From Chiloscyllium plagiosum (Eukaryota): a stretch of 64,000 nt of DNA. A model generated the notes under the pieces. It worked only from the letters and a program-made list of their open reading frames with translations, made no database searches and was not told the DNA's origin. The DNA is taken from the NCBI RefSeq assembly GCF_004010195.1, contig NC_057710.1, positions 58,734,870 through 58,798,869 on the forward strand, in the 5' to 3' direction. Of this stretch, positions 1-64,000 are shown piece by piece; the stretch's first letter is position 1; the number at the start of each line of letters is the position of its first letter. The position numbers were made by a program, and so were the translations under genes.

Positions 1-257
1 CCTTCCTAACCTGCAATCTTCTTCCTGACCTCTCCGCCCCCACCCCCACTCCGGCCAATCACCCTCACCTTGACCTCCTTCCACCTATCACATTCCCAAC
101 ACCCCTCCCCCAAGTCCCTCCTCCCTACCTTTTATCTTAGCCTGCTGGACACACTTTCCTCATTCCTGAAGAAGGGCTCATGCCCGAAACGTCGATTCTC
201 CTGTTCCTTGGATGCTGCCTGACCTGCTGTGATTTTCCAGCAACACATTTTCAGCTA
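1..257 (+). mobile_element. Penelope-like element 3' end / pseudo-LTR, cut by the window start, with a hammerhead motif
   Basis: Pyrimidine-rich tail, then CTGAAGA-AGGGC-TCAT-GCCC-GAAACGTC at 166-193. The downstream tail is shared with the copies at 15.8k, 24.1k and 49.5k. Confidence 0.8.
161..198 (+). ncRNA. Minimal type I hammerhead ribozyme motif (PLE-associated)
   Basis: Core CTGAAGA (166-172), stem II GGGC/GCCC, GAAA, palindromic ACGT stem III, GTC cleavage triplet (191-193). Confidence 0.75.
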
Positions 258-392
258 AGTTTATTAATAGGAAAGGTTTGGAGAGATATGGATCAAGCGC
301 AGGCAAATGGGGCAAGTTTAGTTTGGGAACATGGTTGGCGTGGATCGATTGGACCGAAGAGTCTGTTTCCGTGCTGTATGATTCCATGACTT
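258..392 (+). mobile_element. CR1/HER1 LINE 3' terminus
   Basis: Matches the 3' ends at 27.7k and 41.8k (ggtttggag.gatatgg...ctgtttccgtgctgta) and ends in a short tandem tail. Confidence 0.75.
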
Positions 393-1504
393 CAATTTTT
401 AACAAAAATTATTTATGCGATTAAAAGGTTACACACTATACCATCCACAGACAAAAGAACAAAGTTGTAATTATACATCTCCTGCAGCACAATTATCATT
501 AGATAACAACAAATAAAGAAAGCTATTCGGCCCATCTTTGCACATCCATATGTTGAAATGCCTGCATCTGTATTGTTTCAAATAGGAGATTTAGGCTTTT
601 GTTTATTAACTTGAACTCCTGGAAAGTGAGAAGCCCAAACAAGAGTTCATATTTAAGATCAGATTCCTTGACTTCAATAATTAGGTGGCAACTCCATTAT
701 TGCTATTTCAAGGCCAGAGTGGTAGATAGGAAACTAGATTGATCTTGGCCTCTTTTATTCGAGCACTTCCTGTGTTCCTATACACTATAATTAGTCTGCC
801 CTTGAAAAACATTTTACAGGATTCCTACAAGTTGTTGTGGAGCAGTGAAAGTGACAGTGGTATGGTTTCATGAAAGGGATAAACGCATAACCATGATCAG
901 CTCCTGGAATTTCTGCATTGGTGGTCCCAATTTCTTTCCATTACTTAAACTCAATCCTTCTGCCAAATTCAGACAAGGCAGCCTAAGAGCAGCTTAAGAG
1001 TAACCCTGCTGGAGGCACCTCTTATATCTGATGCTGAAATTCAGTGCAGATTCCTGGTGCTGACTTCAAAATTGGAACTCACTTCAACATTAAATACAAT
1101 GAAAGAAGATTTAAAACCAGTAGCAGGATTTGGATTGGAGTCAAGTGAAATTGTTGCTCTTTAATTAAAGCAAACAGGAAGACATCCAAACAAATGGTAC
1201 ACACCATTTTCACAGGGGTTCTGCTATCCCATAAGAAGTTTTGGCAGGAGATATGGACAACATATTTAAAAATTCAAGGCAAAGATATTTCATGTTACCT
1301 TTGTGTGAAAATCCAATCATTGAGAGCTACTCCTGAGATTAAGGGCAACATTATTTATAATGGATCAGATGCATAGTTATCTTACCTCCTCTAACAAGGT
1401 CTCTCTTCACCTAGGTACAACATATAAAGGATAACTGCACAGGGTAGCTCACACAAAAATGCTCAATTAACCATTTATTTAAAGGGGTGGATATAAAACT
1501 GAGT

Positions 1505-1640
1505 GAGGGGTTCCTATGGTGCAATGATATTGTCTCTACCTCTGGGTCAGGACGCCCGGGTTCAAGTCCCACCAGATCCAGAGATGTGTAGTAGCAGCTG
1601 ATTAGTAAATATCTATAAAATTGAGTGGAGTCAATAATAG
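1505..1640 (+). mobile_element. tRNA-derived SINE fragment
   Basis: A-box-like TGGTGCAATGA and B-box GGGTTCAAGTCC. A related copy lies at ~20797-20885. Confidence 0.55.
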
Positions 1641-2449
1641 CATTGACCCTCCCGCCTGATTTTCCACCAAGATTACCTTCACTCACAAATTCAGTAAGGA
1701 GAATGGGTGGAATTTAATGTCTCCGAACCTGGAGATAAGTTTCGAGGTAGGGTAGCCATTTGATCAGGAAGAAAGGATGGAGCACAACCTTCTGCCAGAG
1801 GTCAAAAGAAACCCTTAAGTAGCGACTTAATGGCCATTTATGTGCCTCATAGCACTGACACTTGTGTTCAACTTGCAGTGGTAGGGGATTTCCCAGGGTG
1901 GAGAGACTCAGTGAACCCTGCTGCGTTTGTCCACAGTTCAGTTGGGCAGATCCTTTTAGGGCACACAGTGCCTGTAAATCAAGAGACAATGCATTGAGAA
2001 TGGGGGCTGGGGGTCATTACCAAAAGCCAGCCTCCTTTTGCCCTTGCAGTTAACCTTTTTCCTGTCCATGGTGGCTCCTCTCAACCATGCCCTCCCCACA
2101 ATCCCAACCTGCCCAGGTTGACCTCTAAATGAGAATCCACTGGTAACTCACAAGTTAGGCCTGTGTGTCATACCAGTAGTGGCCAGAGCTCTCGGTGGCG
2201 TTGTTCATACTAGAGCTGTTTAAAATGTTGTCTTTTATGAAATGTGGGCTTTAAGTCAGCATTTTTGAACCTATCTCTAATTGACATAAAGAAGATCTTT
2301 TGAACTGCCTTGATGAAACACTGCAGTCCAGTAGCGTAGGTGCACACACAATGCTGTGAGGAAGTGTTGTATGTGCTGCCACTAACACCTTCTAATTTAC
2401 ATTCCTCAAAGGTCCATATTGTTTGGTTTGAATAAAGATTATTCTGGGC

Positions 2450-4250
2450 AAATTAGAGGAATTTCTTGTAGTAAACAAAATATAGGTGATTTCATCTCTG
2501 CAACAATTTATGCATTAAAGGGATTTGGTATAGATAATTACAGTATAGATGATTAGACTGGTGGGAGGGCATGGCTTTTGATCTCTCTCCTTCAAGATTC
2601 TTAGTTACTCTCCAGTTCTCATCACAGTGAGTGGTACTTATGATACTTAATCTGTATAAACCCTTTCAGGCTTATACACAACATCTCCCTCCAAACTTCA
2701 TTTTTTCTTATTATATTTGGCTATACATTGACTGATGTAATTACATTTACTACCATTCCATCTATCCCCAAGTCGTTAACTTATAAATTCAGGCAATCTG
2801 GAGATTTTATTATTCTCCATAAACATGTTCTTTTGATCTTAGTAGCACGGTTGTTAGGTAAAAGATAGTTTCCTGGGACTATCTTGCAATTGAACTGTAG
2901 TTTTCTCTGAATTGGTGAACTGAACTTCAGTCTCCTACATTTCTTTCATAGATGGCATCATCGCTGCTACTAATGGCAATCTTTTCTTCATCTTTTTGTT
3001 CATCTCTTCTCAGTGGTGGTTTCTCTCTAGATGTATGCAACACATCTTCAACTGGTGTCAGTGAGTTTTTCTTCTCAAATTGCCTGCAGATCTGTGCTTG
3101 TGAAGAGAAAGCTATTATTTCAATTTTAATTAGTTTGGACTTTGTTGTTTGCCATCAGTAATTGAACTATTGATGAAATCAACATATTCACTTCTTCAAT
3201 TGTGTTAATTGAAGATTCTGTCTTGCTTATTCATAATGGTGGATGAGGATTCTTCTTTGAAAGGTGAAAGGACGTCAGATATTCAACTTGAGCTTGACCT
3301 TCCTTAGTCATCTCAACATCTAACATATGTGTCTAGTATCATAACCAGTTGATCACTGTGCTGTGTTGCAATCTGATTCAATTCATTTGAACATTTGTCA
3401 ATTTTTTTCAAGGAGAGTATATTGTTCTTTGGCTGTGTCTTTGACTGGTTGTTTCTTGACCTTTTGTAGTTTAAGCTTTTCTGCCTTTTGAGTGAGTGAG
3501 ATGGATGTTAATTCTACTCAGGATCGAGAATCCTTGCTTGGGAAGTATGTATAGGCTTTCTGGTATTTCCTGTCCATAATACTGGAGAGTTGCTTATCAC
3601 ATTTCTTTATTAATGAGTGCAATGCCACCTGGTTTATGCAGTCACACATCTGTTAGCTGTAAATAGTGTTTTCTCAACCAAGGCTTGCTAATATGATAAT
3701 GTGACACTTGCTTTGGTGTAACTTGAAATCTGTGAGATCCCTGCTGATTTAAGTAACAACTTAATAAAATGCAAGGTCTGGGTCACCTATTTCCCATCAA
3801 AAATCTTTGGGTTTATACTTTGCTGGGGGCTGCTGTATTTCATGCATCTATTTGTGTAGGTAGCTATTTGGATCTTTGTTTTTCTGTAGTCACCTTGGAA
3901 CTGCAGATTTCTTCTGTTCCAGCATTTCTTACCGCGGCTGAAATATATTCTGTTGTTGTTTGAACTATGCTTCAACGTTACCACAAGGTATTCTCCTCCA
4001 GCGTTCATCAGATCTCTACTAACGATCTTCTCAGCAATACTTACACTGCTGTATCAGTAGGGAGATCAATCTTCAAATCCCATTTTGATTTCCTTTTTAG
4101 ATTACCATGTTTTATGCTGAAGCTAAAACAAATCTTCAGATCTACTGCTGCCACTTTATTTTCTATGCTGCCTCCAATCCAATCCTCATGTGTCTGTGGA
4201 GTCTCCTAAGGATGAGTATAGCTACCAATTGATCTAATTAGAAGACTCTC
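2450..4250 (-). mobile_element. Highly decayed non-LTR retrotransposon (APE endonuclease region and adjacent ORF)
   Basis: Minus-strand translations resemble APE motifs: 'QQSINPKI' (NxxSIxNK-like), 'KPWL' (ETWL-like) and 'PGGIALINKE' (GGVAL-like), with many stops. Confidence 0.4.
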
Positions 4251-4260
4251 TTGTAGTAAA

Positions 4261-4572
4261 CGACATGGTGGCTCAGTGGTTAGCACTGCAGCCTCACAGC
4301 GCCAAGGAACTGGGTTCAATTCCAGCCTCGGGCGACTGCTGTGTGGAGTTTGTACATTCTCCCTGTGTCTGCGGGGGTTTCCTCCAGGTGCTCTGGTTTC
4401 CTCCCACAGTCCAAAGATGTGCAGGTCAGGTGGATTGATTGTACTAAATTGCCCATAGTGTTAGGTGCATTAGTCAGAGGGAAATGGGTCTGGGTGGGTT
4501 ACTCTTCGGAGGGTCATTGTGGACTTGTTGGGCCAAATGGCTTGTTTCCACACTGTAGGTAATCTAATCTAA
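4261..4572 (+). mobile_element. HE1-type V-SINE
   Basis: A box TGGCTCAGTGG, B box GGGTTCAATTCC, central V domain (tgtggagtttg...tcctcccacagtccaaagatgtgcagg), HER1-like 3' end and (aatct)n tail. Confidence 0.9.
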
Positions 4573-4722
4573 ACAAAATATAGGTCATTGCATTTCTGTA
4601 ACAATGTAGATATTACACAGATATGGTACATGTTATTAGAGACTGTTAGATCTAAGGTAACACTCATTCAAGATCCTGAGTTACTTTCTCCACTAGTCTT
4701 CATGACATTATCACAGTGGGTG

Positions 4723-5773
4723 ATGGACGTAGGTTTGCTCGCTGAGCTGGAAGGCTTGTTTTCAGACATTTCATCACCATACTAGGTAACATCATCAGTG
4801 AGCCTCTAATGAAGTACTGGTGGTATGGCCCGCATTTTATTTGTGTTTAGATTTCCTTGGTTTGGTGATGTTATTTCCTGTGATGTCAGTTCCTGTTTGT
4901 TGTCTCCAGGGCTAGTTAATGGGATCCAAGTCAATGTATTTGTTGATAGAGCTCTGGTTTGGAATGCAATGCTTCTAGGAATTCTCGTGCATGTCTCTAT
5001 TTGGTTTGTCCTAGAATGAACATGTTGTCCCAGTTGAAGTGGTGTCATTGCTCATCTGTATGTAAAGATACTACTGAGAGTAGGTCATGTCTTTTTGTGG
5101 CTAGTTGATATTCATGTATCTGGTGGCTAGTTTTCTGCCTGTTAGTCCAATGTAGTGTTTGTTACAGTTCTTGCAAGGTATTTTGTAAATGACATTCGTT
5201 TTGCTTATTGTCTGTGTAGGGTCTTTCAAGTTCATTAGCTGCTGTTTTAGTGTGTTGGTGGGTTTGTGGGATAATAAGAGGTCTGAGTCGTCTGGCAGTC
5301 ATTTCCAAGATGTCTTTGGTGTAGGGGAGAGTGACGAAGGTTTCTGACAGGAAAAGGCAGAAAACTAGCCACCAGGATACATGAACATCAACTAGCCACA
5401 AAAACACATAAGGAAGGACACCACTTTGACTGGGACAACACATCCATCCTTGGACAAGCCAAACAGAGACATGCACAAGAATTCCTCGAAGCATGGCATT
5501 CCAACCGGAACTCTATCAACAAATACATTAACTTGGATCCCATTTACCACCCTCTGAGAAAAAGAACAGGAAATGGCATCACCTCTGGAAATAACATCAC
5601 CAACCCAAGGAAACCTAAACACATAAATAAAAAGCTACCAGTGTTTCACTGGAGGCTCACTGATGATGTTACCTAGTACGGTGAGGGACATCTGAAAACT
5701 AACCTTCCAGCTTAGCGAGCAAACCTACCTCCAGAACCTCAATTTGAGCTGTAAATCTTCTCAAAACTCGCTA
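4723..5773. mobile_element. Penelope-like element with inverted pseudo-LTRs and a GIY-YIG remnant
   Basis: 4725-5345 is a minus-strand copy and 5345-5773 an inverted plus-strand copy of the same 3' region. TSD acagtgggtg at 4713-4722 and 5774-5783. Hammerhead motifs at 4798-4765 (-) and 5660-5692 (+, decayed). Confidence 0.85.
4761..4802 (-). ncRNA. Hammerhead ribozyme motif, sense to the host pre-mRNA
   Basis: Minus strand reads ctca-CTGATGA-T-GTTACC-TAGTAT-GGTGAT-GAAA-TGTC-tga: 3-bp stem I and 6-bp stem II with G-U pairs. Confidence 0.7.
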
Positions 5774-6062
5774 ACAGTGGGTGGTGCTTATGGCACTATC
5801 TGTATTAACTCTTTCAGATCCAAATGCCTGAAAGCAATACTAGGATTTTGACCCAGTGATGGGAAGGACCAGCAAAATATTTCCAAATCAGGTTAGTGTC
5901 TTGGAGGGAAACATGCCAGGGGTGTTGTTCCCATTTGTCTCCTGCACTTAACGTTTTGATTAGCCATCCTACTGGGGCACTGTTTGCACGGGAGGCCTGA
6001 CAGTGTCCAGTTAACTAATTATGCAGGTCCTCCAAGAAATAAGCAACATGGGGTTTTCCAAA

Positions 6063-6225
6063 AAGTCATAGAGTCATAGACTCCTATAGCATGGAAATAG
6101 GCCCTTTGGTCCAAACTTGTCCATGCTGACCAAAATGTCCATCCATGCTAACCCCATTTCCCTACACTTGGCCCATACTCTCTTAAACCCTTCCCATCCA
6201 TGTGTTTGTCCAAATGCCTTTTCAG
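6063..6225 (-). mobile_element. CR1/HER1 LINE 3' terminus
   Basis: (gtcataga)n tail followed by the reverse complement of the HER1 3' UTR. Confidence 0.75.
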
Positions 6226-6336
6226 GGATAAAGTTAAATTCTGCTCAACATCTGCTACACTTAGAATCATGCTTTTGGTCAGGGAGAAAAGGCAGAAAAC
6301 TAAAACAAAAACTTCCAAGTGAAAAGGAGCACCTAC

Positions 6337-6469
6337 CCTGCTTGCAACAATCAGCTGTACAAGTCCTGCTGCTGATCGAAGTAGTGCAACTGCCTCTTGG
6401 TGAGAGAGTCCAACCAGTGACTGTCCATTAATCATTAGCAGTTCATCACCAGATTTCAGTCTCCCATCC
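6337..6469 (-). CDS. PDZD2: PDZD2-family coding exon (C-terminal half of the second PDZ domain)
   Basis: tctaccag|G GAT...AGC AGG|gtaggt; 133 nt. Encodes DGRLKSGDELLMINGQSLVGLSHQEAVALLRSAAGLVQLIVASR, closely matching remembered human PDZD2 DGRLSLGDELLVINGHLLVGLSHEEAVAILRSATGMVQLVVASK. Phase fits the upstream exon. Confidence 0.93.
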
Positions 6470-7095
6470 CTGGTAGAAGAACAGGGTCAAACCATCAAAC
6501 AAGTAATCAGGCTGGACAGTGATTTTTAACGAGTAGACATCATGCATAACATGCTGACATTACAAAATTACATTACTTCAGTGTACTTTGGATATACTGG
6601 CGTGTGAATATTGGTTTGACAATGAGCATTGTGCTGAATACACAATCCAGATTCACCAAAATCTGGATGGTTTAGATTCATTCTCTAAACCTTAAAAATC
6701 CAAATGTATCAGCTCTACCTTTTATAACCTTTTGCTTTAAATGGAATAGTGTGAATAATACCGAAATTACAGCATCACACTTACCACTCCACATGTACCT
6801 CACAAAAATATTGTCTGGTGACTGGATGCATCTGTTGTGCAAACAAAGTGTTAGAGATGATTTCATTTAGCACATTTTTTTAAAAATTGGAGAGTTGATC
6901 TGGCCTGGTAACTGAATGGGGAGAGGAGATGCAGGCTCAGGTTGGGTAATTAATTCCTCAATCTCTGGGGAGTAAGCTTGTTGGATGGAGTTGGTTCCAT
7001 CAAGCGTGTTGGCTCTTAGGTCAGACATGCATCTTTCCCTTCTTTGGTACTCTAATAACGGCATGCAAAATTTCAATTGAGTGTGAAGGGCATAT

Positions 7096-7739
7096 TGTGG
7101 TGACACTATGACTTTAAGTGATGCATTTTGTCCTTTTTTTAACGAAGAGAGGTTGAGACAGGTATTGAGCAGTCTGTTCCAAGCCAATAAAGTAAACAGC
7201 TTGTGAGGCTTTGGGTGTTTTTTTAAGTTGGAACAATAGGAGGAGCATGAAGGCATGGGGTCAAGCTCCCACACAAACAGCATTTTAGTTTAACTTTCTG
7301 TAGTTGTTGATGTTTGGAAGCTGCTATTCATCTCTCCCTGCTACAGCAAAACACTTGAGTTCTGAGTTTTCTCTTAATGTCCTTTCCTCCTGCACTGGAG
7401 AAGTGCATTTGAGACAATCTATTTTACTGAATTTGCCTTTGCCAAGGGTGTGTTTATGAGATGTTACTATATTGGAACAGTGCTGTTTCATAGTTAAATA
7501 ATTTATTATTCTGTTAAGTTTTCCAGTAGAGTTAAGTTATTTCAATCCGTCTTTCTTTTGTTTGTATTATAACTTTAATGTAAGAATAAAGTGAGTCTTA
7601 AGCTTCAAGCCTGGTAGTTTGACCAAATGAATTGCATCCAAAACACAATGCTTTATAGTTGCCTTGAAAAGTAAGAAAACGTTGGGGTCTAGGCTATCTT
7701 CTTAATATATTTTGAGGGGTTTTGGTCTGATCCATAACA
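7096..7739 (+). mobile_element. Solo LTR (Gypsy/Ty3-like)
   Basis: Begins TGTGGTG and ends CATAACA. 4-bp TSD ATAT at 7092-7095 and 7740-7743. AATAAA at 7585-7590. Confidence 0.75.
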
Positions 7740-8715
7740 ATATAATGTTTCATAGTTTCTACCCTTTGTTTTGGTAGGATTTTCCAGCTGACAGAAGGAA
7801 TTCTAGTAAATGACATGGACTTCTAATTCCTTAGTTGCAATATTTTTATTTTGAACAGGTGGTGCATAAAAACGTGACACGGATAGTTGGAAGATGATTG
7901 CAGAGAATCAGAAAGACAGAAAAAGAGACTGTTATGTAGAGATGAAATTTAAGAGGAGTGATTGCTGACTATAGTCCAATTATGAGGAGGGAAACAGATT
8001 ATATTGGAGGGGGTAGAGACCAGGAAGTTGACTGGAGTCAGGGGAAACAGTCCTGTTTTTCCTGGCTGACAAGCAGTGTTGAGAATAAACACTATTCCAT
8101 TCAGCAGCCCTCACTAAGCTTCTTGGGGCCCTAGAAACCTTTGCTTACGCTTTAAAGATGAACGTAACATCGTAATTGAGACCAACACAACACTCAAACC
8201 TGTGCTCCAGATCTGGAAACTTCCACACAGCCATAATTAAAACCTCAATTAATAGATTTCAGGTGTGTTGGGTTTAAAAAAAATTAACATTCCATCCTCT
8301 CCAACCCGATTCAGATGCTCAATGGATTCACCACCGTTGAAAGGCATATTAGTGAGGGTTTACCTTTCCAGCCTGACCAGAATTAGTACTGCAGCTGTTC
8401 CTTTCCAGTGTGTTGCATACACATGGAAGGAGGAGACACAGAGCTCACACTTCAAATGAATCATCCTCCTCTCTACCCATGTTGCCACCATTTAATGGTG
8501 CCACTTTATAAAAGGTGGTGATAAGGTCCAGAAAGCCGGCAGGGGTCAAGACTTGGAGTTTCTACAATGGAGGAGTAGGAATCTGAAGCAGCCTCTTCTT
8601 CCATTCAACACCAGACACTTAGCTGCTGAATAATTCATTCTCAGATGAATCCTTCAGTGGATGCCTTCTACTAGACATTTCTGTTCTCATCACCTCTTCT
8701 GCTACCGCATCACAG

Positions 8716-9028
8716 GGGCGGCACAGTGGCTCAGTGGTTAGCACTGCTGCCTCACAGCACCAGGGTCCCAGGTTCGATTCCAACTTCGGGCGATTGTCTG
8801 TGTGGAGTTTGCACATCCTCCCCGTGTCTGCATGGATTTCCTCCAGGTGCTCCGATTTCCTCCCACAATCCAAAGATGTGCAGGTCAGGTGGGTTGGCCA
8901 TGCTAAATTGCCCGTTTTGTTAAGTGCATTAATCAGAGGGAAATGGGTGTGGATGGGATATTCTTCAGAGGATCGGTGTGGACGTGTTGAGGCAAAGGGC
9001 CTGTTTCCACACTGCAGGCAATCTAATC
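8716..9028 (+). mobile_element. HE1-type V-SINE
   Basis: ggggcggcacagtggctcagtgg head, B box GGTTCGATTCC, V domain, 3' ctgtttccacactg and aatct tail. Confidence 0.92.
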
Positions 9029-10459
9029 AGTGCATTTTCACATATAATGCTAGGCTTCCTTCTCATAGTGAGAATCCAACCACCAATCCCTACATTTGCA
9101 ATGAATCAAGTCACAGAAAACTGATTGAGACCAGGATGTAAATGAAGGTCTGGACAAATGCACCAGCATGACAAGGAGACCATTCCCACATTAAGTCTGC
9201 AAATCTGACAGGTTTGTATATTCACATAATATTTATCCTTAAGTTAAATAGTTCCAAACTATATATCTTTATAGAGTTCCTCCACTTGACAAGACTGGGT
9301 ATATAGTTGCACTTTCATTGCATTCACTCACTTTCTGTAAGTGCTCAGTGAGATACAAGGGACTGATAAAGAAACTAATCACTTTTTGCTTGAGAAACTA
9401 ATATTTAAGTCAAGGACTTTGCCGATGGTCAAACATTATCAGAATGTCAGAATGTGGAGTTATGGCCATGAATGGCAAAGTAGGTTTGAGAGACCAAATG
9501 GCCTACCCCTGATCCTATTTCTGAAGTACGTATGTCTGAATTGTATTTCTTATGTACATCCAATTAATCAGTCTTATGAAATATAACGATGCCAATCGAC
9601 ACAAATGAATGCTCACATAGGCGGCTATGCTCACACCCCATGAATGAATTTAAAAATAAGCTAATCAGAAAATTCAGATACATTGTACTTACGGCTACTG
9701 AAAAAAATTAGATCACAATTTTTTTTTAACAGTTTCTAATTAATTAAACATCTGCAATCTAACATTTTTCAGAATGAAAATTGTATCAGACTAATAAAGA
9801 TAATTTGATTCAATTGCCATGTGTTCTATTGTCAGCCTTATCATTGACAGAATAGCACTCAGTACTGTCCCTACCATTATCCAGGTTACCAGGTTACATT
9901 ACCAATTCAGTTGGATATAAACTAGAATTTATGACTTTGTGTCAAACCAGAAGCAACTAATAGTCATAAGATAGCAGAGGTGCCAAATGCATCAAGAAGA
10001 GACATTAAGACAACGGAATATTAATATGAACTGAAATGGTGTGATGCACAGTGTTAGAACCACATTTTGGCAACTGTACTAAAGATGCCAACATTTTGGA
10101 TCAAGCGTTATTTATTGTCTGGCTCCAACAACTATTTCCTCTGGATGTACTCCTGTTTCACCCCACTAATTGGATACTTGTGTTTCAAAAACCAGTTAGT
10201 CTCTTAAAGTCTTAGTTATGACTTTCATGTTGCTGTTTGTTTTATTGCCAAGAAAAGGACAAGCATTTCACAAAGGTCAGTGCAAGCTTATTAAATGATT
10301 TCCTGTTTGAACTGAAGGGCAGTGTAGCTTTCTGGGTCGCATTTCACAACTACAATCTAATCAAATAATCTACTGTTTACCTCTTGGAGCTCAGACAAGA
10401 AGCAAGACCACAGTGGGTTGCAAACCTGAAAGGGAAAAGGTACTGAACAATGTTATCAT

Positions 10460-10770
10460 CTAATTCAGGCTGACATTACAGTGCTAGTGCTATGGGAATT
10501 GCTGAACTATCAGAAGTGATGTCTTTTCGATGAGAACTTGAACTGGTAAACAAAAAGGGTCCAATAAAACAAATAGAAATCCCAGACATCATTTACCCTT
10601 CAGCTAACATCACTAAAACAGGTTATCGGCTTATTTACCTCATTTGCAGGATTTGCTAACCACAAATAAACTGGCACCTTTTTTCCCATAATAATGACAA
10701 CAACTTCAAAGGCTCCCTTTGCTTGCGAAAGGCTTTGTGATAGCCTGCAATGATGACAGGTGCTTTTTAA
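10460..10770 (+). mobile_element. Old Deu-domain SINE (SacSINE1-like) fragment
   Basis: Resembles the Deu core (cagtgctagtgctatgggaattgctg...gtcttttcgatgaga...catcactaaaacaggttatc). A similar copy lies at 41.9-42.25k. Confidence 0.5.
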
Positions 10771-12399
10771 ATATGAAAGTTTCTTCCTTTAAATCTAGCA
10801 CCATTAATTGGTGTACAAATGGGTGTAGACCTCTGGATCATAAATGTATCCACCGCATGCCCACACCCTCCCACCCCACCGACCACAATATGAGTTGAGA
10901 TGCCACAGAAGTCCCAGTGCAATGACTCAACAGGAACTAGAGGTTTCAACTTCTAATGGACAAATCTCCCAGCTCCCCAAGATTTTCTGAAACTGTCTCC
11001 GAGTAATTTGATTTACTTATCTGTATTGTTACTCAGGAAAATGTTGACGGACAAATCCTGATCCTATTCTTGGGCAACTATACAACTAACCTTCGACTGA
11101 CTCCCCCTCATGAACACTAAATTCCACCACAGGCCCACCCTGAAAACTCCCCATGACACTCCAGATTCTCACTGACCAACCCATCCCTAAATCTCAATAT
11201 GCCCATGTTCCCACCCACTCCCCCAGGAAGCAATAACCCTCAGCTGCTCTTGGCCTTGTGGTACCCCCAGCTACCCCTTATCAAACAGCCTGTCCAAACC
11301 TAGAACAGTGACACTGACATCCAACTACTTCCTGATCCAAGTTCACTGCCTGAGGACCCTCCTTCCCTGCTGATCTCTCGCCTTCCCCACCTAACTTGAC
11401 CTGATCTGAATCATCAGCTTGACCCCTGACCTCCAACAGTGAAGTAGGAAGCAGGTCCCACGCCTGCCTTTACTAGTAGAGGGACTGGTTTGGCATGTAA
11501 ATTAACCAGCTGCTAGTCCTCCACTTAGTTATAGACAGTAGGCTGGCTCAACAAGAGGGTCAACAGACCTGAAATTTCAGCAGTGTCACCAGGAGACACT
11601 GTTGCTGCTGAAGAATGTGCCTCAAGAGTTTGGATAGGTAAGTTTTCAAAAAAGCATAAGAAATTCAGGGGGCTACAGGTTGAACAGAAAACTCATATGG
11701 GAACTGTAATGGAGCAGGAGGGACTACCTTCTCAGCCTCAAATTCTAGTTTATACCCAACTGTGCAGCTTTTGTGGCTTGATAACCCTGAGTGAAGCTAC
11801 GGTCTGATAACAGAGATTATGGAAGGATTGCCTTCATCAGGTTTATATCATGACCATTCTGAAAGACACATGACTCTTTGTAAACATGTATCTATTGTAG
11901 CAAAGTGTATAAAGTTTGATCTATTTTATTTCCATAGTAATAAATGGATATAATACATCTGGACTTTTCAGAGTGCATTTCTGTCAACATTGATCTTGCA
12001 TTATCTTTATTTCAACATATTGATTAATTTGATTTACATAAAAATTACAATTCAGAGGGAGGTCATTCAGTCCTTCTCATTGGGAAGTTCAGTCTCTGCT
12101 TTGATGGTTCCTTGAGTTACAGGGAGGCTGCCTCTATTAGTGTGGCAATCTTTCAATCTGATCGTGTTCACTATGCTGTCAGCAGAATAGCAGTGACCTA
12201 GTAAAATGATCTCTACAAGGGCTTTTAATTATGTTCATTGTCCACCCACCTCCATCAGCCAGTTCCCCACGCGGCAATCAGTCCCCTCACTCCAGTAGCA
12301 GCGCATCAGGGAGTTATCCTGACACAATTCCCACTATTTTATCATCTCCCACTCCTCCCAGCTGGTAAAATTCTACCTAGGAAGGCGTTAAAATTATAT

Positions 12400-12710
12400 A
12401 AAATGGGAAGAACTGCAGATGCTGTAAATCAGAAACAAAAACAGAAATTGCTAGAAAAGCTCAGCAGGTCTGCCAGAATCTGTGGAGAGAAATCAGAGCT
12501 AACATTTTGGGTCCAGTGATCCTTCCTCAGAACTGGCAGGGTGGTGGCTTGATTGGTGGAGGTAAGAGGATGAAGAACATAATTACAGGCTTTGATCGAG
12601 ATCATTTTACCAGGCCACAGGTATTTTGCTGAGGAAGGGTCATTGGATCTGAAGCATTAACTCTGATTTCTCTGCACAGATGCTTTTCCAGCTATTTCTG
12701 TTTTTGTGTC
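12400..12710. mobile_element. PLE mini-insertion with inverted arms and two decayed hammerheads
   Basis: Left arm (minus; CTGAGGAAGGATCACTGGACCCAAAATGTT) and right arm (plus; CTGAGGAAGGGTCATTGGATCTGAAGCATT) are inverted around a ~95-bp spacer. Confidence 0.7.
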
Positions 12711-12875
12711 AAATTATTTAACCAAACTGGAGCTGTAATAAAATGCAAAACTAGCTTTAATATGAAGTTCTTGATTATTTCGTGCATGTTTCAGAACGGG
12801 TAACGACTAAGTAACACTGGGTCATTTTGTGAAGCATAGTGACATATTTGCCATTGTCCTGATACTAAAGCTTAC

Positions 12876-13018
12876 CTTTGTGCTGCTCCTCCTTCTTCAA
12901 CACATGTAACAATGATGCCATGAGGTGAACGTTTGGATCCCCGACCTCCTGTAATCTGAATACCAAGTCCATCTGAACCTTTCACCATATGCATCTTCCA
13001 TATTTGGCAACCTTCCCT
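12876..13018 (-). CDS. PDZD2: PDZD2-family coding exon (N-terminal half of the second PDZ domain, GLGI loop)
   Basis: ctctctccag|AGG GAA...CAA AG|gtaag; 143 nt. Encodes REGCQIWKMHMVKGSDGLGIQITGGRGSKRSPHGIIVTCVEEGGAAQR, matching remembered human IWKMELLKESDGLGIQVSGGRGSKRSPHAIVVTQVKEGGAAHR. Missed by the ORF track. Confidence 0.93.
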
Positions 13019-13899
13019 CTGGAGAGAGAGGAATTAAATAAAAGTGTTGGCAATTCATAATTATCCATTGCAATTGTTTTTCTAAAATAACAAATATGTT
13101 GTGAATCAGTGTTAATGTCTACCATTTTTGCATCTTGCCCACAGATGATGCCGTGAAGAACATTTTGGACATTATGGACATTTTGGAGATCGAGACCCAG
13201 AGGCAAGTTCACTGGACAGAAGGTCATTGGCATATGGCCATCATCCATCCAATTAACATGACCATGGTAGTGCAGGTATCATTGGCTTAGCAATAAGTGT
13301 ATGCTGATGATATGTGCAACCTCCAGGAATTCTGAACTGGTGATATTATTCTACCAAGAGATTGTAAAAATATGTCTCGAACAGCGAGAACTTGTTAAAC
13401 ACTTTATTAACAGCCCAGCCTGTTTCATTAATATTCAGCTTTCCACCTTATCAAACTCACCAATCAAGCTAGACATTTAGAAAACTCAATGCAGATGTCA
13501 GAGCAAGTACGTAGCAAATTCGTGCTTGCTCCAGGGGCTCAGAATCAGTCAGCTAGCCACTCAGGGAGGTTAGAGTCGGGATGCTCTCCACGTCAGGAAT
13601 AAGGAGCTGAAAGTTGGACAGCCCACCACCTGTTTTGACTCTTTCTGACCTATCCTGGGCTGTTTGCCTCCTGGAATGAGAGAAGGGCAGGTATTAAGGG
13701 AGATGAAAGTGAGTGGCACAGCTGTGAGTTTCAGTGCAGATACGGAGGAGTTCCAAGCGGGTGAGTAGGCAATGCGGAGGGCATGAAGGATTAGTGGTAC
13801 AGGGATTGGAGTGGGAAACAGTGAGGAAGGGAAGATGTTGGAGGTGATAGTGGCAGTGATAGAGCATGAGTCTTGGTGGGAGTTGGTACAGCAGCAAAG

Positions 13900-14200
13900 T
13901 TGCAATAATTGTGAGGTATTGGAGAGAAGATGCTGGTACTTGTGCTAGTGGGGTGGAGAAAATCACTGGCCTTCTTCTTACACTGCTGTGCATCCTACCA
14001 GATGGCTAAGACTGTTTTATTCTGGATATCAGCCTCGGACCAAGCTGGCACAGTATGGTGCTGCACCTTTCACTGCTGGTCCTCGGTGACGAAGGAATCC
14101 TGACATCGTACCATCCATCCAGCAGGGCATCCAGGTCCCTGTCTGCTCAGCAGGGAGTCAATACCCCCTGTCTGCAATGTCTGGGCCAAATGCCAGGAAC
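13900..14200 (-). mobile_element. Decayed PIF/Harbinger Myb/SANT-like gene fragment (element may span ~13.1-14.4k)
   Basis: Minus strand gives 'ADRDLDALLDG', 'VPAWSEA' and 'DAQQCKKKASDFL' across frameshifts, typical of the Harbinger Myb/SANT (MSANTD) helices. Confidence 0.55.
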
Positions 14201-15470
14201 TATGAGGGCAAACTCAGACCTTGGTGCCCAAAAAGCTTTTAAAGATGGCGCAGAGACAAGAAATGGTGGTAAATTCTGGGATATCCATGGATTGGTGAGT
14301 TATTTTGTGAACGGAGTGTGGTAGGAGAGATTCAGAACTGGATGTGACACAGCACGGTAGGTAATTAACGTGGCAACAAAACCCTAGGGCACTCGACAAA
14401 AATACTCCAAAACCTTGAGGCAACTCAAACTTAGGCAAACAAGCATAAGATGTAGCCCTTTGTGATTGACTTACAATATGCCAATATTTTGGTCAAAAAA
14501 TATACTGGGGATCTTTTTGAACTGATTAAGCATACCTTGATAAATGAGACCAGTATTCCATTGAGACTAATCCTCTATTTTTTTGCTACTTTACTATCTT
14601 CATATAAAATGTTAGCAGTCAAGATATAGATTATACAAACAAACATTTCATTATATGCTACAGTTTTAAGCAGAGTTATTCCAATGATTGCAAATTTAAG
14701 TAAAATGTCAACCGTATTATCTTGTGAGAAATGATCCATTCATCTTACTGAAGAGTTATTCTAAGTAGCAATTTAATTGGAAAATAGAATTTTCTATTGT
14801 GAACAAGCAGCCAATGTGGGGGATCTCAGAATGTGGGAAAATTCTTTCTATAACAAATATTACCATTAAAAGATTTACAATGTTTGTAAGTGTGACAGTA
14901 TCATTTAAATTGAGAAGCATCTATGTAAACTCTCCATATTTAAAATGTTTTGATTGTAAAGGCTGAAAAAATGCATTAAAAGAATCATCAGCTAAAAAAT
15001 AGTAAATGGATTTTTAACCATACTGTGCTATTTCCAACAGTGGAACAGGAAATGGTTTGTTTACTTGCTTTTTTTCAGATTGCCAAGAGATTCCAATTCA
15101 AATTTAAAATACTAGCAATGTGCGTCAGAGGCAAGCTTGGTAGTTAGTTGGGGAGACTTTTCAGCTTAATGTCCAGTTCATGTGAAGCTCTCTGTCAGCT
15201 GAAAACATTACAGCTCTGAACAGGCTATTAAAGAGCTTCCTGAATTGACAGGGAGGTTCTGCATCATAGCCATAATTTTACTGACCAACTCCACAGCACT
15301 GACAAGATTTGCTGACAGCACAAAGGTGGGATGGTATTTTTCAAATTTAAATCTCATTTGTAAATATTTCACATTATGTTAGTTTCAAATTATTCAAATT
15401 ATACCGTGGTCATTTGTTGAGGTTAGTTTAATCAGAGCTAAATGGACTAACACACCTCATGACTGAATGA

Positions 15471-15673
15471 CTGAAAACAAAAAAATGCCAGAGATCACAG
15501 TGGGCCAGGCAGCATCCATGGAGAGAAAGCAAGCTAAAATTTTGAGTCTGGATGACTCATCAGACTTGAAACATTAGCTTGCTTTCTCTCTATGGATGCT
15601 GCCGACTCACTGTGGGCTCCAGCTGTTGCTTTCAGTTCAGATTCCAGCATCTGCAGTAATTTGCTTTTTTATT
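15471..15673. mobile_element. Older palindromic PLE mini-insertion
   Basis: Inverted arms (ggcagcatccatggagagaaagcaagcta / tagcttgctttctctctatggatgctgcc) meet inside a hammerhead remnant at ~15535-15578, followed by the cagcatctgcag tail. Confidence 0.75.
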
Positions 15674-15807
15674 GTTGATGGTTACAGGGGACTGGGGCAT
15701 TTCATTCAGGTGAAAAAAAACGTTGTTTTTGTGCTCATTTTTTTATTAACCTATTTTTCTAATCAACCCATTCAGAGATGTTACTCTGGAGCAGGTGGGA
15801 CATGAAC

Positions 15808-15905
15808 TCATTCCTGAATAAGGGCTTATGCCCGAAACACGATTCTCCTGCTCCTCGGATGCTGCCTGGCCTGCTGTGTTTTTCCAGCACCACATTTTTA
15901 AACTA
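15808..15905 (+). mobile_element. PLE 3' fragment with decayed hammerhead
   Basis: cattcCTGAATAAGGGCTTATGCCCGAAACAC followed by the family tail. Confidence 0.75.
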
Positions 15906-16644
15906 TGAACCCAGGTCTCCCAGTCCAGCAGTAAAGACACTACCACTGCATCACAAGAGCCCCTTATTCTTCATTTATTGAACATTCACATTAGTATCCA
16001 CTCTCCATTGGATGTACACTCCACTCTATAGGAAAAAACTGGACTTGAATGCTCCCTTCTATACATTGTAAAGGACATTGTTGAAGCTCACTTTCAGCAG
16101 ATGAACTCAAAGCAGATGAAATATTGCACATGAACTCAAAGCCCTGTAAAGAATCTGCCAGATAATAATCTGAGATGGGTTTATATATGAGCATTATTAT
16201 CACAGTCCTTTATGCACTTAATTTTCTTATCTTGATTGTTCCAACTAACCATCACAACCTCCAGATTTCCAAAACCTTCCTACTTGCCTCCTCCATGTCT
16301 CTGACCCCAATCTCTGCCTATTTATCCAAACTTCTTCCACTCTCCAATTCTCCAGATCCCACTCCTTACCCTCATCCCTCACTACTTATTAGCCCTTGTT
16401 GGTCCCAACATCCATGTAAGCTGCCATTCTCCTTCTGCCTTCCCACATACAACAGAACACTATAAGAAAAACAGTAACCTCAGGACATAAGAGCACAACA
16501 CTGACGATGCATGTCGCCCCTAAATGAACATGAACTGCGTGCCTTGAGACTCTTGTACACAGCTAATTTTATCATAAGGACATAATTATAAAAATTTTCA
16601 TTTTCATATATATTCATGGCATGTAAATGTATTACAAGGAGGAA

Positions 16645-16780
16645 ATAGCTGTGGAGATAGTGAGGACTGCAGAGGCAAGTCAGAGTCGATAAAATGTAAA
16701 GCTGGAAAAAGCACAGCAGGTCAAGTAGCATCAGAAGAGCAGCAGAGTTGATATTTCAGGCAGGACCCTTATCAGAACTG
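16645..16780 (-). mobile_element. PLE 3' fragment with decayed hammerhead
   Basis: Reverse complement of the family tail; CTGATAAGGGTCCTGCCTGAAATATC on the minus strand. Confidence 0.7.
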
Positions 16781-17344
16781 CAGACACTACCAAGTTAAAC
16801 TCTAAATTTGAAACTGCTATTAGGAAAGCAAAATTTCAGCACTGTGTAATTACTCACCCTGCTTGCACATGGATCGCCAATGGCAGTCTTACATTGTCCT
16901 TGTAGCAGATGGCATAAGTTTTGAAATTGCCTCTTTGCTAACCTGGAGCTAATTGTCCTCAATTATTGCCAGGTTGATTGAACAATAAAGGTTATAGATG
17001 GCTAAGGCATTGGATGAGATATGGTTGATATGGGTTTCTTCTCTTTTATAACACTGCAATCATGAATTTTATTCAGGTACTTTATATCGAATTTCATCAT
17101 TAACCTGACAAGTGGCACGAGATTTTATGAAAAGCAAATACAGATAGCTTGCCCCCCATTAATGTACTAGCTGTGTCGACGTTTCAGTTACAGTGCCTTT
17201 GTAGGTAATGTTTAGTTGATGTAGTTTTACCAAAGTTTTATTTAAACCCAATAACAGATCCCCTTCAAAAAAATAAACAAACAACACAAAATGATTCAAG
17301 GAGGAGGAGGAAAACTGTCCATTCAAAGCTCGGGTAGCTGAAAG

Positions 17345-17855
17345 GCCTGAAAATAAACAGACATTATTGGAAAAACTCAGGTCTGGCAGTATCTGTGGAG
17401 AGAAAACAGAGTTAGAGATTTGGATTCAGCGATCTTTCTTCAGAGCTAACTGGAGCTAGAAAAATGTTGGTATATGTACTGAAGATGGAGTAGAGGGAGG
17501 ACGGAGGAATTAACAAGAGGTAGAGATGAACCCAAAGAGAGAAGCACAGTTGGGCAAACAAGGACTGGGCAAAGGTCAGCCTGGGAAAATCATAGGGGTC
17601 ATTAGTGGCTGACAATGACCACTAATGACCCTTATGATTTTCCCAGGCTGACCATCTTTCAAAATACAAATTAAAGTTATGTCTTTTTGACCACAGTTGG
17701 TAGCAGCCCATATGATGACAAGACATAATCTGTGGGATTAGGGTAATAACTTGGGAAAAGGTGGTCAGGCCCTAAAATTACTGAAATTGGGATTGAGTTC
17801 TGCAGGCTGCAGGATCCTCAAGTGGAAAATTAGGTGCAGTTTTGCCGGCTTGATC
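17345..17855 (-). mobile_element. PLE fragment with hammerhead remnant and internal fold-back
   Basis: Tail plus CTGAAGAAAGATCGCTGAATCCAAATCTC at ~17443-17415; body similar to 26.5-26.85k. Confidence 0.65.
17574..17653. repeat. 35-bp inverted repeat with 10-nt spacer
   Basis: 17574-17608 versus 17619-17653, one mismatch. Confidence 0.9.
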
Positions 17856-20800
17856 CTTGTGTTGTTATTTACTGATTCTGCCATGTGGAAAGTGGTGGTT
17901 GCATTTGGTAAATGACAAAGTCCCCTTGTGGAGATAAACGAACTGGTAGGTGCATCTTCTCATTCTAAGCCAGGTCTGCACGTCTGCCTTGGTCTTTGGT
18001 GTCAACTGAGCACTTCAATTGGAAACATTCCATTTTAGGTAGGGCTGCAGTTTCCCCTTTAATGTCACAACGCAATAACATTTTACATCTTTGTATTCAA
18101 ATATTTCCTTCAGATGGTAGAAACCCCACTGAGAGTCCATCAGACACACAAGATGGATGACTATCTGGTTTGAGATGGGGCAAATTTGGATGGATCAATG
18201 GATGTCTTTTCTAACCCCTGCCAATGGAATCTTATACTGAAGAGAGGTGTATCTCAGGTTTATTTTTTCATTTATTGGGATGAATAAACATGAAAGTAAA
18301 TTAACTTCATCAATTTATCATACAAAGCCGTACGTTTCTCAGCCCTCCCATTGAGCATAAGAGGAGATTAGTTTCTAGATTATCCTACTATATTTAACAA
18401 GCACACAGGAGTCTCCTTAACTATTCGCTTCCTGACACCAGGTTAATTGGCATAGAAACAAATGAATTCATCATGTAGTGAGACTTTGTAGACTCAGAAT
18501 GAAAATTTTCTAAGCAAGAGCTGATTATTTTTAGTCCATCACCTTTGCAAATCACTTCCGATCTGCTTGGTATTTCTTATTTATTTATTTTTCTCCTGTT
18601 ATGTTAGGTATTAATGTCTCGAAGCCCTATTGATAATCAGCACAAAATCCCCTTCAATAACTGAATATTCGAAGTAAATGATTCTAGATTTTCCATCTTA
18701 TAAAGTTCCAGTATTTATTTCCTCTATTTTTGACCCTTCTTATTTATACAGCTGCTACACTCACTCAGGCTGCTGTATCATATCAATGGTGCCAGCTGAG
18801 ATCCACTTGATTGTCCAATCAGCCTCCCTTAAACAGCAAGCTAACTGAATGCTACAGTGGCTTGACAGTGGAGGACATTAAAGCCAAAGTCAACTACGCT
18901 CCTACTCATTGTTCACATACTAACAATTTCCAGCAGGTTACAAAATTCAGAAGGTGAACCAAAGCCCTGTGATTCTTTTCCCCTCCCTGTGATCTAGCCC
19001 AGGCTCACTGAACTCAACTGTGGTCAAAAAGACATAACTTTAATTTGTATTTTGAAAGATGGATCAGGGAAGAAAGTTCTTTATTTCAAAATAAAAATCC
19101 AGATACTCAGGTCACACCAACTACTCATCATATTTTAAATTTTACTTAATTTCCCTACCTTCTTTCCATTCTGTTGACTCTCATACCATCAGGATGCCTG
19201 GTCAATTGTGATGGGTGTCAGATTGAGTTAGACCCCCTCAGAAAGCAGATCTGAGACAGTCACAGAGGCAGGCAAGTGCTCAGGTGGACTGGCTAGAATA
19301 CTGACAACTTTCTGAGACTCCTTTATATCCCCATGCCAACTCATGCCCCTCACATTCCACTGAACATGGACAAGATGTGTCAAATTGCTCACTTCGGTAC
19401 TCAACATTCAATGTAATATTTCGCTGTATCTCTTCTGGGAGCCTAGCAGAAATCAATTACAAAAAAATTCCAGGATCCAGATACACTGAATGCCCAGTCA
19501 ACAGGGTTTCATTGTAAGCTGTATGAAGGTTTGAACTCTGGCCCATCACCTATGAGACTGACAATAGAAAACAGCCAGAGCCATGATGGGGTCCAATAAA
19601 TAGCTTTGGGCTGAAAGTGCTCAGCACACACTGTATAGACACCAGAAATAGGCTTCACCTATTTTGGGTCAAAGATATCATCAGCATGTTTCCTACAAAT
19701 TGTGGGAGTCCATTTCTTGTTGGAATAGAAGTGGATAAAAATGAATCAACTGACCTTCAGATTTGTATGCCAGCCATTTACACTTTGTTAAGATATACTG
19801 ATAAACCACATTACTATCATTTCTAAGTTAATGCTATGAATGTACTGATATTTACATGGTACTTTATATTTGTCAATTCTTCAGGGGTGTCCTAGACTCT
19901 CCAACAATTAAGCACAAGTTTTATAGATACTATGAAACAAGCAGGGGAAAAATATCATGGGGAAATTATTTTCTTTATAATTTTTTTGAAAAGCTTCACT
20001 TATTGGGAATGGGGGAGTTTGGAGGCAGGATGTCATGCATGGGATGTAACATCTAAGAATATGCGCAATGAAACTGGAAAACCTTAGGCAAATGCAACAG
20101 CTGTTCAGTTTCAAATAATGAGTCGCAACCAAGCATGCAATGAATTAGTAGCTATTTGTCTCAATTATGAAATGGCATTGTGGACTGAGGACAGTGCACA
20201 TGTTCAGATGTCATTGGCAAAATGTCCTGAGAGAATGTTATCTAAAATGCCAGATATCAGGGAGGAAATGCTTTCTTTAAAAGATCCATTGTAATGAGAG
20301 ATCCTTTCTCTTATTTAAACACAACACTGTAATGGTCAAGCTAAGTTTGCACACAAATTTCACCCAATGTGTACTTTTGGAAATAAAAAATGGCACACTT
20401 TGTCTCCATGACATGTAACAACAATATGTATCCTTTGGTGCCTTTTACGCTCAGCAAGCAGGAGTAACAAGTCATATCTTAGTTCTGTTTGTACTGCTGG
20501 CTTCAATTGATATTTGTCACTTGGAGTTAATTTTGAAATTAATTTTCATTGAAAATTTACCAGCAGGTGCTACAGCACTGTTGAGTGTTAGCACAATAAT
20601 GTTGAACATCATGGGGTAGTTAAGGCTTGGGTTTAATTCTGGTTCCACCTAATTTCCATTAGGAAGCAAGTTTAGCAGAGATTCCAACAAAGGTAGGAAA
20701 AATAAGGTTATAGCACAAGACCAGCTAGACAAAGGGAAATTATACTGCCCCTGTCATTGGAGTTTCAGCAAAAAAAAGGGTAAAATACGGGTGATATGGG

Positions 20801-21599
20801 CTCTTGGCATTGTGGTAGTGTCCCTACCTCTGTGGCAGGAGGTCCAGGTTCAAGTCCTATTATCATGTCTGAACGGGTTGATTTTAAAAAAACTTAGGAT
20901 TAGTGTATGGGAAGTGAGAGATGACCAAGGATTCTGAAAGCTTGTGAAGTTCAGCTGATTTTATCCGCTAGATTTCATTTCAAGATCTGAAATCAGTCAC
21001 CTGCCTGGAGTCAGTGGGATAAAGGACAGGAGCTAAAAATAAGACAGGGATTGGCTGCCAAAAGAAACTCAAGGAATTAGTTCCCAACACAAACAGGACT
21101 AAGAACAGTTTAGAATAAAAAGTACTTGAATAGAGGTGGGCTAATTTCAGCAAACTGACAAGAGATCTGGGCCAGGTAGAAATGTTATGGTGCAAGGGAA
21201 AACCTTTAAAGAAATGATTCAGGTATAGTTGTATTGATTCCCACAAAAAGGGAGGGAGAGGGTTGGAGCTGTCTGGATGACAGGGGGCTATTGAATATGA
21301 AGAAGTAGGAAAAGGGTCAAGTGACACTGATAAGCTTGATAACACAATGAAGAACCCAGCTTAACATAAAACCTGCAGAGGACAAAAGAGAAAGAAGAGA
21401 AACAAACACGAATAAGAGAAGGAAAGAGACATTACACAAATAACATTAAAGTAAATCCAAAGGTACATATTAACTGGTACCAAAGGAGGAATTCAGCCAA
21501 TTAGCAAACAGCTTGGAGATCTATAATTGGAGTCAGAAGACATTGTTGATGTACGCCAGGAGAACAGGACTTTGTCAAACCTACAGTAATCAAGGAAGG

Positions 21600-22800
21600 T
21601 GCCATGGTGCAACTGCCTAATCAAAAAATAGATAACGAAGGAGTTAGATATAGCTCTTCATGCAAAAAGGAGGAGAAGGATGTACCTGACAGCTATAGGC
21701 CAGTCATTTAGAATCAGTGATGGGGATGCTTTTAGTAACCTTGGAATAAATTAATTCCTAATTGGACAAACATGGAATAATAAATAAAAGCCATATTTGT
21801 TAAAGACAAATCATGGATGACAAACTTGATTGAGTTTAAAGATAAAATGAGATACATGATACATGAGAACATATGCTGTGCATGTTGAGTATGTGTACTT
21901 CCAAAAACATCTGAAAAAAGTTAAGCTCGTGGAACAAAAGGGGCAAAGGCCACATGTATATGACATTAGCTCAGGTTTAGAAAACAAGACAGTTGTGAGC
22001 AGTTGGGTTTTCAGCTGGATGGATGCATGTTTTGATACATGACAATATTATTACTCAATGGTCCAAGTGCAGTTGATTCCTATCAAATATTTGTACCAAT
22101 GTTGTTACATAGAATTTATAGCACAAAAAGAGACCATTCAGTCCAACTGGTCTGTGACAGTGCCTGTGCTCCTCCTACATATGAGCATCCTCCCACTCTA
22201 TTTCATTTAACACCCGACCAACAAATCCTCTCTGTCATTTACATTTCTGTCTTTATATAGATTCCTTTAAATGCAGAGACTCATAGACATTTACAACACA
22301 AAAGAAAGCCAATAAACCCATTGTGGCCCTGCCAATCACAAAGATCTGACCACTCTAATTCCTTTTTCCAGCTGTCAGCCATCGCCCTGGAGGCTATGTG
22401 TCCAGAACTGTGGCCTAACCAGCACTGTATACAGTTCCAGAATAATCTTCCTGCTCTTGTATTCTTTGCCACCTCTAATAAAGGTAACTATCCCACATGC
22501 CTTCTTAACCATGATATATACATGCACTGCCACCTTCAGGGATGTGGATATTCACACCAAGGTCCCTCTAGGATTCAGCATGTTCCAAAGTCCAACTGAT
22601 CTGAAGATGAGTCTTTGGATCTGAAATGTTAACTCTGATTTTTCTCCAGAGATGCTGCCAGAAATGCTGAGTCTTTCTATTTTTGTTCATATCATTCATA
22701 GTTGTTAGGCCCATCAAGCACATTATCTCACACTTCTCTGGGTTAAATTCCATTTGCCACTGATCTGCCCAGTGAGCTATCTTCTTCATTCTTTACCATT
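21600..22800. mobile_element. Decayed CR1 fragments (plus 21.6-22.07k; minus 22.1-22.8k) with a PLE tail at ~22598-22690
   Basis: 'ctataggccagtca' (YRPV) and 'WADQWQMEFNPEKCEIM' RT motifs; CTGAAGATGAGTCTTTGGATCTGAAATGTT hammerhead remnant. Confidence 0.6.
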
Positions 22801-22829
22801 ACTTGTAGACTTTTACAGCACAGAAAGAC

Positions 22830-25020
22830 ACTACTATTTATTTGTCTATTCATCCCAAGGAAGAAGAAACATACTAAGGGGGGAAATAGGCAACAGTGGC
22901 TGACAAGGGAAGCTAGAAGTTGACAAGCCTTTAAAAACCAACAAGAGGCCAACTTAAAAAGCAAAGGGGTGGTGGGGCAGTGTTTGGAGAAGATTAAATA
23001 TGAGAGTAAGCTAGCTATAAATATAAAAGAAGATTGTAAGAGTTTTTTTAATATCTATAAGATAAGAGAGAAACAAGATTGGACTGCTAAAAGAATGAGG
23101 TTGGAGAAGTAGTAGCAGGGATCAAAGTGGCGGAGGAACTGAATATGTACTTTACATCAGTTTTCATGGTGGAAGACACCAGTATCATACCAGAACTTCA
23201 AGAGAGTCAGAGCAGTGGCCATCAGTAAGGAGAAGTTGCTGGAGGAAGCTCAAAGATTTGAAGGTGGATAAAAGGATCAGATGGCCTAGACCTCAGAATT
23301 CTGAAAGAAGTAGCTGAGGATATTGTGGAGTTTTTGGAGGTGATCTTCCAGGGGAAGGAACTGGAGTCAGGAAGATCCCATAGTCTTAGAAAATGGCCAA
23401 TGTAAGACCACTGTTTAAGAAAGGAGGGAGGTAGAAGACAGGAAATTATAGGCTAGTTAGCCTGACCTGGGTCATTGGTAAGGTTTTAGAGTCCATTATT
23501 AATGATGAGATTGCAGAGTATTTGGAAGTAAAATAGGGTTGAGTCATGGCTTTGTCAAGGGAATGTCAGGCTTGACAAATCTGCAGGAATTCTTTGAGGA
23601 AGTAACAAGCAAGTTAGTCAAAGGTGAGCCAGTGGACATGATCTATTTGGATTTCCAGAAAGGAGGCTGCTAAATAAGGTAAAAGGTCATGGTGCTAGGG
23701 CAAGGTTCTGGCATGGATAATGGGTTGGCTGACTGGCAGAAGGCAGAGAACAGGGATAAAGTGATCTTTTTCAGGATGGCAGACAGTGAGTAATGGAGTT
23801 CAACAAGGGTGAATGTTGGGACCACAACAATTCACATTACACATTAACGATCTGGAGGAAGGAATAGAGGGCATTGTTGCTAAGTTTGCAGTGACATGAA
23901 GATATCTCGATGGGTAGGTAGTGTTAAGGAAGTGGGGAGGTTGCAGAAGGACTTGGACAGGCGAGGAGAGTGGACAAAGAAGTACCAGATGTAATATAAT
24001 GTAGGAAAGTGAGGTTATGCACTTTGGTAGGATGAATAGAGGCATAGCTGAAAATGTGTTGCTGGAAAAGCGCAGCAGGTCAGGCAGCATCCAGGGAACA
24101 GGAGAATCGACGTTTCGGGCATAAGCCCTTCTTCAGGAATTCCTGAAGAAGGGCTTATGCCCGAAACGTCGATTCTCCTGTTCCCTGGATGCTGCCTGAC
24201 CTGCTGCACTTTTCCAGCAACACATTTTCAGCTCTGATCTCCAGCATCTGCAGCCCTCACTTTCTCCTGAATAGAGGCATAGACTATTTACTAAATTGGG
24301 AAAGACTTTGGAAATCTGAAACACAAGGGGACTTGGCAGTTCTAGTTCAGGATTCTCTTAAGGTTAACATGCAGGTTAATTGGCTGTTAGGAAGGCAAAT
24401 GCAATGTTACCACTAATTTCTCGACTGCTAAAATACAATAGCAGAAATGTACTGCTGAGGCTGTATAAGGCTCTGATCAGACTGTATTTGGAATATTGTG
24501 AGCAGTTTTATCTAAGGAAGGATGTACGCGTCTTGGAGGGGGTTAAGAGGAGGTTTATAAGAATGATCTCAGTGATGAAGGGCTTGTCATATGAGAAGCA
24601 GTTGAGGACTCTGGGTCTGTACTCGATGGAGTTTTGAAGGATGAGGAAGGATTTCATTGAAACTTATAGAATGCTGAGAGGTCTGGATTGAGCAGACCTG
24701 GAGAAGCTGTTTCCACCAGTAGGAGAGACTAGGTCCTGAGAGTACAGCCTCAGAGTGAAGCACAGCCTCAGTTCAAAAGGATCCTTTTGAACTGAGATGA
24801 GGAGGAATTTCCACAGATGGTGAATCTGTGGAACTCATTGCCACGGAAAGCTATGGAGGCCAAGTATTAAAGACAGAGATGGATAAGTTCTTGATTGGTA
24901 AGGGGATCAAAGATCACACAAAGAAGGCAGGAGAATGGGTTGAGAAATCTATCGGGTATGATCGAATGGTGGGGCCTGAATGACCTAATTCTGTTCCTAT
25001 GTCTTCTGGTCTTATGTTCT
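22830..25020 (+). mobile_element. CR1 LINE (RT to 3' UTR), interrupted by a palindromic PLE
   Basis: ANVRPLFKKG, GNYRLVSLT and IYLDFQK-like motifs; 'LRLYKALIRLYLEYCEQF' ORF; CR1-like 3' end (cctaattctgttcctatgtct). Confidence 0.9.
24048..24267. mobile_element. Young palindromic PLE mini-insertion with two divergent hammerheads
   Basis: 94-bp arms 24046-24139 and 24140-24233, one mismatch, no loop. 15-bp TSD tgaatagaggcatag at 24033-24047 and 24268-24282. Cores at 24143-24170 (+) and 24136-24109 (-). Confidence 0.93.
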
Positions 25021-25368
25021 GGTGACAAGATAGAGACAGAAATATAAAAGAAAAAAATTGACAAAAATCACCAAAAACAATGTTTTACATCCTTTTAATT
25101 TCCATAAATTTCAAAAAGCCAATAGTCCAAAGTATCTGATTGGTAATAGGAACAGATTATATTCATGTCCCTGCCATACTCCTTTGAGCATACATTAGAA
25201 AACAGTCTTCAGTTTTTCCAATGCTGCTTGGAACCAGAAGTACAGAAAGCAGAGGATAGTACATCAATGTCTAACTGATAATGGAGCACATGGTGACATG
25301 GGGAAGATCTTCAAATAAAGTATGAAGTAAAAGAATTGAACACATTCAAACTCATGATACAAAAGAAT

Positions 25369-25563
25369 CAAGACCTAGGAGTGGGGGTGGGTAATGGCCA
25401 TGTAGGTAGGTGTTCATGCTCTAAAATCTGTTACACTTTGTGTTGAGCCCTGAAGAGTGTACGGTCCCCAAACAGAAAATGAGGCGTTGTTCTTCCAGCT
25501 TGTGTTGATCTCACTGGAGCACTGCAGCAATCCTGAGACAGAGGGGAACAGTGGTGTGTTGAA
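25369..25563 (-). repeat. Local copy of an internal PLE segment (matches 26703-26890)
   Basis: Near-identical ~190-bp direct repeat 1.33 kb apart. Confidence 0.85.
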
Positions 25564-26397
25564 GCTGTTTTATGTCTACACTCAATCCTGAGCTCAAGAA
25601 CTACAATCTAGTTCTTCTTTTTATAACATTAACCTTTTGGCAGGATGGTAATTCTGGTTGCACGTATTTCTAGGGATCTTAACTTATGACCACTCACTGC
25701 CAACCATTCTATTCCATTGAATTGTTCTTCTTTCCCCCCACTCAACTATATTGAATTCTGCTTGAATAATGAACAAATGGAGGCTTCAAAGAAAATAAGA
25801 AGACATTCTTTAATTCTTGTGGGATTGGTCTTCTAGGTTTCTTATAGCACATGAGGAGATTGCTCCACAATTATTAGAAAATCCAGGACAATCCTGGAAC
25901 TTTGGTAATCTTATTGAGGGACTGTGGGGCTACTGGGCCTGGATGTGAGTCTGGAATACTTACAAGGACTACATACCCGAGTTCAATGTAATTAGAGATG
26001 TGTGAAAAATGCTGGCCTTGATGGTGATGCCAATATCTCATGAAAGTATAAAGAAAACAAAATCCTAACTGAAATAGCTCAGCTGTTTTAATTCCAAGGC
26101 TTTCCATTTTAAGGGAAAAACAACAATAAGAGACCCTGCTTTAAAAATAGAAGTCAAAATCAGGAACAGAGAAAATGGATATCATTGAGCACAAAAGTCC
26201 TGACAAAACAATGAAAAGTATAATCAGGATTTTAAAATGTTTTTAAATTGAAATGGGAATGAGTTGCAGCTTCACTCCTGCCAAAATATAATCTATTTCT
26301 CTCCAAAGACCATTTGGCATCAGTGAAAAGCCAAAGATAGTAATATTTTTCATTCCATTTCTAATACGTATTATCTCCAAAAAGAGAGTGCAAAACT

Positions 26398-28214
26398 AAA
26401 TTAAAACAAAGAACTGCAGATCTGAAACTAACAGCAATAGAATTGCTAGAGAAATTCAACTGGTCTGGCATTATATGTAGATAGAAAACAGTTAATGTTT
26501 CAAGTCCAGTAACACTTCTTGAGAACTGATGGCAGCTAGGAAATAGGTGGAGATGGACCCCAGAGAGAGACACAGAAAACAAAGTGGGGAGCTAAGGTGT
26601 TGATATTAAGCCAGCCAGGGATGAGGACAAGCTACTTTGGTGATAATGGGGGCTATTAGAAGTAGAAAATGGGTTGGCTATGCTAAAAGCAATCCATGTT
26701 GACAAGACCTAGGAGTGGTGGTGGGTAATGGAGGTAGGTGTTCATGCTCTAAAATCTGTTACACTTTGTGTTGAGCCCTGAAGACTGTAAGGTCCCCAAA
26801 CGAAAATGAGGTGTTGTTCTCCCAGCTTGTGTTGATCTCACTGGAGCAGTGCAGCAATCCTGAGACAGAGGGGAACAGTGGTGTGTTGAAATGGCAGGTA
26901 ACTGGAAACCTGGCATCATTTTCATGGACAGAACGTATGTGTTCTGCAATGCAATTGCCCAGTCGTGTTTCCTCTCTCCATTGCAGAGGAGACCACATTA
27001 TGTGAGCAGTGAATACAGTAGACTAAATTGAGTGAAATGCAGGTAAATCATAGCTTCACTTGAAAGGTATGTCTGAGGCCTTCAATAATGAGGAGGGAAA
27101 AAGTAAAAGGGCAGGTGTTACACCTTCTGAAATTGCATAGGACGATGCTACAGGAGTGTGCTAAAATCTTAGGAGTGGGGGAGGGTGGACAGGATGTCCT
27201 GGAGGGAATGGTCTCTGCAGAAAGGTGACAAGGGAGCTTGTGCCTGGCATCCCACTAGAGGTGGAGGAAATGGCGGCTTATGATCGCTTGGATGTGGAGG
27301 TTGCTGGAGGAGAAAATGAAAACTGGAGGACTCTCTTGATCTTGTGGATGGGAAGAGAAGAGGTGAGGGCAGAAGGGTTGGAGGATTTAAACTAATAGGG
27401 AGAGATTGAATAGGCTAGGGCTGTTTCCCCTGGAACATCGGAGGCTGAGGGGGTGACCTTATAGAGGTTTATAAAATCATGAGGGGCATCAATAGGATAA
27501 ATAGACAAAGTCTTTTCCCTCAGGTGGGGGAGTTCACAACTATAGGGCGTAGGTTTACGGTGAGAGGGGAAAGATATAAGGGGCAACTGTTTCACACAGA
27601 GGGTAGTACGCGTATAGAATGAGCTGCCAGAGGAGGTGGTGGAGGCTAGTATAATTGCAACATATAAAAGGCATCTGGATGAGTATATGAATAGGAAGGG
27701 TTTGGAGGGATATAAGCCAGGTGCTGGCAGGTGGGACTAGATTGGGTTAGGATATCTGGTCAGCATGGACAAGTTGAATCGAAGGGTCTGTTTCCGTGCT
27801 GTACTTCTCTTTGACTCTATGACTCTAAGTGTGTGAAATAGGACAGAAACAGCTAAGGGCCCTGACAATCACAGTCACAGGGTTGAGGAAAAGGGTGGAC
27901 ATTTCTGAGGCTCCTCTGCAGAAGATGGCATCATCAGAACAGATGCGATGAAGACAGATCACCTGCTTGGCTTCTCTTCTTTCCTGGTTTACTATCAACA
28001 ATCCTTTTGTCTGTCTACCTTTGCTTCTTTCTCTCTCTGCCCTTCATCTCCACCTATGCACTCATTCCTTTTCCCTCCCCCAACCCTGTCATCAGCATAA
28101 TTACCATCCTTTCCTAGCGACTATCAGTCTGGAAGGATCACTGGCCTTGAAATATTAACTGTTTTCTCTCCATAAACCCTGCCAGACCTGCTGTGTTTCT
28201 TCAGCAATTTCTGC
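26398..28214 (-). mobile_element. Penelope-like element (GIY-YIG region) with an inverted pseudo-LTR at 27960-28214, interrupted by CR1
   Basis: 'TRLGNCIAEHIRSVHENDARFPVTCHFN' GIY-YIG-like translation. Hammerhead remnants at ~26492-26523 (-) and ~28129-28158 (+). Confidence 0.8.
27375..27828 (+). mobile_element. 5'-truncated CR1/HER1 LINE inside the PLE
   Basis: RLGLFPLE...RLRGDLIEVYKIMRG translation; (gactctat)n tail. Confidence 0.9.
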
Positions 28215-28236
28215 CTTAGTCTGTAAAATAAGTTAC

Positions 28237-28696
28237 CTGAGTAGAGTATTCACTCTGTCTCGAGTCTGTCTTCCCAGTTTCTGAGAGTAGAGGTCGTTGA
28301 TGCGTTGTCGATAGAGCAGAGATTCCATTAGCAATTTGCTCTTCTGTATTCTGGTCAACAGTTGCATCAGAGTCTTTGGGGTCACAATGAGTGTCAACCC
28401 CTTCAGCTTTTGAACATTCTGCCTCCATGGAGACATGATATCCATTCTCTTGTTCAGAGCTATGACTCTCCCGACTGTCCTGGCTATCTCGGTTGAGGGA
28501 AGAACGAGAGATGACACCAAATTTTCGAGTCCGTTTGCCGTTCTGTGTGGGACTTCCACTTGCCTCCGAGCTGCTACTGCTTGTCCTGAGTTCACTGTTG
28601 CTGCCATTGGAAGGAGGTAGAGGAGCTTTGCGTTTAATCCGACGCAGCATGATCAGGTAAATGTATCCGCCATTCCAGCATTGGTCAGCCAGGTAA
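28237..28696 (-). CDS. PDZD2: PDZD2-family coding exon (end of PDZ1 plus linker)
   Basis: gtgttacag|T TAC CTG...ACT CAG|gtaact; 460 nt. Encodes YLADQCWNGGYIYLIMLRRIKRK...GKRTRKFGVISR...GKTD, matching remembered human PDZD2 YLAEQCWNGGFIYLIMLRRFKHK...GKRTRKFGVISR. Ends in phase 0, joining 13018. Confidence 0.93.
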
Positions 28697-28732
28697 CTGT
28701 AACACAAACAGATCGCCTTCATCAACTAAATG

Positions 28733-28763
28733 TAGTTAAAATCACACAACTAGGTTTATAGTC
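28733..28763 (-). mobile_element. 31-bp PLE terminal micro-insertion
   Basis: Resembles 29038-29070; 10-bp TSD caactaaatg at 28723-28732 and 28764-28773. Confidence 0.7.
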
Positions 28764-29529
28764 CAACTAAATGCAAATACAGCATTACAAGAAGCACTTT
28801 ATATTTGGCTAGGTTGAAATTCTTCCTTTCATGAAGTTAGCCAAGTAGTCAGTTTGAATAATTTTTTTTACATTAATTCATGCAACTCTAGTTAAGAGTC
28901 AGCAACATTGCGGTGAGTCCTAAGTCACATGTCAGCTAAAATTATATTAAATGTGACATAAATCAGACGATTTATAGCACTACTATTGGGTGCATACTGT
29001 GTGCAATTTTTTTTTTAATATTCTTTTGTAAAAACTCTTAAAAATCACACAACACCAGGTTATAGTCCAAGCAGTTTATTTGGAGCAATAGCTTTCGGAG
29101 CGCTGCTCCTTTGTCAGGTGGATGTGGAGTAAAAGATCATAAGACAGAATTCATAGCAAAAAAATTACAGTGTCATGCAACTAAATGATATATTTAACAA
29201 ACCTGGATTGTTGTTAAGTCTTTCATCTTTTGGAATGGATTGCAGGTTTCAGTTTATTAATACGCAAATCCCAGAAATTCTTTTAAGTCACCTTTTTGAC
29301 ATAACTTAAGATTTTATAACAAAAAGTGACATCTTAGCTCAGACAATGCCTTAAAGGTGTGAGGTTAGAGTCTGCCTGTATCCCAATCTTGAGTCAGACT
29401 GGTTCTATTTCCAAAGTGGAATTTACAAAATACATGTTTTAACTGCCTGCAGATTGTGCATTTTTTGAGAATATAGAACGCATCTGCAAATATAATTCTG
29501 CAAATACAAATTCACTCCATAGACTTATA

Positions 29530-29800
29530 TGTGTGAGTGTGTGTGCATGCATGAGAGAGAGAGAAAGAGAGAGAGAGTGTGTGTGCGCTTGTGAGTGTGT
29601 GCACATGAGAGAGTATGTGTTTACATGTGTGAAAGCTTGGAAAAGTGTGTATGTGGGTGTGATGGAGTAGAAGCCTGTGACAGGGTGTATGTGTCTGCAT
29701 GTATGAGAAAGAGTGTGTGTAATAGAGAAGGTCTGCGTGAGTATAAGAGTATGTAAGAGTATGTATATGTGTGCTTGTGTGTGTGCGAGAGAGAGATAAT
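29530..29800. repeat. Degenerate (GT)n/(GA)n microsatellite within the PLE 3' region
   Basis: Imperfect gt and ga dinucleotide runs. Confidence 0.85.
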
Positions 29801-30115
29801 AGTATAGTGGGGGTCACCTGTAGTATGACATGAACACAAAATCCTGGTTTAGGCCATCCTCATGGATACTGAACATGACTATCAGCCTCTGCTCAGCCAC
29901 AATGCATTGTTGCCTATCCCGAAGTCCGCCTTGGAGGATGGTACCTAAAGATCCAAGGCCTCCACATCCTTCCTATAGTATGGCTGCTGAAATGCTTCCC
30001 GACTGAGAGGGAAATCCCCATCTGGGATTGTTGCGTGGTGTCCATTCATCCATTGTCATACCATCTGCTTGGCCTCGCCAATGTACCACGCCTCAGGGCA
30101 TCCTTGCCTGCAGCT

Positions 30116-30830
30116 TAGAACATAGAAGAATACAGCGCAGTGCAGGCCCTTCAGCCCTCGATGTTGCGCCGATCCAAGCCCACCTAACCTACACTAGCCC
30201 ACTATCCTCCATATGCCTATCCAATGCCTGCTTAAATGCCCATAATGAGGGAAAGTCCACCACTGCTACTGGCAGGGCATTCCATGAACTCACGACTCTC
30301 GCTGTAAAGAACCTACCCCTAACATCTGTCCTATACCTACCCCCCCTTAATTTAAAGCTAATCCCCCTTGTAATAGCTGACTCCATATGTGGAAAAAGAT
30401 TCTCACTGTCAATCCGATCTAAACCCCTAATCATCTTGTACACCTCTATTAAGTCACCCCTAAACCTTCTTTTCTCCAATGAAAACAACCCCAAGTGCCT
30501 CAGCCTTTCCTCATACGATCTTCCTACCATACCAGGCAACATCCTAGTAAACCTCCTCTGCACCTGTTCCAGTGCCTCCACATCCTTCCTATAGTATGGC
30601 GACCAAAACTGCACACAATACTCCAGATGTGGCCGCACCAGAGTCTTATACAACTGCAACATGACCTCAGGACTCCGGAACTCAATTCCTCTACCAATAA
30701 AAGCCAGTACGCCATATGCCTTCTTCACCGCACTATTTACCTGGGTGGCAACTTTCAAAGATCTGTGTACATGGACACCAAGATCCCTCTGCTCATCCAC
30801 ACTACCAAGTATCTGACCATTAGCCCATAT
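30116..30830 (-). mobile_element. Young 5'-truncated CR1 LINE inserted in the PLE
   Basis: Open 222-aa frame including QRDLGVHVH, LYKTLVRPHLEYCVQFWSP and RGDLIEVYK; tail tagaacatagaa. Confidence 0.95.
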
Positions 30831-30841
30831 TTTTTTTTCTT

Positions 30842-31076
30842 CAGGGTCAACACCCACACCTCACAGTGACACTGACTGCCTGTCACAGGGTCAACACCCA
30901 CACCTTTCAGTGACACTGACTGTCTGTCACATTGGCCACACCCGTTCCTCTCAGGGACACTGACCGCCTGTCACAGGCACAACACCCATTCCTCTCATTG
31001 ACACCGACTGCCTGTCACAGGGTCAACACCAACTACTCTCACTGACACTGACTGACTGTCACAGCGGCCACACCCC
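30842..31076. repeat. 44-bp minisatellite, about 5.3 units
   Basis: Units start at 30842, 30886, 30930, 30974, 31018 and 31062; consensus cagggtcaacacccacacctctcagtgacactgactgcctgtca. Confidence 0.92.
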
Positions 31077-33019
31077 TTATGAGATAGATGTCAGCCAAGT
31101 CACATGAGTACCTGCCGCATACACGGTGGGTGGTGTCTCCACGGGTAATGGTGACATCTGTATCGACACTCTGACACATCTTGCAGTGGTAGCCATGACA
31201 GGGTTGTACGGTGTTGTGGTCGATGTTGTCCTGAAGGCTGGGCAGTTTGCTGTGAACAATGGTCTATTTAAGGTTTGGCGGTTGTTTAAAGGTGAGAAGG
31301 GGAGGCGTAGGGAGGGTCTTGGCGAGATGCTTGTCCTCATCGATAATGTGTTGCAAGCTGTGAAAAACATAGCGTAGTTTTTTGGCTCCCAGGAAGTACT
31401 GGACAACAAAGGGTACCCTATCGGCTGCAACCCGTCTGTCGTGTGAGGAGGTCATTACGGTTTCTCAGTGTGGCACATCAAAACTGGTGATCGATGAGTT
31501 GAGCATTGTACCCTGTTCTTATGAGGGCATCTTTGAGCACCTTCAGGTGTCCGTCACATTCCTCCTCATCTGAACAGATCCTGTGTATGCATAGGGCTTG
31601 TTCGTAGGGGATGGCTGTTTTAATATGTTTAGGATGGAAGCTAGAGAAATGTAGGATTGTGAGGTTATCCGTGGGTTTGTGGCAGAGTGAGGTACTGAGG
31701 TGCCCATCCTTGATGGAGATGCATGTATTCCAGAATGAGACAGATACTAAAGAGTAGTCCATGGTAAGTCTGATGGTAGGATGAAACTTGTTGATATCAC
31801 TGTGCTGTTGTTTCTTCGCCTTGGGTCCAGAGGAAGAAAATGTCATCAATATACCTGGTGTATAGTGTTGGTTGGAAGTCCTGTGCAGCAAAGAAGTCTT
31901 GTTCAAACTTGTGCATGAAAATGTTGGCATTTAAGGGTGCACATTTGGTCCTCATGCCTCTAGATGAAGAACTGGTCATCAAAGGTGAAAACATTGTGGT
32001 CAAGGATGAAGCAGATGAGTTGTAGGATGGTGTTCAGAGATTGGCAATTGTTGGCATTGAGTACTGAGGCTGTTGCAGAGATGCAGTCATTGTGGGGGAT
32101 GCTGATGTAGAATGCTGACAAGTTCATTGTGACGAGGACTGTTCCCGATTTGACTTGTCGGTGGGTGCTGAGTCTCTGTAAGAAATCTGTCATGCCACAA
32201 CAGAAGTTGGGAGTCCCTTGTTTAATGGATTTCAAGATGCCTTCGACATAGCCAGAGAGGTTCTCACACAGGGTCCCAGTGCCTGAGTTGGCTTTGTGTA
32301 TCTTCAGTAGGCAGTAGAAATCCCCTATGTGAGAAGTACATGGGATGAGAGTGCGTAGGGAACCATGAAAGACTGGATCAAATGTCTTGATCAATGTGTT
32401 TAGTTCACAGGTGTATTCTTTGGCTAGATCAGCTGGTAGTTGCCTATAGTGTTCCTGGTTGTTCAGTTGTTGGTACACTTCCTTGAGTAGTCCGTTCTAT
32501 TTTGAATGGCAATGGCTCCTCCTTTATCTGTTTGTTTGATGACAATGTTTCGATTGGTTTTGATAGCATGGATCGTTGTGATTGGGAGATGTTTTGCTCT
32601 GCTTTGTGGGTATGGTTGATGAATCTGGCTTTCAGCAGTGGCCCTCTGGAAGGGTCCAAATCAAATCCTTTTTTGGTTGCTCCACTATGGATCTCTCTGA
32701 TGACTGTTCCAGTTTGTCAGTTGGCTCATTGGGATCACTGCTGACATCTTGGAAGAATTCCCGGAGTTTCATTTGTCTGATGAATTCCTCCATGTGTGCC
32801 GCTAGACCAATGGAGTCCAATTTGGTGTGGGGCAGAAATTGAGCCTTCGGCTAAGAACTTCAATTTCTTCCAGTTGAAGGGTGTGATCCGTTAAGTTGAT
32901 GATCGATTTCCCCGTGGTGATAACGTTTTCATCTGCAGTGCGCGGGTGGGGGGGCTTGGCTACTGCTGGTTGTGATGCCAAGTTTCTCCAGTTTTTTGTT
33001 CTTGGTTTGCATGTACATG

Positions 33020-33145
33020 TTCTGTGTGAGAACCTCTCTGGCTATGTCGAAGGCATCTTGAAATCCATTGAACAGGGGACGTCCAACTTCTGTTGTGGCA
33101 TGACAGATTTCTGACAGAGACTCAGCATCCACTGACTAGTCAAAG
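33020..33145 (+). repeat. Inverted copy of 32149-32272 inserted in the same PLE
   Basis: LCENLSGYVEGILKSI appears on both strands in the ORF track; the copy is flanked by gttctgt on both sides. Confidence 0.9.
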
Positions 33146-35959
33146 TTCTGTCACTTGTCTGCTTAGCAGTGTTGCGTAATTGTACTGCTGTATCTTGAGC
33201 ACAAGCTGAGAATGTGGACTCTATCTTGATTTCAAAGTCCACCTCAGTCCAACACTGGCTCCTCCACATTATGAAAAACAGGATCAGGAGTAGATTAGTC
33301 AACTCTTTGAACCCACTCTACTCTTCAATGAAATCATAGCTGATCTTCTATTTCAATACCAATTTCTTGCACTATACTCATTTCCCTTAACAGTTGTGTA
33401 TTTCTCTATATTTCAAAAGCATTGTATTGCATGGTAAGCACTTTGGGATAACTTGACAAAAAGAGCCAGCAATTTTCTCAAAGCCCCAGTAACTTTATTA
33501 GAAATATTACAAAAGCCGCTTTCAATCATAATAAATGGGATTTTTACTACATCTCCAAGGAAGCTATGGTAGCAAAATGGAAATAGCTCTGATGAAATTT
33601 TAAGCTATATAGCAATTCAAAAAAATATAAACAATATAATTCCTTGAAATGATCCTGTAAGTTATCTGTTGGAGTTTCACTGATAAAATATGATCACATG
33701 GTGGTTATGCTTATCCCATGCCTCAGTGCTCAATACCTCCAGTTATTAGACAATTCCCAATCACCTTGTGGCAAAATCCAGTCGTGGTAACTATAGAATC
33801 TATCTCACAAGTAACCATTTAGTTCTGCATAAGGGACAAAAAAATCTTTACGTCATTCTCAAAATAAATACTTTTTTAAAAAATCAACTTGAGCTAATAA
33901 AATTGACTTTTTTTTGTTTAAGAATTAGAACATACATAAATTTATCGTAGATAATATTCAGTTTACACACAGGCCAGATATTTTGTTAAAGCACCTACAA
34001 TGGCAGTCTGGCTGCCCTCATCATGAATATGGTTTTATGGCAATTTTGACATTCTTTTGTTCACTTAAGATGATCAACTCAAGGTTCAATCTCAATTAAA
34101 TACTGATTTTTAACTTTCTCTCTACAACTCACCAACTCCCTCTCTCCCCCCCACCTCCCCCCCACACCACATGTCCTTCCTATCACCTGGGTGCATTTTG
34201 CACACATCAATACAATTTAAACATGTGGAATCTAACCTTTTTTTTCCCAATTTCCATTCATTTTTGGAGATAAATTTCAGGCTTGAAAAAAATGCTCACA
34301 AATGTACATTGTACTATCTGCATAATTTCCTTTGGGCTAATAGTGGTTGTAATGTTACAAGAAACAGAATTGTCTTAAAAGTATAGAAATTAGTTAACTG
34401 AAATGCTCCACTATTTCCTTAGAGTTGTCTTCTAAGTGCAATAGCTCCAATGCAGTATTACTAATGTCCTAATGCAGAAAGTCATGACATTCACTTTGAT
34501 GGACATGGCTCAGTCATTAAAGTATGGAACAGGATACCTGCATTAAATTACACAAGCTCCCACCAATGCATCGCCGGTATGGAAACACATCTTTGTGATA
34601 TTGTGCAAACATTACTCCTCCATCCTTATTGGCTCACTGAACTCTGTGCTAACAGTAAAGTATTATAAAGAAAACTATGCCCACCACTAAAATCAGTGAC
34701 AGTGCAATTTGATTAGAACAAATGAAAATTCACACCTTACATGCTAAGAAGATTTGCTACTTGCTGAAAAGCGATAATTAAAGTAGACATTTTCATGATT
34801 AGGTTTTATTCCTTCAGATAATTTCTTGTCAAACTCACCTACTAATGAATACTGCACACTGCGGAGATTATGCAATCAAACATGCTATTTATCAGGGAGC
34901 CCATTACAGCAATATTACCATAACGGAAAGACAATTCAGAAACAGAAACACATACACAACATCCAATATCGGTGCACAGTAAATAGTTTTTGAATATCTT
35001 TTGTCCTACCTGCCTGAAAATCAGCAAAATAAATGCAATGTCTAGTTTTGAAAGAAGAAGGAAAAGGAGTCTATGTTAAGAATGAAGTATGAAAGAAATA
35101 GAAAGTAGAAAACAGCAACCACAGCCATCAGCTGATCACTGAGACATACAGAGAGGAGACAGGTGTTCATAAAGCAGTACTGAACCTCACGCTGAAGCTT
35201 ATCCTTCTGTATCCAAAGGGTGTCTGTACAAAGGCTCCACTGTATTTGCATTTGAAACACCACTTCTAACGTCCTACAAATCCCCTATTCTTGGAGGCAG
35301 GCAACTGAAATGAAAACTCTACCGATATTGGTTGGTCAATGAATAAAGCACCAGAGTTTTTTTGTAGTTACTCAGCACATTGGTGAAAACATTACACAGC
35401 CATACAAGAACATTTTAAAAGCTTTCATCTTGTGGGCTTCCCCAAAGGAGAGGGTGGCTTCCAAACAAGAAAAGCACTTTATTTTTATTAATAAACATAT
35501 GGTTATATGCTTCAATTCATGAAAATTGACTAACAAACTAAATATTTTATATGAAAGTCCTTATTCTAAACAATAATTACTACATTTACATCAAAATATT
35601 GCTTGTTAAGACATCTCTGTACTTCATTGGAATTCATCAACACTATGGGAAAATTGTATGAAAAGATGCAAATGTGATTTCAGCTTCTCTAATCTGATGT
35701 GATTTCTCTTAACACTCAATTATCCATGTTCTTGTTGATCTTAGCAAAATATAACTTTATTCTTTCATGGAATGTGGGTCACACTGACAAGGCAGCATTT
35801 ATTCCTCTTGATTGCTTAATTGCTTTTGAACTGAGTGACTTCCTCAGCAATTTCAGAGAACAGTTAACAGTCAGCTGCATTTGTCTGGTCTAGAGTTACG
35901 TGTAGGCCATAACAGGCAAATTTCCTTCCCTATAGGACTTTAGTGACCAGATGGATTCT

Positions 35960-36632
35960 TATAGAGACATAGAGATGTACAGCATGGAAACAGACCCTTC
36001 GGTCCAACCTGTCCACGCCGACCAGATATCCCAACCCAATCTAGTCCCACCTGCCAGCACCCGGCCCATATCCCTCCAAACCCTTCCTATTCATATACAC
36101 ATCCAAATACCTCTTAAATGTTGCAATTGTACCAGCCTCCACCACATGCTCTGGCACCTCATTCCATACGTGTACTACCCTCTGCGTTGCCCCTTAGGTC
36201 TCTTTTATATCTTTCCCCTCTCACCCTAAACCTATGCCCTCTAGTTCTGGACTTCCCAACCCCAGGGAAAAGACTTTGTCTATTTATCCTATCCATGCCC
36301 CTCATAATTTTGTAAACCCCTATAAGGTCACCCCTCAGCCTCCGACGCTCCAGGGAAAACAGCCCCAGCCTGTTCAGCCTCTCCCTACAGCTCAAATCCT
36401 CCAACCCTGGCAACATCCTTGTGAATCTTTTCTGAACCCTTTCAAATTTCACAACATCTTTCCGATAGGAAGGAGACCAGAACTGCACGCAATATTCCAA
36501 CAGTGGCCTAACCAATGTCCTGTACAGCCGCAACATGACTTCCCAATTCCTGTACTCAATACTCTGACCAATAAAGGAAAGCAGACCAAACTCCTTCTTC
36601 ACTATCCTATCTACCTGCGACTCTACTTTCAA
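35960..36632 (-). mobile_element. CR1/HER1 LINE 3' part
   Basis: 157-aa ORF with LYRTLVRPLLEYCVQFWSP; HER1 3' UTR. Confidence 0.93.
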
Positions 36633-37029
36633 GGATTAATGATAGCTTCATGGTCATCATTATTAAGACTATAGTTTATTAATTGAATGGTTAATAGGGT
36701 TTGAGCCTGTGTCACTAAAGCATTAGCCAGTGCCTCAGAATAATGAGTCCAGTGGCATTGCCGCTAAGCCAACAGATCCTCCACTGGACAAGCTCCAAAC
36801 CTGATTACCCTACTAATTAGTTGAAAAAATGAAAGAAAATCTGCAAAAATAATTTATTTAATATATCCATTACCTTAGAAAAACATGAGCAGAACACTGT
36901 AGTGTATTCAGTTAAATCACTATCACTTCTCCCATCCTTCTTCCTTTTCTTCCATCCTCTATCCCAGGCCAGCATTTTTCTTCTCCAAACTACCCTCTTT
37001 TTATGGTAGAAAAACTATCACACTAAGAC

Positions 37030-37285
37030 AATCAGAATTAGGCCATTCAGCCCATTGAATCTGCTCCACCATTTGACCATGGCTGATATGTTTCTCAATT
37101 CCATTCTCCTGCCATTTCACCATTATCCTTGATTCCCCTTCTAAATCAGGAACCTATCTGTTTCTGTCTTAAAGACACTCAATGAAGACTAAGATAAATA
37201 ATATTTTACTCAAACTTAAACTCTGTTTGTCTCTCTCCAGAGCTGTTGCCATATCTGTTGAGTATTTCCAGCACTTTGTGTTATC
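37030..37285. mobile_element. CR1 3' UTR fragment (minus) followed by a decayed PLE tail (plus)
   Basis: ggccattcagcccattgaatctgctccacc; then ctctccagagctgttgcc...gagtatttccagcac. Confidence 0.55.
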
Positions 37286-38041
37286 AGTGGGTGTATTTGT
37301 TGTGCAGCCATAAAATGCCTTTCTGCATTAAAACTGCAGTACCTTCAAAGTAACTCACTATGATGTTACTTCCTGATGTTATGAAGACATTTGGGTGTCC
37401 CTTCAAAGAGTATGGAGTAATAACTGGTAGTTTTGAAATCTACGACTTTCATACCTGCCATTCTAGAAAAGGGGGAGCTGTCTGCAAAGGCACAGCAGAC
37501 GTAAAAAAAGGTGCACATCAATTCCAACATAGTGCAAACCTTTCTTATTCTCCATCTCAACCCAATTGGGTGCTCTTCTTCCAAACTCCATTATTTAATT
37601 ATTCCACATCCCCATCTGTTTAAACTATCATTCCTCTTTGCCCTCCTCAGGTCAAGTGATCATTGATCAACCCATAATTCAAACTTTCATTAATTTCTCT
37701 GTCCAAATAAAATACCATTTCCATTTTCCACTCCTATTCGAGACTGACATACTTTATATCTCAATTCAAACTGACAATCCTTCCCTCAAAGATCAAACCT
37801 AATGCTTCCACACTGTTTCTTTTGCTTGTATTCTCATTTTCCCTTTATTTTTCCCCCTTAATGCTATTTATTCTCCGATTCCACTTCATCATCACCAGTG
37901 TCCTGCTGCTCATGGAATGGATTCCAATTGGTGCACACTGCTCAGTTGGTACCATTTTGCCAGCAAATTCTAATGTATTGACTATCTGTGAAATGACTGA
38001 CATATATGAGAACTAGACTTTCTTAGAATTGTTTGCTTCCA

Positions 38042-38720
38042 CATAGCATCATCGAGATGTACAGCACAGAAACAGACCCTTTGGTCCAACTGGTCAATGC
38101 CAACCAGATATCCTAACCTAATCTAGTCCCATTTGCCAGCACTTGGCCCGGATCCCTCTAAACCCTTTTTTTCATATACCTGTTCAGATGCCTTTTAAAT
38201 GTTGTAACTGTACCAGCCTCCACCACTTCCTCTGGCAACTCATTCCATACACGCACCACATGCTGTTTCCCTTTTAAATTTTTCCCCCCTCATCCTAAAC
38301 CTATGCACTCTCAATCTAGACTTGCCAACCCCAGGGAAAAGACCTTGTCTATTTATCTTATTCATGCCCCTCGTGATTTTATAAACCTCTATAAGGTCAC
38401 CACTCAGCCCCCGGTCCTCCAGGGAAAACAGCCCTAGCCTATACAACTTCTCCCTGTAGCTCAAATCCTCCAACCCTGGCAACATCCTTGTAAATCTTTT
38501 CTGAACCCTTTCAAGTTTCACAACATTCTTACAATAGGCAGGAGACCAGAATTGCACTCAATATTCCAAAAGTGGCCTAACCAATGTCCTGTACAGCCAC
38601 AACGTGACCTCCCAATTCCTATACTCAATGCTCTGACCAATGAAGGAAAGCATACCAAACACTTTCTTCACTATCCTACCTACAATGAATCTGCACTCCA
38701 AGGTCTTTTTGTTCAACAAG
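38042..38720 (-). mobile_element. CR1/HER1 LINE 3' part
   Basis: QFWSPAY...LERVQKRFTRMLPG ORF. Confidence 0.92.
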
Positions 38721-39267
38721 CAAAGACACTGCAATCAAGTGCTGCTGAACCATCAATATTTATTATTTGATGTATTACAAGTGTGATTTTCAATTGAGTA
38801 CTAAATGTTGTTTATATTGTTTGGAATGGAATTTTATGGTATGTATGCATTATAGATTAACAGTGTCACTGAATCTTATTGCAAATCTGAACTGGGGGAA
38901 ACCATGATCATTATTACTGCCACATACTGAGCATTGTTTTAACACTTATCCCAACATTATCCCAAATTCTTTTCCTGTGCTGTATGCAGTGCTGTGTCCA
39001 GTATTGTATCCTGTAGACAAAGGACACTTTGTTTATAAAGCCATAGTTTATCCCACTCACCCAGATATATACCTTGCATGTGCCATTTATGAATGTATTA
39101 AACATTATAGGCTTAGATTTTCACTCCTGGGTTATAAGCACATAGCATGGACATTTCCCAGTTCCGCAAACCTGACCTGGGAGAAAGACACCTAGAAGTT
39201 GAGATTTTGGTGTTCCCTGGGAGTCGGGTCAGGCAACCCACAGCAAAGTTGGAAGACCTTCCTTTCA

Positions 39268-39900
39268 GAATAGAATATAATCCCTACAGTGTGGAAACAG
39301 GCCCTTTGGCCCAACAAGTCCACACCGATTCTCTGGAGAGTAACCCGCCCAGACCCATTCCCCTACATTTAACCCCTGACTAATGCACCCAACATACACA
39401 TCACTGAACACTGCAGACAATTTACCACTGTCAATTTACCGAAACTGCACATCTTTGGATTTACAAAGTTAAAAATCACACAATGCCAATTTATAGCAAA
39501 TGTTTACAGTGTGAGGTAACTGGAATTATATATTGAAAATATCAATATATAATTATATCCCACTGTAATCTTTTGCTATAAATTCTATGCCTTACAATCT
39601 TATTCTCCACAACCACCTGATGAAAGAGCAGTGCTCCAAAAGCTAGTACTTCCAAATAAACCGGTTGGACTATAACCTGGTGTTGCATGATTTTTTAAAC
39701 TTTGTACACCCCGGTCCAACACCAGAATCTCCAAATCAACTTTTGATTGTGTGAGGAAACCGAAGCAGCCACAGGAAACCCATGCAGACACAGGGAGAGC
39801 ATGCAAACTCCACACAGACAGTCACCTGAGGCTGAAATTGAACCTGGGTCTCTGGTACTATCAGGCAGCAATGCTAGCCACTGAGCCACTGTGCCACCTT
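39268..39900 (-). mobile_element. HE1-type V-SINE interrupted by a PLE
   Basis: Head at ~39900 (gtggcacagtggctcagtgg), tail at 39268; V domain split at ~39460/39740. Confidence 0.85.
39460..39739. mobile_element. Fold-back PLE mini-insertion (family of the 29.0k element)
   Basis: Inverted arms centred on aattatatattgaaaatatcaatatataatt. Hammerhead remnant CTGATGAAAGAGCAGTGCTCCAAAAGCTA at 39617-39645. Imperfect TSD ctttggatt / cttttgatt. Confidence 0.75.
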
Positions 39901-40567
39901 GGTGCTTTGTCACTGTTTTTCGTGAAAAGCTGAATGGATCACAGAATATTTTTCTATCATTGTTTGGGTGTTCCAATGTAACGACCATGTGCGTGTACTA
40001 TAATTACTGAATACAGTCAAAACTATGACTCCATAACATCTGTAGAGGGCTCTTGTCCCTATGCCCCAGCCAGAAGGCTTGAGTTTAAGTCTCACCTGGT
40101 CTATGGATACGTCATACACCCTGAACAGTTTAATTACAAATTTATAATATCTGGAGGAATTAAATATTACATTAGATTTTTTTTAAATTGCACAGTAGAA
40201 AAGCACAAGTAAATAGAACATCAGAGGAAAAAACTATTTTAATCAGCAGCACTTTTAAAAATCCCATGTTCTGTCATTGTCAGCTTATGTTGCACTGAAA
40301 TACACACCCATCTGGTTTCTATAATAACAGATACAGTAAATAGCCAGCAAGCACTCTGCTCACTTTAACGAGTTCAAAATTAGTTTAGGTTAAATTGCTG
40401 GTTAATGGAATACATCACAATTGTAAATGCAGCCAGAAACTGGCTTCATTCATAGATAGGATGAAGGATACAGAATGCTTGTACTTTACAAACTGTCAAT
40501 TAAATGTTGAGACAATACTACATTGCTGTAATATAGCATAACCTCTCTCTTTATCATTAACCATATT

Positions 40568-40812
40568 GGGTGGTATGGTGGCTCAATGGTTAGCACTGCC
40601 TCACAGCACCAGGGATCCAGATTTGATCCCAGTTGTGGGCGACCTGTTTGTGTGGAGTTAGCACGTTCGCCACTGTAGGTTTCCATCGGGTGTTCCAGTT
40701 TCCTCCTACAGTCCAAAGATTGGGCAGGGGATGGGGTCTGGGCAGGATGCTCTTCAGAGGGTTGGTGTGAACTTGATGGGCTGAACTTTCTGCACTTTGA
40801 GATTCTATGATT
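40568..40812 (+). mobile_element. Degenerate HE1-type V-SINE
   Basis: tggtggctcaatggttagcactgcctcacagcacc head and V-domain remnants. Confidence 0.8.
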
Positions 40813-40814
40813 TG

Positions 40815-41900
40815 ACATTGTAGTGAAAAAATATTTGCCTTTGTTAAATGCAGAATTCATGTTGCGGCTGTACAGGACATTGTTTAAATCACTTTTAGAA
40901 TACTGCATTCAGTTCTGGTCAATCTGCAAAAGAAAGGGTTCAGAAAAGATCTACAAGCATGTTGCTAGGGTTGGAGAGTTTTAGCTATAGGGAGAGGCAG
41001 GATAGGCTGGGGCTATTTTCCCTAGAGAGTCAGCAGCTGAGGGGTGATCTTATTGAAGCTTATAAAATGATGAGGGGCATGGATGGGGTGAATCGCCAAG
41101 GTCTTTTCCCCAGGTTAGGGGAGTCCAAAACTAGAGGGCATAGGTTTAAGCTGAGAGGGAAAGATATAAATGGGCGATAGATAGGATAGTGAAAAAGGCG
41201 TTTGGTAACTGCTGTGCTTTTCCAGCACCTCTAATGCAGAATCTGGTTCCCAGCATCTGCAGTCATTGTTTTTATCTATGCTTTCCTTTATTGGTCAGAG
41301 CATTGAGTATAAGAGTTGGGAGGTCATGTAGCAGCTGTACAGGATATTGATTCGGCCACTTTTGGAATATTGTGTGCAATTCTGGTCTCACTCCTATAGC
41401 AATGTTGTGAAATCTAAATGGAAAGGATTCAGAAAAGATTTACAAGGATGTTGCCAGGTTTGGAGGATTTGAACTACATGGAGAAGTTGAATAGGGTGGG
41501 GCTGTTTTCCCTGGAGCAGAGGGTGACCTTATAGAGGTTTCTCAAATCATGAGGGGCATGGATAGGATAAATAGACAAGGTCTTTTCCTGGGATGGGGGA
41601 GTCCAGAACTAGAGGGCATAGGTTTCAGGTGAGAGGGGAAAGATATAAAAGGGACCTAACGGGCAACTTTTTCACACAGAGGGTGGGACATGTATGGAAT
41701 GAGCTGCTAGAGGAAGTGGTGGAGGCTGGTACAATTATAATGTTTAAAAGGCATCTGGATGGGCATATGAGTAGGAAGGGTTTAGAGGGATATGGGCCAA
41801 ATGCTGGCACTTTGGACTAGATCAGTTTAGGATATCTGGTTGGCATGAGTGAGTTTGACTGAAGGGTCTCTTTCCATACTTTGCAGATCTAAGACTATGA
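40815..41900 (+). mobile_element. Two tandem CR1/HER1 fragments with a PLE tail at ~41207-41277
   Basis: Repeated RLGLFSLE..RGDLIE translations; ends in the HER1 3' UTR. Confidence 0.88.
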
Positions 41901-42255
41901 AGATTCAAGTCCCACTCAAGAGGCCTATCCACATAGTCTTGTTTGATATTTCTGCACACAACTGAGGGAGTGTTGTACTGTCAAAGATGTATCTAGTATT
42001 AAATTGAGGCACAGCCTACCTAATCAAGTAGGCATATCACTGTTTTGAAGAATAATAGGGTAATTTCTCATGAATATTTATCCGACAGCCAACTTCACTG
42101 AAACAGATTATCTAGTCATTTATCAGATTGTGGTTTGTGGGACCTCGGGTGTGTATTTTGGCTGCTGTATTTTCTCCATTAAGACAGTGAGCACACTATA
42201 AAACATGCTTATTTGGCTGTAAAACAATTTGGTCATCTTGAAACCATGACAGTGA
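41900..42255 (+). mobile_element. Old Deu-domain SINE (SacSINE1-like)
   Basis: B-box gattcaagtcccact, then gagggagtgttgtactgtc...aacagattatctagtcattt. Confidence 0.55.
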
Positions 42256-42391
42256 TGTGATCCTGGTAAAGATCAAAACCCAGGAATTTACTAAGAGAAT
42301 GAAGCCACGTGGTATGCTGTTTAAAACAAAGAATGAAGAAAATGTAAACACTAACACCTATATTATATCATAAATAGTCTAGTTAAAAAGG

Positions 42392-44488
42392 GTCATAGAG
42401 TCAGAGATATACAGCACAAAACAGACCCTTTGGTCCAACTCATTCAGGCCCCCATATATCCTAAATAAATCTTGTCTCATTTACTTGCACTTGGCTCATA
42501 TCCCTTTGAACCCTTCCTATTCATATACCCAACCAAATGCCTTTTAAAATTTTGTAATTGGACCAGCCTCCACCAGCTCATTCCACACACGCACCACCCT
42601 CTGTGAGGAAAAAGTTGTCCCTTTAATATTTTTCTCTCGCACCTTAAACCTATGTCCTCTAGTTCTGGACTGCCCCACTGTGGGGATAAAATCTTGTCGA
42701 TGTACCCTATCCATGCCCCTCATGATTTTTATAAACCTCTATAAGGTCACCCCTCAGCCTCCAACGCTACAAGGAAAATAGCCCCCGCAAATTCAGCCTC
42801 TCCCTCTAGCTCAAACCCTCCAACTCTGGCAACATCCTTGTAAATCTTATCCGAACCCTTTCAAGTTTCACAACATCCTTCCTATAGCAGGGGTCCAGAA
42901 TTACATGCAGCATTCCAATAGTAGCCGAACCACTATCCTGTATAGCCGCAATATGACCTCCTAACTCATATACTCAACGCACTGACCAATAAAGAAAAGC
43001 ATATCAAACACCTTCTTCACTATCCTATCTGTGACTCCACTTTCAAGGAACTATGAACCTGCACTCCAAGGTCTCTTTGTTCAGCAACACTGCCGAGGAA
43101 CTTACCATTAAGTGTGTAAGTCTGATTTGCCTTTTCAAAATGCAGCACCCCACATTTATATAAATTAAACTCTATCTACCATGCCTTGGCCCACTGGCCC
43201 ATCTGATCAAGATCTCATTGTATTCTGAGGTAACATTCTTTGCTGTCCACTATACCTCCAATTTTGGCCATAGAGTTCCACAGCATGGAGACATACCCTT
43301 CAGCCCAAACGTGTCCATGCCAACCAAAATGTCCATCCACTTTAACCCCATTTCCCTGCACTTGGCCATATCCTTCTAGTCCTTTCCTATCCATGTATTT
43401 GTCCAAATGCCTTTTAAATGCTATTAATGTACCCGTGTCAACCACTTTCACTGGCAGCTCATTCTGTAGGCATCCAACTCTGTGTAAAAACGTTGCCCCT
43501 CAGGTTCCCTTTTATTCTTTCCTCTCTAACCTTAAACTTATGCCCTCTAGTCCTGGATTCCCCAACCCTAGGAAAAAGACTGAGTGCATTCACCCAGTCC
43601 ATCCCTCTCATGATCTTAAAGACCTCTATAAGGTCCCCCTCAGTCTCCTACACTGTAAAGGAGAAAGTCCTAGCTTGTCCAATCTCTCCCTATAGCTTAG
43701 ACTGTTGAGTCCACATCACACCCTTGTAAATTTCTTCTGCATTTTTTCCTGTTTAATAACATCCTTCCTATAACAAGATGACCGAAACCCAACATAATAC
43801 TCCAAGTGCAGCCTCACCAACGTCCTGTATAACTGCAACATAACTTCCCAACTTCTTTACTCAATGCCCCAACTGATGGAGGCCAGTGTGCCAAAAGCTT
43901 CTTCACTGCCCTGTCTACATGTGACTCCACTTTGAGAGAGGTGTGATCCTGAACGCCAAGATCCCTCTGTTCCACTACATTGCTTAAGGCCCTACCATTC
44001 ACCATGAAACTCTAAACTTGGTTTAGCTTTCCAAATGCAATACCTCATAGTTATTTATATTAAACTCAACTTGCCATTTTTTGGCCCACTTCCCCAGCTG
44101 ATCAAGATCCAACTGCAATTTCTGATAACCTTCCCTACTTTCCACAATGCCGCCTATTTTAGTGTCATCAGCAAACTTACTAATCATGCCTTGTACATTC
44201 TCATCCATATCACTGATATAGGTAACAAACAGTAATGGGCCCAGAGTCGAAGAGTGTGGTGCTGGAAAAACAGCTGGTCAGACAGCACCCAAGGAGCAGG
44301 AGAGTCAACGTTTCTGGCATAAGCCCTTCATCAGGAATGGACCCAGCTCAGATCCCTTAGGCACTCCACTAGTCTCAGGCCTCCAGTCTGACAAGCATCC
44401 TTCCACTATTAGCCTCTGCTTCCTACCATCAAGTCAATTTTGTATCCAATTTGCTAGCTTGCCCTGGATTCCATGCGATCTAACTTTT
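42392..44488 (-). mobile_element. Two stacked CR1 LINEs (second 3' end at ~43268)
   Basis: ISKFADDTKIGG, QRDLGVQ and WQVEFN motifs; two 3' UTRs. Confidence 0.9.
44245..44335 (-). mobile_element. PLE 3' micro-insertion with hammerhead
   Basis: CTGATGAAGGGCTTATGCCAGAAACGTT at 44334-44307. TSD aatgggcccag / aatggacccag at 44234-44244 and 44336-44346. Confidence 0.8.
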
Positions 44489-45450
44489 CATTGCAGATGG
44501 CACTAAAGTCGGTGGTGTAGTGTACAGTGTGGAAGAATGTTGCAGGTTGCAGGGGGACTTGGATAAACTGCAGAATTGGGCTGAGAGGAGGCAAATGGAG
44601 TTCAATGCAGATAAATGTGAGGTGACTCACTTTGGGAAGAATAACAGGAAGGCAGAATACTGGGTCAATGGAAAGATTCTTGGTAGTGTGGATGTGCAGA
44701 GGGATCTTGGAGTCCATGTACATAGATCCCTGAAAGTTGCCACCCAGGTTGATAGTGCTGTTAAGAAGGCATATGGTGTGTTGGGTTTCGTTTGGAGGGG
44801 GATTGAGATCTGGAGCCGTAATATCTCGGTGAACAATTTCCAATATAAATTACAATTAGGCCCCAACTTACCTTCTAATTTTATTTTTTGTGAAGTTCTA
44901 CAGGGCATTGATGAGATCACATCCCAAATACCATGTGCAGTTTTGGTCTCCTTATTTAAGAAAGAATATAAATGCAATGAAGAAGGTTCAGAAGAAATTC
45001 ATGAGATTGATACCGAGAATGAGTAAGTTGTCTTATGAGGTAAGTTTGGACAGACTGGGCTCAAATTTCCACTGGAGTTTTGAAGATTGAGGGGTGACTT
45101 GATTGAAGTGAATAAAATTCCGAATGGTCTTCACAAGGTGGATGTGGAAAGGATGCTTGCTCTTGTGGGTGAGTCCAGACTGGGGGGAAATGTTTAAAGT
45201 TAAGGGTAACCCTCTTCAGATTGAGTTGAGGAGAAGGTTGTACAACTTTGCAACATTCTGTTTCAGAAAGTGATGAAGGTGTGGTTATTAAACATTTTAA
45301 AGGTAGCAGTAAATAGATTTTTGTTAGGGAATTAAATGTCTTTGGGCGTAGATAGGAATGCGGAATTTGAAACACAAACAGATCAGGCACAATCATCCTG
45401 AGTAGGCCTGAGGTGCCTAATGGCCTACTTCATTCCCTAATTCGTATTGG
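44489..45450 (+). mobile_element. CR1 fragments (44489-44822 and ~44880-45450)
   Basis: LQGDLDKLQNWAERRQMEFNADKCEV ORF; second piece runs to a CR1 3' UTR. Confidence 0.88.
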
Positions 45451-45787
45451 CAAATGTATGTTTGCAACATGCAGCTGTCTTAAAGGCACAACATCTTTGA
45501 TTTTTTTTGCATCCTAAATTAGAAGAGCTGACTTGTGCATAGCTTGCACAGAAACCTCCAGATCTTACTGTGCAGTTGAGGGGAAACACTGGTTAGCTCT
45601 TTTTACAGTGAATTAAGGACACAATTCTCCTGACAAAGGTCAATCACCCTTGTCTGATTTCACCCTGAGTATGTTGAGACCTCCTGAGGAGGACTATCCT
45701 CTTGACTTGACTGAGGTCTGCTGACAATCATGACAAGCTTCTTGGCCCTGTGGTTGTGCTAAAAGGCATGGCAATACTGAAGTAATA

Positions 45788-45971
45788 TTAAACAAGAACA
45801 AAAAGTTGTTGGTGAAACTCAGCAGGTCTGGCAGCATCTGTGGGAAGAAAGCAAAATTAATATTTCAAGTCCAGTGACTCTTCTTCAGGTTCTGCCAGAC
45901 CTACTGAGTTTCACCAGCAATTACTGTTTTTGTTTCAGATCTCTAGCATCCACAGTTCTTTGTTTTATTTA
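45788..45971. mobile_element. Inverted-arm PLE mini-insertion
   Basis: ggtgaaactcagcaggtctggcag / ctgccagacctactgagtttcacc arms. Minus-strand CTGAAGAAGAGTCACTGGACTTGAAATATT. TSD actgaagtaata / actgaggtaata. Confidence 0.75.
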
Positions 45972-47469
45972 ACTGAGGTAATACAGCCTGGTATACCTGG
46001 CTGAGGGGCAAAGCCCTGGTCCAGTACATAAACTGAGTGCATATCACTGAACGCAAAATGTCCTTGCTGCAGAATTATGATCGTAGATGCTGGTACAGTC
46101 TACTATGCAAAACTGAAGATCAGAAGCATCCTCTAAGTGGCTTGGAGATATGCTGAGAGTTCTTACAGGTTGGCACATTTTGAATGACAATATCCACAGA
46201 CTTGGGGTGCATGTGGCCAGTCTTCATGGAGTTTGCCCAGTTTCCAACATGGAGATTAATCAGAGCAGACAGTGAGCTCTGTTGGTCATATACCCGATCT
46301 GGTTTACTTGCCGAATTATCTTCACTTTCCATTTGTTTGGCCAGATGGGAGCCTTTAACCAATATAATGAGTGGTGGCGTTAACAAGCATTTAATAAGCA
46401 TGAATTCCTGTCAATTTGCATCATTTCACTGCTCATGAAGAATCCTGCCATGCTGCTTGTGAAAAACATAAATGACTAAAAGCGTAAGATTAGCTCAACA
46501 TTGAGATGGGCCTTGTTGCACTTGTCACCCAAATATGACACACACCTCATCATAGCTCACATCATTCATATCCCTATAAGGTTCCACTCTTGGCTTCAAC
46601 TAGTGAGAAAAACAAGGGCAATACCACCACCTGCAATCTAGCCCCAAGTCCCACATCATCCTGATTTACAAATATACTGCCATTTTACCACTATTACTGG
46701 GTCAAATGATGGAACTGCCTTTCGAACACACTGTCAGTGTTACTACTTCAAATGGATTCTAGGGTTCAAAAAGGCAGCTCACTCCCACCTTCTCAATATT
46801 AATAATGTTAATACCCTGATTCTGTACTCATTCCTAATACAAGTATTTGAAATATGTGGCCAGACATAAAGAATACAAAAATATGTTGTTTTTTAAATTT
46901 GCATCAGAGCTTTGAAAACTTAAATTAGGTCACCTAATTACCATAACAGACCTGTAAACAGAGATTGGCAGATTGAATGCAGCAGCTTACAAAAGTGTCA
47001 TATCACCCATAACATCTGCTCAGAAAATAGAAGTACAACACAGACAGTAATCAAGTGCAAATTTATGCACCATTGCACAAAACAAATCTGTTACAGTGCA
47101 AACTTTCCCTATTATGTAATCTGCTGGGATTTCTGCAATGTTTCAATTTTTCTGCTTGGGCATTTAATTCATTTTAAAACCCGCCAATACAGTGACACTG
47201 TCCATTCCAATGTATAGTCAGCAGGATAGACTGCAAAAAAGCATTTTATTTTTATTTTGCATTACAACTTTATGATATCCTATTTGGGTTTCAGTCTTAC
47301 TCAACTTCAAATGATCTTCCTCCTGGAGTACAATAAATTTACTAAATGTTAAGCGTAGCTCGTGAGAAACAAAAACATTTTGTGCTAGAATCTGTAAAAC
47401 AAATGCCCTGAATATTGTTTTTTTCTTGTCAGAAACTCATCAAAAAGTGCAACAAAATTGCTTTGTTTC

Positions 47470-50400
47470 TTAGAACATAGAACAGTACAGCACAGTAACG
47501 GACCCCTCGGCCCACAACATTGCGCCGAACAAGATGCCAAATTAAACTAATCCTTCCTGCCTGTCCTTGGTCCACATCTCTCCATTCCTTGCATGTTCAT
47601 GTCCTTTTCTAAACATCCCTTAAACGCCCCTATCATACCTGTCTCCACCACTACCCCTGGCACCACTTTCCAGTCTGTGTAAAAGAAACTTGCCTCTGAC
47701 ATACCGTTTGAATTTTCCTTCTTTCACCTTTAATGCATGTCCCCTAGTATTAAACATTTCCACTCTGGGAAAAAGATTCTGACTGTCAGCCCTATTTATG
47801 CACCTCATTAATGTTATAGACTGCCATCAAGTTTCCCCTCAGCCTCTGCTGCTGCAGCAAAAGCAACCTGAGTTTTCTAGCCTCTCCTCTAATCCAGCAG
47901 CATCCTTGTAAACTACTTCTGCACCTTCTCTAAAGCTTCCACATCCTTCCTGAAATATGGTAACCAGAATTGAATGCAATGCTCTAAGTGTGGCCTGACC
48001 AAAACCTTATAAAGCTGCAACGTGACATCCTGACTTTTGTACTCAATTCCCCAACCATACTCAATTCCCCAACCAATAAAGGCAAACATGCCATATGCCT
48101 TCTGCCCTACCTAGCTTCAGGGAGCAATGGACTTGAACCTCAAGATCACTCTATACATCAATGCTTTTCAGTCCTGTCATTAACTGTATACTTTTCCTTA
48201 CCATTTGATCTCCCAAAGTGCAGTACTTCTCAGTTACCTGGATTAAACTCCATCTACCATATCTCCACCCATATTTACAACTGATCTATATCCAGCTGTA
48301 TCATTTGACAACCTGCTACACTATCCACAATTCCACTGATCTTTGTGTCATCTGCAAACTTACTAACTCACCCATCTATATTTTCATCCAAACGATTTAT
48401 ATATATCACAAACAGCAGAGACCCGGTATGGATCCCTGTGGAATACCACTAGTCACGGACTTGCAGCCAGAAAAACACCCTTCCACCGCTACCTTCTGCC
48501 TTCTATAGGCAAGTCAATTCTGAATCCAAGCAGCTAAGTCACCATGGATTCCATGCATCTTAATTTTCTGAATGATCTACCATGAGGGACCTTGTCAAAA
48601 GCCTTACGAAAATTCACGTACACAACATCCACTACTCCATTCTCATCAATCACCTTTGTCACCTCCTCGAAAAATTCAATCAAGTTAGTAAGACATGACC
48701 TGCCCCACACACAGCCACGCTGACTGTCCTAATTGGCCATGCTTTTCCAAATATGTGTAAATCCTATCCCAAAGATTTCTCTCCAGTAGCTTCCCAAGCA
48801 CCGCTGCAAAACTCATTAGTCTATAGTTTCCTGGATTATCCCTGTTTCCCTTCTTGAACAGAGGAACAACATTAGCTGGGACTTCTCCAGTGGCTAGCTC
48901 TTGGTCTAGGCCCCAGCAATTTCCTCTCTTGCCTCTCTCAATAACCTGGGATAGATACGAGCAGGTCTGAGGACTTATTCACTTTAATGCTCTTCAGGAG
49001 ACCCAACACCACTTCTCTTGTGATCTCAAAATGCCCTAGCATATTAGCATGCTCCACTATCCTCCCTATCCTCCCTATCCTTCCCCTGGGTGAATACCGA
49101 TGCAAAACACTCATTTAGGATCTCGTCCACATCCTCTGCCTCTAAGCACAAGTTCCCTCCTTTATCTTTGAGGAGTCCTACCTTCTCCCTAGTTATGCTC
49201 TTATTTTTAATGCCTTGGGATTCTCTTTAACCCTACTTGCCAAGGTCACTTCATGGCCCCTTCCTGTTCTCCTAATTCCCTGCTTGAGTTCTTTCTTGCT
49301 TTCTTTATATTCCTCATGGGTCTGTCCAATTTTAGCTTCCTAAACCTTATATATGCTTCTTTTTTTTCCAACTAAATTCACAACCTCCCTCGTCATCTCA
49401 GGGTCCTTCCTCCTGACTGGAACATGCCAGTCCTAAACTCTAGGTTGAAACTTTATTGCTGGAACAGCACAGCAGGTCAGGCAGCATCCAGGGAACAGGA
49501 GATTCGACGTTTCGGGCACAGGCCCTTCTTCAGGACTCCTGAAGAAGGGCCTGTGCCCGAAACGTCGAATCTCCTGTTCCCTGGATGCTGCCTGACCTGC
49601 TGTGCTGTTCCAGCAATAAAGTTTCAACTTTGATCTCCAGCATCTGCAGACCTCACTTAGTCCTAAACTCTAATCAGTCGGTCTTTAAACAGCACCCACA
49701 TGTCAAATGTGGACTTGCCCGATAACAAATCCACCCAATTAACACTCCCTAGCTCTTGCCTCATACTTATGTTGCCATCCCCCAATTTACTACCTTTCCC
49801 ACAAGGTCCTGACCTATTCTTCTTCATAGCTATCTTAAAACTTAGGGAGTTGTGTTCACTGTTTCAAAATGCTCTCTCAATGCAAGGTCAGTCACCTGGC
49901 CAGGTTCATTAGCCAATACAAAGTCCAGTATGGCCCCTCCTCTAGTGGGACTATCCACACACTGTTTCAAGAAACCCTCTTGAAAGCACTTTAAAAAATT
50001 CTGCCCTGTCTAAGCCTCTTGCTCGAAGGAAGTTCCAGTCCATATTGGGGAAGTTAAAGTCACCCATTACGACAACCCTGTCTGCCTAACATATTTGTTC
50101 CTCAATGTCTCAGTGGCTGTTTGGGGTCCGAGAGTATAATCCAATCAGAGTGACTGCACCCAACTTATTTTTTAGCTGTACCCATATTGCCTCAATGGAT
50201 CAGCCCTCCAGTATGTCCTGAGTGTAGCTGTGACATTCTTCCCAATTAGTAATGCAATCCCTCCATCTCTTTTACCTTCCACTCTATCTCATCTAAGACA
50301 GTGAAATCCTGGAAAGTTGAGCAGTCAATCCTGTCCCTCTCTCAACCAAGGAGAAAGTGAGGACTGCAGATGCTGGAGATCAGAGCTGAAAATGTGTTGC

Positions 50401-50900
50401 TGGAAAAGCGCAGCAGGTCAGGCAGCATCCTTTGCTACAACACCATAGTCCCATGTACTGATCCAGGCTCTAAGCTCATCTGCTTTACCAATACATTCTA
50501 TGCATTGAAAGAAACACATTTCAGCCCATTAGTACCATCATGTTCATTTACCTGTCTCTGCCTGTCCTTCCTTTCTGACTTACTAGTCCTAACATCTATC
50601 TTCCCCCTCAATCCCTTCACTTGCTGACCTGCTGCTCTCACTGATTCCCATTGCCTCCCTCCACTCTAGTTTAAACCCTCCCACCACTTTAATTTTAAAC
50701 CATTCCAAGTAGCACTAGCAAATCTACCTGTGAGGATATTGATTCCCCTCCATTTTATGTGCAACCCGTCCCTCTTGTACAGGTCACCCATGCCCCAGAA
50801 GAGGTCTCAATGATTGAAGAACCTGAAACCCTGCCCCTGCACCAGCTACTCAGCCACACATTCGTCTGTCCTATCTTACCATTCCTTGCCTCACTAGCAA
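47470..50900 (-). mobile_element. Long degenerate CR1 LINE (ORF1 end, endonuclease, RT, 3' UTR)
   Basis: Reverse-complement motifs KFADDTK, GIPQGSIPG, NYRLMSF and DFNFPN; tagaacatagaa tail. Interrupted by PLE pieces at 49443-49658 and 50351-50430. Confidence 0.9.
49443..49658. mobile_element. Young perfect palindromic PLE mini-insertion with two divergent hammerheads
   Basis: 92-bp perfect arms 49444-49535 and 49537-49628, 1-nt centre. 14-bp TSD agtcctaaactcta at 49429-49442 and 49659-49672. Cores at 49539-49566 (+) and 49533-49506 (-). Confidence 0.94.
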
Positions 50901-52293
50901 AGTATTCTGAAAGTATTTTTCCAAACCTGGAGCTAAGAAAATGTAACAGGCCCAGAAATTCCTATCAGGCTTTATCTGCAGGCCCCATGTATATCACACC
51001 CAAAGTTTTCTTAATCTGGCTATATTCATGCCATTTTGCTGGGATCAGGAAGAATGTTTGGAGCTGCAGTTCAGCCACCAGTCTGACAGGAGCTCTCTCT
51101 CAATTATATTGCACAATGGTAGCCATTTTGACCTGAGGCCTAAAGATTATCCAAGAGGATAAAGAAGTCCAAAAACCAATGATACCATGGTCAAGAAATT
51201 TTAAGCTCTGCCCCAACAGTTGAGGGTATTGAAATATCAACATTGAACATACTGATCTCAGCAATTCCAATTCGTTGCAATGTTTATACAACAGAATTAG
51301 GACATTGGAGAGTTTCCACAAAATGAGGCAGACAGGAGTTTAATTACATTCAAAAGGCACAGCATCAACATCATCAGCTCTGTAATTTAAATGTACTGCT
51401 AGACATGAGGGATACACATTGTAGCTTTTCAGAAGTCTCTTAAGTTCTTACTGTCTTGAAGTGTGAACACTTTACTTCAGCAAATACCTGCACCTCCCTT
51501 TAATCTTTAACAGATACATCATCCAAGCCTGTTGACAGGCAGACTGCAGAATAGGTCATATGACTCCCTTCATTTTATGCTGAATTCAAGACAGTCCCAA
51601 AATATAACAACCTTATGGAAAATCCTACTTAATACTGTATACTATATCTCCTGTCTTATCCCAGGGAAACGTAGCTGTCTTTATTCAATATTATACACTT
51701 TGACTTTATAGTCAAATAATTAATCTTTAAATGAAATGATTACAGTCACAGAGCATAGGCCTCCTCATTAGAGATTCTTGCAGTGCAATGTTTAATAAAT
51801 TGGAAATTGGCCCGATATGGCCAATAAAAATGACAAACTCTGATTAAACGACTTTTGTTAAACAGCCTATAATTTACATTTGAAAGAACTGCTTCCTGCC
51901 TTGGATAAGTCTGTGCTTACAATTTGCATTTTATTTCCCTAATTCTACAGAATTGATTTTTTCAGACAGTCCAGTACAACTGAACATCAGTACAATTCTT
52001 CTAAGCCATGGCAAACAGAATATCAGGCACAGGGAGTCGAGTGCCTTGTTATTGAATTTTAAAATGAAATCTGCAAATATATGAGGTAGTCAAACTTCAA
52101 AAAGTGCTCATACTAAAGAGGAATTAAACTGAGGCACCACCTATTCTCAAGGGTTGTGATAAAAGAGCTTATAGCACTGTGGATAATTGATGGAACATTG
52201 TAGAAGAGCAGGAAATGTCAAACACATGGTGTTTTATCTACATAACTCATTGTTGATAAAGTGGACTATTACATTACTAATAACTGTTCCATT

Positions 52294-52415
52294 CGCAAGG
52301 TTTGTGAAGGTTTGTAGCTCAGCTTGAGGTTTAGAGTGTAGGTTTGCTCGCTGAGCTGTAGGTTTGATATCCACGGATAACAAACCTACAGCTCAGCAAG
52401 CAAACCTACACCCTA
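52294..52415. mobile_element. Fold-back PLE micro-insertion (family of the 4.7k element)
   Basis: 44-bp arms 52329-52372 and 52375-52418, three mismatches. 12-bp TSD aactgttccatt at 52282-52293 and 52416-52427. Confidence 0.85.
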
Positions 52416-54479
52416 AACTGTTCCATTATTACCAATTATCGAATATGACCAACTATTGGCTTCTCTTTAGACGTGGATGAAAGTACAATGCCAAATATGT
52501 ACCTTTTCATTTAGCATGAGAGTAGTTGGCAACTCAATTTAATGCCTTATCCAAAAAGGTGAATCAACAAGAATAGAGGGAATTACAGAAAAAGGAGTGA
52601 GGAAACAGAAGACAAAAGATGAAGAAGCAGAAGATTGTTACCCACAGAAAATAAATACTGATTAACTGTGTTCATTGTCACAGTAAACCAGCCAGGCTTA
52701 CTTTAACACCCATGTAAAAATGGACTTCCACATTAATAGCAGGAACCAGTCTTTATCTTAAGTATTATGCAACATCTGCAAACCACAGTAGTAGAACTCA
52801 TTAAGCTGTTTGGGATTGCACCTTTTAAGTTGACCTAGTTAGTAGCTCAGTTCACCCATTTTCAATTTCCTCAGTTGGCTATTGCAAAAATGTAATGATC
52901 GCTTCAAAACACAGCCATACCTTATACCAGGTAAAATGCCAACTACTGGATCACAGAAACAAATAAGGAACCAAACTCAAAGTTTTCTAGAGTGAAATGA
53001 AGTGCAAATACCAGCTAAGTATCAATTTCGGGGAATTTCATGGAGCTTTCCCTCTCTGGCAAGTTACCGTATGCAATTCTCCATTGCTCATCTCATTATC
53101 TATGTATCACAACTCTACAGAGTGGTGCTTGTACTATCGTGCTGTTGCCAACGGTGGAAGAACTCATGACTGCAGTTTCTTTCTGCGATTCCCACTGCAG
53201 CTGTGTCAAGCCCCGTCAGTCAGGAGCTGTCCTTCACAGTGCAATGTAAGAAGAATTTTCTCACAGATGTCTAACAGAGGCATGTCAGCAACCTGCACCA
53301 TCAACCCAAAGTTCTGGTGGATCGGGGAGATGGAGAGGAGGGCTATCATTCCTTAAGATGGTCAAGGACTTTATTTCAAGTGCAATTAGAGATGACCAAC
53401 AAATACCACCTTTACTAGTGATGCCCACATCCCACAACAGAATTTGTTTCTAAAAGTTCATGGGGCATCTGTGCTCAAAGGTAGTTAATAGTCAAGGGAT
53501 TATGTACTAACGACAAGTCAGCAGCGATAGGAGATATGGGAAAAGGAAAACAAAACTGAAGGAACTTAAAAAGGAAAGGAACACCAACAAATACTGCTCT
53601 CTTTGTGACTGTGGAAATGTTTATGCTCCATTCCTTTTATCATGTCTGCTAAATTAACAGGAAACAGATTGAGATAATATTGGTATTCCTATCTTGGGCT
53701 TTATTTTGGGAATTATCTTACAATTTTTAAATTAATGGATTTGAGATATTTATGGTAATTATTCAGCAGCTATGTGTAACATTGCTGGGATATTTGAAAC
53801 TTTATATTCTCATCTCTTATAGCTGCTGCCCTGTCATTCATTCATGATCTTGTTACCGTTTTCTTTTGCTGCTTCACCAAGCAAGGTTTTACTTTTTTCT
53901 TGTGTGAGTTGCACTTCCATTTAAAAAAATGTCACTGAACTAAAAAGCTGAATGAAATTCAATTGAGACCAGTGATGTAGCTGAGTGGAAAGTGTGCGGA
54001 TAACATTGTGAAAAGCTCTTTCATGTCTTTTATGATTAAAAGAGCATTGGTGGAAAATGTTGATCACAAAGTAAGTACCTGAAGAAATATTGAAACAGAT
54101 GCCCTTATTGGCAACACAGTTGATGTGCAGAAAATGCTTGACATTAATGAAGAATTTACAATAATGTCTGGAGGAACTGTGAAGGAACTTCCTATTGATC
54201 CCAATCCTGATGTAGGTATCCAAAATATTATAACTTCCTAGAATCTTTAAGTTTACTCTATTGTTGATGATGTGAAATTTTACTTTCTGCTAGAGATCCA
54301 GATAAATTATTGTCTGCAAAGGAGTAGCCTCAAGTTAAAAAGACAATGGAAGTCATCCCACTACCTATAGAAAAAGCAATTCTTACCCGAAGAATAGTAG
54401 GGAAATCATTGTTTCTTCAACTTCAGAAGACTCTTTAAATAGTCTTTGTTTCATCAATTCCCAGATGACTACACATTTT

Positions 54480-55325
54480 GTGTATAGTTATGGGCATCAC
54501 ACAAGAGGAATGATTTGAATGCACTGGAGGGATTGCAGGAGAGGTTTACGAGTATGGTTCCAGGGATGAGACTCTTCAATTATGAGGAAAGAATTAACAA
54601 GTTGGGACTTGTTTTTTTTTGGAGAGGAGAAAGCAAGGGGTAATTTAATGGATGGGGTTTAGACAGAGTAGATGAGGACAAACTGTTCATATTCTTAAAA
54701 GTATCTAGAATGAGAGGGTACAGTTTTAAAATGTTTTGCAAAAGAAATAAATGTGAGGTGAGATGAATCATTGTTTGCACAGCATGTAGTTAGGAACTGT
54801 AATATACTGCCTAGACACTTGGTGGAAGTAAGCTCAAAATGAGGTATTCAAGAGGGCACTAGATTAGATTAGATTACTTACAGTGTGGAAACAGGCCCTT
54901 TGGCCCAACAAGTCCACACCGCCCCGCCGAAGCGCAACCCACCCATACCCCTACATTTACCCCTTACCTAACACTACGGGCAATTTAGCATGGCCAATTC
55001 ACCTGACCTGCACATCTTTGGACTGTGGGAGGAAACCGGAGCACCCGGAGGAAACCCACGCAGACATGGGGAGAACGTGCAAACTCCACACAGTCAGTCG
55101 CCTGAGGCGGGAATTGAACCTGGGTCTCTGGCGCTGTGAGGCAGCAGTGCTAACCACTGTGCCACCGTGCCACCCACTAGATGATTATTTAAACTGAAAC
55201 ACTATAAATGGATATGGGGAAAAGGCAGGAAATTTTTCGCCAAGTTAAAAATGCTCAACAAACTGGGGCAGACATGTTGGGCCAAATGGCTTCCTTTGGC
55301 AATGTAACAATTCTGTGACTCTGTG
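54480..55325 (+). mobile_element. Decayed CR1 3' region, interrupted by a SINE
   Basis: gcactggagggattgcaggagaggtttac (ALE.VQRRF-like) through the 3' UTR. Confidence 0.75.
54865..55174 (-). mobile_element. Young HE1-type V-SINE
   Basis: Intact A and B boxes, CpGs retained, (aatct)n tail; TSD cactagat at 54857-54864 and 55175-55182. Confidence 0.93.
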
Positions 55326-56249
55326 AGCAGCTGTGAAATTGTTCTAAAGTTCTGAAAATGCTTTAGCCCTTCCCTGGTGTTCAAAGGAGAAGGAAGACAA
55401 GCAGAAGGAAAGAATGAGAATTTCATTTTGATTTCTTCCTCATTACAAGTTTCTGATAGTTCAGGTACCGAAGATTTGCCTTTTTATATTAGTCATTTTT
55501 GGTCAGTTTTCATTGCCTTTGCCATTAAGTTATTGTCAGTCTCACAGTCCAGGTACCAGCTGTTGTGAGAAACTGGCATTCCAATCTGCCGAGTGTTTGT
55601 ATTCTAAGGAGGAAATAATGGAGTCCATACACCCTTCATTTCCTCAAGATGAGCCAAGAACACTGTTAGAGATTGGCACCTTTGGCAAAAGAGACTTCTC
55701 TTTTGCACTAGCATGGTTTCAAGTCCTCATCTGCCAAATGCATCCAGAGCCAGTTTGTAAGGCTGTGTAAAGGGGCAAATGCAAGTAAATATGGCATGAC
55801 ATGTTAAACTCCCTTACGTGACATTATGGTCCGACTATTAATCTGGCAGCAGGGATATGATTTTGAGGGGGAAATAAACTTGTTGAATCTGCATCCTGCT
55901 CCAAATTACATGCCAAAACACTGCAAATGGACAAATGTTATCTTCATATTTTTGTTTCAAACAATCAAAAATCTATGAGATATTTATTTTTACCACTGCC
56001 CAATCTTTTTGATTATATACGCAAATTTCACTTAAACAGTCACAACAGAAAATGAGAATGGATTACATGTTCAAAGATAATATGCAATCATTAGCAATAT
56101 AGGAGTAGCGTGCATACTTTTAACAGAAAATATAGAGTATACAATGGTCTGCCCAAATCATTTGTAAGCCATCTTCTATTGTCAAATGTCATAGAAAAGT
56201 TCTGACACATATGGAGTAGGTTTGGCTATACAAAATCAAAATCACCATA

Positions 56250-56690
56250 AGTCATGGGAGTAGAATTAGGCCATTCAGCTCATCACATTTACTCCAATAT
56301 TCAATCAGATCATGGCTGATTAGATCATTCTCAATACCTCTTTCCTGCCTTTTTCCTTTAAATCTCAATTTCTTTTATTGATTAAAAATGTCATTAATTC
56401 AGCCTTGAACATTAATTGTCATTAATTCAGTCCAACCTCTACAGTCCTCTGCAGTAAATAATTTGTCCGATTCACTACTCAGAGAAGAAACTCTGTATCA
56501 AATCATCTCTGTATTAAAGAGTGACTCCCTACTCTGAGTACTCTGCCCTCTGGTCCCAGACTCTCCTACAAAGAGAAGCAGCCTCTCAGCATCTGCCTTG
56601 ACAAGTCCCTTAAGAATCTCATATTTTTCAATAATTCATTGTTCCAAACTCCAGTGACTACAGGCCCAAATCTGTCCACAACTTTCTCCT
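56250..56690 (-). mobile_element. Decayed CR1 3' fragment
   Basis: ggagtagaattaggccattcagc 3' UTR; ccctctggtcccagactctcc. Confidence 0.7.
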
Positions 56691-56729
56691 TCATCCCTCA
56701 GTATATCATTAACTTTTTGTTTTATTGCA

Positions 56730-57610
56730 TTAATAAACTATCACCAAGCCACTTTACAAAGGCTCAAAAAACCACAACTTCAAGTTATGAAAGGTGATAA
56801 TAGATCAGATGGACAACAATTTGATCAAAGAGGAGGCTTTTAAGGGGGGGGTCTTAAAGCGGAAAGTGAGGCAGAGTGGTGGAGAGACATAGAAAATATA
56901 TTCTGGAGCCTGTGGGACTAGGCAACAAAAGATGCAACCACCTATGCAACTAAAATCCACCTGTGCACAAAAGACAGGAATTAGAGGAGATCGGGTATCT
57001 CAGAGGTTTATCAAACAGAGGAAGAGAAGAAGGGATTTGAAAACAAGGAGGAGAATTTTAAAATCAAGACATTGTTTGACTGTGATCTAATGTAGGTCAG
57101 TAGGGAGAAGGTCTTGGTGCAGGTTTAGACATGTACAGCAGAGTTTTGGATTTTTACAATTTACAGAAGGGTAAACTGTGAGACATCAGCCAGGAGTGCA
57201 TTAGACTAGTGAAATCTATAGGAAACAAAGCAATTGATGAAGTTTCACCTGCAAATGAGATCCTACAGGGGTGAAGCAAACCAATTATACAGAAGTGGAA
57301 ATAGATAGTCTCAGCAATAATGAATTTATGAAATCAGAAGCTCATTTTATGGTCAACTGTGAAACCAAGGGTGTGAACAGACTGGCTTAATTTCAGACTA
57401 TTTCCAGAATCAGGAATGGTATCAGTAACTAAGGAATAGAGGTTAGAGTGGGGGCCAAAAGCAATGGCTTCACTCTCCTCAATATTTATTTGAAGGAAAT
57501 TTCTGCTCATCCAGTATTAGATAAGCAATCTGATAGTTTACCAGCAGTGGAAAAGTTGAGAGAAGTAATAATGAGCAAGAGATGAGTGTCATCAAAATGT
57601 GCGTGAAGAC
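56730..57610 (-). mobile_element. Old L2-clade LINE 3' part
   Basis: Minus strand 'LHAHFDDTHL' (YADDTQL-like); L2-type 3' region. Confidence 0.6.
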
Positions 57611-57614
57611 TAAT

Positions 57615-60600
57615 AAAAACGTAAGAATAGCAGCAGGAGTAGGCCATCTGGCCCATTGAGCCTGCTCCACCATTCAATGAGGTCATGGCAGATCTTTTTG
57701 TGGATTCAGCTCCACTTACCCAACCACTCACCATAACCCTAATTCCTTTACAATTCAAAAATCTATTATTGCCTTAAAAACATTCAAAAAGGCAGCCTAA
57801 ACTGCTTCATTGGGTAAGGAATTTCACAGATTCGCAGCCCTTTCGGTGAAGAATTTCCTCCTCAACTTAATCTTGAATCTGCTCCCTTTTACTTCAAGGC
57901 TATGCCCCCGAGTTCTAGTTTCACCCTCCAGTGGAAACAACCTCCCTGCTACTATCTTATCTATCCTCTTCATAATTTTATATGTTCCTATAAGATCTCC
58001 CCTCATTCTTCTAGATTCCAATAAGTATAGTACCAGTCTACTCAATCTCTCCTCATAAGCTCACCCTCTCAATTCCAGAATAAACCTAGTGAAAGTCCTC
58101 TGCACTCCCTCCAGTGCCAGTTCATTGTTTCTCAAGTTAAGGAGATCAAAACTGTACATAGTACTAAGGCGTTGCCTCATCAGCATCCTGTAGGGTTGCA
58201 GCATAACTGCCTTTTCTTTCAAATCCACCACCCTAGCAATGAATGACAATATTCCATTTGCCTTCTTAATTACCTGCTGCACCTGCAAACCACCCTTTTG
58301 TGATTCATGCACAAGAATACCTAAGTCCCTCTGCAGAGTAGCATGCTGCTATTTTTGCACTACTTAAATAATACTCCATTTTGGTATTATTCTTATCAAA
58401 ATGGATGACCTCACATTCACCAACATTGTGCCCCATCTGCCAACTTTCTTAACCTATCTATATCCCTCTGCAGACTTTCAGTGTCGTCTGCACACTTTGC
58501 CCTACCTCCCATCCATTGACTCCACTCACACCTCTTATTGCTGTGGAAAGGCAACCAGTATCAAAGACCCCTCCCACCCCAGTTATAATCTCTTACAATC
58601 TCTTCCGTCAGGCAGAAGATGCAAAAGCTTAAACATGTATCAACATGTTCAAGAACATGTTGTCCACCATTATTTGACTATTGAATGGTCCTCTCAAATT
58701 TCAAATCTAATGTTAATCTCACTTTTGTACACATTTTGTGCAGGTGTAACTTTGTATGCCTCAATCTGTTCAATCACCCTATTATCTGTATGTCCTTATA
58801 TATTATGAGATGTCTCTACTGCATAGAAGACAAAACTTTTCATTGTATTTAGGTACATGTGACAATAATAAATCAAATCAAATCATTTGTGTCACCTGCG
58901 AACTTTAACACACTACACTTGGTCCCCAACACTAAATCATCTATGTAAATTGTAAACAATTACAGTCCCTGAAGCACACCACTAGCCAGTGATCACCAAC
59001 CAGAAAAACACACATTTATCCCCACTCTTTGCTTTCTGTTAGTTAATCTACCTTCTATCCATGCTAATATATTACCTGTTAATATTGCGCACCTTTATCT
59101 GATGCAGCAGCCTTTTGTGCGGCACCTTGTCAAATACATTCTGGAAACCCAGAGACACCATACCCGCCAATTCCCCATTGTCCACAGTGCACAATGTCCT
59201 CAAAGAATTCCAGTAAGTACGTTAAACATGACTTGCCTTTCACGAACCCATGCTGCGTCTGCTAATGGAACAATTTCTCTCCAGATGCATCATTTTTTTC
59301 TTCCTTGATTCAAGCATTTTCCTCATTACAGAAGCTAAGTTAACAGGTCTAGAGTTACTTTCTATTTTCCCTGCCATCTCTTTTAGTAGCCTAGGATGCA
59401 TTCCATCGTGTCCAGGAGAGATGTTTACCCTTAGCCCCATTAGCTTGTCCATACTACCTCTTTAATGATAACAATCATTTCTAGGTCCTCATCAGTCAAA
59501 GCCTCCTTGTCATCAATTATTGGTATGTTATTTGTGTCTTCCACTGTGAAAATTGACAAAATATCTGTTCAATGCCTTGGCCATTTCCCATTATTAAATC
59601 CCCCTTCTAAAGGACCAATGTTTACCTTAGTCACTTTTTCTCATTTTATAGCTTCGTAGAAACTGTTGCTACCTGTTTTTATATTCTAAGCTAGGTTTAC
59701 CCTCATAATCCATCTTACATTTCTTTATAGCTTTTTTTTCCCGGCTTTCTGTTGTCCTTTAAAGATTTCTCAATCCCCTAGTTTCCCACTAATCTTTGCC
59801 ACTTTGTATGCATTTCCTTTCAATTGATAAACTCCTTTATTTCCTTAGTTATCCATGGCTGATTATCCCTTTTCCTACAGTCCTTCCTTTTCATTGGTAT
59901 ATACTTTTGCTGAGCCCCGTGAAAAATGACTTTGAAAGTCCTCCACTGTTCCTTAATTATCCCACAATGTAATCTTTGCTCTCTGTCTTCTTAGTCAACC
60001 CGTCCTTCATCCCATTGTAATCTCATTTGTTTAAGTACAAGATACTGGTATTAGATTTTACCTACTCATCCTCCATTGGTACTTTAATTTCAACCATACT
60101 GTGATTGCTCCTTCCGAAAGGATCCCTAACTAGGAGATCATTAATTATTCCTGTCTCATGGAGCTTGCTTCCTCATGGATTCCATTCCATACTGTTCGAA
60201 GAAACTATTGCAGATACATTCTGTGAACTCAAGGCTCTTGAACAGGTCCTGTCTTCCCCAGAAATGATCCTAATTATTCAAAAACGTAAAGCCCTCCTTC
60301 CTATACCACTCCTCCAGCCAGGTATTAAACTGCCTAATCTGCCAATTCCTTGCCTCTAGCACATGGCACAGGCAGTAATCCAGAGATTATTAAGTTTGAG
60401 CTTCCAATCTGACTCCTAACTTCCTAAATTCAGCCTTCAGGACCTCATACCTCTTCTATGTCGTTGGTACCAATGCATACTACGACCACTAGCTGATTTC
60501 CCCCCCACCCCCCAACAACAAATGCAACCGCTCAGTAACCTGCATGACCCTTGCAATAGTGAGGCACCACACCATCCTGTTGCCACTAGAGCAACTGTAG

Positions 60601-60960
60601 AAGCACCTCTCTACTCCCCTAACGATCAAGTTTCCTATCACTACAATCCTAATTGCTTTTTCCTCCACCCTCTCTGCCACTAAGTGACCTGCGGTACTGT
60701 AGGTTTTGCTTTAGCTGCAATTCCCTGAGGCATCACCACTATCTCCAGAATTTAGTACACAGTACTGATTGGCTATTGGGATGGTCTTAGGGGACTCCTG
60801 CCCCACCAGCCTCACCTTATGCTTGCATGCAGCGGTGTGGGGTGACCACTGCCTTCTATGCACTATCCACATAACTCTCATTCTCCCAGATGCCCCTCCA
60901 GACCTCGCTGAAACTCCATAACCTAACACTCTAGTCGGTGGTACTGAAGGCACCTCCCTC
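57615..60960 (-). mobile_element. Long degenerate CR1 LINE including an ORF1 esterase remnant
   Basis: RGDLIGTYKIM, PGHDGMHPRLLKE and RPVNLASV; ORF1 'VVIGNLIVRG...RMVWCL..ARV' (SGNH esterase-like) and 'QESPKTIPIANQY'. Confidence 0.9.
58500..58884 (+). mobile_element. Rex1/Babar LINE 3' end inserted in CR1
   Basis: IKDPSHPSYNLLQSLPSGRRCKS translation; aataaa and (aaatc)n tail. Confidence 0.8.
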
Positions 60961-61015
60961 ACGTGCATTGCTCATCGATGCAATCAACTTCTAAGAATAC
61001 TTTAATTTCAGATGA

Positions 61016-61401
61016 TGTCACTAGGGAACTGACTGCAGAAGAGAAATGAGAGCGAACCAAGGACAGTTCCTTGGAAGATATCAGACATAATGGTACAGAA
61101 GCAAGAAGAGAAGCCATTGGATGTATATAGATTAAAATGGAACCAGGTGAGAGCAGACACATTCAACTGGATGACTGAAATAATTTCAGAGGCCATCGCC
61201 AAGTTACCCTTTATTTACATTTGAAGAGTCCTTGACACTGATCTAGCTCCCTCAGAGCCAGCTCTCAGAATGAACAGGATGTCTGATACTCCTGTTCTTA
61301 TCTGTCAGCCAGGGCTCCTCGACTGGACCAAATTAACAACCCCAATCAGGGAACTCATATTCTATGAGATCCACCTGGCTGACCTCATTACAATCACTAC
61401 A
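61016..61401 (-). mobile_element. Solo LTR
   Basis: TG...CA termini; 4-bp TSD ATGA at 61012-61015 and 61402-61405; minus-strand AATAAA near 61209-61214. Confidence 0.65.
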
Positions 61402-62771
61402 ATGACCACTGAACACATTGGAGGGGGATGCTATGGTCAATGGTATCATAAGCTGAAAACAAATCAAGAAAATCAAATCACGTTGTCACAATCGGATATC
61501 ATTTGTAACCTTGATTGCAGTTTTTTCAATAAAATGGTAAAGAGGGAAATCTGATTAGAGAGATTCAAGCATATAGTTTCAAGAAAGATAGCAGTGCGTT
61601 TTGAAGACAGCAGCATGCAGAAACACTTCAGGAGGGGTAGGGAGATTGGAGATGGGACAATAACTCAAGGACAGTTTCTCAGGTAGTGAAATCTGGGACT
61701 CGCTTTTTCATAGATCTAGGGAAATTGAGTCAATTGACATTTTCAAGGTTGAGATCATCAGATTTATGTTAAGTAATGACAAGAGATTGTGGTACAAAGG
61801 CAGATGATTGGAGTTGAGGTGCAAATCAGCCACATTGTAAGTAAATGGCTGAAGAGGGTTGAAATGCTGATTGGTTTAGTTGCGTTTCGCTGATTTTTAG
61901 TTTAATATTTTGCCTGTAATTATTCACCACTAATGTAACTTCTCAATTTGCAGCAGCTTCCATAGCAACCTGGAATTATATTATGTTCTTTCACCGTGAG
62001 TTGCAGTAGACTGGAACATTCTGCAAAAGATACTTTAATGCCTTTGTGGCCTTAATAAAAATGTTTATGATTAACACTAGAGTAAATAAATGGCAATCCA
62101 GAAGTCAGCAAAACAAACTCTACTTAATGTCTAATTCATATCTCTTTCAAATTAAAACAAAAGTAACCAGTCTCCTCGAGACTGAAAGTAGCTGCTATAT
62201 TTGGTTTTTTACAACTTTCTTTAACTGCATGTGGCTACTTTAAATCTTAATCCATTTTAACTGCTTCAAAGACCGTTTGCTGCGCTGTATTCAACAATCA
62301 CTTCTGGCAACCAATCACTTAAAATGAATATAACATGCCCAATATCATCAATAGCATGTTTATCATTTTCAGACAGTTGTCTGCCCCATCTAATAACCAA
62401 ATTATACTCCTTTGAGAGAAAAGGATTCCTAATAAGTTTCCTTTTGGAAGGTTGACTAATTGTAGAACCTGTTTACAGTCAAATTATACATATAAACATA
62501 TAACATTAAATAATACCCTCTGCATTGCAACGGGAAAGGAATGTTTGCTAAACAGCAGCCACCAAGACAGTCGGAAAAGCATGTTATAAAGAACAGAAGT
62601 CCGAAAAGTACCCACCATAACCATATCTGTGCTGATGATAAACAGAATGCGCTAGTCACCGCATTAATTCAATCGAGCTGTCATAGAGCACAATGAGAAC
62701 AATCTACTTTTCCAGCTTTTACTTGTCAGGAACAAAAGACCAATATTCATACATGTTCTCATTTGATGGTG

Positions 62772-62785
62772 GTTTCCATGGCAAC
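62772..62785. promoter_or_regulatory. RFX X-box motif
   Basis: GTTTCCATGGCAAC fits the GTTNCCATGGNAAC consensus; a second, related site GCTTCCATAGCAAC lies at 61956-61969. Confidence 0.5.
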
Positions 62786-64000
62786 CTGGAGCTACATTAT
62801 GCCCTAAGCTGAATTTTAAAACCTGTTGAGCCTCTTGCAGATTTACAGCGACAAGTTGCTTTTACAAAGTCACTAATATTACGTAAACAGTAAATGGCAA
62901 CAAATGGCCATAACTGAGTTGGATAATTAGCAGCTAAAATGTCTCACAAGTGAGGTGATAAGATATGACTCTTACCTGCAAAAAGCTACTGAAAACATAG
63001 TTTATTTCCCAGAGTGTATGATACTGTAATTTCTAAAAAGTCATTTTCTTTGCCTTTTGGCTGCAGCTAAAGAAACTGCAGACAATTCATTTGAATATGT
63101 TTGTGACAACTCAAATTTCCAATCCCAAAACTCTTTATACTGACATTCCACCCAGTGTATAATTCCAAAATTTGCCATTTCACAGTCTAAAGCTACTAAG
63201 ACTTCAGAATTGTAGAAGTGACACAATAGTCACAAGAAGAAAAAAATTTCTTCCAAGCAGAAACTTGGAAGAATAAACAAGTGAATTCAACAATGAGACT
63301 GAAACAGAGAGACAGGCAGGTAAAAGACTAACTGTTGCAAAATAGCTTAAATTCAAGGATTACCACAGGGCAAAGTGGATATCAGCTTTGTTTGAAATAT
63401 TGGGTGTAGTCAGAAAGTGGGGCAATGTCAATATGTATCACAGGCTACAGAACTAAACAAAAATTCTGTGCAGGAGTATTATATTCCCACTGTACAACAT
63501 TGGAAAGGGAATATGCTCTTAGAAAACACACAGTGCCAAACAACAGTTAACATGCTTCCCATGAAGAATTGAAACAGATATAAAAGTACTCCCTGGGTCC
63601 CATCAACATGTAACTTTATGTGTTGGCAGTTATATAGAGAGATACGTAGTGGGAGAGACAAGTGAAATAATAGCCAGGAGAGGAAGGGATGTGATGCAGC
63701 AAGAGAAACTGGGTAAAGGAAGCATAAATGTCCCATCATTTTATAACATTTTAATTAGATTAGCTCTACTCTTTAAGATTCCTGTGGGATTTCATAAGGC
63801 AGTCTACAAATAGTTAGATATGGAAATATGTACAAAACGTAATCTAAGCATTCTTTATTAAATACTACAAAGATAGTAAATAAACAGACTTTTGAATATT
63901 TTAGTTGACAGCCTTCACAATTCTGAAGAGGAGTTTCAAACTTTCATCAAATTGTAGCATAATTCCAGTATATTGTTGTTGCTTCAAATTTCAAGCACTT

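Follow-up and report, generated by a model that had tools for sequence, protein, structure and literature searches.

Short copies of Neptune-type Penelope-like elements in Chiloscyllium plagiosum pile up four bases before the hammerhead core, probably at the capped 5' end of the element RNA

In this study, we found that reverse transcription of Neptune-type Penelope-like elements (PLEs) in Chiloscyllium plagiosum ends or switches template at a point four bases before the CTGA core of the hammerhead ribozyme far more often than elsewhere. The resulting pile-up is real and lies far above chance beyond the window. The point four bases before the core at which short Neptune-type copies begin is probably the capped 5' end of the element RNA, and the hammerhead itself is probably not the cause of the pile-up. 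The class of elements is a known one, and what would be new is the mechanistic readout.

Elements, samples and copies in the window

The window, meaning the whole stretch of DNA analysed, comprises 64,000 nt of C. plagiosum (GCF_004010195.1, contig NC_057710.1, 58,734,870-58,798,869, forward strand). Positions within the repeat are numbered with the C of CTGA as +1, and the arms in the window were placed by alignment to real long copies. The main sample was 1.2 Mb chosen regardless of content, with 246 family A arms, and a second sample of 150 kb was seeded only downstream of the ribozyme. Genome-wide counts were obtained with sequence patterns, a DNA search with the 131-nt repeat having given nothing because common words were skipped; one 30-mer has 31,859 exact matches in the genome.

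Whole copies are ordered ribozyme, tail and reading frame; in whole elements the reading frame follows the first of two ribozymes, which are spaced at 3.1-3.6 kb (3,111 and 3,629 bp in L322 and L325). The elements belong to the Penelope-like (EN+) class: their translations contain, by motif, an RT N-terminal region that follows the tail and, ahead of the repeat, IIYCIRCTRCGLLYIGETGR...H...H, the RT core not being readable in the long copies. Pfam gave no match on four element fragments of the window. The repeats behave as pseudo-LTRs, with partial tandems, 61 head-to-head pairs and two fixed 3' ends at about +91 and +126, the latter including an optional 30-40 bp tail. Between its RT and endonuclease, family A carries a CX2-5CxxC linker, which reads PCNCKKCKTC in copy B8 and PCNRKKCKTY in copy B7; such a linker is a feature of the Neptune clade (PMC8557442), and by this motif family A is classed as Neptune-type. 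Family C was placed with the same clade solely through the similarity of its 3' repeat to that of family A. Family B, with a GIY-YIG frame (KDPIQTTSKTNVIYKIPCRNCNKHYIG) and no CxxC linker upstream (L240, L247 and L253), is by these features assigned as Poseidon-type (Penelope/Poseidon clade). The ribozymes have the parts of a minimal type I hammerhead, namely CUGANGA, stem II, GAAA, a palindromic minimal helix III, NUH and a short helix I, and stem II folds; Rfam contained no matching hammerhead model and found no hammerhead. CTGA...GAAA matches at 25450 and 26778 did not match the family queries and were left out.

Table 1. PLE copies and related features in the window, with ends given as positions in the repeat
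Feature	Position	Strand	Observation
Family A (Neptune-type) 3' end	1..256	+	Core at 166; reaches at least -165; ends at inner priming site ~+91; counterexample
ATTC at -4..-1 within TCATTC, initiator-like	162..165	+	A at 162 is the putative family A RNA start
Family B (Poseidon-type) head-to-head pair	4724..5773	.	Junction ~5347 in GIY-YIG frame; ribozymes at 4798(-) and 5660(+) lie 300-550 nt away; target duplication of 10 bp, 4713-4722 and 5774-5783; counterexample
Family C arm with tail	12405..12534	-	Starts at -4
Family C arm	12629..12710	+	Starts at +1; 95 nt from inverted partner
C-related head-to-head pair	15470..15670	.	Joint inside stem II, ~+18
Family A single arm	15807..15905	+	Starts at -7; short target duplication, ~6 bp
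Diverged A/C-like arm with tail	16653..16781	-	Start at -4 by eye (AGTT directly before CTGA)
Family C arm	17364..17653	-	Reaches ~-190 and folds back there (hairpin 17574-17653); counterexample
Family C single arm	22592..22690	+	Start between about -9 and +1
Family A head-to-head pair	24046..24268	.	Both arms (24140(-), 24139(+)) reach ~-4; 3' ends at +91 (left) and +126 (right, with tail); target duplication of 15 bp, 24033-24047 and 24268-24282
Family C arm	26409..26543	-	Starts at -20; counterexample
Family C arm	28006..28213	+	Starts at ~-123; counterexample
Family A single arm	44245..44339	-	Starts at -5; 11-bp target duplication (one mismatch) overlaps the 5' end
Family C head-to-head pair	45794..45960	.	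Minus arm from +1 (45888); plus arm from +49 (counterexample)
Family A head-to-head pair	49444..49658	.	Both arms (49535(-), 49537(+)) start at -2; one tail; 14-bp target duplication, 49429-49442 and 49659-49672
Family A arm	50349..50429	-	Stops at +45, before the ribozyme; counterexample
Family B head-to-head pair	52292..52418	.	Arms meet at ~+35/+36, the family's predicted cleavage site (by eye); 12-bp target duplication, 52282-52293 and 52416-52427

The first-pass annotation had listed copies that begin or invert near the core, and the arms at 12.6k, 15.8k, 22.6k, 24.1k, 44.3k, 45.9k and 49.5k indeed do so between about -9 and +1. The copy at 16.8k agrees by eye, but its alignment to family A references began only at +16. 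The template switch claimed within the motif at 15.5k was found there, and the two arms at 52.3k do meet, by eye, at the cleavage site of that family, albeit as a single case with no peak at that site in the sample. However, the listing, made by eye, had omitted the counterexamples at 1-256, 4.7-5.8k, 17.4k, 26.5k, 28.1k and 50.4k, and the second arm at 45.9k.

Breakpoint peak, pairs and tandems

Among the family A arms of the 1.2-Mb sample that reach the CTGA core, 87 of 141 end within 10 nt upstream of it. The stop rate is 0.23 per nt at -4, 0.16 at -5 and 0.12 at -3 (246 arms), against a background of 0.0035-0.0063 at +21..+50 and 0.001-0.005 upstream of -16; counted as arms, 26 of 233 stop at -4, 15 at -3 and 14 at -5. 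About a third of the arms pass this point (46/141 reach -17). A smooth length decay with no peak at the ribozyme, which had been named as the refuting outcome, thus does not describe these data (0.23/nt at -4 versus ~0.005 in the flanks). That the peak is an artefact of detection or alignment, arising from a conserved core and a diverged upstream sequence, is extremely improbable and for family A is already largely refuted: it persists in arms at least 90% identical (0.26/nt at -4), in the 150-kb sample with its downstream-only seeding (7 of 16 arms at -2..-5) and in exact-match loci (22 of 30 start at -1..-6), and target duplications lie at the edge. What such an artefact has on its side is the counterexamples passed over in the first reading and, in the sample rows, old C-type copies that may be without a fitting upstream reference. 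Several subfamilies share the same peak.

The clustering had been claimed across several families, and this holds for family C as well, in which 27 of 40 loci begin at -1..-7, but not for family B, in which none of 30 loci begins at -1..-10 despite the same ribozyme. In the family B sample, five rows at -1/-2 belong to a diverged subfamily in which the upstream sequence continues, some of them double-counted, and one arm begins at -9. Patterns for family B starts matched 31 times at -21 and 310 times at -4 across the genome, but differences between subfamilies confounded these counts, which were not used; about three quarters of the first 100 of the 310 matches at -4 are one subfamily variant.

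The short copies are independent insertions. They are 95-130 nt long with target-site duplications of their own, as the prediction of SINE-sized insertions had it, and 12 of 25 young single arms have a word of at least 8 nt common to both junctions (shuffled mean 0.3, maximum 2), while no two of the 25 have the same upstream flank. Of 13 copies that continue into the reading frame, 9 share their starting point with the short ones. SINEs have a tRNA-, 5S- or 7SL-derived head and their own polymerase III promoter and spread from short masters; the copies described here are only SINE-sized, being wholly pseudo-LTR with variable starts and unshared flanks, and identity with SINEs was rejected. Identity with non-LTR retrozymes, which are tandems of at least two hammerhead units, was likewise rejected, the window copies being monomers or inverted pairs.

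Exactly one tail is present in 55 of the 61 head-to-head pairs (p about 5e-11), which speaks for two priming events and against fold-back. In 31 of these 55, by hand count, the arm without a tail extends further 5' than its tailed partner, too far to be a mere copy of it; for these 31 a simple snap-back of a single cDNA was rejected, which makes the fold-back of the earlier description doubtful. The joints of 33 young pairs mostly have 0-3 nt of overlap or short inserts, as in ordinary end-joining. In direct tandems, the second unit starts between +5 and -12 at 15 of 20 junctions, exactly at -4 in 6, and an A-run lies at the joint in 4 of 20. Two-unit tandems outside the window include reading-frame sequence. 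For the lizard element PAc, it has been reported that priming in vitro is internal at two sites and that both target strands are extended (PMC11167929).

Start site, extra G and rival explanations

At -4 lies the A of a motif that resembles the initiator consensus and reads TCATTC in family A and TCAGTT in family C. In family C, TATAAA begins 29 nt before this A in L351 and is literally present in 5 of 7 long copies; family A has no canonical TATA box. A downstream promoter element, checked by eye, was one base off. In family B, a TATA-like box is accompanied by an initiator-like A at -20/-21, yet only 4 of the 30 loci begin at -18..-30; having a start site is thus not always enough for a strong peak. 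The putative start of A and C falls right on the 5' edge of helix I, and promoter and fold are inseparable within these families. One run of single-cell RNA gave 1,866 reads, 94% of them running into unlike sequence and mostly from passively transcribed short copies, with no start peak, and a second run gave none. A splice acceptor as the edge was rejected, as the AG-ending tract lies near -26, where there is no peak.

The base before ATTCCTGA... was G in 5,546, A in 2,692 and T in 1,105 copies genome-wide, the templated C being present in 24,000. G thus accounts for 5,546 of the 9,343 non-templated bases preceding -4. After six A, it was G in 10 of 12. Inverted arms do not explain the extra G, because about half of the inspected loci had none, whichever the base (G 10/20, A 9/20 and T ~4/10, by eye). 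At a control junction, +34, G was found 68 times versus 769 for A or T, albeit at a single control site with an A/T count inflated by slippage. The contrast was weaker in the 1.2-Mb sample, where G precedes -4 in 12 of 26 arms and stops at -3..+50 in 36 of 102. In family C, G made up 27 of 50 non-templated bases by hand count among the first 100 of 925 matches listed, and 14 of 28 once likely inverted-arm joints were removed; no G excess was seen in 40 fetched loci of this family. In L1, an extra G marks full-length, capped insertions (PMC11702581).

We propose that transcription would begin from a promoter in the pseudo-LTR at the A of the initiator-like motif, which would place the ribozyme directly at the 5' end of the mRNA. 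The enzyme would prime inside this RNA at +91 or +126, as has precedent in vitro in the lizard element, copy 95-130 nt and then run off at the cap, with a C added opposite the cap. The cDNA end could be joined to the target, could be fused with a second cDNA primed at the other site from the opposite target strand, to give a head-to-head pair with one tail, or could jump to the 3' end of another transcript to give a tandem. Longer copies would arise by priming in the 3' repeat of read-through RNA.

The first-pass annotation had instead suggested that the hammerhead fold, or a protein bound to it, may be the signal that stalls the reverse transcriptase or triggers the template switch, which now appears unlikely. 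Since RNA is copied 3' to 5', a stop at -4 follows the copying of the whole ribozyme; the main peak thus lies past the fold in the direction of synthesis, whereas no peak was found in the 1.2-Mb sample at +27..+30, the point of first contact between enzyme and fold, or at the cleavage site, starts at the predicted cut not exceeding background. The extra G at the stop, the absence of a peak in family B, which has the fold, and the end-joining-like joints of the young pairs also argue against a stall, and in vitro core mutants left product size unchanged, albeit in a Poseidon element (PMC11167929). A stall would fit the location of the peak, which in A and C is the 5' edge of helix I, the joints that use self-complementary stem II or helix I as microhomology (e.g. 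15.5k), the requirement of the lizard ribozyme for protein in cleavage (PMC11167929) and the stop rate of 0.011-0.026/nt inside the motif (+1..+20; family A, 1.2 Mb), two to five times that of the flanks. Such a shoulder would be expected too from trimming back from -4, and the fold may have a smaller role inside the motif. It is quite improbable that the RNA ends at -4 by processing (a second cleavage, a host nuclease or splicing) with the G as a non-templated run-off addition. Reverse transcriptases can add bases at uncapped template ends, family A has no canonical TATA box, and the sharp edge and the tandem jumps would be explained equally well; however, processing would not account for the coincidence of -4 with an initiator-like A in two families or for TATAAA at the expected distance in C, no AG acceptor precedes -4, no upstream exon is common to the copies, and the predicted ribozyme cut (+28/+29) has ~540 triple-filtered starts versus 9,343 single-filtered ones at -4.

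An edge made in DNA, with the GIY-YIG endonuclease cutting the new copy at ATT at -4..-2, is very unlikely: the lizard enzyme does prefer 5'-ATT-3' (PMC11167929) and family A has ATT here, but in family C the peak falls on AGTT at an identical offset, and the extra G and the A-run joints would be left unexplained. Equally hard to accept are a few transcribed short masters beginning at -4 that spread in a SINE-like manner and passed on their breakpoints. The very high copy number and the non-autonomous pseudo-LTR derivatives reported in vertebrates (bioRxiv 2026.07.22.740005) would suit them, yet starts vary from +10 to -10 with unshared flanks, several subfamilies and most copies running into the reading frame (9/13) start at the same place, and the masters would themselves need a start at -4.

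Beyond run-off at the cap, which we regard as the probable origin of the edge, it is tempting to speculate, with little confidence, that Neptune elements have an LTR-like cycle of strong-stop synthesis and strand transfer. The +91/+126 cDNA off the cap would anneal to the RNA 3' end, and cleavage by the hammerhead of the 3' repeat would trim that end at +28 to leave a terminal repeat of 32 nt (-4..+28). Run-off was seen, as were jumps to the ends of other RNAs, but transfer through the repeat was not, and the cap-G scar that strand transfer predicts was not found in the first 100 of 290 matches to long copies, in which position -5 is T in 61, A in 23 and G in 16, an ordinary mutation spectrum. 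If true, such a cycle would explain both the regeneration of the pseudo-LTR and the purpose of the ribozyme, and the short copies would be failed transfers.

Meaning and comparison with known systems

These results bear on how PLEs rebuild their pseudo-LTRs, how tandems and head-to-head copies form (PMC2377424) and what the hammerhead does; no mechanism of pseudo-LTR regeneration is known (PMC2377424), and a competing self-priming model exists (PMC3846280). The genome holds tens of thousands of frozen products, which suggest the RNA cap as the 5' boundary, two priming events at the two known sites as the source of inverted pairs (55/61), and jumps of completed cDNAs to the ends of polyadenylated RNAs. 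The question of mechanism thereby becomes simply testable with the existing in vitro system. Annotation is also affected: ~100-nt and palindromic calls of 'SINE' or 'miRNA hairpin' in such genomes can be PLE products, since Rfam gave sub-threshold miRNA matches at three window products.

Our search of openly accessible papers found none that maps these 5' breakpoints. The Neptune-clade PLEs already described (PMC4209133, Cervera and de la Pena 2014; PMC8557442, Craig et al. 2021) share GIY-YIG with CCHH, the CxxC linker and a minimal hammerhead in the repeat, as well as 5'-truncated copies, partial tandems, head-to-head inverted copies and, at one end, a tail of 30-40 bp; the former study also reported single motifs and pairs on opposite strands that lie 100-700 bp apart (PMC4209133). 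In contrast to the present work, the accessible portions of these papers contain no map of 5' breakpoints, no tie to a start site and no extra G. The Poseidon element PAc of Anolis (Frangieh et al. 2024, PMC11167929) shares two internal priming sites bounding the tail, cutting and extension of both target strands, and cDNA synthesis for which ribozyme cleavage is dispensable; there, however, the 3' ends of Poseidon copies were mapped, whereas here the 5' ends of Neptune-type copies were, and our Poseidon-type family is without a peak. Penelope of Drosophila virilis (Schostak et al. 2008, PMC2377424) likewise has promoter and start within the pseudo-LTR, and its tandems are frequent and needed. 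Unlike here, where the putative start abuts the ribozyme, a 75-bp intron 46 bp after the start separates the two, with the end of the intron at helix I (PMC4209133).

Full-length and twin-primed L1 insertions and the jumping and snap-back of R2 (PMC11702581; PMC11371274) share with our copies the cap G, second priming from the other target end and the jump of a finished cDNA to another RNA. L1 and R2 are primed at the RNA 3' end, and reaching the cap yields a full-length copy, whereas here priming would occur near the 5' end and yield ~100 nt; moreover, twin-primed arms of L1 do not overlap, whereas the arms here overlap fully. In retroviruses and LTR elements, minus-strand strong-stop DNA is a short cDNA whose priming site lies close to the RNA 5' end; it runs off at the cap and can transfer to another RNA end. 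A tRNA primer and an integrase serve there, whereas in the PLEs target DNA primes, there is no integrase, and transfer by a terminal repeat is only hypothetical. Finally, non-LTR retrozymes (bioRxiv 10.64898/2026.07.22.740005) are also short, non-coding, pseudo-LTR-derived and hammerhead-bearing; they form tandem arrays with a supposed circular RNA, whereas the copies in C. plagiosum are dispersed monomers and inverted pairs that would stem from the element's own RNA.

Element families and genomic setting

The window comes from an animal genome of 3.56 Gb, possibly a shark's to judge by its repeats, and sits within a minus-strand gene having a PDZ exon, and the Penelope-like element (PLE) repeats under discussion would be intronic in this host gene. 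Hairpin pairs made by PLEs could give double-stranded RNA upon transcription of the host intron. Family A (31,859 exact matches to one 30-mer) is the 3' end of a Neptune-type PLE, with a GIY-YIG frame that has CCHH and a CX4CxxC linker upstream of the repeat in long copies, the reverse transcriptase (RT) N-terminus downstream of it in run-on copies, and ribozyme-to-ribozyme distances of 3.1-3.6 kb in whole units. Family C, judged from the similarity of the repeats, is probably an older relative of A, and family B is Poseidon-type and lacks the linker. Several family A copies are nested in other repeats, Poseidon-type PLE frames included (loci L152, L154, L163, L212, and L260). Sample block L101-L110 contains, near its base 4840, a further family related to C whose core is a variant (TTGACAAAG); this family has TATAAATA ~30 nt before an AGCT at -4 (numbering takes the C of CTGA, the hammerhead core, as +1), and one palindromic copy begins at this AGCT.

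Coordinates of individual features in the window
Feature	Position	Strand	Remarks
Exon-like host-gene frame	6148-6486	-	Pfam PDZ match
Exon-like host-gene frame	28216-28725	-	
Degraded long frame of another PLE family	31080-33150	-	RT N-terminus, CxxC linker, then GIY-YIG start; 3' side interrupted by short tandem repeat and LINE RT fragment
Repeat, near-identical to that at 26778	25450		CTGAAGA...GAAA spacing; no match to PLE family queries
Repeat, near-identical to that at 25450	26778		CTGAAGA...GAAA spacing; no match to PLE family queries
Sub-threshold Rfam miRNA match from PLE-made hairpin	15501-15608		
Sub-threshold Rfam miRNA match from PLE-made hairpin	17574-17653		
Sub-threshold Rfam miRNA match from PLE-made hairpin	24086-24194		
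Sub-threshold Rfam miRNA match from PLE-made hairpin	45806-45920		
TTTATCT of family A (~-36 to -29)	130-137		
Splice-acceptor-like tract at family A tail end (+118 to +128)	24260-24268		Also in loci L261-L290

Breakpoint peak at -4

Plotting the 5' breakpoints of PLE copies, the check proposed in the first-pass annotation, revealed a peak near the ribozyme in an unselected 1.2-Mb sample (11 blocks, 8 contigs; 85,977 bases unreadable). Using nine long copies from the same sample as alignment references, 368 seeded family A loci gave 309 aligned and 306 distinct ones, of which 246 passed the filter (score of at least 50 and at least 30 aligned bases within +29 to +88); 13 arms with unreadable flanks were left out of the histogram and censored in the stop-rate table. 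Among 141 arms reaching -1, 87 end by -10 and 46 extend to -17. Stops occur at a rate of 0.23/nt at -4, 0.011-0.026/nt at +1 to +20, 0.0035-0.0063/nt at +21 to +50 (0.0057/nt at +27 to +30; the cut is predicted after +28), and 0.001-0.005/nt upstream of -16. The peak was retained in 141 arms with at least 90% identity, 7 of 16 arms start at -2 to -5 in a further 150 kb for which seeds were placed downstream alone, and 22 of 30 exact-match loci start at -1 to -6. The family A edges are independent and were made at insertion, because 12 of 25 young single arms have a duplication of 8 nt or longer (shuffled mean 0.3) and no flanks were shared among these 25.

The claim that breakpoints cluster at the hammerhead across families holds for Neptune-type copies but not for Poseidon-type ones. 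Of the first 40 family C matches (362 in all), 27 begin at -1 to -7, 8 at or beyond -40, and 5 at +1 to +6, whereas the first 30 family B matches (2,819 in all) include no start at -1 to -10, with 4 at -18 to -30 and 26 at or beyond -50. Within the window, the copies listed as beginning or inverting near CTGA do so; seven arms or pairs missing from that list start away from it.

Inverted pairs and tandem joints

The 1.2-Mb sample contains 61 head-to-head pairs versus 9 tail-to-tail neighbours. In 55 of the 61, one arm ends at ~+126 (tailed) and the other at ~+91 (tail-less; p ~5e-11 against one half); the rest are 4 tail-less, 1 two-tailed, and 1 unclassed. A few tails may go undetected where the best reference is tail-less. 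By hand count, 31 of the 55 one-tail pairs have the longer 5' reach in the tail-less arm and 21 in the tailed one, the other 3 being equal. Snap-back of a single cDNA needs the tailed arm to be longer, and two priming events therefore fit better. Joints of 33 young pairs mostly have 0-3 nt overlap or short inserts, and the pairs in the window have one target duplication each, of 10-15 bp. PMC11167929 describes two internal priming sites and extension of both strands, and PMC3846280 attributes head-to-head palindromes to self-priming on an antisense template.

There are 184 copies that continue into the element body; among the first 30, the core is reached by 13, of which 9 start at +6 to -7. 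With one of the 30 serving as reference, a second sense unit was found in 22 of 29, joined directly in 20; among these 20, the second unit starts at +5 to -12 in 15 and exactly at -4 in 6, and the joint has an A-run in 4. Taken as cDNA, these joints have RT completing one template near -4 and continuing at the 3' end of a transcript that is short and in some cases polyadenylated.

Nature of the edge

The -4 edge in Neptune-type families most likely marks a capped RNA start. Genome-wide, the base preceding -4 is G in 5,546, A in 2,692, and T in 1,105 cases, besides 24,000 with the templated C (long copies in 24 of 30 such loci inspected); G thus makes up 59% of non-templated bases against a composition expectation of ~26%. 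At a control junction, +34, the counts are 68 G versus 769 A or T, with A in ~40 of the first 100 matches listed. Long copies have no G excess at -5 (T 61, A 23, G 16 in the first 100 of 290), and the G therefore belongs to copies ending there. Of 12 cases in which an A-run comes before this base, 10 have G. By eye, 2 of 10 non-inverted G loci have the G beyond the target duplication, and in most others it falls within short microhomology to the target. For L1, an extra G is known to mark the cap in full-length insertions (PMC11702581). Against a cap, the contrast is modest in the 1.2-Mb sample (G before -4 in 12 of 26 versus 36 of 102 other stops), and the excess is weaker in family C, where it is confounded by inverted-arm joints.

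The hammerhead fold, or a protein bound to it, had been proposed as a stop or template-switch signal for RT. Since cDNA synthesis runs from the tail to the RNA 5' end, a stop at -4 comes after the whole ribozyme has been copied, and the absence of a peak at its 3' side, where a roadblock would be expected, argues against this. Stalling by the ribozyme is a minor possibility, chiefly for the shoulder of raised stop rates at +1 to +20. According to PMC11167929, product length tracks the template 5' end, core mutants have no effect, and no RNA reads end at the ribozyme cut. An LTR-like transfer via a ribozyme-made terminal repeat seems unlikely; long copies at -5 gave no support for it in a scar test (first 100 of 290).

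As for a capped start, the A in TCATTC of family A and in TCAGTT of family C occupies position -4, and both hexamers match the initiator consensus. In family C, TATAAA starts 29 nt before this A in the long copy L351 and occurs in exactly this form in 5 of 7 long copies. In family B, both motifs matched in 12 of 30 loci, and 10 of these 12 have a TATA-like box 27-28 nt ahead of an A at -20/-21. Family A has only TTTATCT near -35; this word, at the place of the family C TATA box, is conserved between ~70%-identical subfamilies and resembles a GATA-type site when read on the opposite strand. Also against a cap, no start was visible in RNA reads, which are single-cell reads mostly from short copies. 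Reads of run X21 from short copies differ from locus L263 by A>G 24, G>A 34, C>T 20, and T>C 18, in which divergence and editing are indistinguishable.

Ribozymes in pseudo-LTRs, truncation, inverted copies, and a one-sided tail are already known for these elements; no mapped peak of 5' ends bearing an extra G turned up for such copies in the openly readable text of the literature searched. The family A long reading frame seems to begin near +161, after a short upstream frame, and the tail end has a pyrimidine tract before AG (TTTCTCCT|AG) resembling a splice acceptor. Drosophila Penelope has an intron in its 5' UTR, and the acceptor-like tract of family A is a candidate likeness to it.

Follow-up and report, generated by a model that had tools for sequence, protein, structure and literature searches.

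A palindromic insertion with paired hammerhead motifs in Chiloscyllium plagiosum, probably a dead-on-arrival copy of a Neptune-type Penelope-like element

A stretch of 64,000 nt from Chiloscyllium plagiosum (NC_057710.1, positions 58,734,870 to 58,798,869; hereafter the window) contains a palindromic insertion at 24033..24282, with a hammerhead motif on each strand beside the symmetry centre. An earlier note, made from the letters alone, left two readings of it: a non-autonomous, retrozyme-like family that propagates by itself, or a recurrent by-product of the integration of autonomous Penelope-like elements (PLEs). Which of the two fits this locus and its relatives in the genome?

The insert is 220 nt long (24048-24267) and is flanked by an exact 15-nt target site duplication (TSD), TGAATAGAGGCATAG, at 24033-24047 and 24268-24282, which grows to 16 nt if one mismatch is tolerated (the copy is L012 in our sample). 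Pairing about 24139|24140 is loopless, with 94-nt arms (24046-24139 and 24140-24233) and a sole mismatch, which falls on a CpG site (arm position 69; 24071 C / 24208 A). The outer 2 nt of the left arm double as the final 2 nt of the left TSD; this AG also matches the element and would be microhomology at the priming site. A 34-nt tail (24234-24267, plus strand) lies outside the inverted repeat. The size of the insertion, the TSD, the repeat with its one mismatch and the tail, as first described, were all recovered. Numbering the A of ATTCC at 24139 as +1, we read the insert as an inverted arm (24046..24140, minus strand; +1 to about +95 of the PLE pseudo-LTR, or pLTR) and a direct arm (24139..24267, plus strand; +1 to +129), which meet in the centre GGAATTCC (24136..24143).

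The host sequence is a decayed LINE-type reverse transcriptase (RT) on the plus strand, about 23400..24900, recognized from its translations and from alignment to a paralogue in locus L086; we take it to be CR1-like. The flanks of the insert translate as a single LINE-like frame, and the TSD gives the peptide NRGI on both sides. This LINE also holds a short perfect palindrome with 17-nt overlapping arms at 24767-24796, unrelated to the PLE arms. The exact 28-nt centre of the insertion occurs at 721 loci in the 3.56 Gb assembly, to which all genome-wide counts refer, and a control gave 0, so that on its sequence the palindrome can be taken as confirmed and not as a chance arrangement. Loose ends at 24139/24140, 24228/24233 and 24268 in contigs from three sequencing runs only echo the boundaries of the family, and those at 24139 are partly native upstream sequence. 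An artefact of assembly or library preparation, such as a fold-back chimera, would suit an assembly with many gaps, and no long read or contig was seen across the locus. Such an origin has next to no probability, because the TSD is exact and duplicates codons of a continuous host LINE frame, the tail makes the structure asymmetric, the arm mismatch is of the CpG type, and 44 of 50 sister copies with the same centre have TSDs of their own (37 of them 15-17 nt; overall 13-20 nt). A MITE in the sense of a DNA transposon was rejected on the tail outside the repeat, the TSDs of 13-20 nt and the variable left end. The earlier proposal that the unit is made by retrotransposition is supported.

Judging by its longer relatives, the insert is the 5' end of an abundant Neptune-type PLE, from +1 to +95 in the inverted arm and from +1 to +129 in the direct arm. 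In longer copies the arm runs past the tail into an open reading frame (ORF) that starts at about +167. In related copies the pLTR is continuous with RT-like sequence (RVT_1, E 5.5e-4, below the Pfam cut-off) and is linked to a C-terminal GIY-YIG endonuclease (EN; E 7.4e-5, above the cut-off). For example, L203 contains a GIY-YIG motif with two Cys between GIY and YIG, which is not seen in the stump, a Cx4CxxC linker (CHRRRCKTC) immediately before EN, and a pLTR also after EN. The CX2-5CxxC linker between RT and EN, which is shared with Nematis, points to the Neptune-type clade. The features of an EN+ PLE are found here: an ORF with RT and GIY-YIG in related copies, a one-sided tail with an inverted copy, and a hammerhead motif in the pLTR. 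The pLTRs linked to ORF, RT and GIY-YIG, together with the motif described below, uphold the earlier view that the unit derives from the pLTR of a PLE and carries a minimal type I hammerhead. Genome-wide, exact matches to the tail number 68,306 and exact matches to the ORF start only 339, so stumps dominate. Six long candidates out of at least 150 matches were examined and none was an intact autonomous copy; each is interrupted by gaps or stops, or lacks a matching ORF start. ORF-linked pLTRs of the subfamily of the present copy do exist (L184, L190, L193, L205). Two short upstream ATG frames, about 26 and 42 codons by eye, lie in the 5' UTR (24157-24237, and from 24190 into longer copies). 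In the native upstream sequence, L201 and L203 have some 22 nt before +1 a pyrimidine tract that closes with AG and resembles a 3' splice site; one also lies at about 120-140 in the window.

The minimal type I hammerhead motif on the plus strand spans 24139..24174 and consists of helix I ATTC/GATT (3 pairs and a U-U mismatch), the core CTGAAGA (24143-24149), an extra A, stem II GGGC/GCCC (24151-24162), GAAA and a palindromic ACGT, with a predicted cut at 24170/24171. The motif scan places its mirror on the minus strand at 24105..24140 (predicted cut 24109/24108). As had been claimed, a core lies on each strand beside the symmetry centre: CTGAAGA-A-GGGC-TTAT-GCCC-GAAACGTC begins at 24143 (plus) and 24136 (minus), and the motif occupies +5..+36 of the pLTR. 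Rfam at gathering thresholds gave nothing in the whole window, and the identification as a hammerhead is therefore based on the motif together with a published descriptor (PMC4209133). According to the same source, cleavage by minimal hammerheads is poor and requires a partner on the same strand. In computed folds, read-through RNA of the full palindrome forms a single extended hairpin (-192.5 and -199.0 kcal/mol) in which stem II has a probability of 0.0; for one arm by itself the value is about 0.63. Such a hairpin would abolish the ribozyme fold in read-through RNA, and only a transcript initiating at the centre would be predicted to expose the motif. The suggestion that a ribozyme is presented whichever strand is transcribed holds for the letters, but fails for the computed fold, with one sense motif per strand.

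If the unit were a non-autonomous palindromic family (MITE- or retrozyme-like), master palindromes would be transcribed whole and re-inserted in trans. The occurrence of the exact centre at 721 loci is what such a family would predict. These are 721 of 7,024 head-to-head loci in which the same flanks stand 0-30 nt apart (14,591 with a looser head-to-head pattern). By hand count, the first 50 of the 7,024 loci contain 36 different centres: GGAATCC, the commonest, 9 times, which a master family would also explain, GGAATGATTCC 5 times, the present centre 3 times, and 33 unique ones; about 15 of the 50 hold snippets copied from the pLTR. The arms were compared in an exact-centre sample (50 listed of the 721 loci) and a tail sample from the first 3.8 Mb of contig C1 (99 of 100 listed tails, 98 rows after deduplication, 90 without the 8 rows with N at the junction), in which 46 of the 90 N-free rows are two-armed insertions. 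At non-CpG positions, divergence between arms is 3.1% within a copy and 9.6% between copies (90 of 95 copies scored), which answers the comparison proposed in the earlier note: arms match within copies. Both arms of a copy usually bear identical subfamily diagnostics, and the same centre recurs across several subfamilies; subfamilies are mixed between the arms of L001, L040 and perhaps L037. Ten copies have an arm identical, at the scored positions, to the left arm of the present copy, and 5 of these 10 have another centre. No non-CpG difference between left and right arm recurs in more than 4 of 95 copies. Seven private non-CpG events are common to both arms, against 55 single-arm private positions, and gene conversion could also give such sharing.

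Because centres vary, identical arms come with different centres and arms match within copies, the mirror is to all appearance built de novo at each insertion and is not a self-propagating mini-element. Shorter left arms with an intact TSD (L010, L015, L017, L041, L047) are what 5' truncation in a master family would give. Against that family stand, besides the 36 centres in 50 loci and the identical arms with different centres, the recurrence of one centre in several subfamilies, the scarcity of recurring left-right differences, and the ORF-linked pLTRs of the subfamily; furthermore, the activity of the Poseidon element needs RNA downstream of the tail (PMC11167929), a region that the stumps do not contain. 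We regard it as very improbable. No junction inherited from a master copy was seen in these samples, and of the two outcomes set against each other in the earlier note, inheritance as a clade or copy-specific junctions, the second was observed. Nor are the junctions scattered at random along the PLE, an outcome that would have told against the earlier account; they concentrate at a single position, +1. Of the two readings in the earlier note, a by-product that recurs when autonomous PLEs integrate is the one upheld by the copy-specific centres and the ORF-linked pLTRs, and "stereotyped unit" holds for the outer ends but not for the centre, which differs among copies.

The outer ends are regular. 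In the 50 exact-centre copies, left ends are most frequent at 90-98, and right ends at 128-131. In PAc, a Poseidon element of Anolis, both strands are cut and extended, and two internal RT start sites bound the tail (PMC11167929). These in-vitro data come from a clade other than Neptune and show no strand difference in start site, which tells against too close a parallel. By analogy, the end peaks fit two internal start sites of this kind: the outer end of the inverted arm would be the inner start site, and the 34-nt tail the interval between the two. Among the 50 copies, which were chosen by centre alone, both ends lie at a start site in 42. A script counted 40 of these 42 as one-of-each, with one long-long and one short-short (p 4e-10); on hand correction L040 is short-short, which leaves 39 of 42. 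Long arms likewise end at about +94 (L201, L203, L173). A search of titles and abstracts, outside Repbase, Dfam and subscription journals, found no published description of coupled use of start sites in PLEs.

The inner ends point to a stop at +1. Among 98 tail-anchored direct arms, 38 start at -3..+3, 12 upstream and 48 downstream. ORF-bearing copies also begin at +1 (L176, L177, L183, L185, L200, L205), and pieces from +1 to 94/129 lie behind ORF fragments in L160, L173 and L205, as if a cDNA had run off and jumped. The step is softer genome-wide, where 29,995 of 66,151 arms that reach +1 retain 7 native upstream bases, so that about half continue. C or TC at -1/-2 is kept in 24 of 45 ends, some of them from older subfamilies, and the start is therefore not confined to a single base.

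Where the base before +1 is non-native, it is G in 59% of cases genome-wide (10,476 of 17,743), as against 27% expected, and the share stays about the same after removal of an estimated ~2,000 G and ~1,400 A cases from inverted junctions. In copies without an inverted arm, G was found in 12 of 20 ends at +1 and in 8 of 32 other 5' ends (Fisher p 0.019), a small control that excludes 22 rows with native G and includes old diverged arms. Reverse transcription of an RNA cap adds such a G, although a literature search on cap-derived G returned no paper, and TCATTCC presumably fits the initiator consensus. Published work places the start of PLE transcription inside the pLTR. We infer that ATTCC may be a capped transcription start, the +1 of the direct arm. 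Cap run-off in PLEs was likewise not found described in the search of titles and abstracts (Repbase, Dfam and subscription journals lying outside it). The hammerhead cut was considered as the cDNA stop and rejected: 170 loci are centred near the cut, a rough figure since the pattern width differs from that of the 7,024 count, and 2 of 98 direct 5' ends fall at +31..35. So few ends at the cut suggest that the template was uncleaved RNA.

The stop at +1 could instead be a structural pause or processing site (helix I, a bound protein, a splice junction) on a longer RNA, with double priming as otherwise proposed here. +1 is the first base of helix I, about half of the arms read through it, and in D. 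virilis the 3' end of an intron maps to the 5' end of helix I (PMC4209133). Yet the native sequence before +1 reads CTC, with no AG; a pause would show no preference for G as the added base; and the initiator-like TCATTCC and the published PLE starts in the pLTR both favour initiation. There is little chance that this variant is right.

A single cDNA, or an antisense RNA (PMC3846280), could also have primed on itself at +1 and been copied back to about +94, the unstable centre being revised later. Such self-priming has already been proposed for palindromic junctions in rotifer PLEs (PMC3846280), and it would account for the single tail per insertion and for the identity of the arms, including private shared variants such as a deletion in both arms of L005. 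The inverted arm, however, has sequence missing from the direct arm in 24 of the 46 two-armed copies (L129 and second views of L103 and L106 dropped), extending further 5', with more than 70 nt of native upstream sequence in L066 and L106. Fold-back of a tail-primed cDNA cannot give these longer inverted arms, a reading that later central deletion could blur. Among copies with other centres, 8 of 35 have identical arms and divergence is no higher (p 0.43), so the variety looks present at birth. The long arms that end at about +94 and the G before +1, which points to a capped sense template, also weigh against fold-back; we consider it unlikely, though less so than the two preceding alternatives. 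The related idea that the exact centre is a young state and the others later revisions was dropped, since arm divergence did not differ between the centre classes (p 0.43).

We therefore favour, as the probable account, a dead-on-arrival insertion of an autonomous Neptune-type PLE, in which the 5' end of the element's own mRNA was copied by double target-primed reverse transcription. The GIY-YIG endonuclease would cut both target strands about 15-16 nt apart, a geometry suggested by the observed TSD. Each target 3' end would then prime a cDNA within the 5' UTR, one at about +94 and the other at about +129, and both cDNAs would run to the RNA 5' end ATTCC, where the pile-up is observed and a cap is presumed. 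Going by the junctions, the two like-sense cDNA ends would be joined by microhomology or templated end joining, in the present copy through a 2-nt overlap AT at the centre, and then filled in. Longer and tandem copies could arise when a cDNA jumps from +1 elsewhere on the RNA, or by priming in a downstream pLTR, and the hammerheads would be passengers. L1 twin priming is similar in the use of two nicked strands as primers and in microhomology joining, and retroviral strong-stop DNA in the short cDNA run-off at the RNA 5' end with a possible jump. In L1, however, the second primer copies another stretch of the RNA, further upstream, while here both copy the same 94 nt.

The coupling of start sites and the identity of arms suggest that one RNA serves both primers. 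More tentatively, and with somewhat less than even confidence, a dimeric RT-endonuclease may prime both nicked strands on one capped sense RNA, with one subunit per tail end, giving two "strong-stop" cDNAs that are joined head to head or jump to the 3' part of the RNA. If true, one rule would account for the pLTR, the inverted repeat and the one-sided tail, and would argue against antisense self-priming.

Several parts of this picture are known from PLEs (PMC8969392 was also drawn on). Inverted pLTRs, one-sided tails and palindromic junctions have been published, and canonical EN+ insertions share with the present one a tailless head-to-head copy, a tail at one end, a TSD, junction palindromes and an initiator-like pLTR motif (PMC3846280, PMC8557442, PMC2377424). 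The tail of D. virilis Penelope, at 34 nt, has the same length as here. In contrast to canonical EN+ PLEs, both arms here are shrunk to the 5' UTR and stumps far outnumber ORF-bearing copies, and the TSDs, mostly 14-17 nt long, exceed the 8-10 nt of the rotifer examples. PAc has in common with this element that both strands are cut and extended, that two internal start sites bound the tail, and that hammerhead cleavage is dispensable; it differs in that its ORF starts inside the hammerhead and its start sites lie in the ORF, whereas here they lie in the 5' UTR of an element with a Neptune-type linker (PMC11167929). The PAc text as consulted here contains no discussion of inverted copies, cap run-off or site coupling (PMC11167929).

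The minimal hammerheads of metazoan PLEs share the core, the extra base before stem II, the G-C closing pair and a palindromic 15.2-16.2 without helix III; here, however, stem II has 4 bp, helix I has the U-U mismatch of the subfamily, and the cores are only 6 nt apart, while the opposite-strand pairs already known are 100-700 bp apart (PMC4209133). Non-LTR retrozymes are also short, non-coding and derived from PLE pLTRs with a type I hammerhead, but they form head-to-tail tandems with same-strand ribozymes and circles, as opposed to the head-to-head layout here with one sense ribozyme motif per strand (PMC7229834, bioRxiv 10.64898/2026.07.22.740005). Identity with a non-LTR retrozyme was rejected on this head-to-head, non-tandem arrangement. 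Head-to-tail arrays of pLTR and ORF start do occur at L167 (C6:64808666-64809164), L169 and L170, with periods of 232/233, 165 and 153 nt, and the units of L167 bear the hammerhead motif and would suit a retrozyme layout.

The window contains further copies. A second two-armed insertion (49446..49658, plus strand) belongs to another subfamily and has the centre GGACTCC and a 14-nt TSD. At 61-256 (plus) lies the 3' end of a copy that is longer and includes native upstream sequence; it stops at +94 and has no tail. Single arms, from the same subfamilies or from older ones, were found at 15811-15898 (plus), 44242-44337, 50350-50430 and 16653-16732 (all minus). Elsewhere in the genome, L173 has, about 1,400 nt past the ORF start, a piece from +1 to 94 fused to an ORF fragment via an A9-T7 run, as if a cDNA had jumped to a prematurely polyadenylated RNA end. 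L001 (C1:13016594) has full tails on both arms, which show 10 mismatches and belong to different subfamilies. No TSD could be identified there, and the locus may mark a breakpoint of recombination or inversion involving two copies. In L086 (G000:C1:1076574-1079605) an independent insertion, with another centre and of another subfamily than the copy at 24033-24282, occupies the same 15-nt site in a diverged paralogous LINE copy, and together the two suggest a target hotspot. TGG is enriched near the TSD start (17 of 84; shuffles mean 5.4, max 18). Symmetric target recognition is not supported, as CCA at the opposite TSD end is not enriched (6 of 84 against 5.6).

In summary, this locus is a commonplace PLE stump, one among tens of thousands, and represents a familiar kind of structure instead of a new mobile family. 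The same title-and-abstract search (Repbase, Dfam and subscription journals outside it) returned no published description of such stumps. What may be new is the excess of non-native G before +1 and the one-of-each use of start sites, neither of which was found in print there. The origin of inverted pLTRs and one-sided tails in PLEs has been called unresolved (PMC8557442), and the stump population yields testable predictions about it: that cDNAs run off at a capped start, that each start site serves one primer, and that two cDNAs are joined by their ends. Annotation should class such elements neither as MITEs nor as retrozymes. For the shark genome, nearly perfect hairpins, 7,024 or more in number and reaching about 95 bp, would be potential dsRNA substrates and fragile sites, and, if the promoter is internal, these hairpins would be outward-facing promoter pairs.

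Follow-up and report, generated by a model that had tools for sequence, protein, structure and literature searches.

The hairpin at positions 49429-49672 of the window, the stretch of 64,000 nucleotides analysed here, is one among thousands of mirror-image Penelope-type stubs in the Chiloscyllium plagiosum genome. The point where its halves join likely marks the start of the copied RNA, at the leading edge of a hammerhead ribozyme, and not the fold or the cut of that ribozyme. Judging from sequence comparison, we consider it fairly probable that the palindrome is a single insertion, for which both nicked target ends primed a cDNA, both cDNAs ran off a likely capped 5' end, and the resulting ends were joined. 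The element and its palindromic architecture are of already known kinds; at stake are the way in which Penelope elements make inverted ends and the role of their hammerhead.

As the preliminary description had stated, the two arms are perfect reverse complements of 92 bp each, and a direct repeat of 14 bp, the putative TSD, bounds the palindrome (Table 1). The arms flank a single base, C49536. Only the right arm carries 30 extra nucleotides, which have no counterpart on the left and end 6 nt short of the usual tail end, and a G at 49443, between left TSD and left arm, is unmatched; neither feature figured in the preliminary description. Right arm and tail match a long copy of the CTGT subfamily (L042) with identity over 122 nt. 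The whole hairpin comprises 216 bases, and its RNA fold of -199 kcal/mol (z = -28) is equaled by none of 200 shuffles. On either strand, C3 of the hammerhead core CTGAAGA lies 3 nt downstream of the centre, in accordance with the 2-3 nt given initially. The junction GACTC occurs once among the 50 listed CTGT palindromes (counted by eye) and probably belongs, as a variant, to the frequent GAATC/GATTC class (7 of 50). The insertion target reads as a decayed ORF of LINE type in minus-strand orientation, which we take to be CR1-like. None of the retrieved loci offered an empty paralogous version of the target site, and the TSD call therefore rests on the repeat itself.

Table 1. Features of the 49-kb palindrome and of the comparison copy at 24 kb (window positions).
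Feature	Position	Strand	Basis
Left putative TSD, 14 bp	49429..49442	+	direct repeat
Left arm, tail-less pLTR end, CTGT subfamily, inverted; 2 nt upstream of C3 kept	49444..49535	-	self-alignment
Left-arm minimal hammerhead motif, C3 49533, helix I cut to 2 nt	49502..49535	-	descriptor numbering of PMC4209133
Lone unpaired central base, junction GACTC	49536..49536	.	arm comparison
Right arm, pLTR end as in left arm	49537..49628	+	self-alignment
Right-arm minimal hammerhead motif, C3 49539, helix II 49547-50/49555-58, GAAA 49559-62	49537..49570	+	
Tail, 30 nt, right arm only	49629..49658	+	tail as defined in PMC3846280, PMC11167929
Right putative TSD, 14 bp	49659..49672	+	direct repeat
TTAT-subfamily palindrome, comparison copy	24033..24282	+	own 15-bp TSD 24033-24047 / 24268-24282

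The palindrome at 24 kb has the junction GAATTC, with ATTC present in both arms and an overlap of 2 nt, and its tail is likewise confined to the right arm. The right arms of the two copies differ at 12 of 122 positions. Because the subfamilies differ (helix II loop CTGT versus TTAT, together with a different 3' part) and the TSDs are separate, the two palindromes represent independent insertions, as had been proposed from the first inspection. Several further repeats were observed in the window. At 12475-12684, two copies from an older related family (helix II GGGTCA) face each other head to head, with 98 nt of unrelated sequence separating their arms, and one arm stops at CCAGTT immediately before the hammerhead core. 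Shorter palindromes of other related families, with arms meeting downstream of or unevenly around the hammerhead, are located at 15508-15603 and 45806-45920. A solo tailed fragment of the TTAT type, 680 nt from the palindrome (50349-50430, minus strand), stops short of the hammerhead. More copies of the hammerhead repeat lie at 164-256, where the copy continues upstream into native sequence, at 15812-15889 and at 44260-44336, while the inverted repeats at 17574-17653, 52329-52418, 4880-5582 and 39488-39584 have no detected relation to it.

The arms are the terminal repeat (pLTR) of a Penelope-like retrotransposon of the EN+ type. ORFs upstream of TTAT-type repeats at two loci, L200 and L186, match GIY-YIG (PF01541; E 1.5e-4 and 1.7e-4) with 22.4 and 22.3 bits, just below the cut-off of 22.6, and the homologue P0003, 61% identical, scores above it. 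A CTGT copy is also preceded by the C-terminal peptide of these ORFs. The closest proteins come from Chiloscyllium, Rhincodon and Stegostoma, and each combines a weak RT match with GIY-YIG; in the shark homologues P0002-P0003 the RVT_1 match stays below cut-off (E 9e-5 and 8e-3). In L200, GIY-YIG is preceded by the cysteine-rich linker C-N-C-R-R-C-K-T-C, which has the zinc-finger-like form CX2-5CxxC; such a linker between RT and EN is a feature of the Neptune clade and also of Nematis (PMC8557442). An intact RT-EN copy of the palindrome's family was not found in 12 + 20 + 10 + 8 candidate loci, which contained N runs, internal deletions and stubs. RT matches adjoining hammerheads turned out to be other Penelope copies serving as targets. 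The copies show the arrangement of pLTRs, i.e., direct or inverted, with an optional tail of 30-40 nt and a TSD, and the hammerhead motif lies in sense orientation relative to the ORF. Genome-wide, exact matching returned 93,333 3' anchors and 60,845 hammerhead cores; in 7,898 cases, two cores stand head to head, separated by 0-30 nt.

Two other classifications were rejected. A MITE or foldback DNA transposon disagrees with the asymmetric tail, the variable junctions and the long TSDs of varied length, and a non-LTR retrozyme needs a head-to-tail tandem of at least two hammerhead units, whereas the 49-kb unit is a head-to-head pair. Head-to-tail hammerhead units of 205-320 bp each were observed elsewhere, at L200 (G000:C2:82794500-82800000), L149, L197 and L198. 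L200 and L149 have a common deletion junction between ORF start and repeat, which suggests a mobile, retrozyme-like mini-unit able to form a ribozyme dimer. At L186 (G000:C9:52332354-52335387) the tandem unit measures 1.6 kb, and the ORF start is joined to the GIY-YIG part, with the RT absent.

The minimum-energy fold of the native repeat (L042:1497-1545) has a helix I and a helix II of 4 bp each. Changes in helix I are compensatory across families, and helices I and II covary, such that the motif looks selected. Minimal type I hammerheads are carried by metazoan PLE repeats (PMC4209133). A scan of the window with Rfam gave no hammerhead family, but only hairpin-driven microRNA matches under the gathering score; thus, the hammerhead call rests on motif and fold. 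By hammerhead numbering, the right arm is predicted to be cleaved after C49566. The inversion reduces helix I from 4 to 2 bp, the value noticed at the outset. Any transcript of the 49-kb copy would form a 92-bp hairpin overriding the hammerhead fold, and both ribozymes of the palindrome are therefore probably inactive, which makes likely what had been put forward as a mere option.

Where arms end was studied in six 200-kb blocks (1.2 Mb), picked irrespective of content. They yielded 84 arms, which were anchored by their 3' part and then aligned to four real long copies; seven are terminated by N runs. C3 is reached by 60 arms, 32 of which end at offsets 0 to -10 from C3 (27 at -1 to -5), whereas the rate observed downstream would predict 4.0 (p = 3e-22). 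The most frequent end point is A(-4), with which the 4-bp helix I begins. No pile-up appears at +19 to +35, and a single arm of the 84 ends at the cut site (+28). The 53 young arms behave similarly: 21 of the 39 that reach C3 end at 0 to -10, and one of all 53 within +26 to +30. Longer templates exist, as 28 of the 60 arms extend beyond -10. Among the 50 listed CTGT palindromes, every arm keeps at most 8 native bases upstream of C3 (by eye).

Junctions thus cluster just upstream of C3 both genome-wide and in the block sample, in good agreement with the enrichment near the hammerhead that the preliminary description had predicted. Its further claim, that the fold point is set by the hammerhead structure, is not supported. 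Plain truncated, non-inverted copies share their stopping point with inverted ones, so that the hotspot is a property of each arm's 5' end rather than of the inversion, and the arms end independently of one another. Moreover, neither the cut site nor the 3' side of the helices, at which a structure would halt an RT, shows a peak. A stable native hairpin upstream of C3 as the cause of the stop was not found either, as no unusual fold occurs in this region (z = -0.40, 0.86 and 0.06).

The bases added next to A(-4) bear on the nature of this end. In genome-wide pattern counts, the first non-native base at -5 gives HGATTCCTGAAGAAGGGC 6,661, HA 2,151 and HT 1,797 matches; G makes up 63% of the non-native bases at this position, compared with 26% expected. 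The control, one base over, gives HG 1,533 and HT 4,343 (odds ratio 10.5), the HT count being inflated by CTTTCC junctions. At 30 G loci judged by eye, a lone G present in neither the flank nor the other arm occurs in 5, the G closes a short insert in 8, corresponds to microhomology with flank or other arm in 12 (two of them duplicates of one locus), and is ambiguous in 5. The excess of G before A(-4) points to an RNA 5' end, as a copied cap would leave it; untemplated addition of C at any RNA end would mimic the cap. Full-length capped L1 and SVA insertions bear such an extra G as the mark of a copied cap (PMC11702581, PMC4859970), and the accessible parts of PMC9719517 and PMC13756887 make no mention of a cap-derived G.

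In three families, A(-4) lies in the context TCATTC, TCAGTT or (C/T)AGTC, the first being that of the palindrome's family; the pattern of a fourth family had just 3 diverged matches. Compared with the initiator and TATA consensus sequences, the motif at A(-4) is initiator-like. An AT-rich box is located about 24-33 nt upstream of A(-4) and is TATAAA-like in one family. An initiator-like motif combined with an AT-rich box near -30 speaks for a promoter. In a comparison of the 50 nt preceding C3 at L154, L175, L164 and L081, a pyrimidine tract and a YAG at -5 to -3, which may be a splice acceptor, were seen in two older families. In the CTGT and TTAT subfamilies, positions -5 to -3 read CAT and not CAG, and CTGT has no AG within 50 nt upstream. 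The YAG of the older families ends 2 nt before C3, echoing the Penelope element of D. virilis, in which a 75-bp intron, adjoining helix I at its end, lies downstream of the start site (PMC8557442, PMC4209133). Starting at helix I is therefore not a universal property.

Public sequencing runs were available for a coded organism A, possibly a different species, whose DNA contains approximately 60% of the sampled words. In its DNA run X15, the top 5' loose end falls on A(-4) (119 contigs), and the consensus of these ends begins with the complement of G, while in run X1 the peak lies one base off A(-4). RNA reads from this organism, with the same reservation about species, have their top 5' loose end at A(-4) as well (98 reads), with a consensus lacking the leading complement of G. 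RNA run X19 revealed no site where many molecules begin, and 91% of its placed reads continue into unlike sequence, i.e., read through genomic copies; no read of run X20 was placed on the element. For a second family, ends in X15 peak at -4, -3 and -2 (184, 219 and 216), with G preceding -4, whereas the maximum lies at -3 in X17 and X19, and at -5/-6 in X1.

The pairing of arms follows a strict rule. Exactly one arm is tailed in 15 of 15 block pairs, in 30 of 30 pattern-selected loci and in both copies of the window, 47 of 47 in total. Counting solo and paired arms together, 43 are tail-less and 41 tailed, which matches the two internal start sites described for the PAc system (PMC11167929); solo copies occur in both forms. 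The tailed arm is the shorter one at the junction in at least 5 of the 15 pairs, and either arm can be the shorter. Hence neither arm was simply copied from its partner, barring a later one-sided loss of the tip; such a deletion at the hairpin tip could shorten either arm. The arms of a palindrome share subfamily variants, as had been noted for the 49-kb copy: 1,291 CTGT/CTGT palindromes stand against 3 of CTGT/TTAT type, two of which are otherwise of one subfamily. Activity of the subfamilies at different times could produce this concordance. Among 16 CTGT palindromes scored for arm variants, none of the variants is shared and 8 are unshared, and older palindromes have up to 6 differences between arms. 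An ancestral palindrome homogenised by conversion, named initially as a finding that would refute the first inference, thus left no sign in these 16. As no private variant is common to both arms in these young palindromes, one RNA and two sister RNAs are indistinguishable as templates.

The junction sequences vary widely inside one young subfamily, and the same junction types recur across subfamilies. In the 50 listed CTGT palindromes (by eye), the commonest centres are GAATTC (11), GAATC/GATTC (7) and GAATGATTC (5), and 18 of the 50 have 0-1 unpaired bases, which is more in line with end-joining between two cDNAs than with a snap-back primer. At many centres, the adjacent helix II has supplied a short insert (AGGGC or GCCCT), resembling the templated insertions of end-joining repair.

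The reading we favour runs as follows. The element's transcript would start at A(-4), four bases before the hammerhead core, and would probably be capped. Each nicked target end would prime one cDNA on a single RNA or a single RNP dimer, one at about +125, giving the tail, and the other at about +90, giving the tail-less arm; PAc is known to nick and extend both strands, with two internal RT start sites that bound the tail (PMC11167929). Both cDNAs would run to or near the RNA start, their ends may be trimmed by 0-3 nt, and repair would join them via short overlaps or small insertions; in the 49-kb copy, each arm retains 2 nt upstream of C3, with one base separating the arms. The centre would then sit at the ribozyme because helix I starts at the first base of the RNA, and not because the ribozyme drives a cDNA to fold back. 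Priming so near the RNA start would result in stubs of 95-130 bp, and the longer copies (28 of 60) would need read-through or tandem templates. In its most specific form the proposal is tentative, and we put it at somewhat less than an even chance: capped RNA of the shark Penelope would start at base one of helix I, one RNP would prime both target ends at one internal site each, and both cDNAs could thereby include a copy of the cap and come together in head-to-head orientation. If true, such "overlapping twin priming" would account for the inverted pLTRs, for a tail on one side and for the existence of 95-130-bp stubs in tens of thousands, and the ribozyme would be a 5'-terminal decapping switch that cuts off a 32-nt capped leader rather than an enzyme for processing tandems.

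Self-priming, proposed earlier for inverted pLTRs (PMC3846280), would have a cDNA stall at or just past the hammerhead, snap back and copy itself, the fold point being set by the ribozyme structure. It accounts for arms of the same subfamily, for junctions clustering at the ribozyme edge and, provided that the first strand is always tailed, for the single tail. We nevertheless regard it as unlikely, as non-inverted copies end at the same base and copying stops at the motif's 5' side, when the helices have already been copied and without accumulation on their 3' side. A hairpin primer would require more room than 0-1 unpaired central bases provide, the shorter arm is often the tailed one, the native region lacks an unusually stable fold, and tail-less solo copies (L252, L267 and L269) get to G-ATTC unaided. 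Slightly less probable again is a processed 5' end at A(-4), splicing-related or endonucleolytic, to which the RT adds an untemplated C, with two-end priming and joining unchanged. All run-off evidence is fitted equally well by this variant, and it draws support from the YAG of two families and from the intron of D. virilis, which terminates at helix I (PMC4209133). The CTGT and TTAT subfamilies, however, have CAT at this position and CTGT lacks an upstream AG, no common upstream exon precedes ATTC across 30 loci, and the initiator-like motif with its AT-rich box favours a promoter. Nor can the hammerhead cut at -5/-4, since on inspection the pairing of helices I and III would fail for cleavage between CUC and A.

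Two further explanations are far less probable than these. A preformed palindromic mini-element that moves as a unit, or an ancestral palindrome kept symmetric by gene conversion, would explain perfect arms and high copy number, but conflicts with the diverse junctions within one young subfamily, the recurrence of junction types in separate subfamilies, the unequal arm lengths, the tail on one arm and the unshared arm changes; we consider it very improbable and largely refuted. Lowest of all stands hammerhead self-cleavage as the event that sets the template's 5' end, and hence the centre, which we hold to be scarcely credible. The covariation of helices I and II speaks for a selected motif, yet virtually no arms, young or old, end at the predicted cut, and PAc inserts uncleaved RNA, no reads ending at the cut (PMC11167929).

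Tens of thousands of young insertions thus constitute a fossil map of 5' ends, which places the RNA end at base one of helix I and speaks against ribozyme cleavage and fold-back as its cause. Our literature search, which covered few subscription journals, found no paper giving an RNA end at helix I or the one-tail rule. The strict rule of one tail per pair is directly testable in the existing in vitro system of PAc.

The following comparisons refer to the accessible portions of the cited sources. Head-to-head inverted, 5'-truncated pLTRs with a palindromic junction, a tail of 30-40 bp on one end and a TSD around the unit are published features of EN+ PLE insertions (Arkhipova 2013, PMC3846280; Craig 2021, PMC8557442), and our copies share them. 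In contrast to the published units, the 49-kb unit consists merely of two stubs of 92-122 bp, the junctions are pinned 0-5 nt before the hammerhead C3 in thousands of copies, and the evidence favours two primed cDNAs over the self-priming suggested in PMC3846280. The hammerheads resemble those of metazoan PLEs (Cervera and de la Pena 2014, PMC4209133) in the CUGANGA core, one unpaired base before helix II, a palindromic minimal helix III, a short helix I and their occurrence mostly as solo motifs with some pairs on opposite strands. They differ by a helix II of 4 bp and by pairs 0-30 nt apart, compared with 100-700 there, and are known here from sequence. PMC6155905, in its accessible part, contains nothing concerning sharks.

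Non-LTR retrozymes (bioRxiv 10.64898/2026.07.22.740005) are likewise non-coding, hammerhead-bearing and PLE-derived, but they are head-to-tail tandems, whereas the head-to-head pair at 49 kb cannot form a cis dimer. LINE-1 twin priming also uses both target ends and joins inverted segments via microhomology, and complete L1 5' ends carry an extra G (PMC11702581, PMC4859970). L1 segments hardly overlap, whereas the overlap here is near-total, with both segments able to reach the RNA start; furthermore, our copies lack poly(A), and a GIY-YIG nuclease takes the place of APE. PAc, the Poseidon element of Anolis (Frangieh 2024, PMC11167929), shares with our copies two classes of 3' ends about 35 nt apart (approximately +90 and +125) and an uncleaved hammerhead copied into DNA. 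For PAc, no preference of start site between strands is reported, whereas 47 of 47 pairs here use one site each, and to a description of PAc that does not treat 5' junctions our copies add 5' ends that pile up at A(-4) with an extra G.
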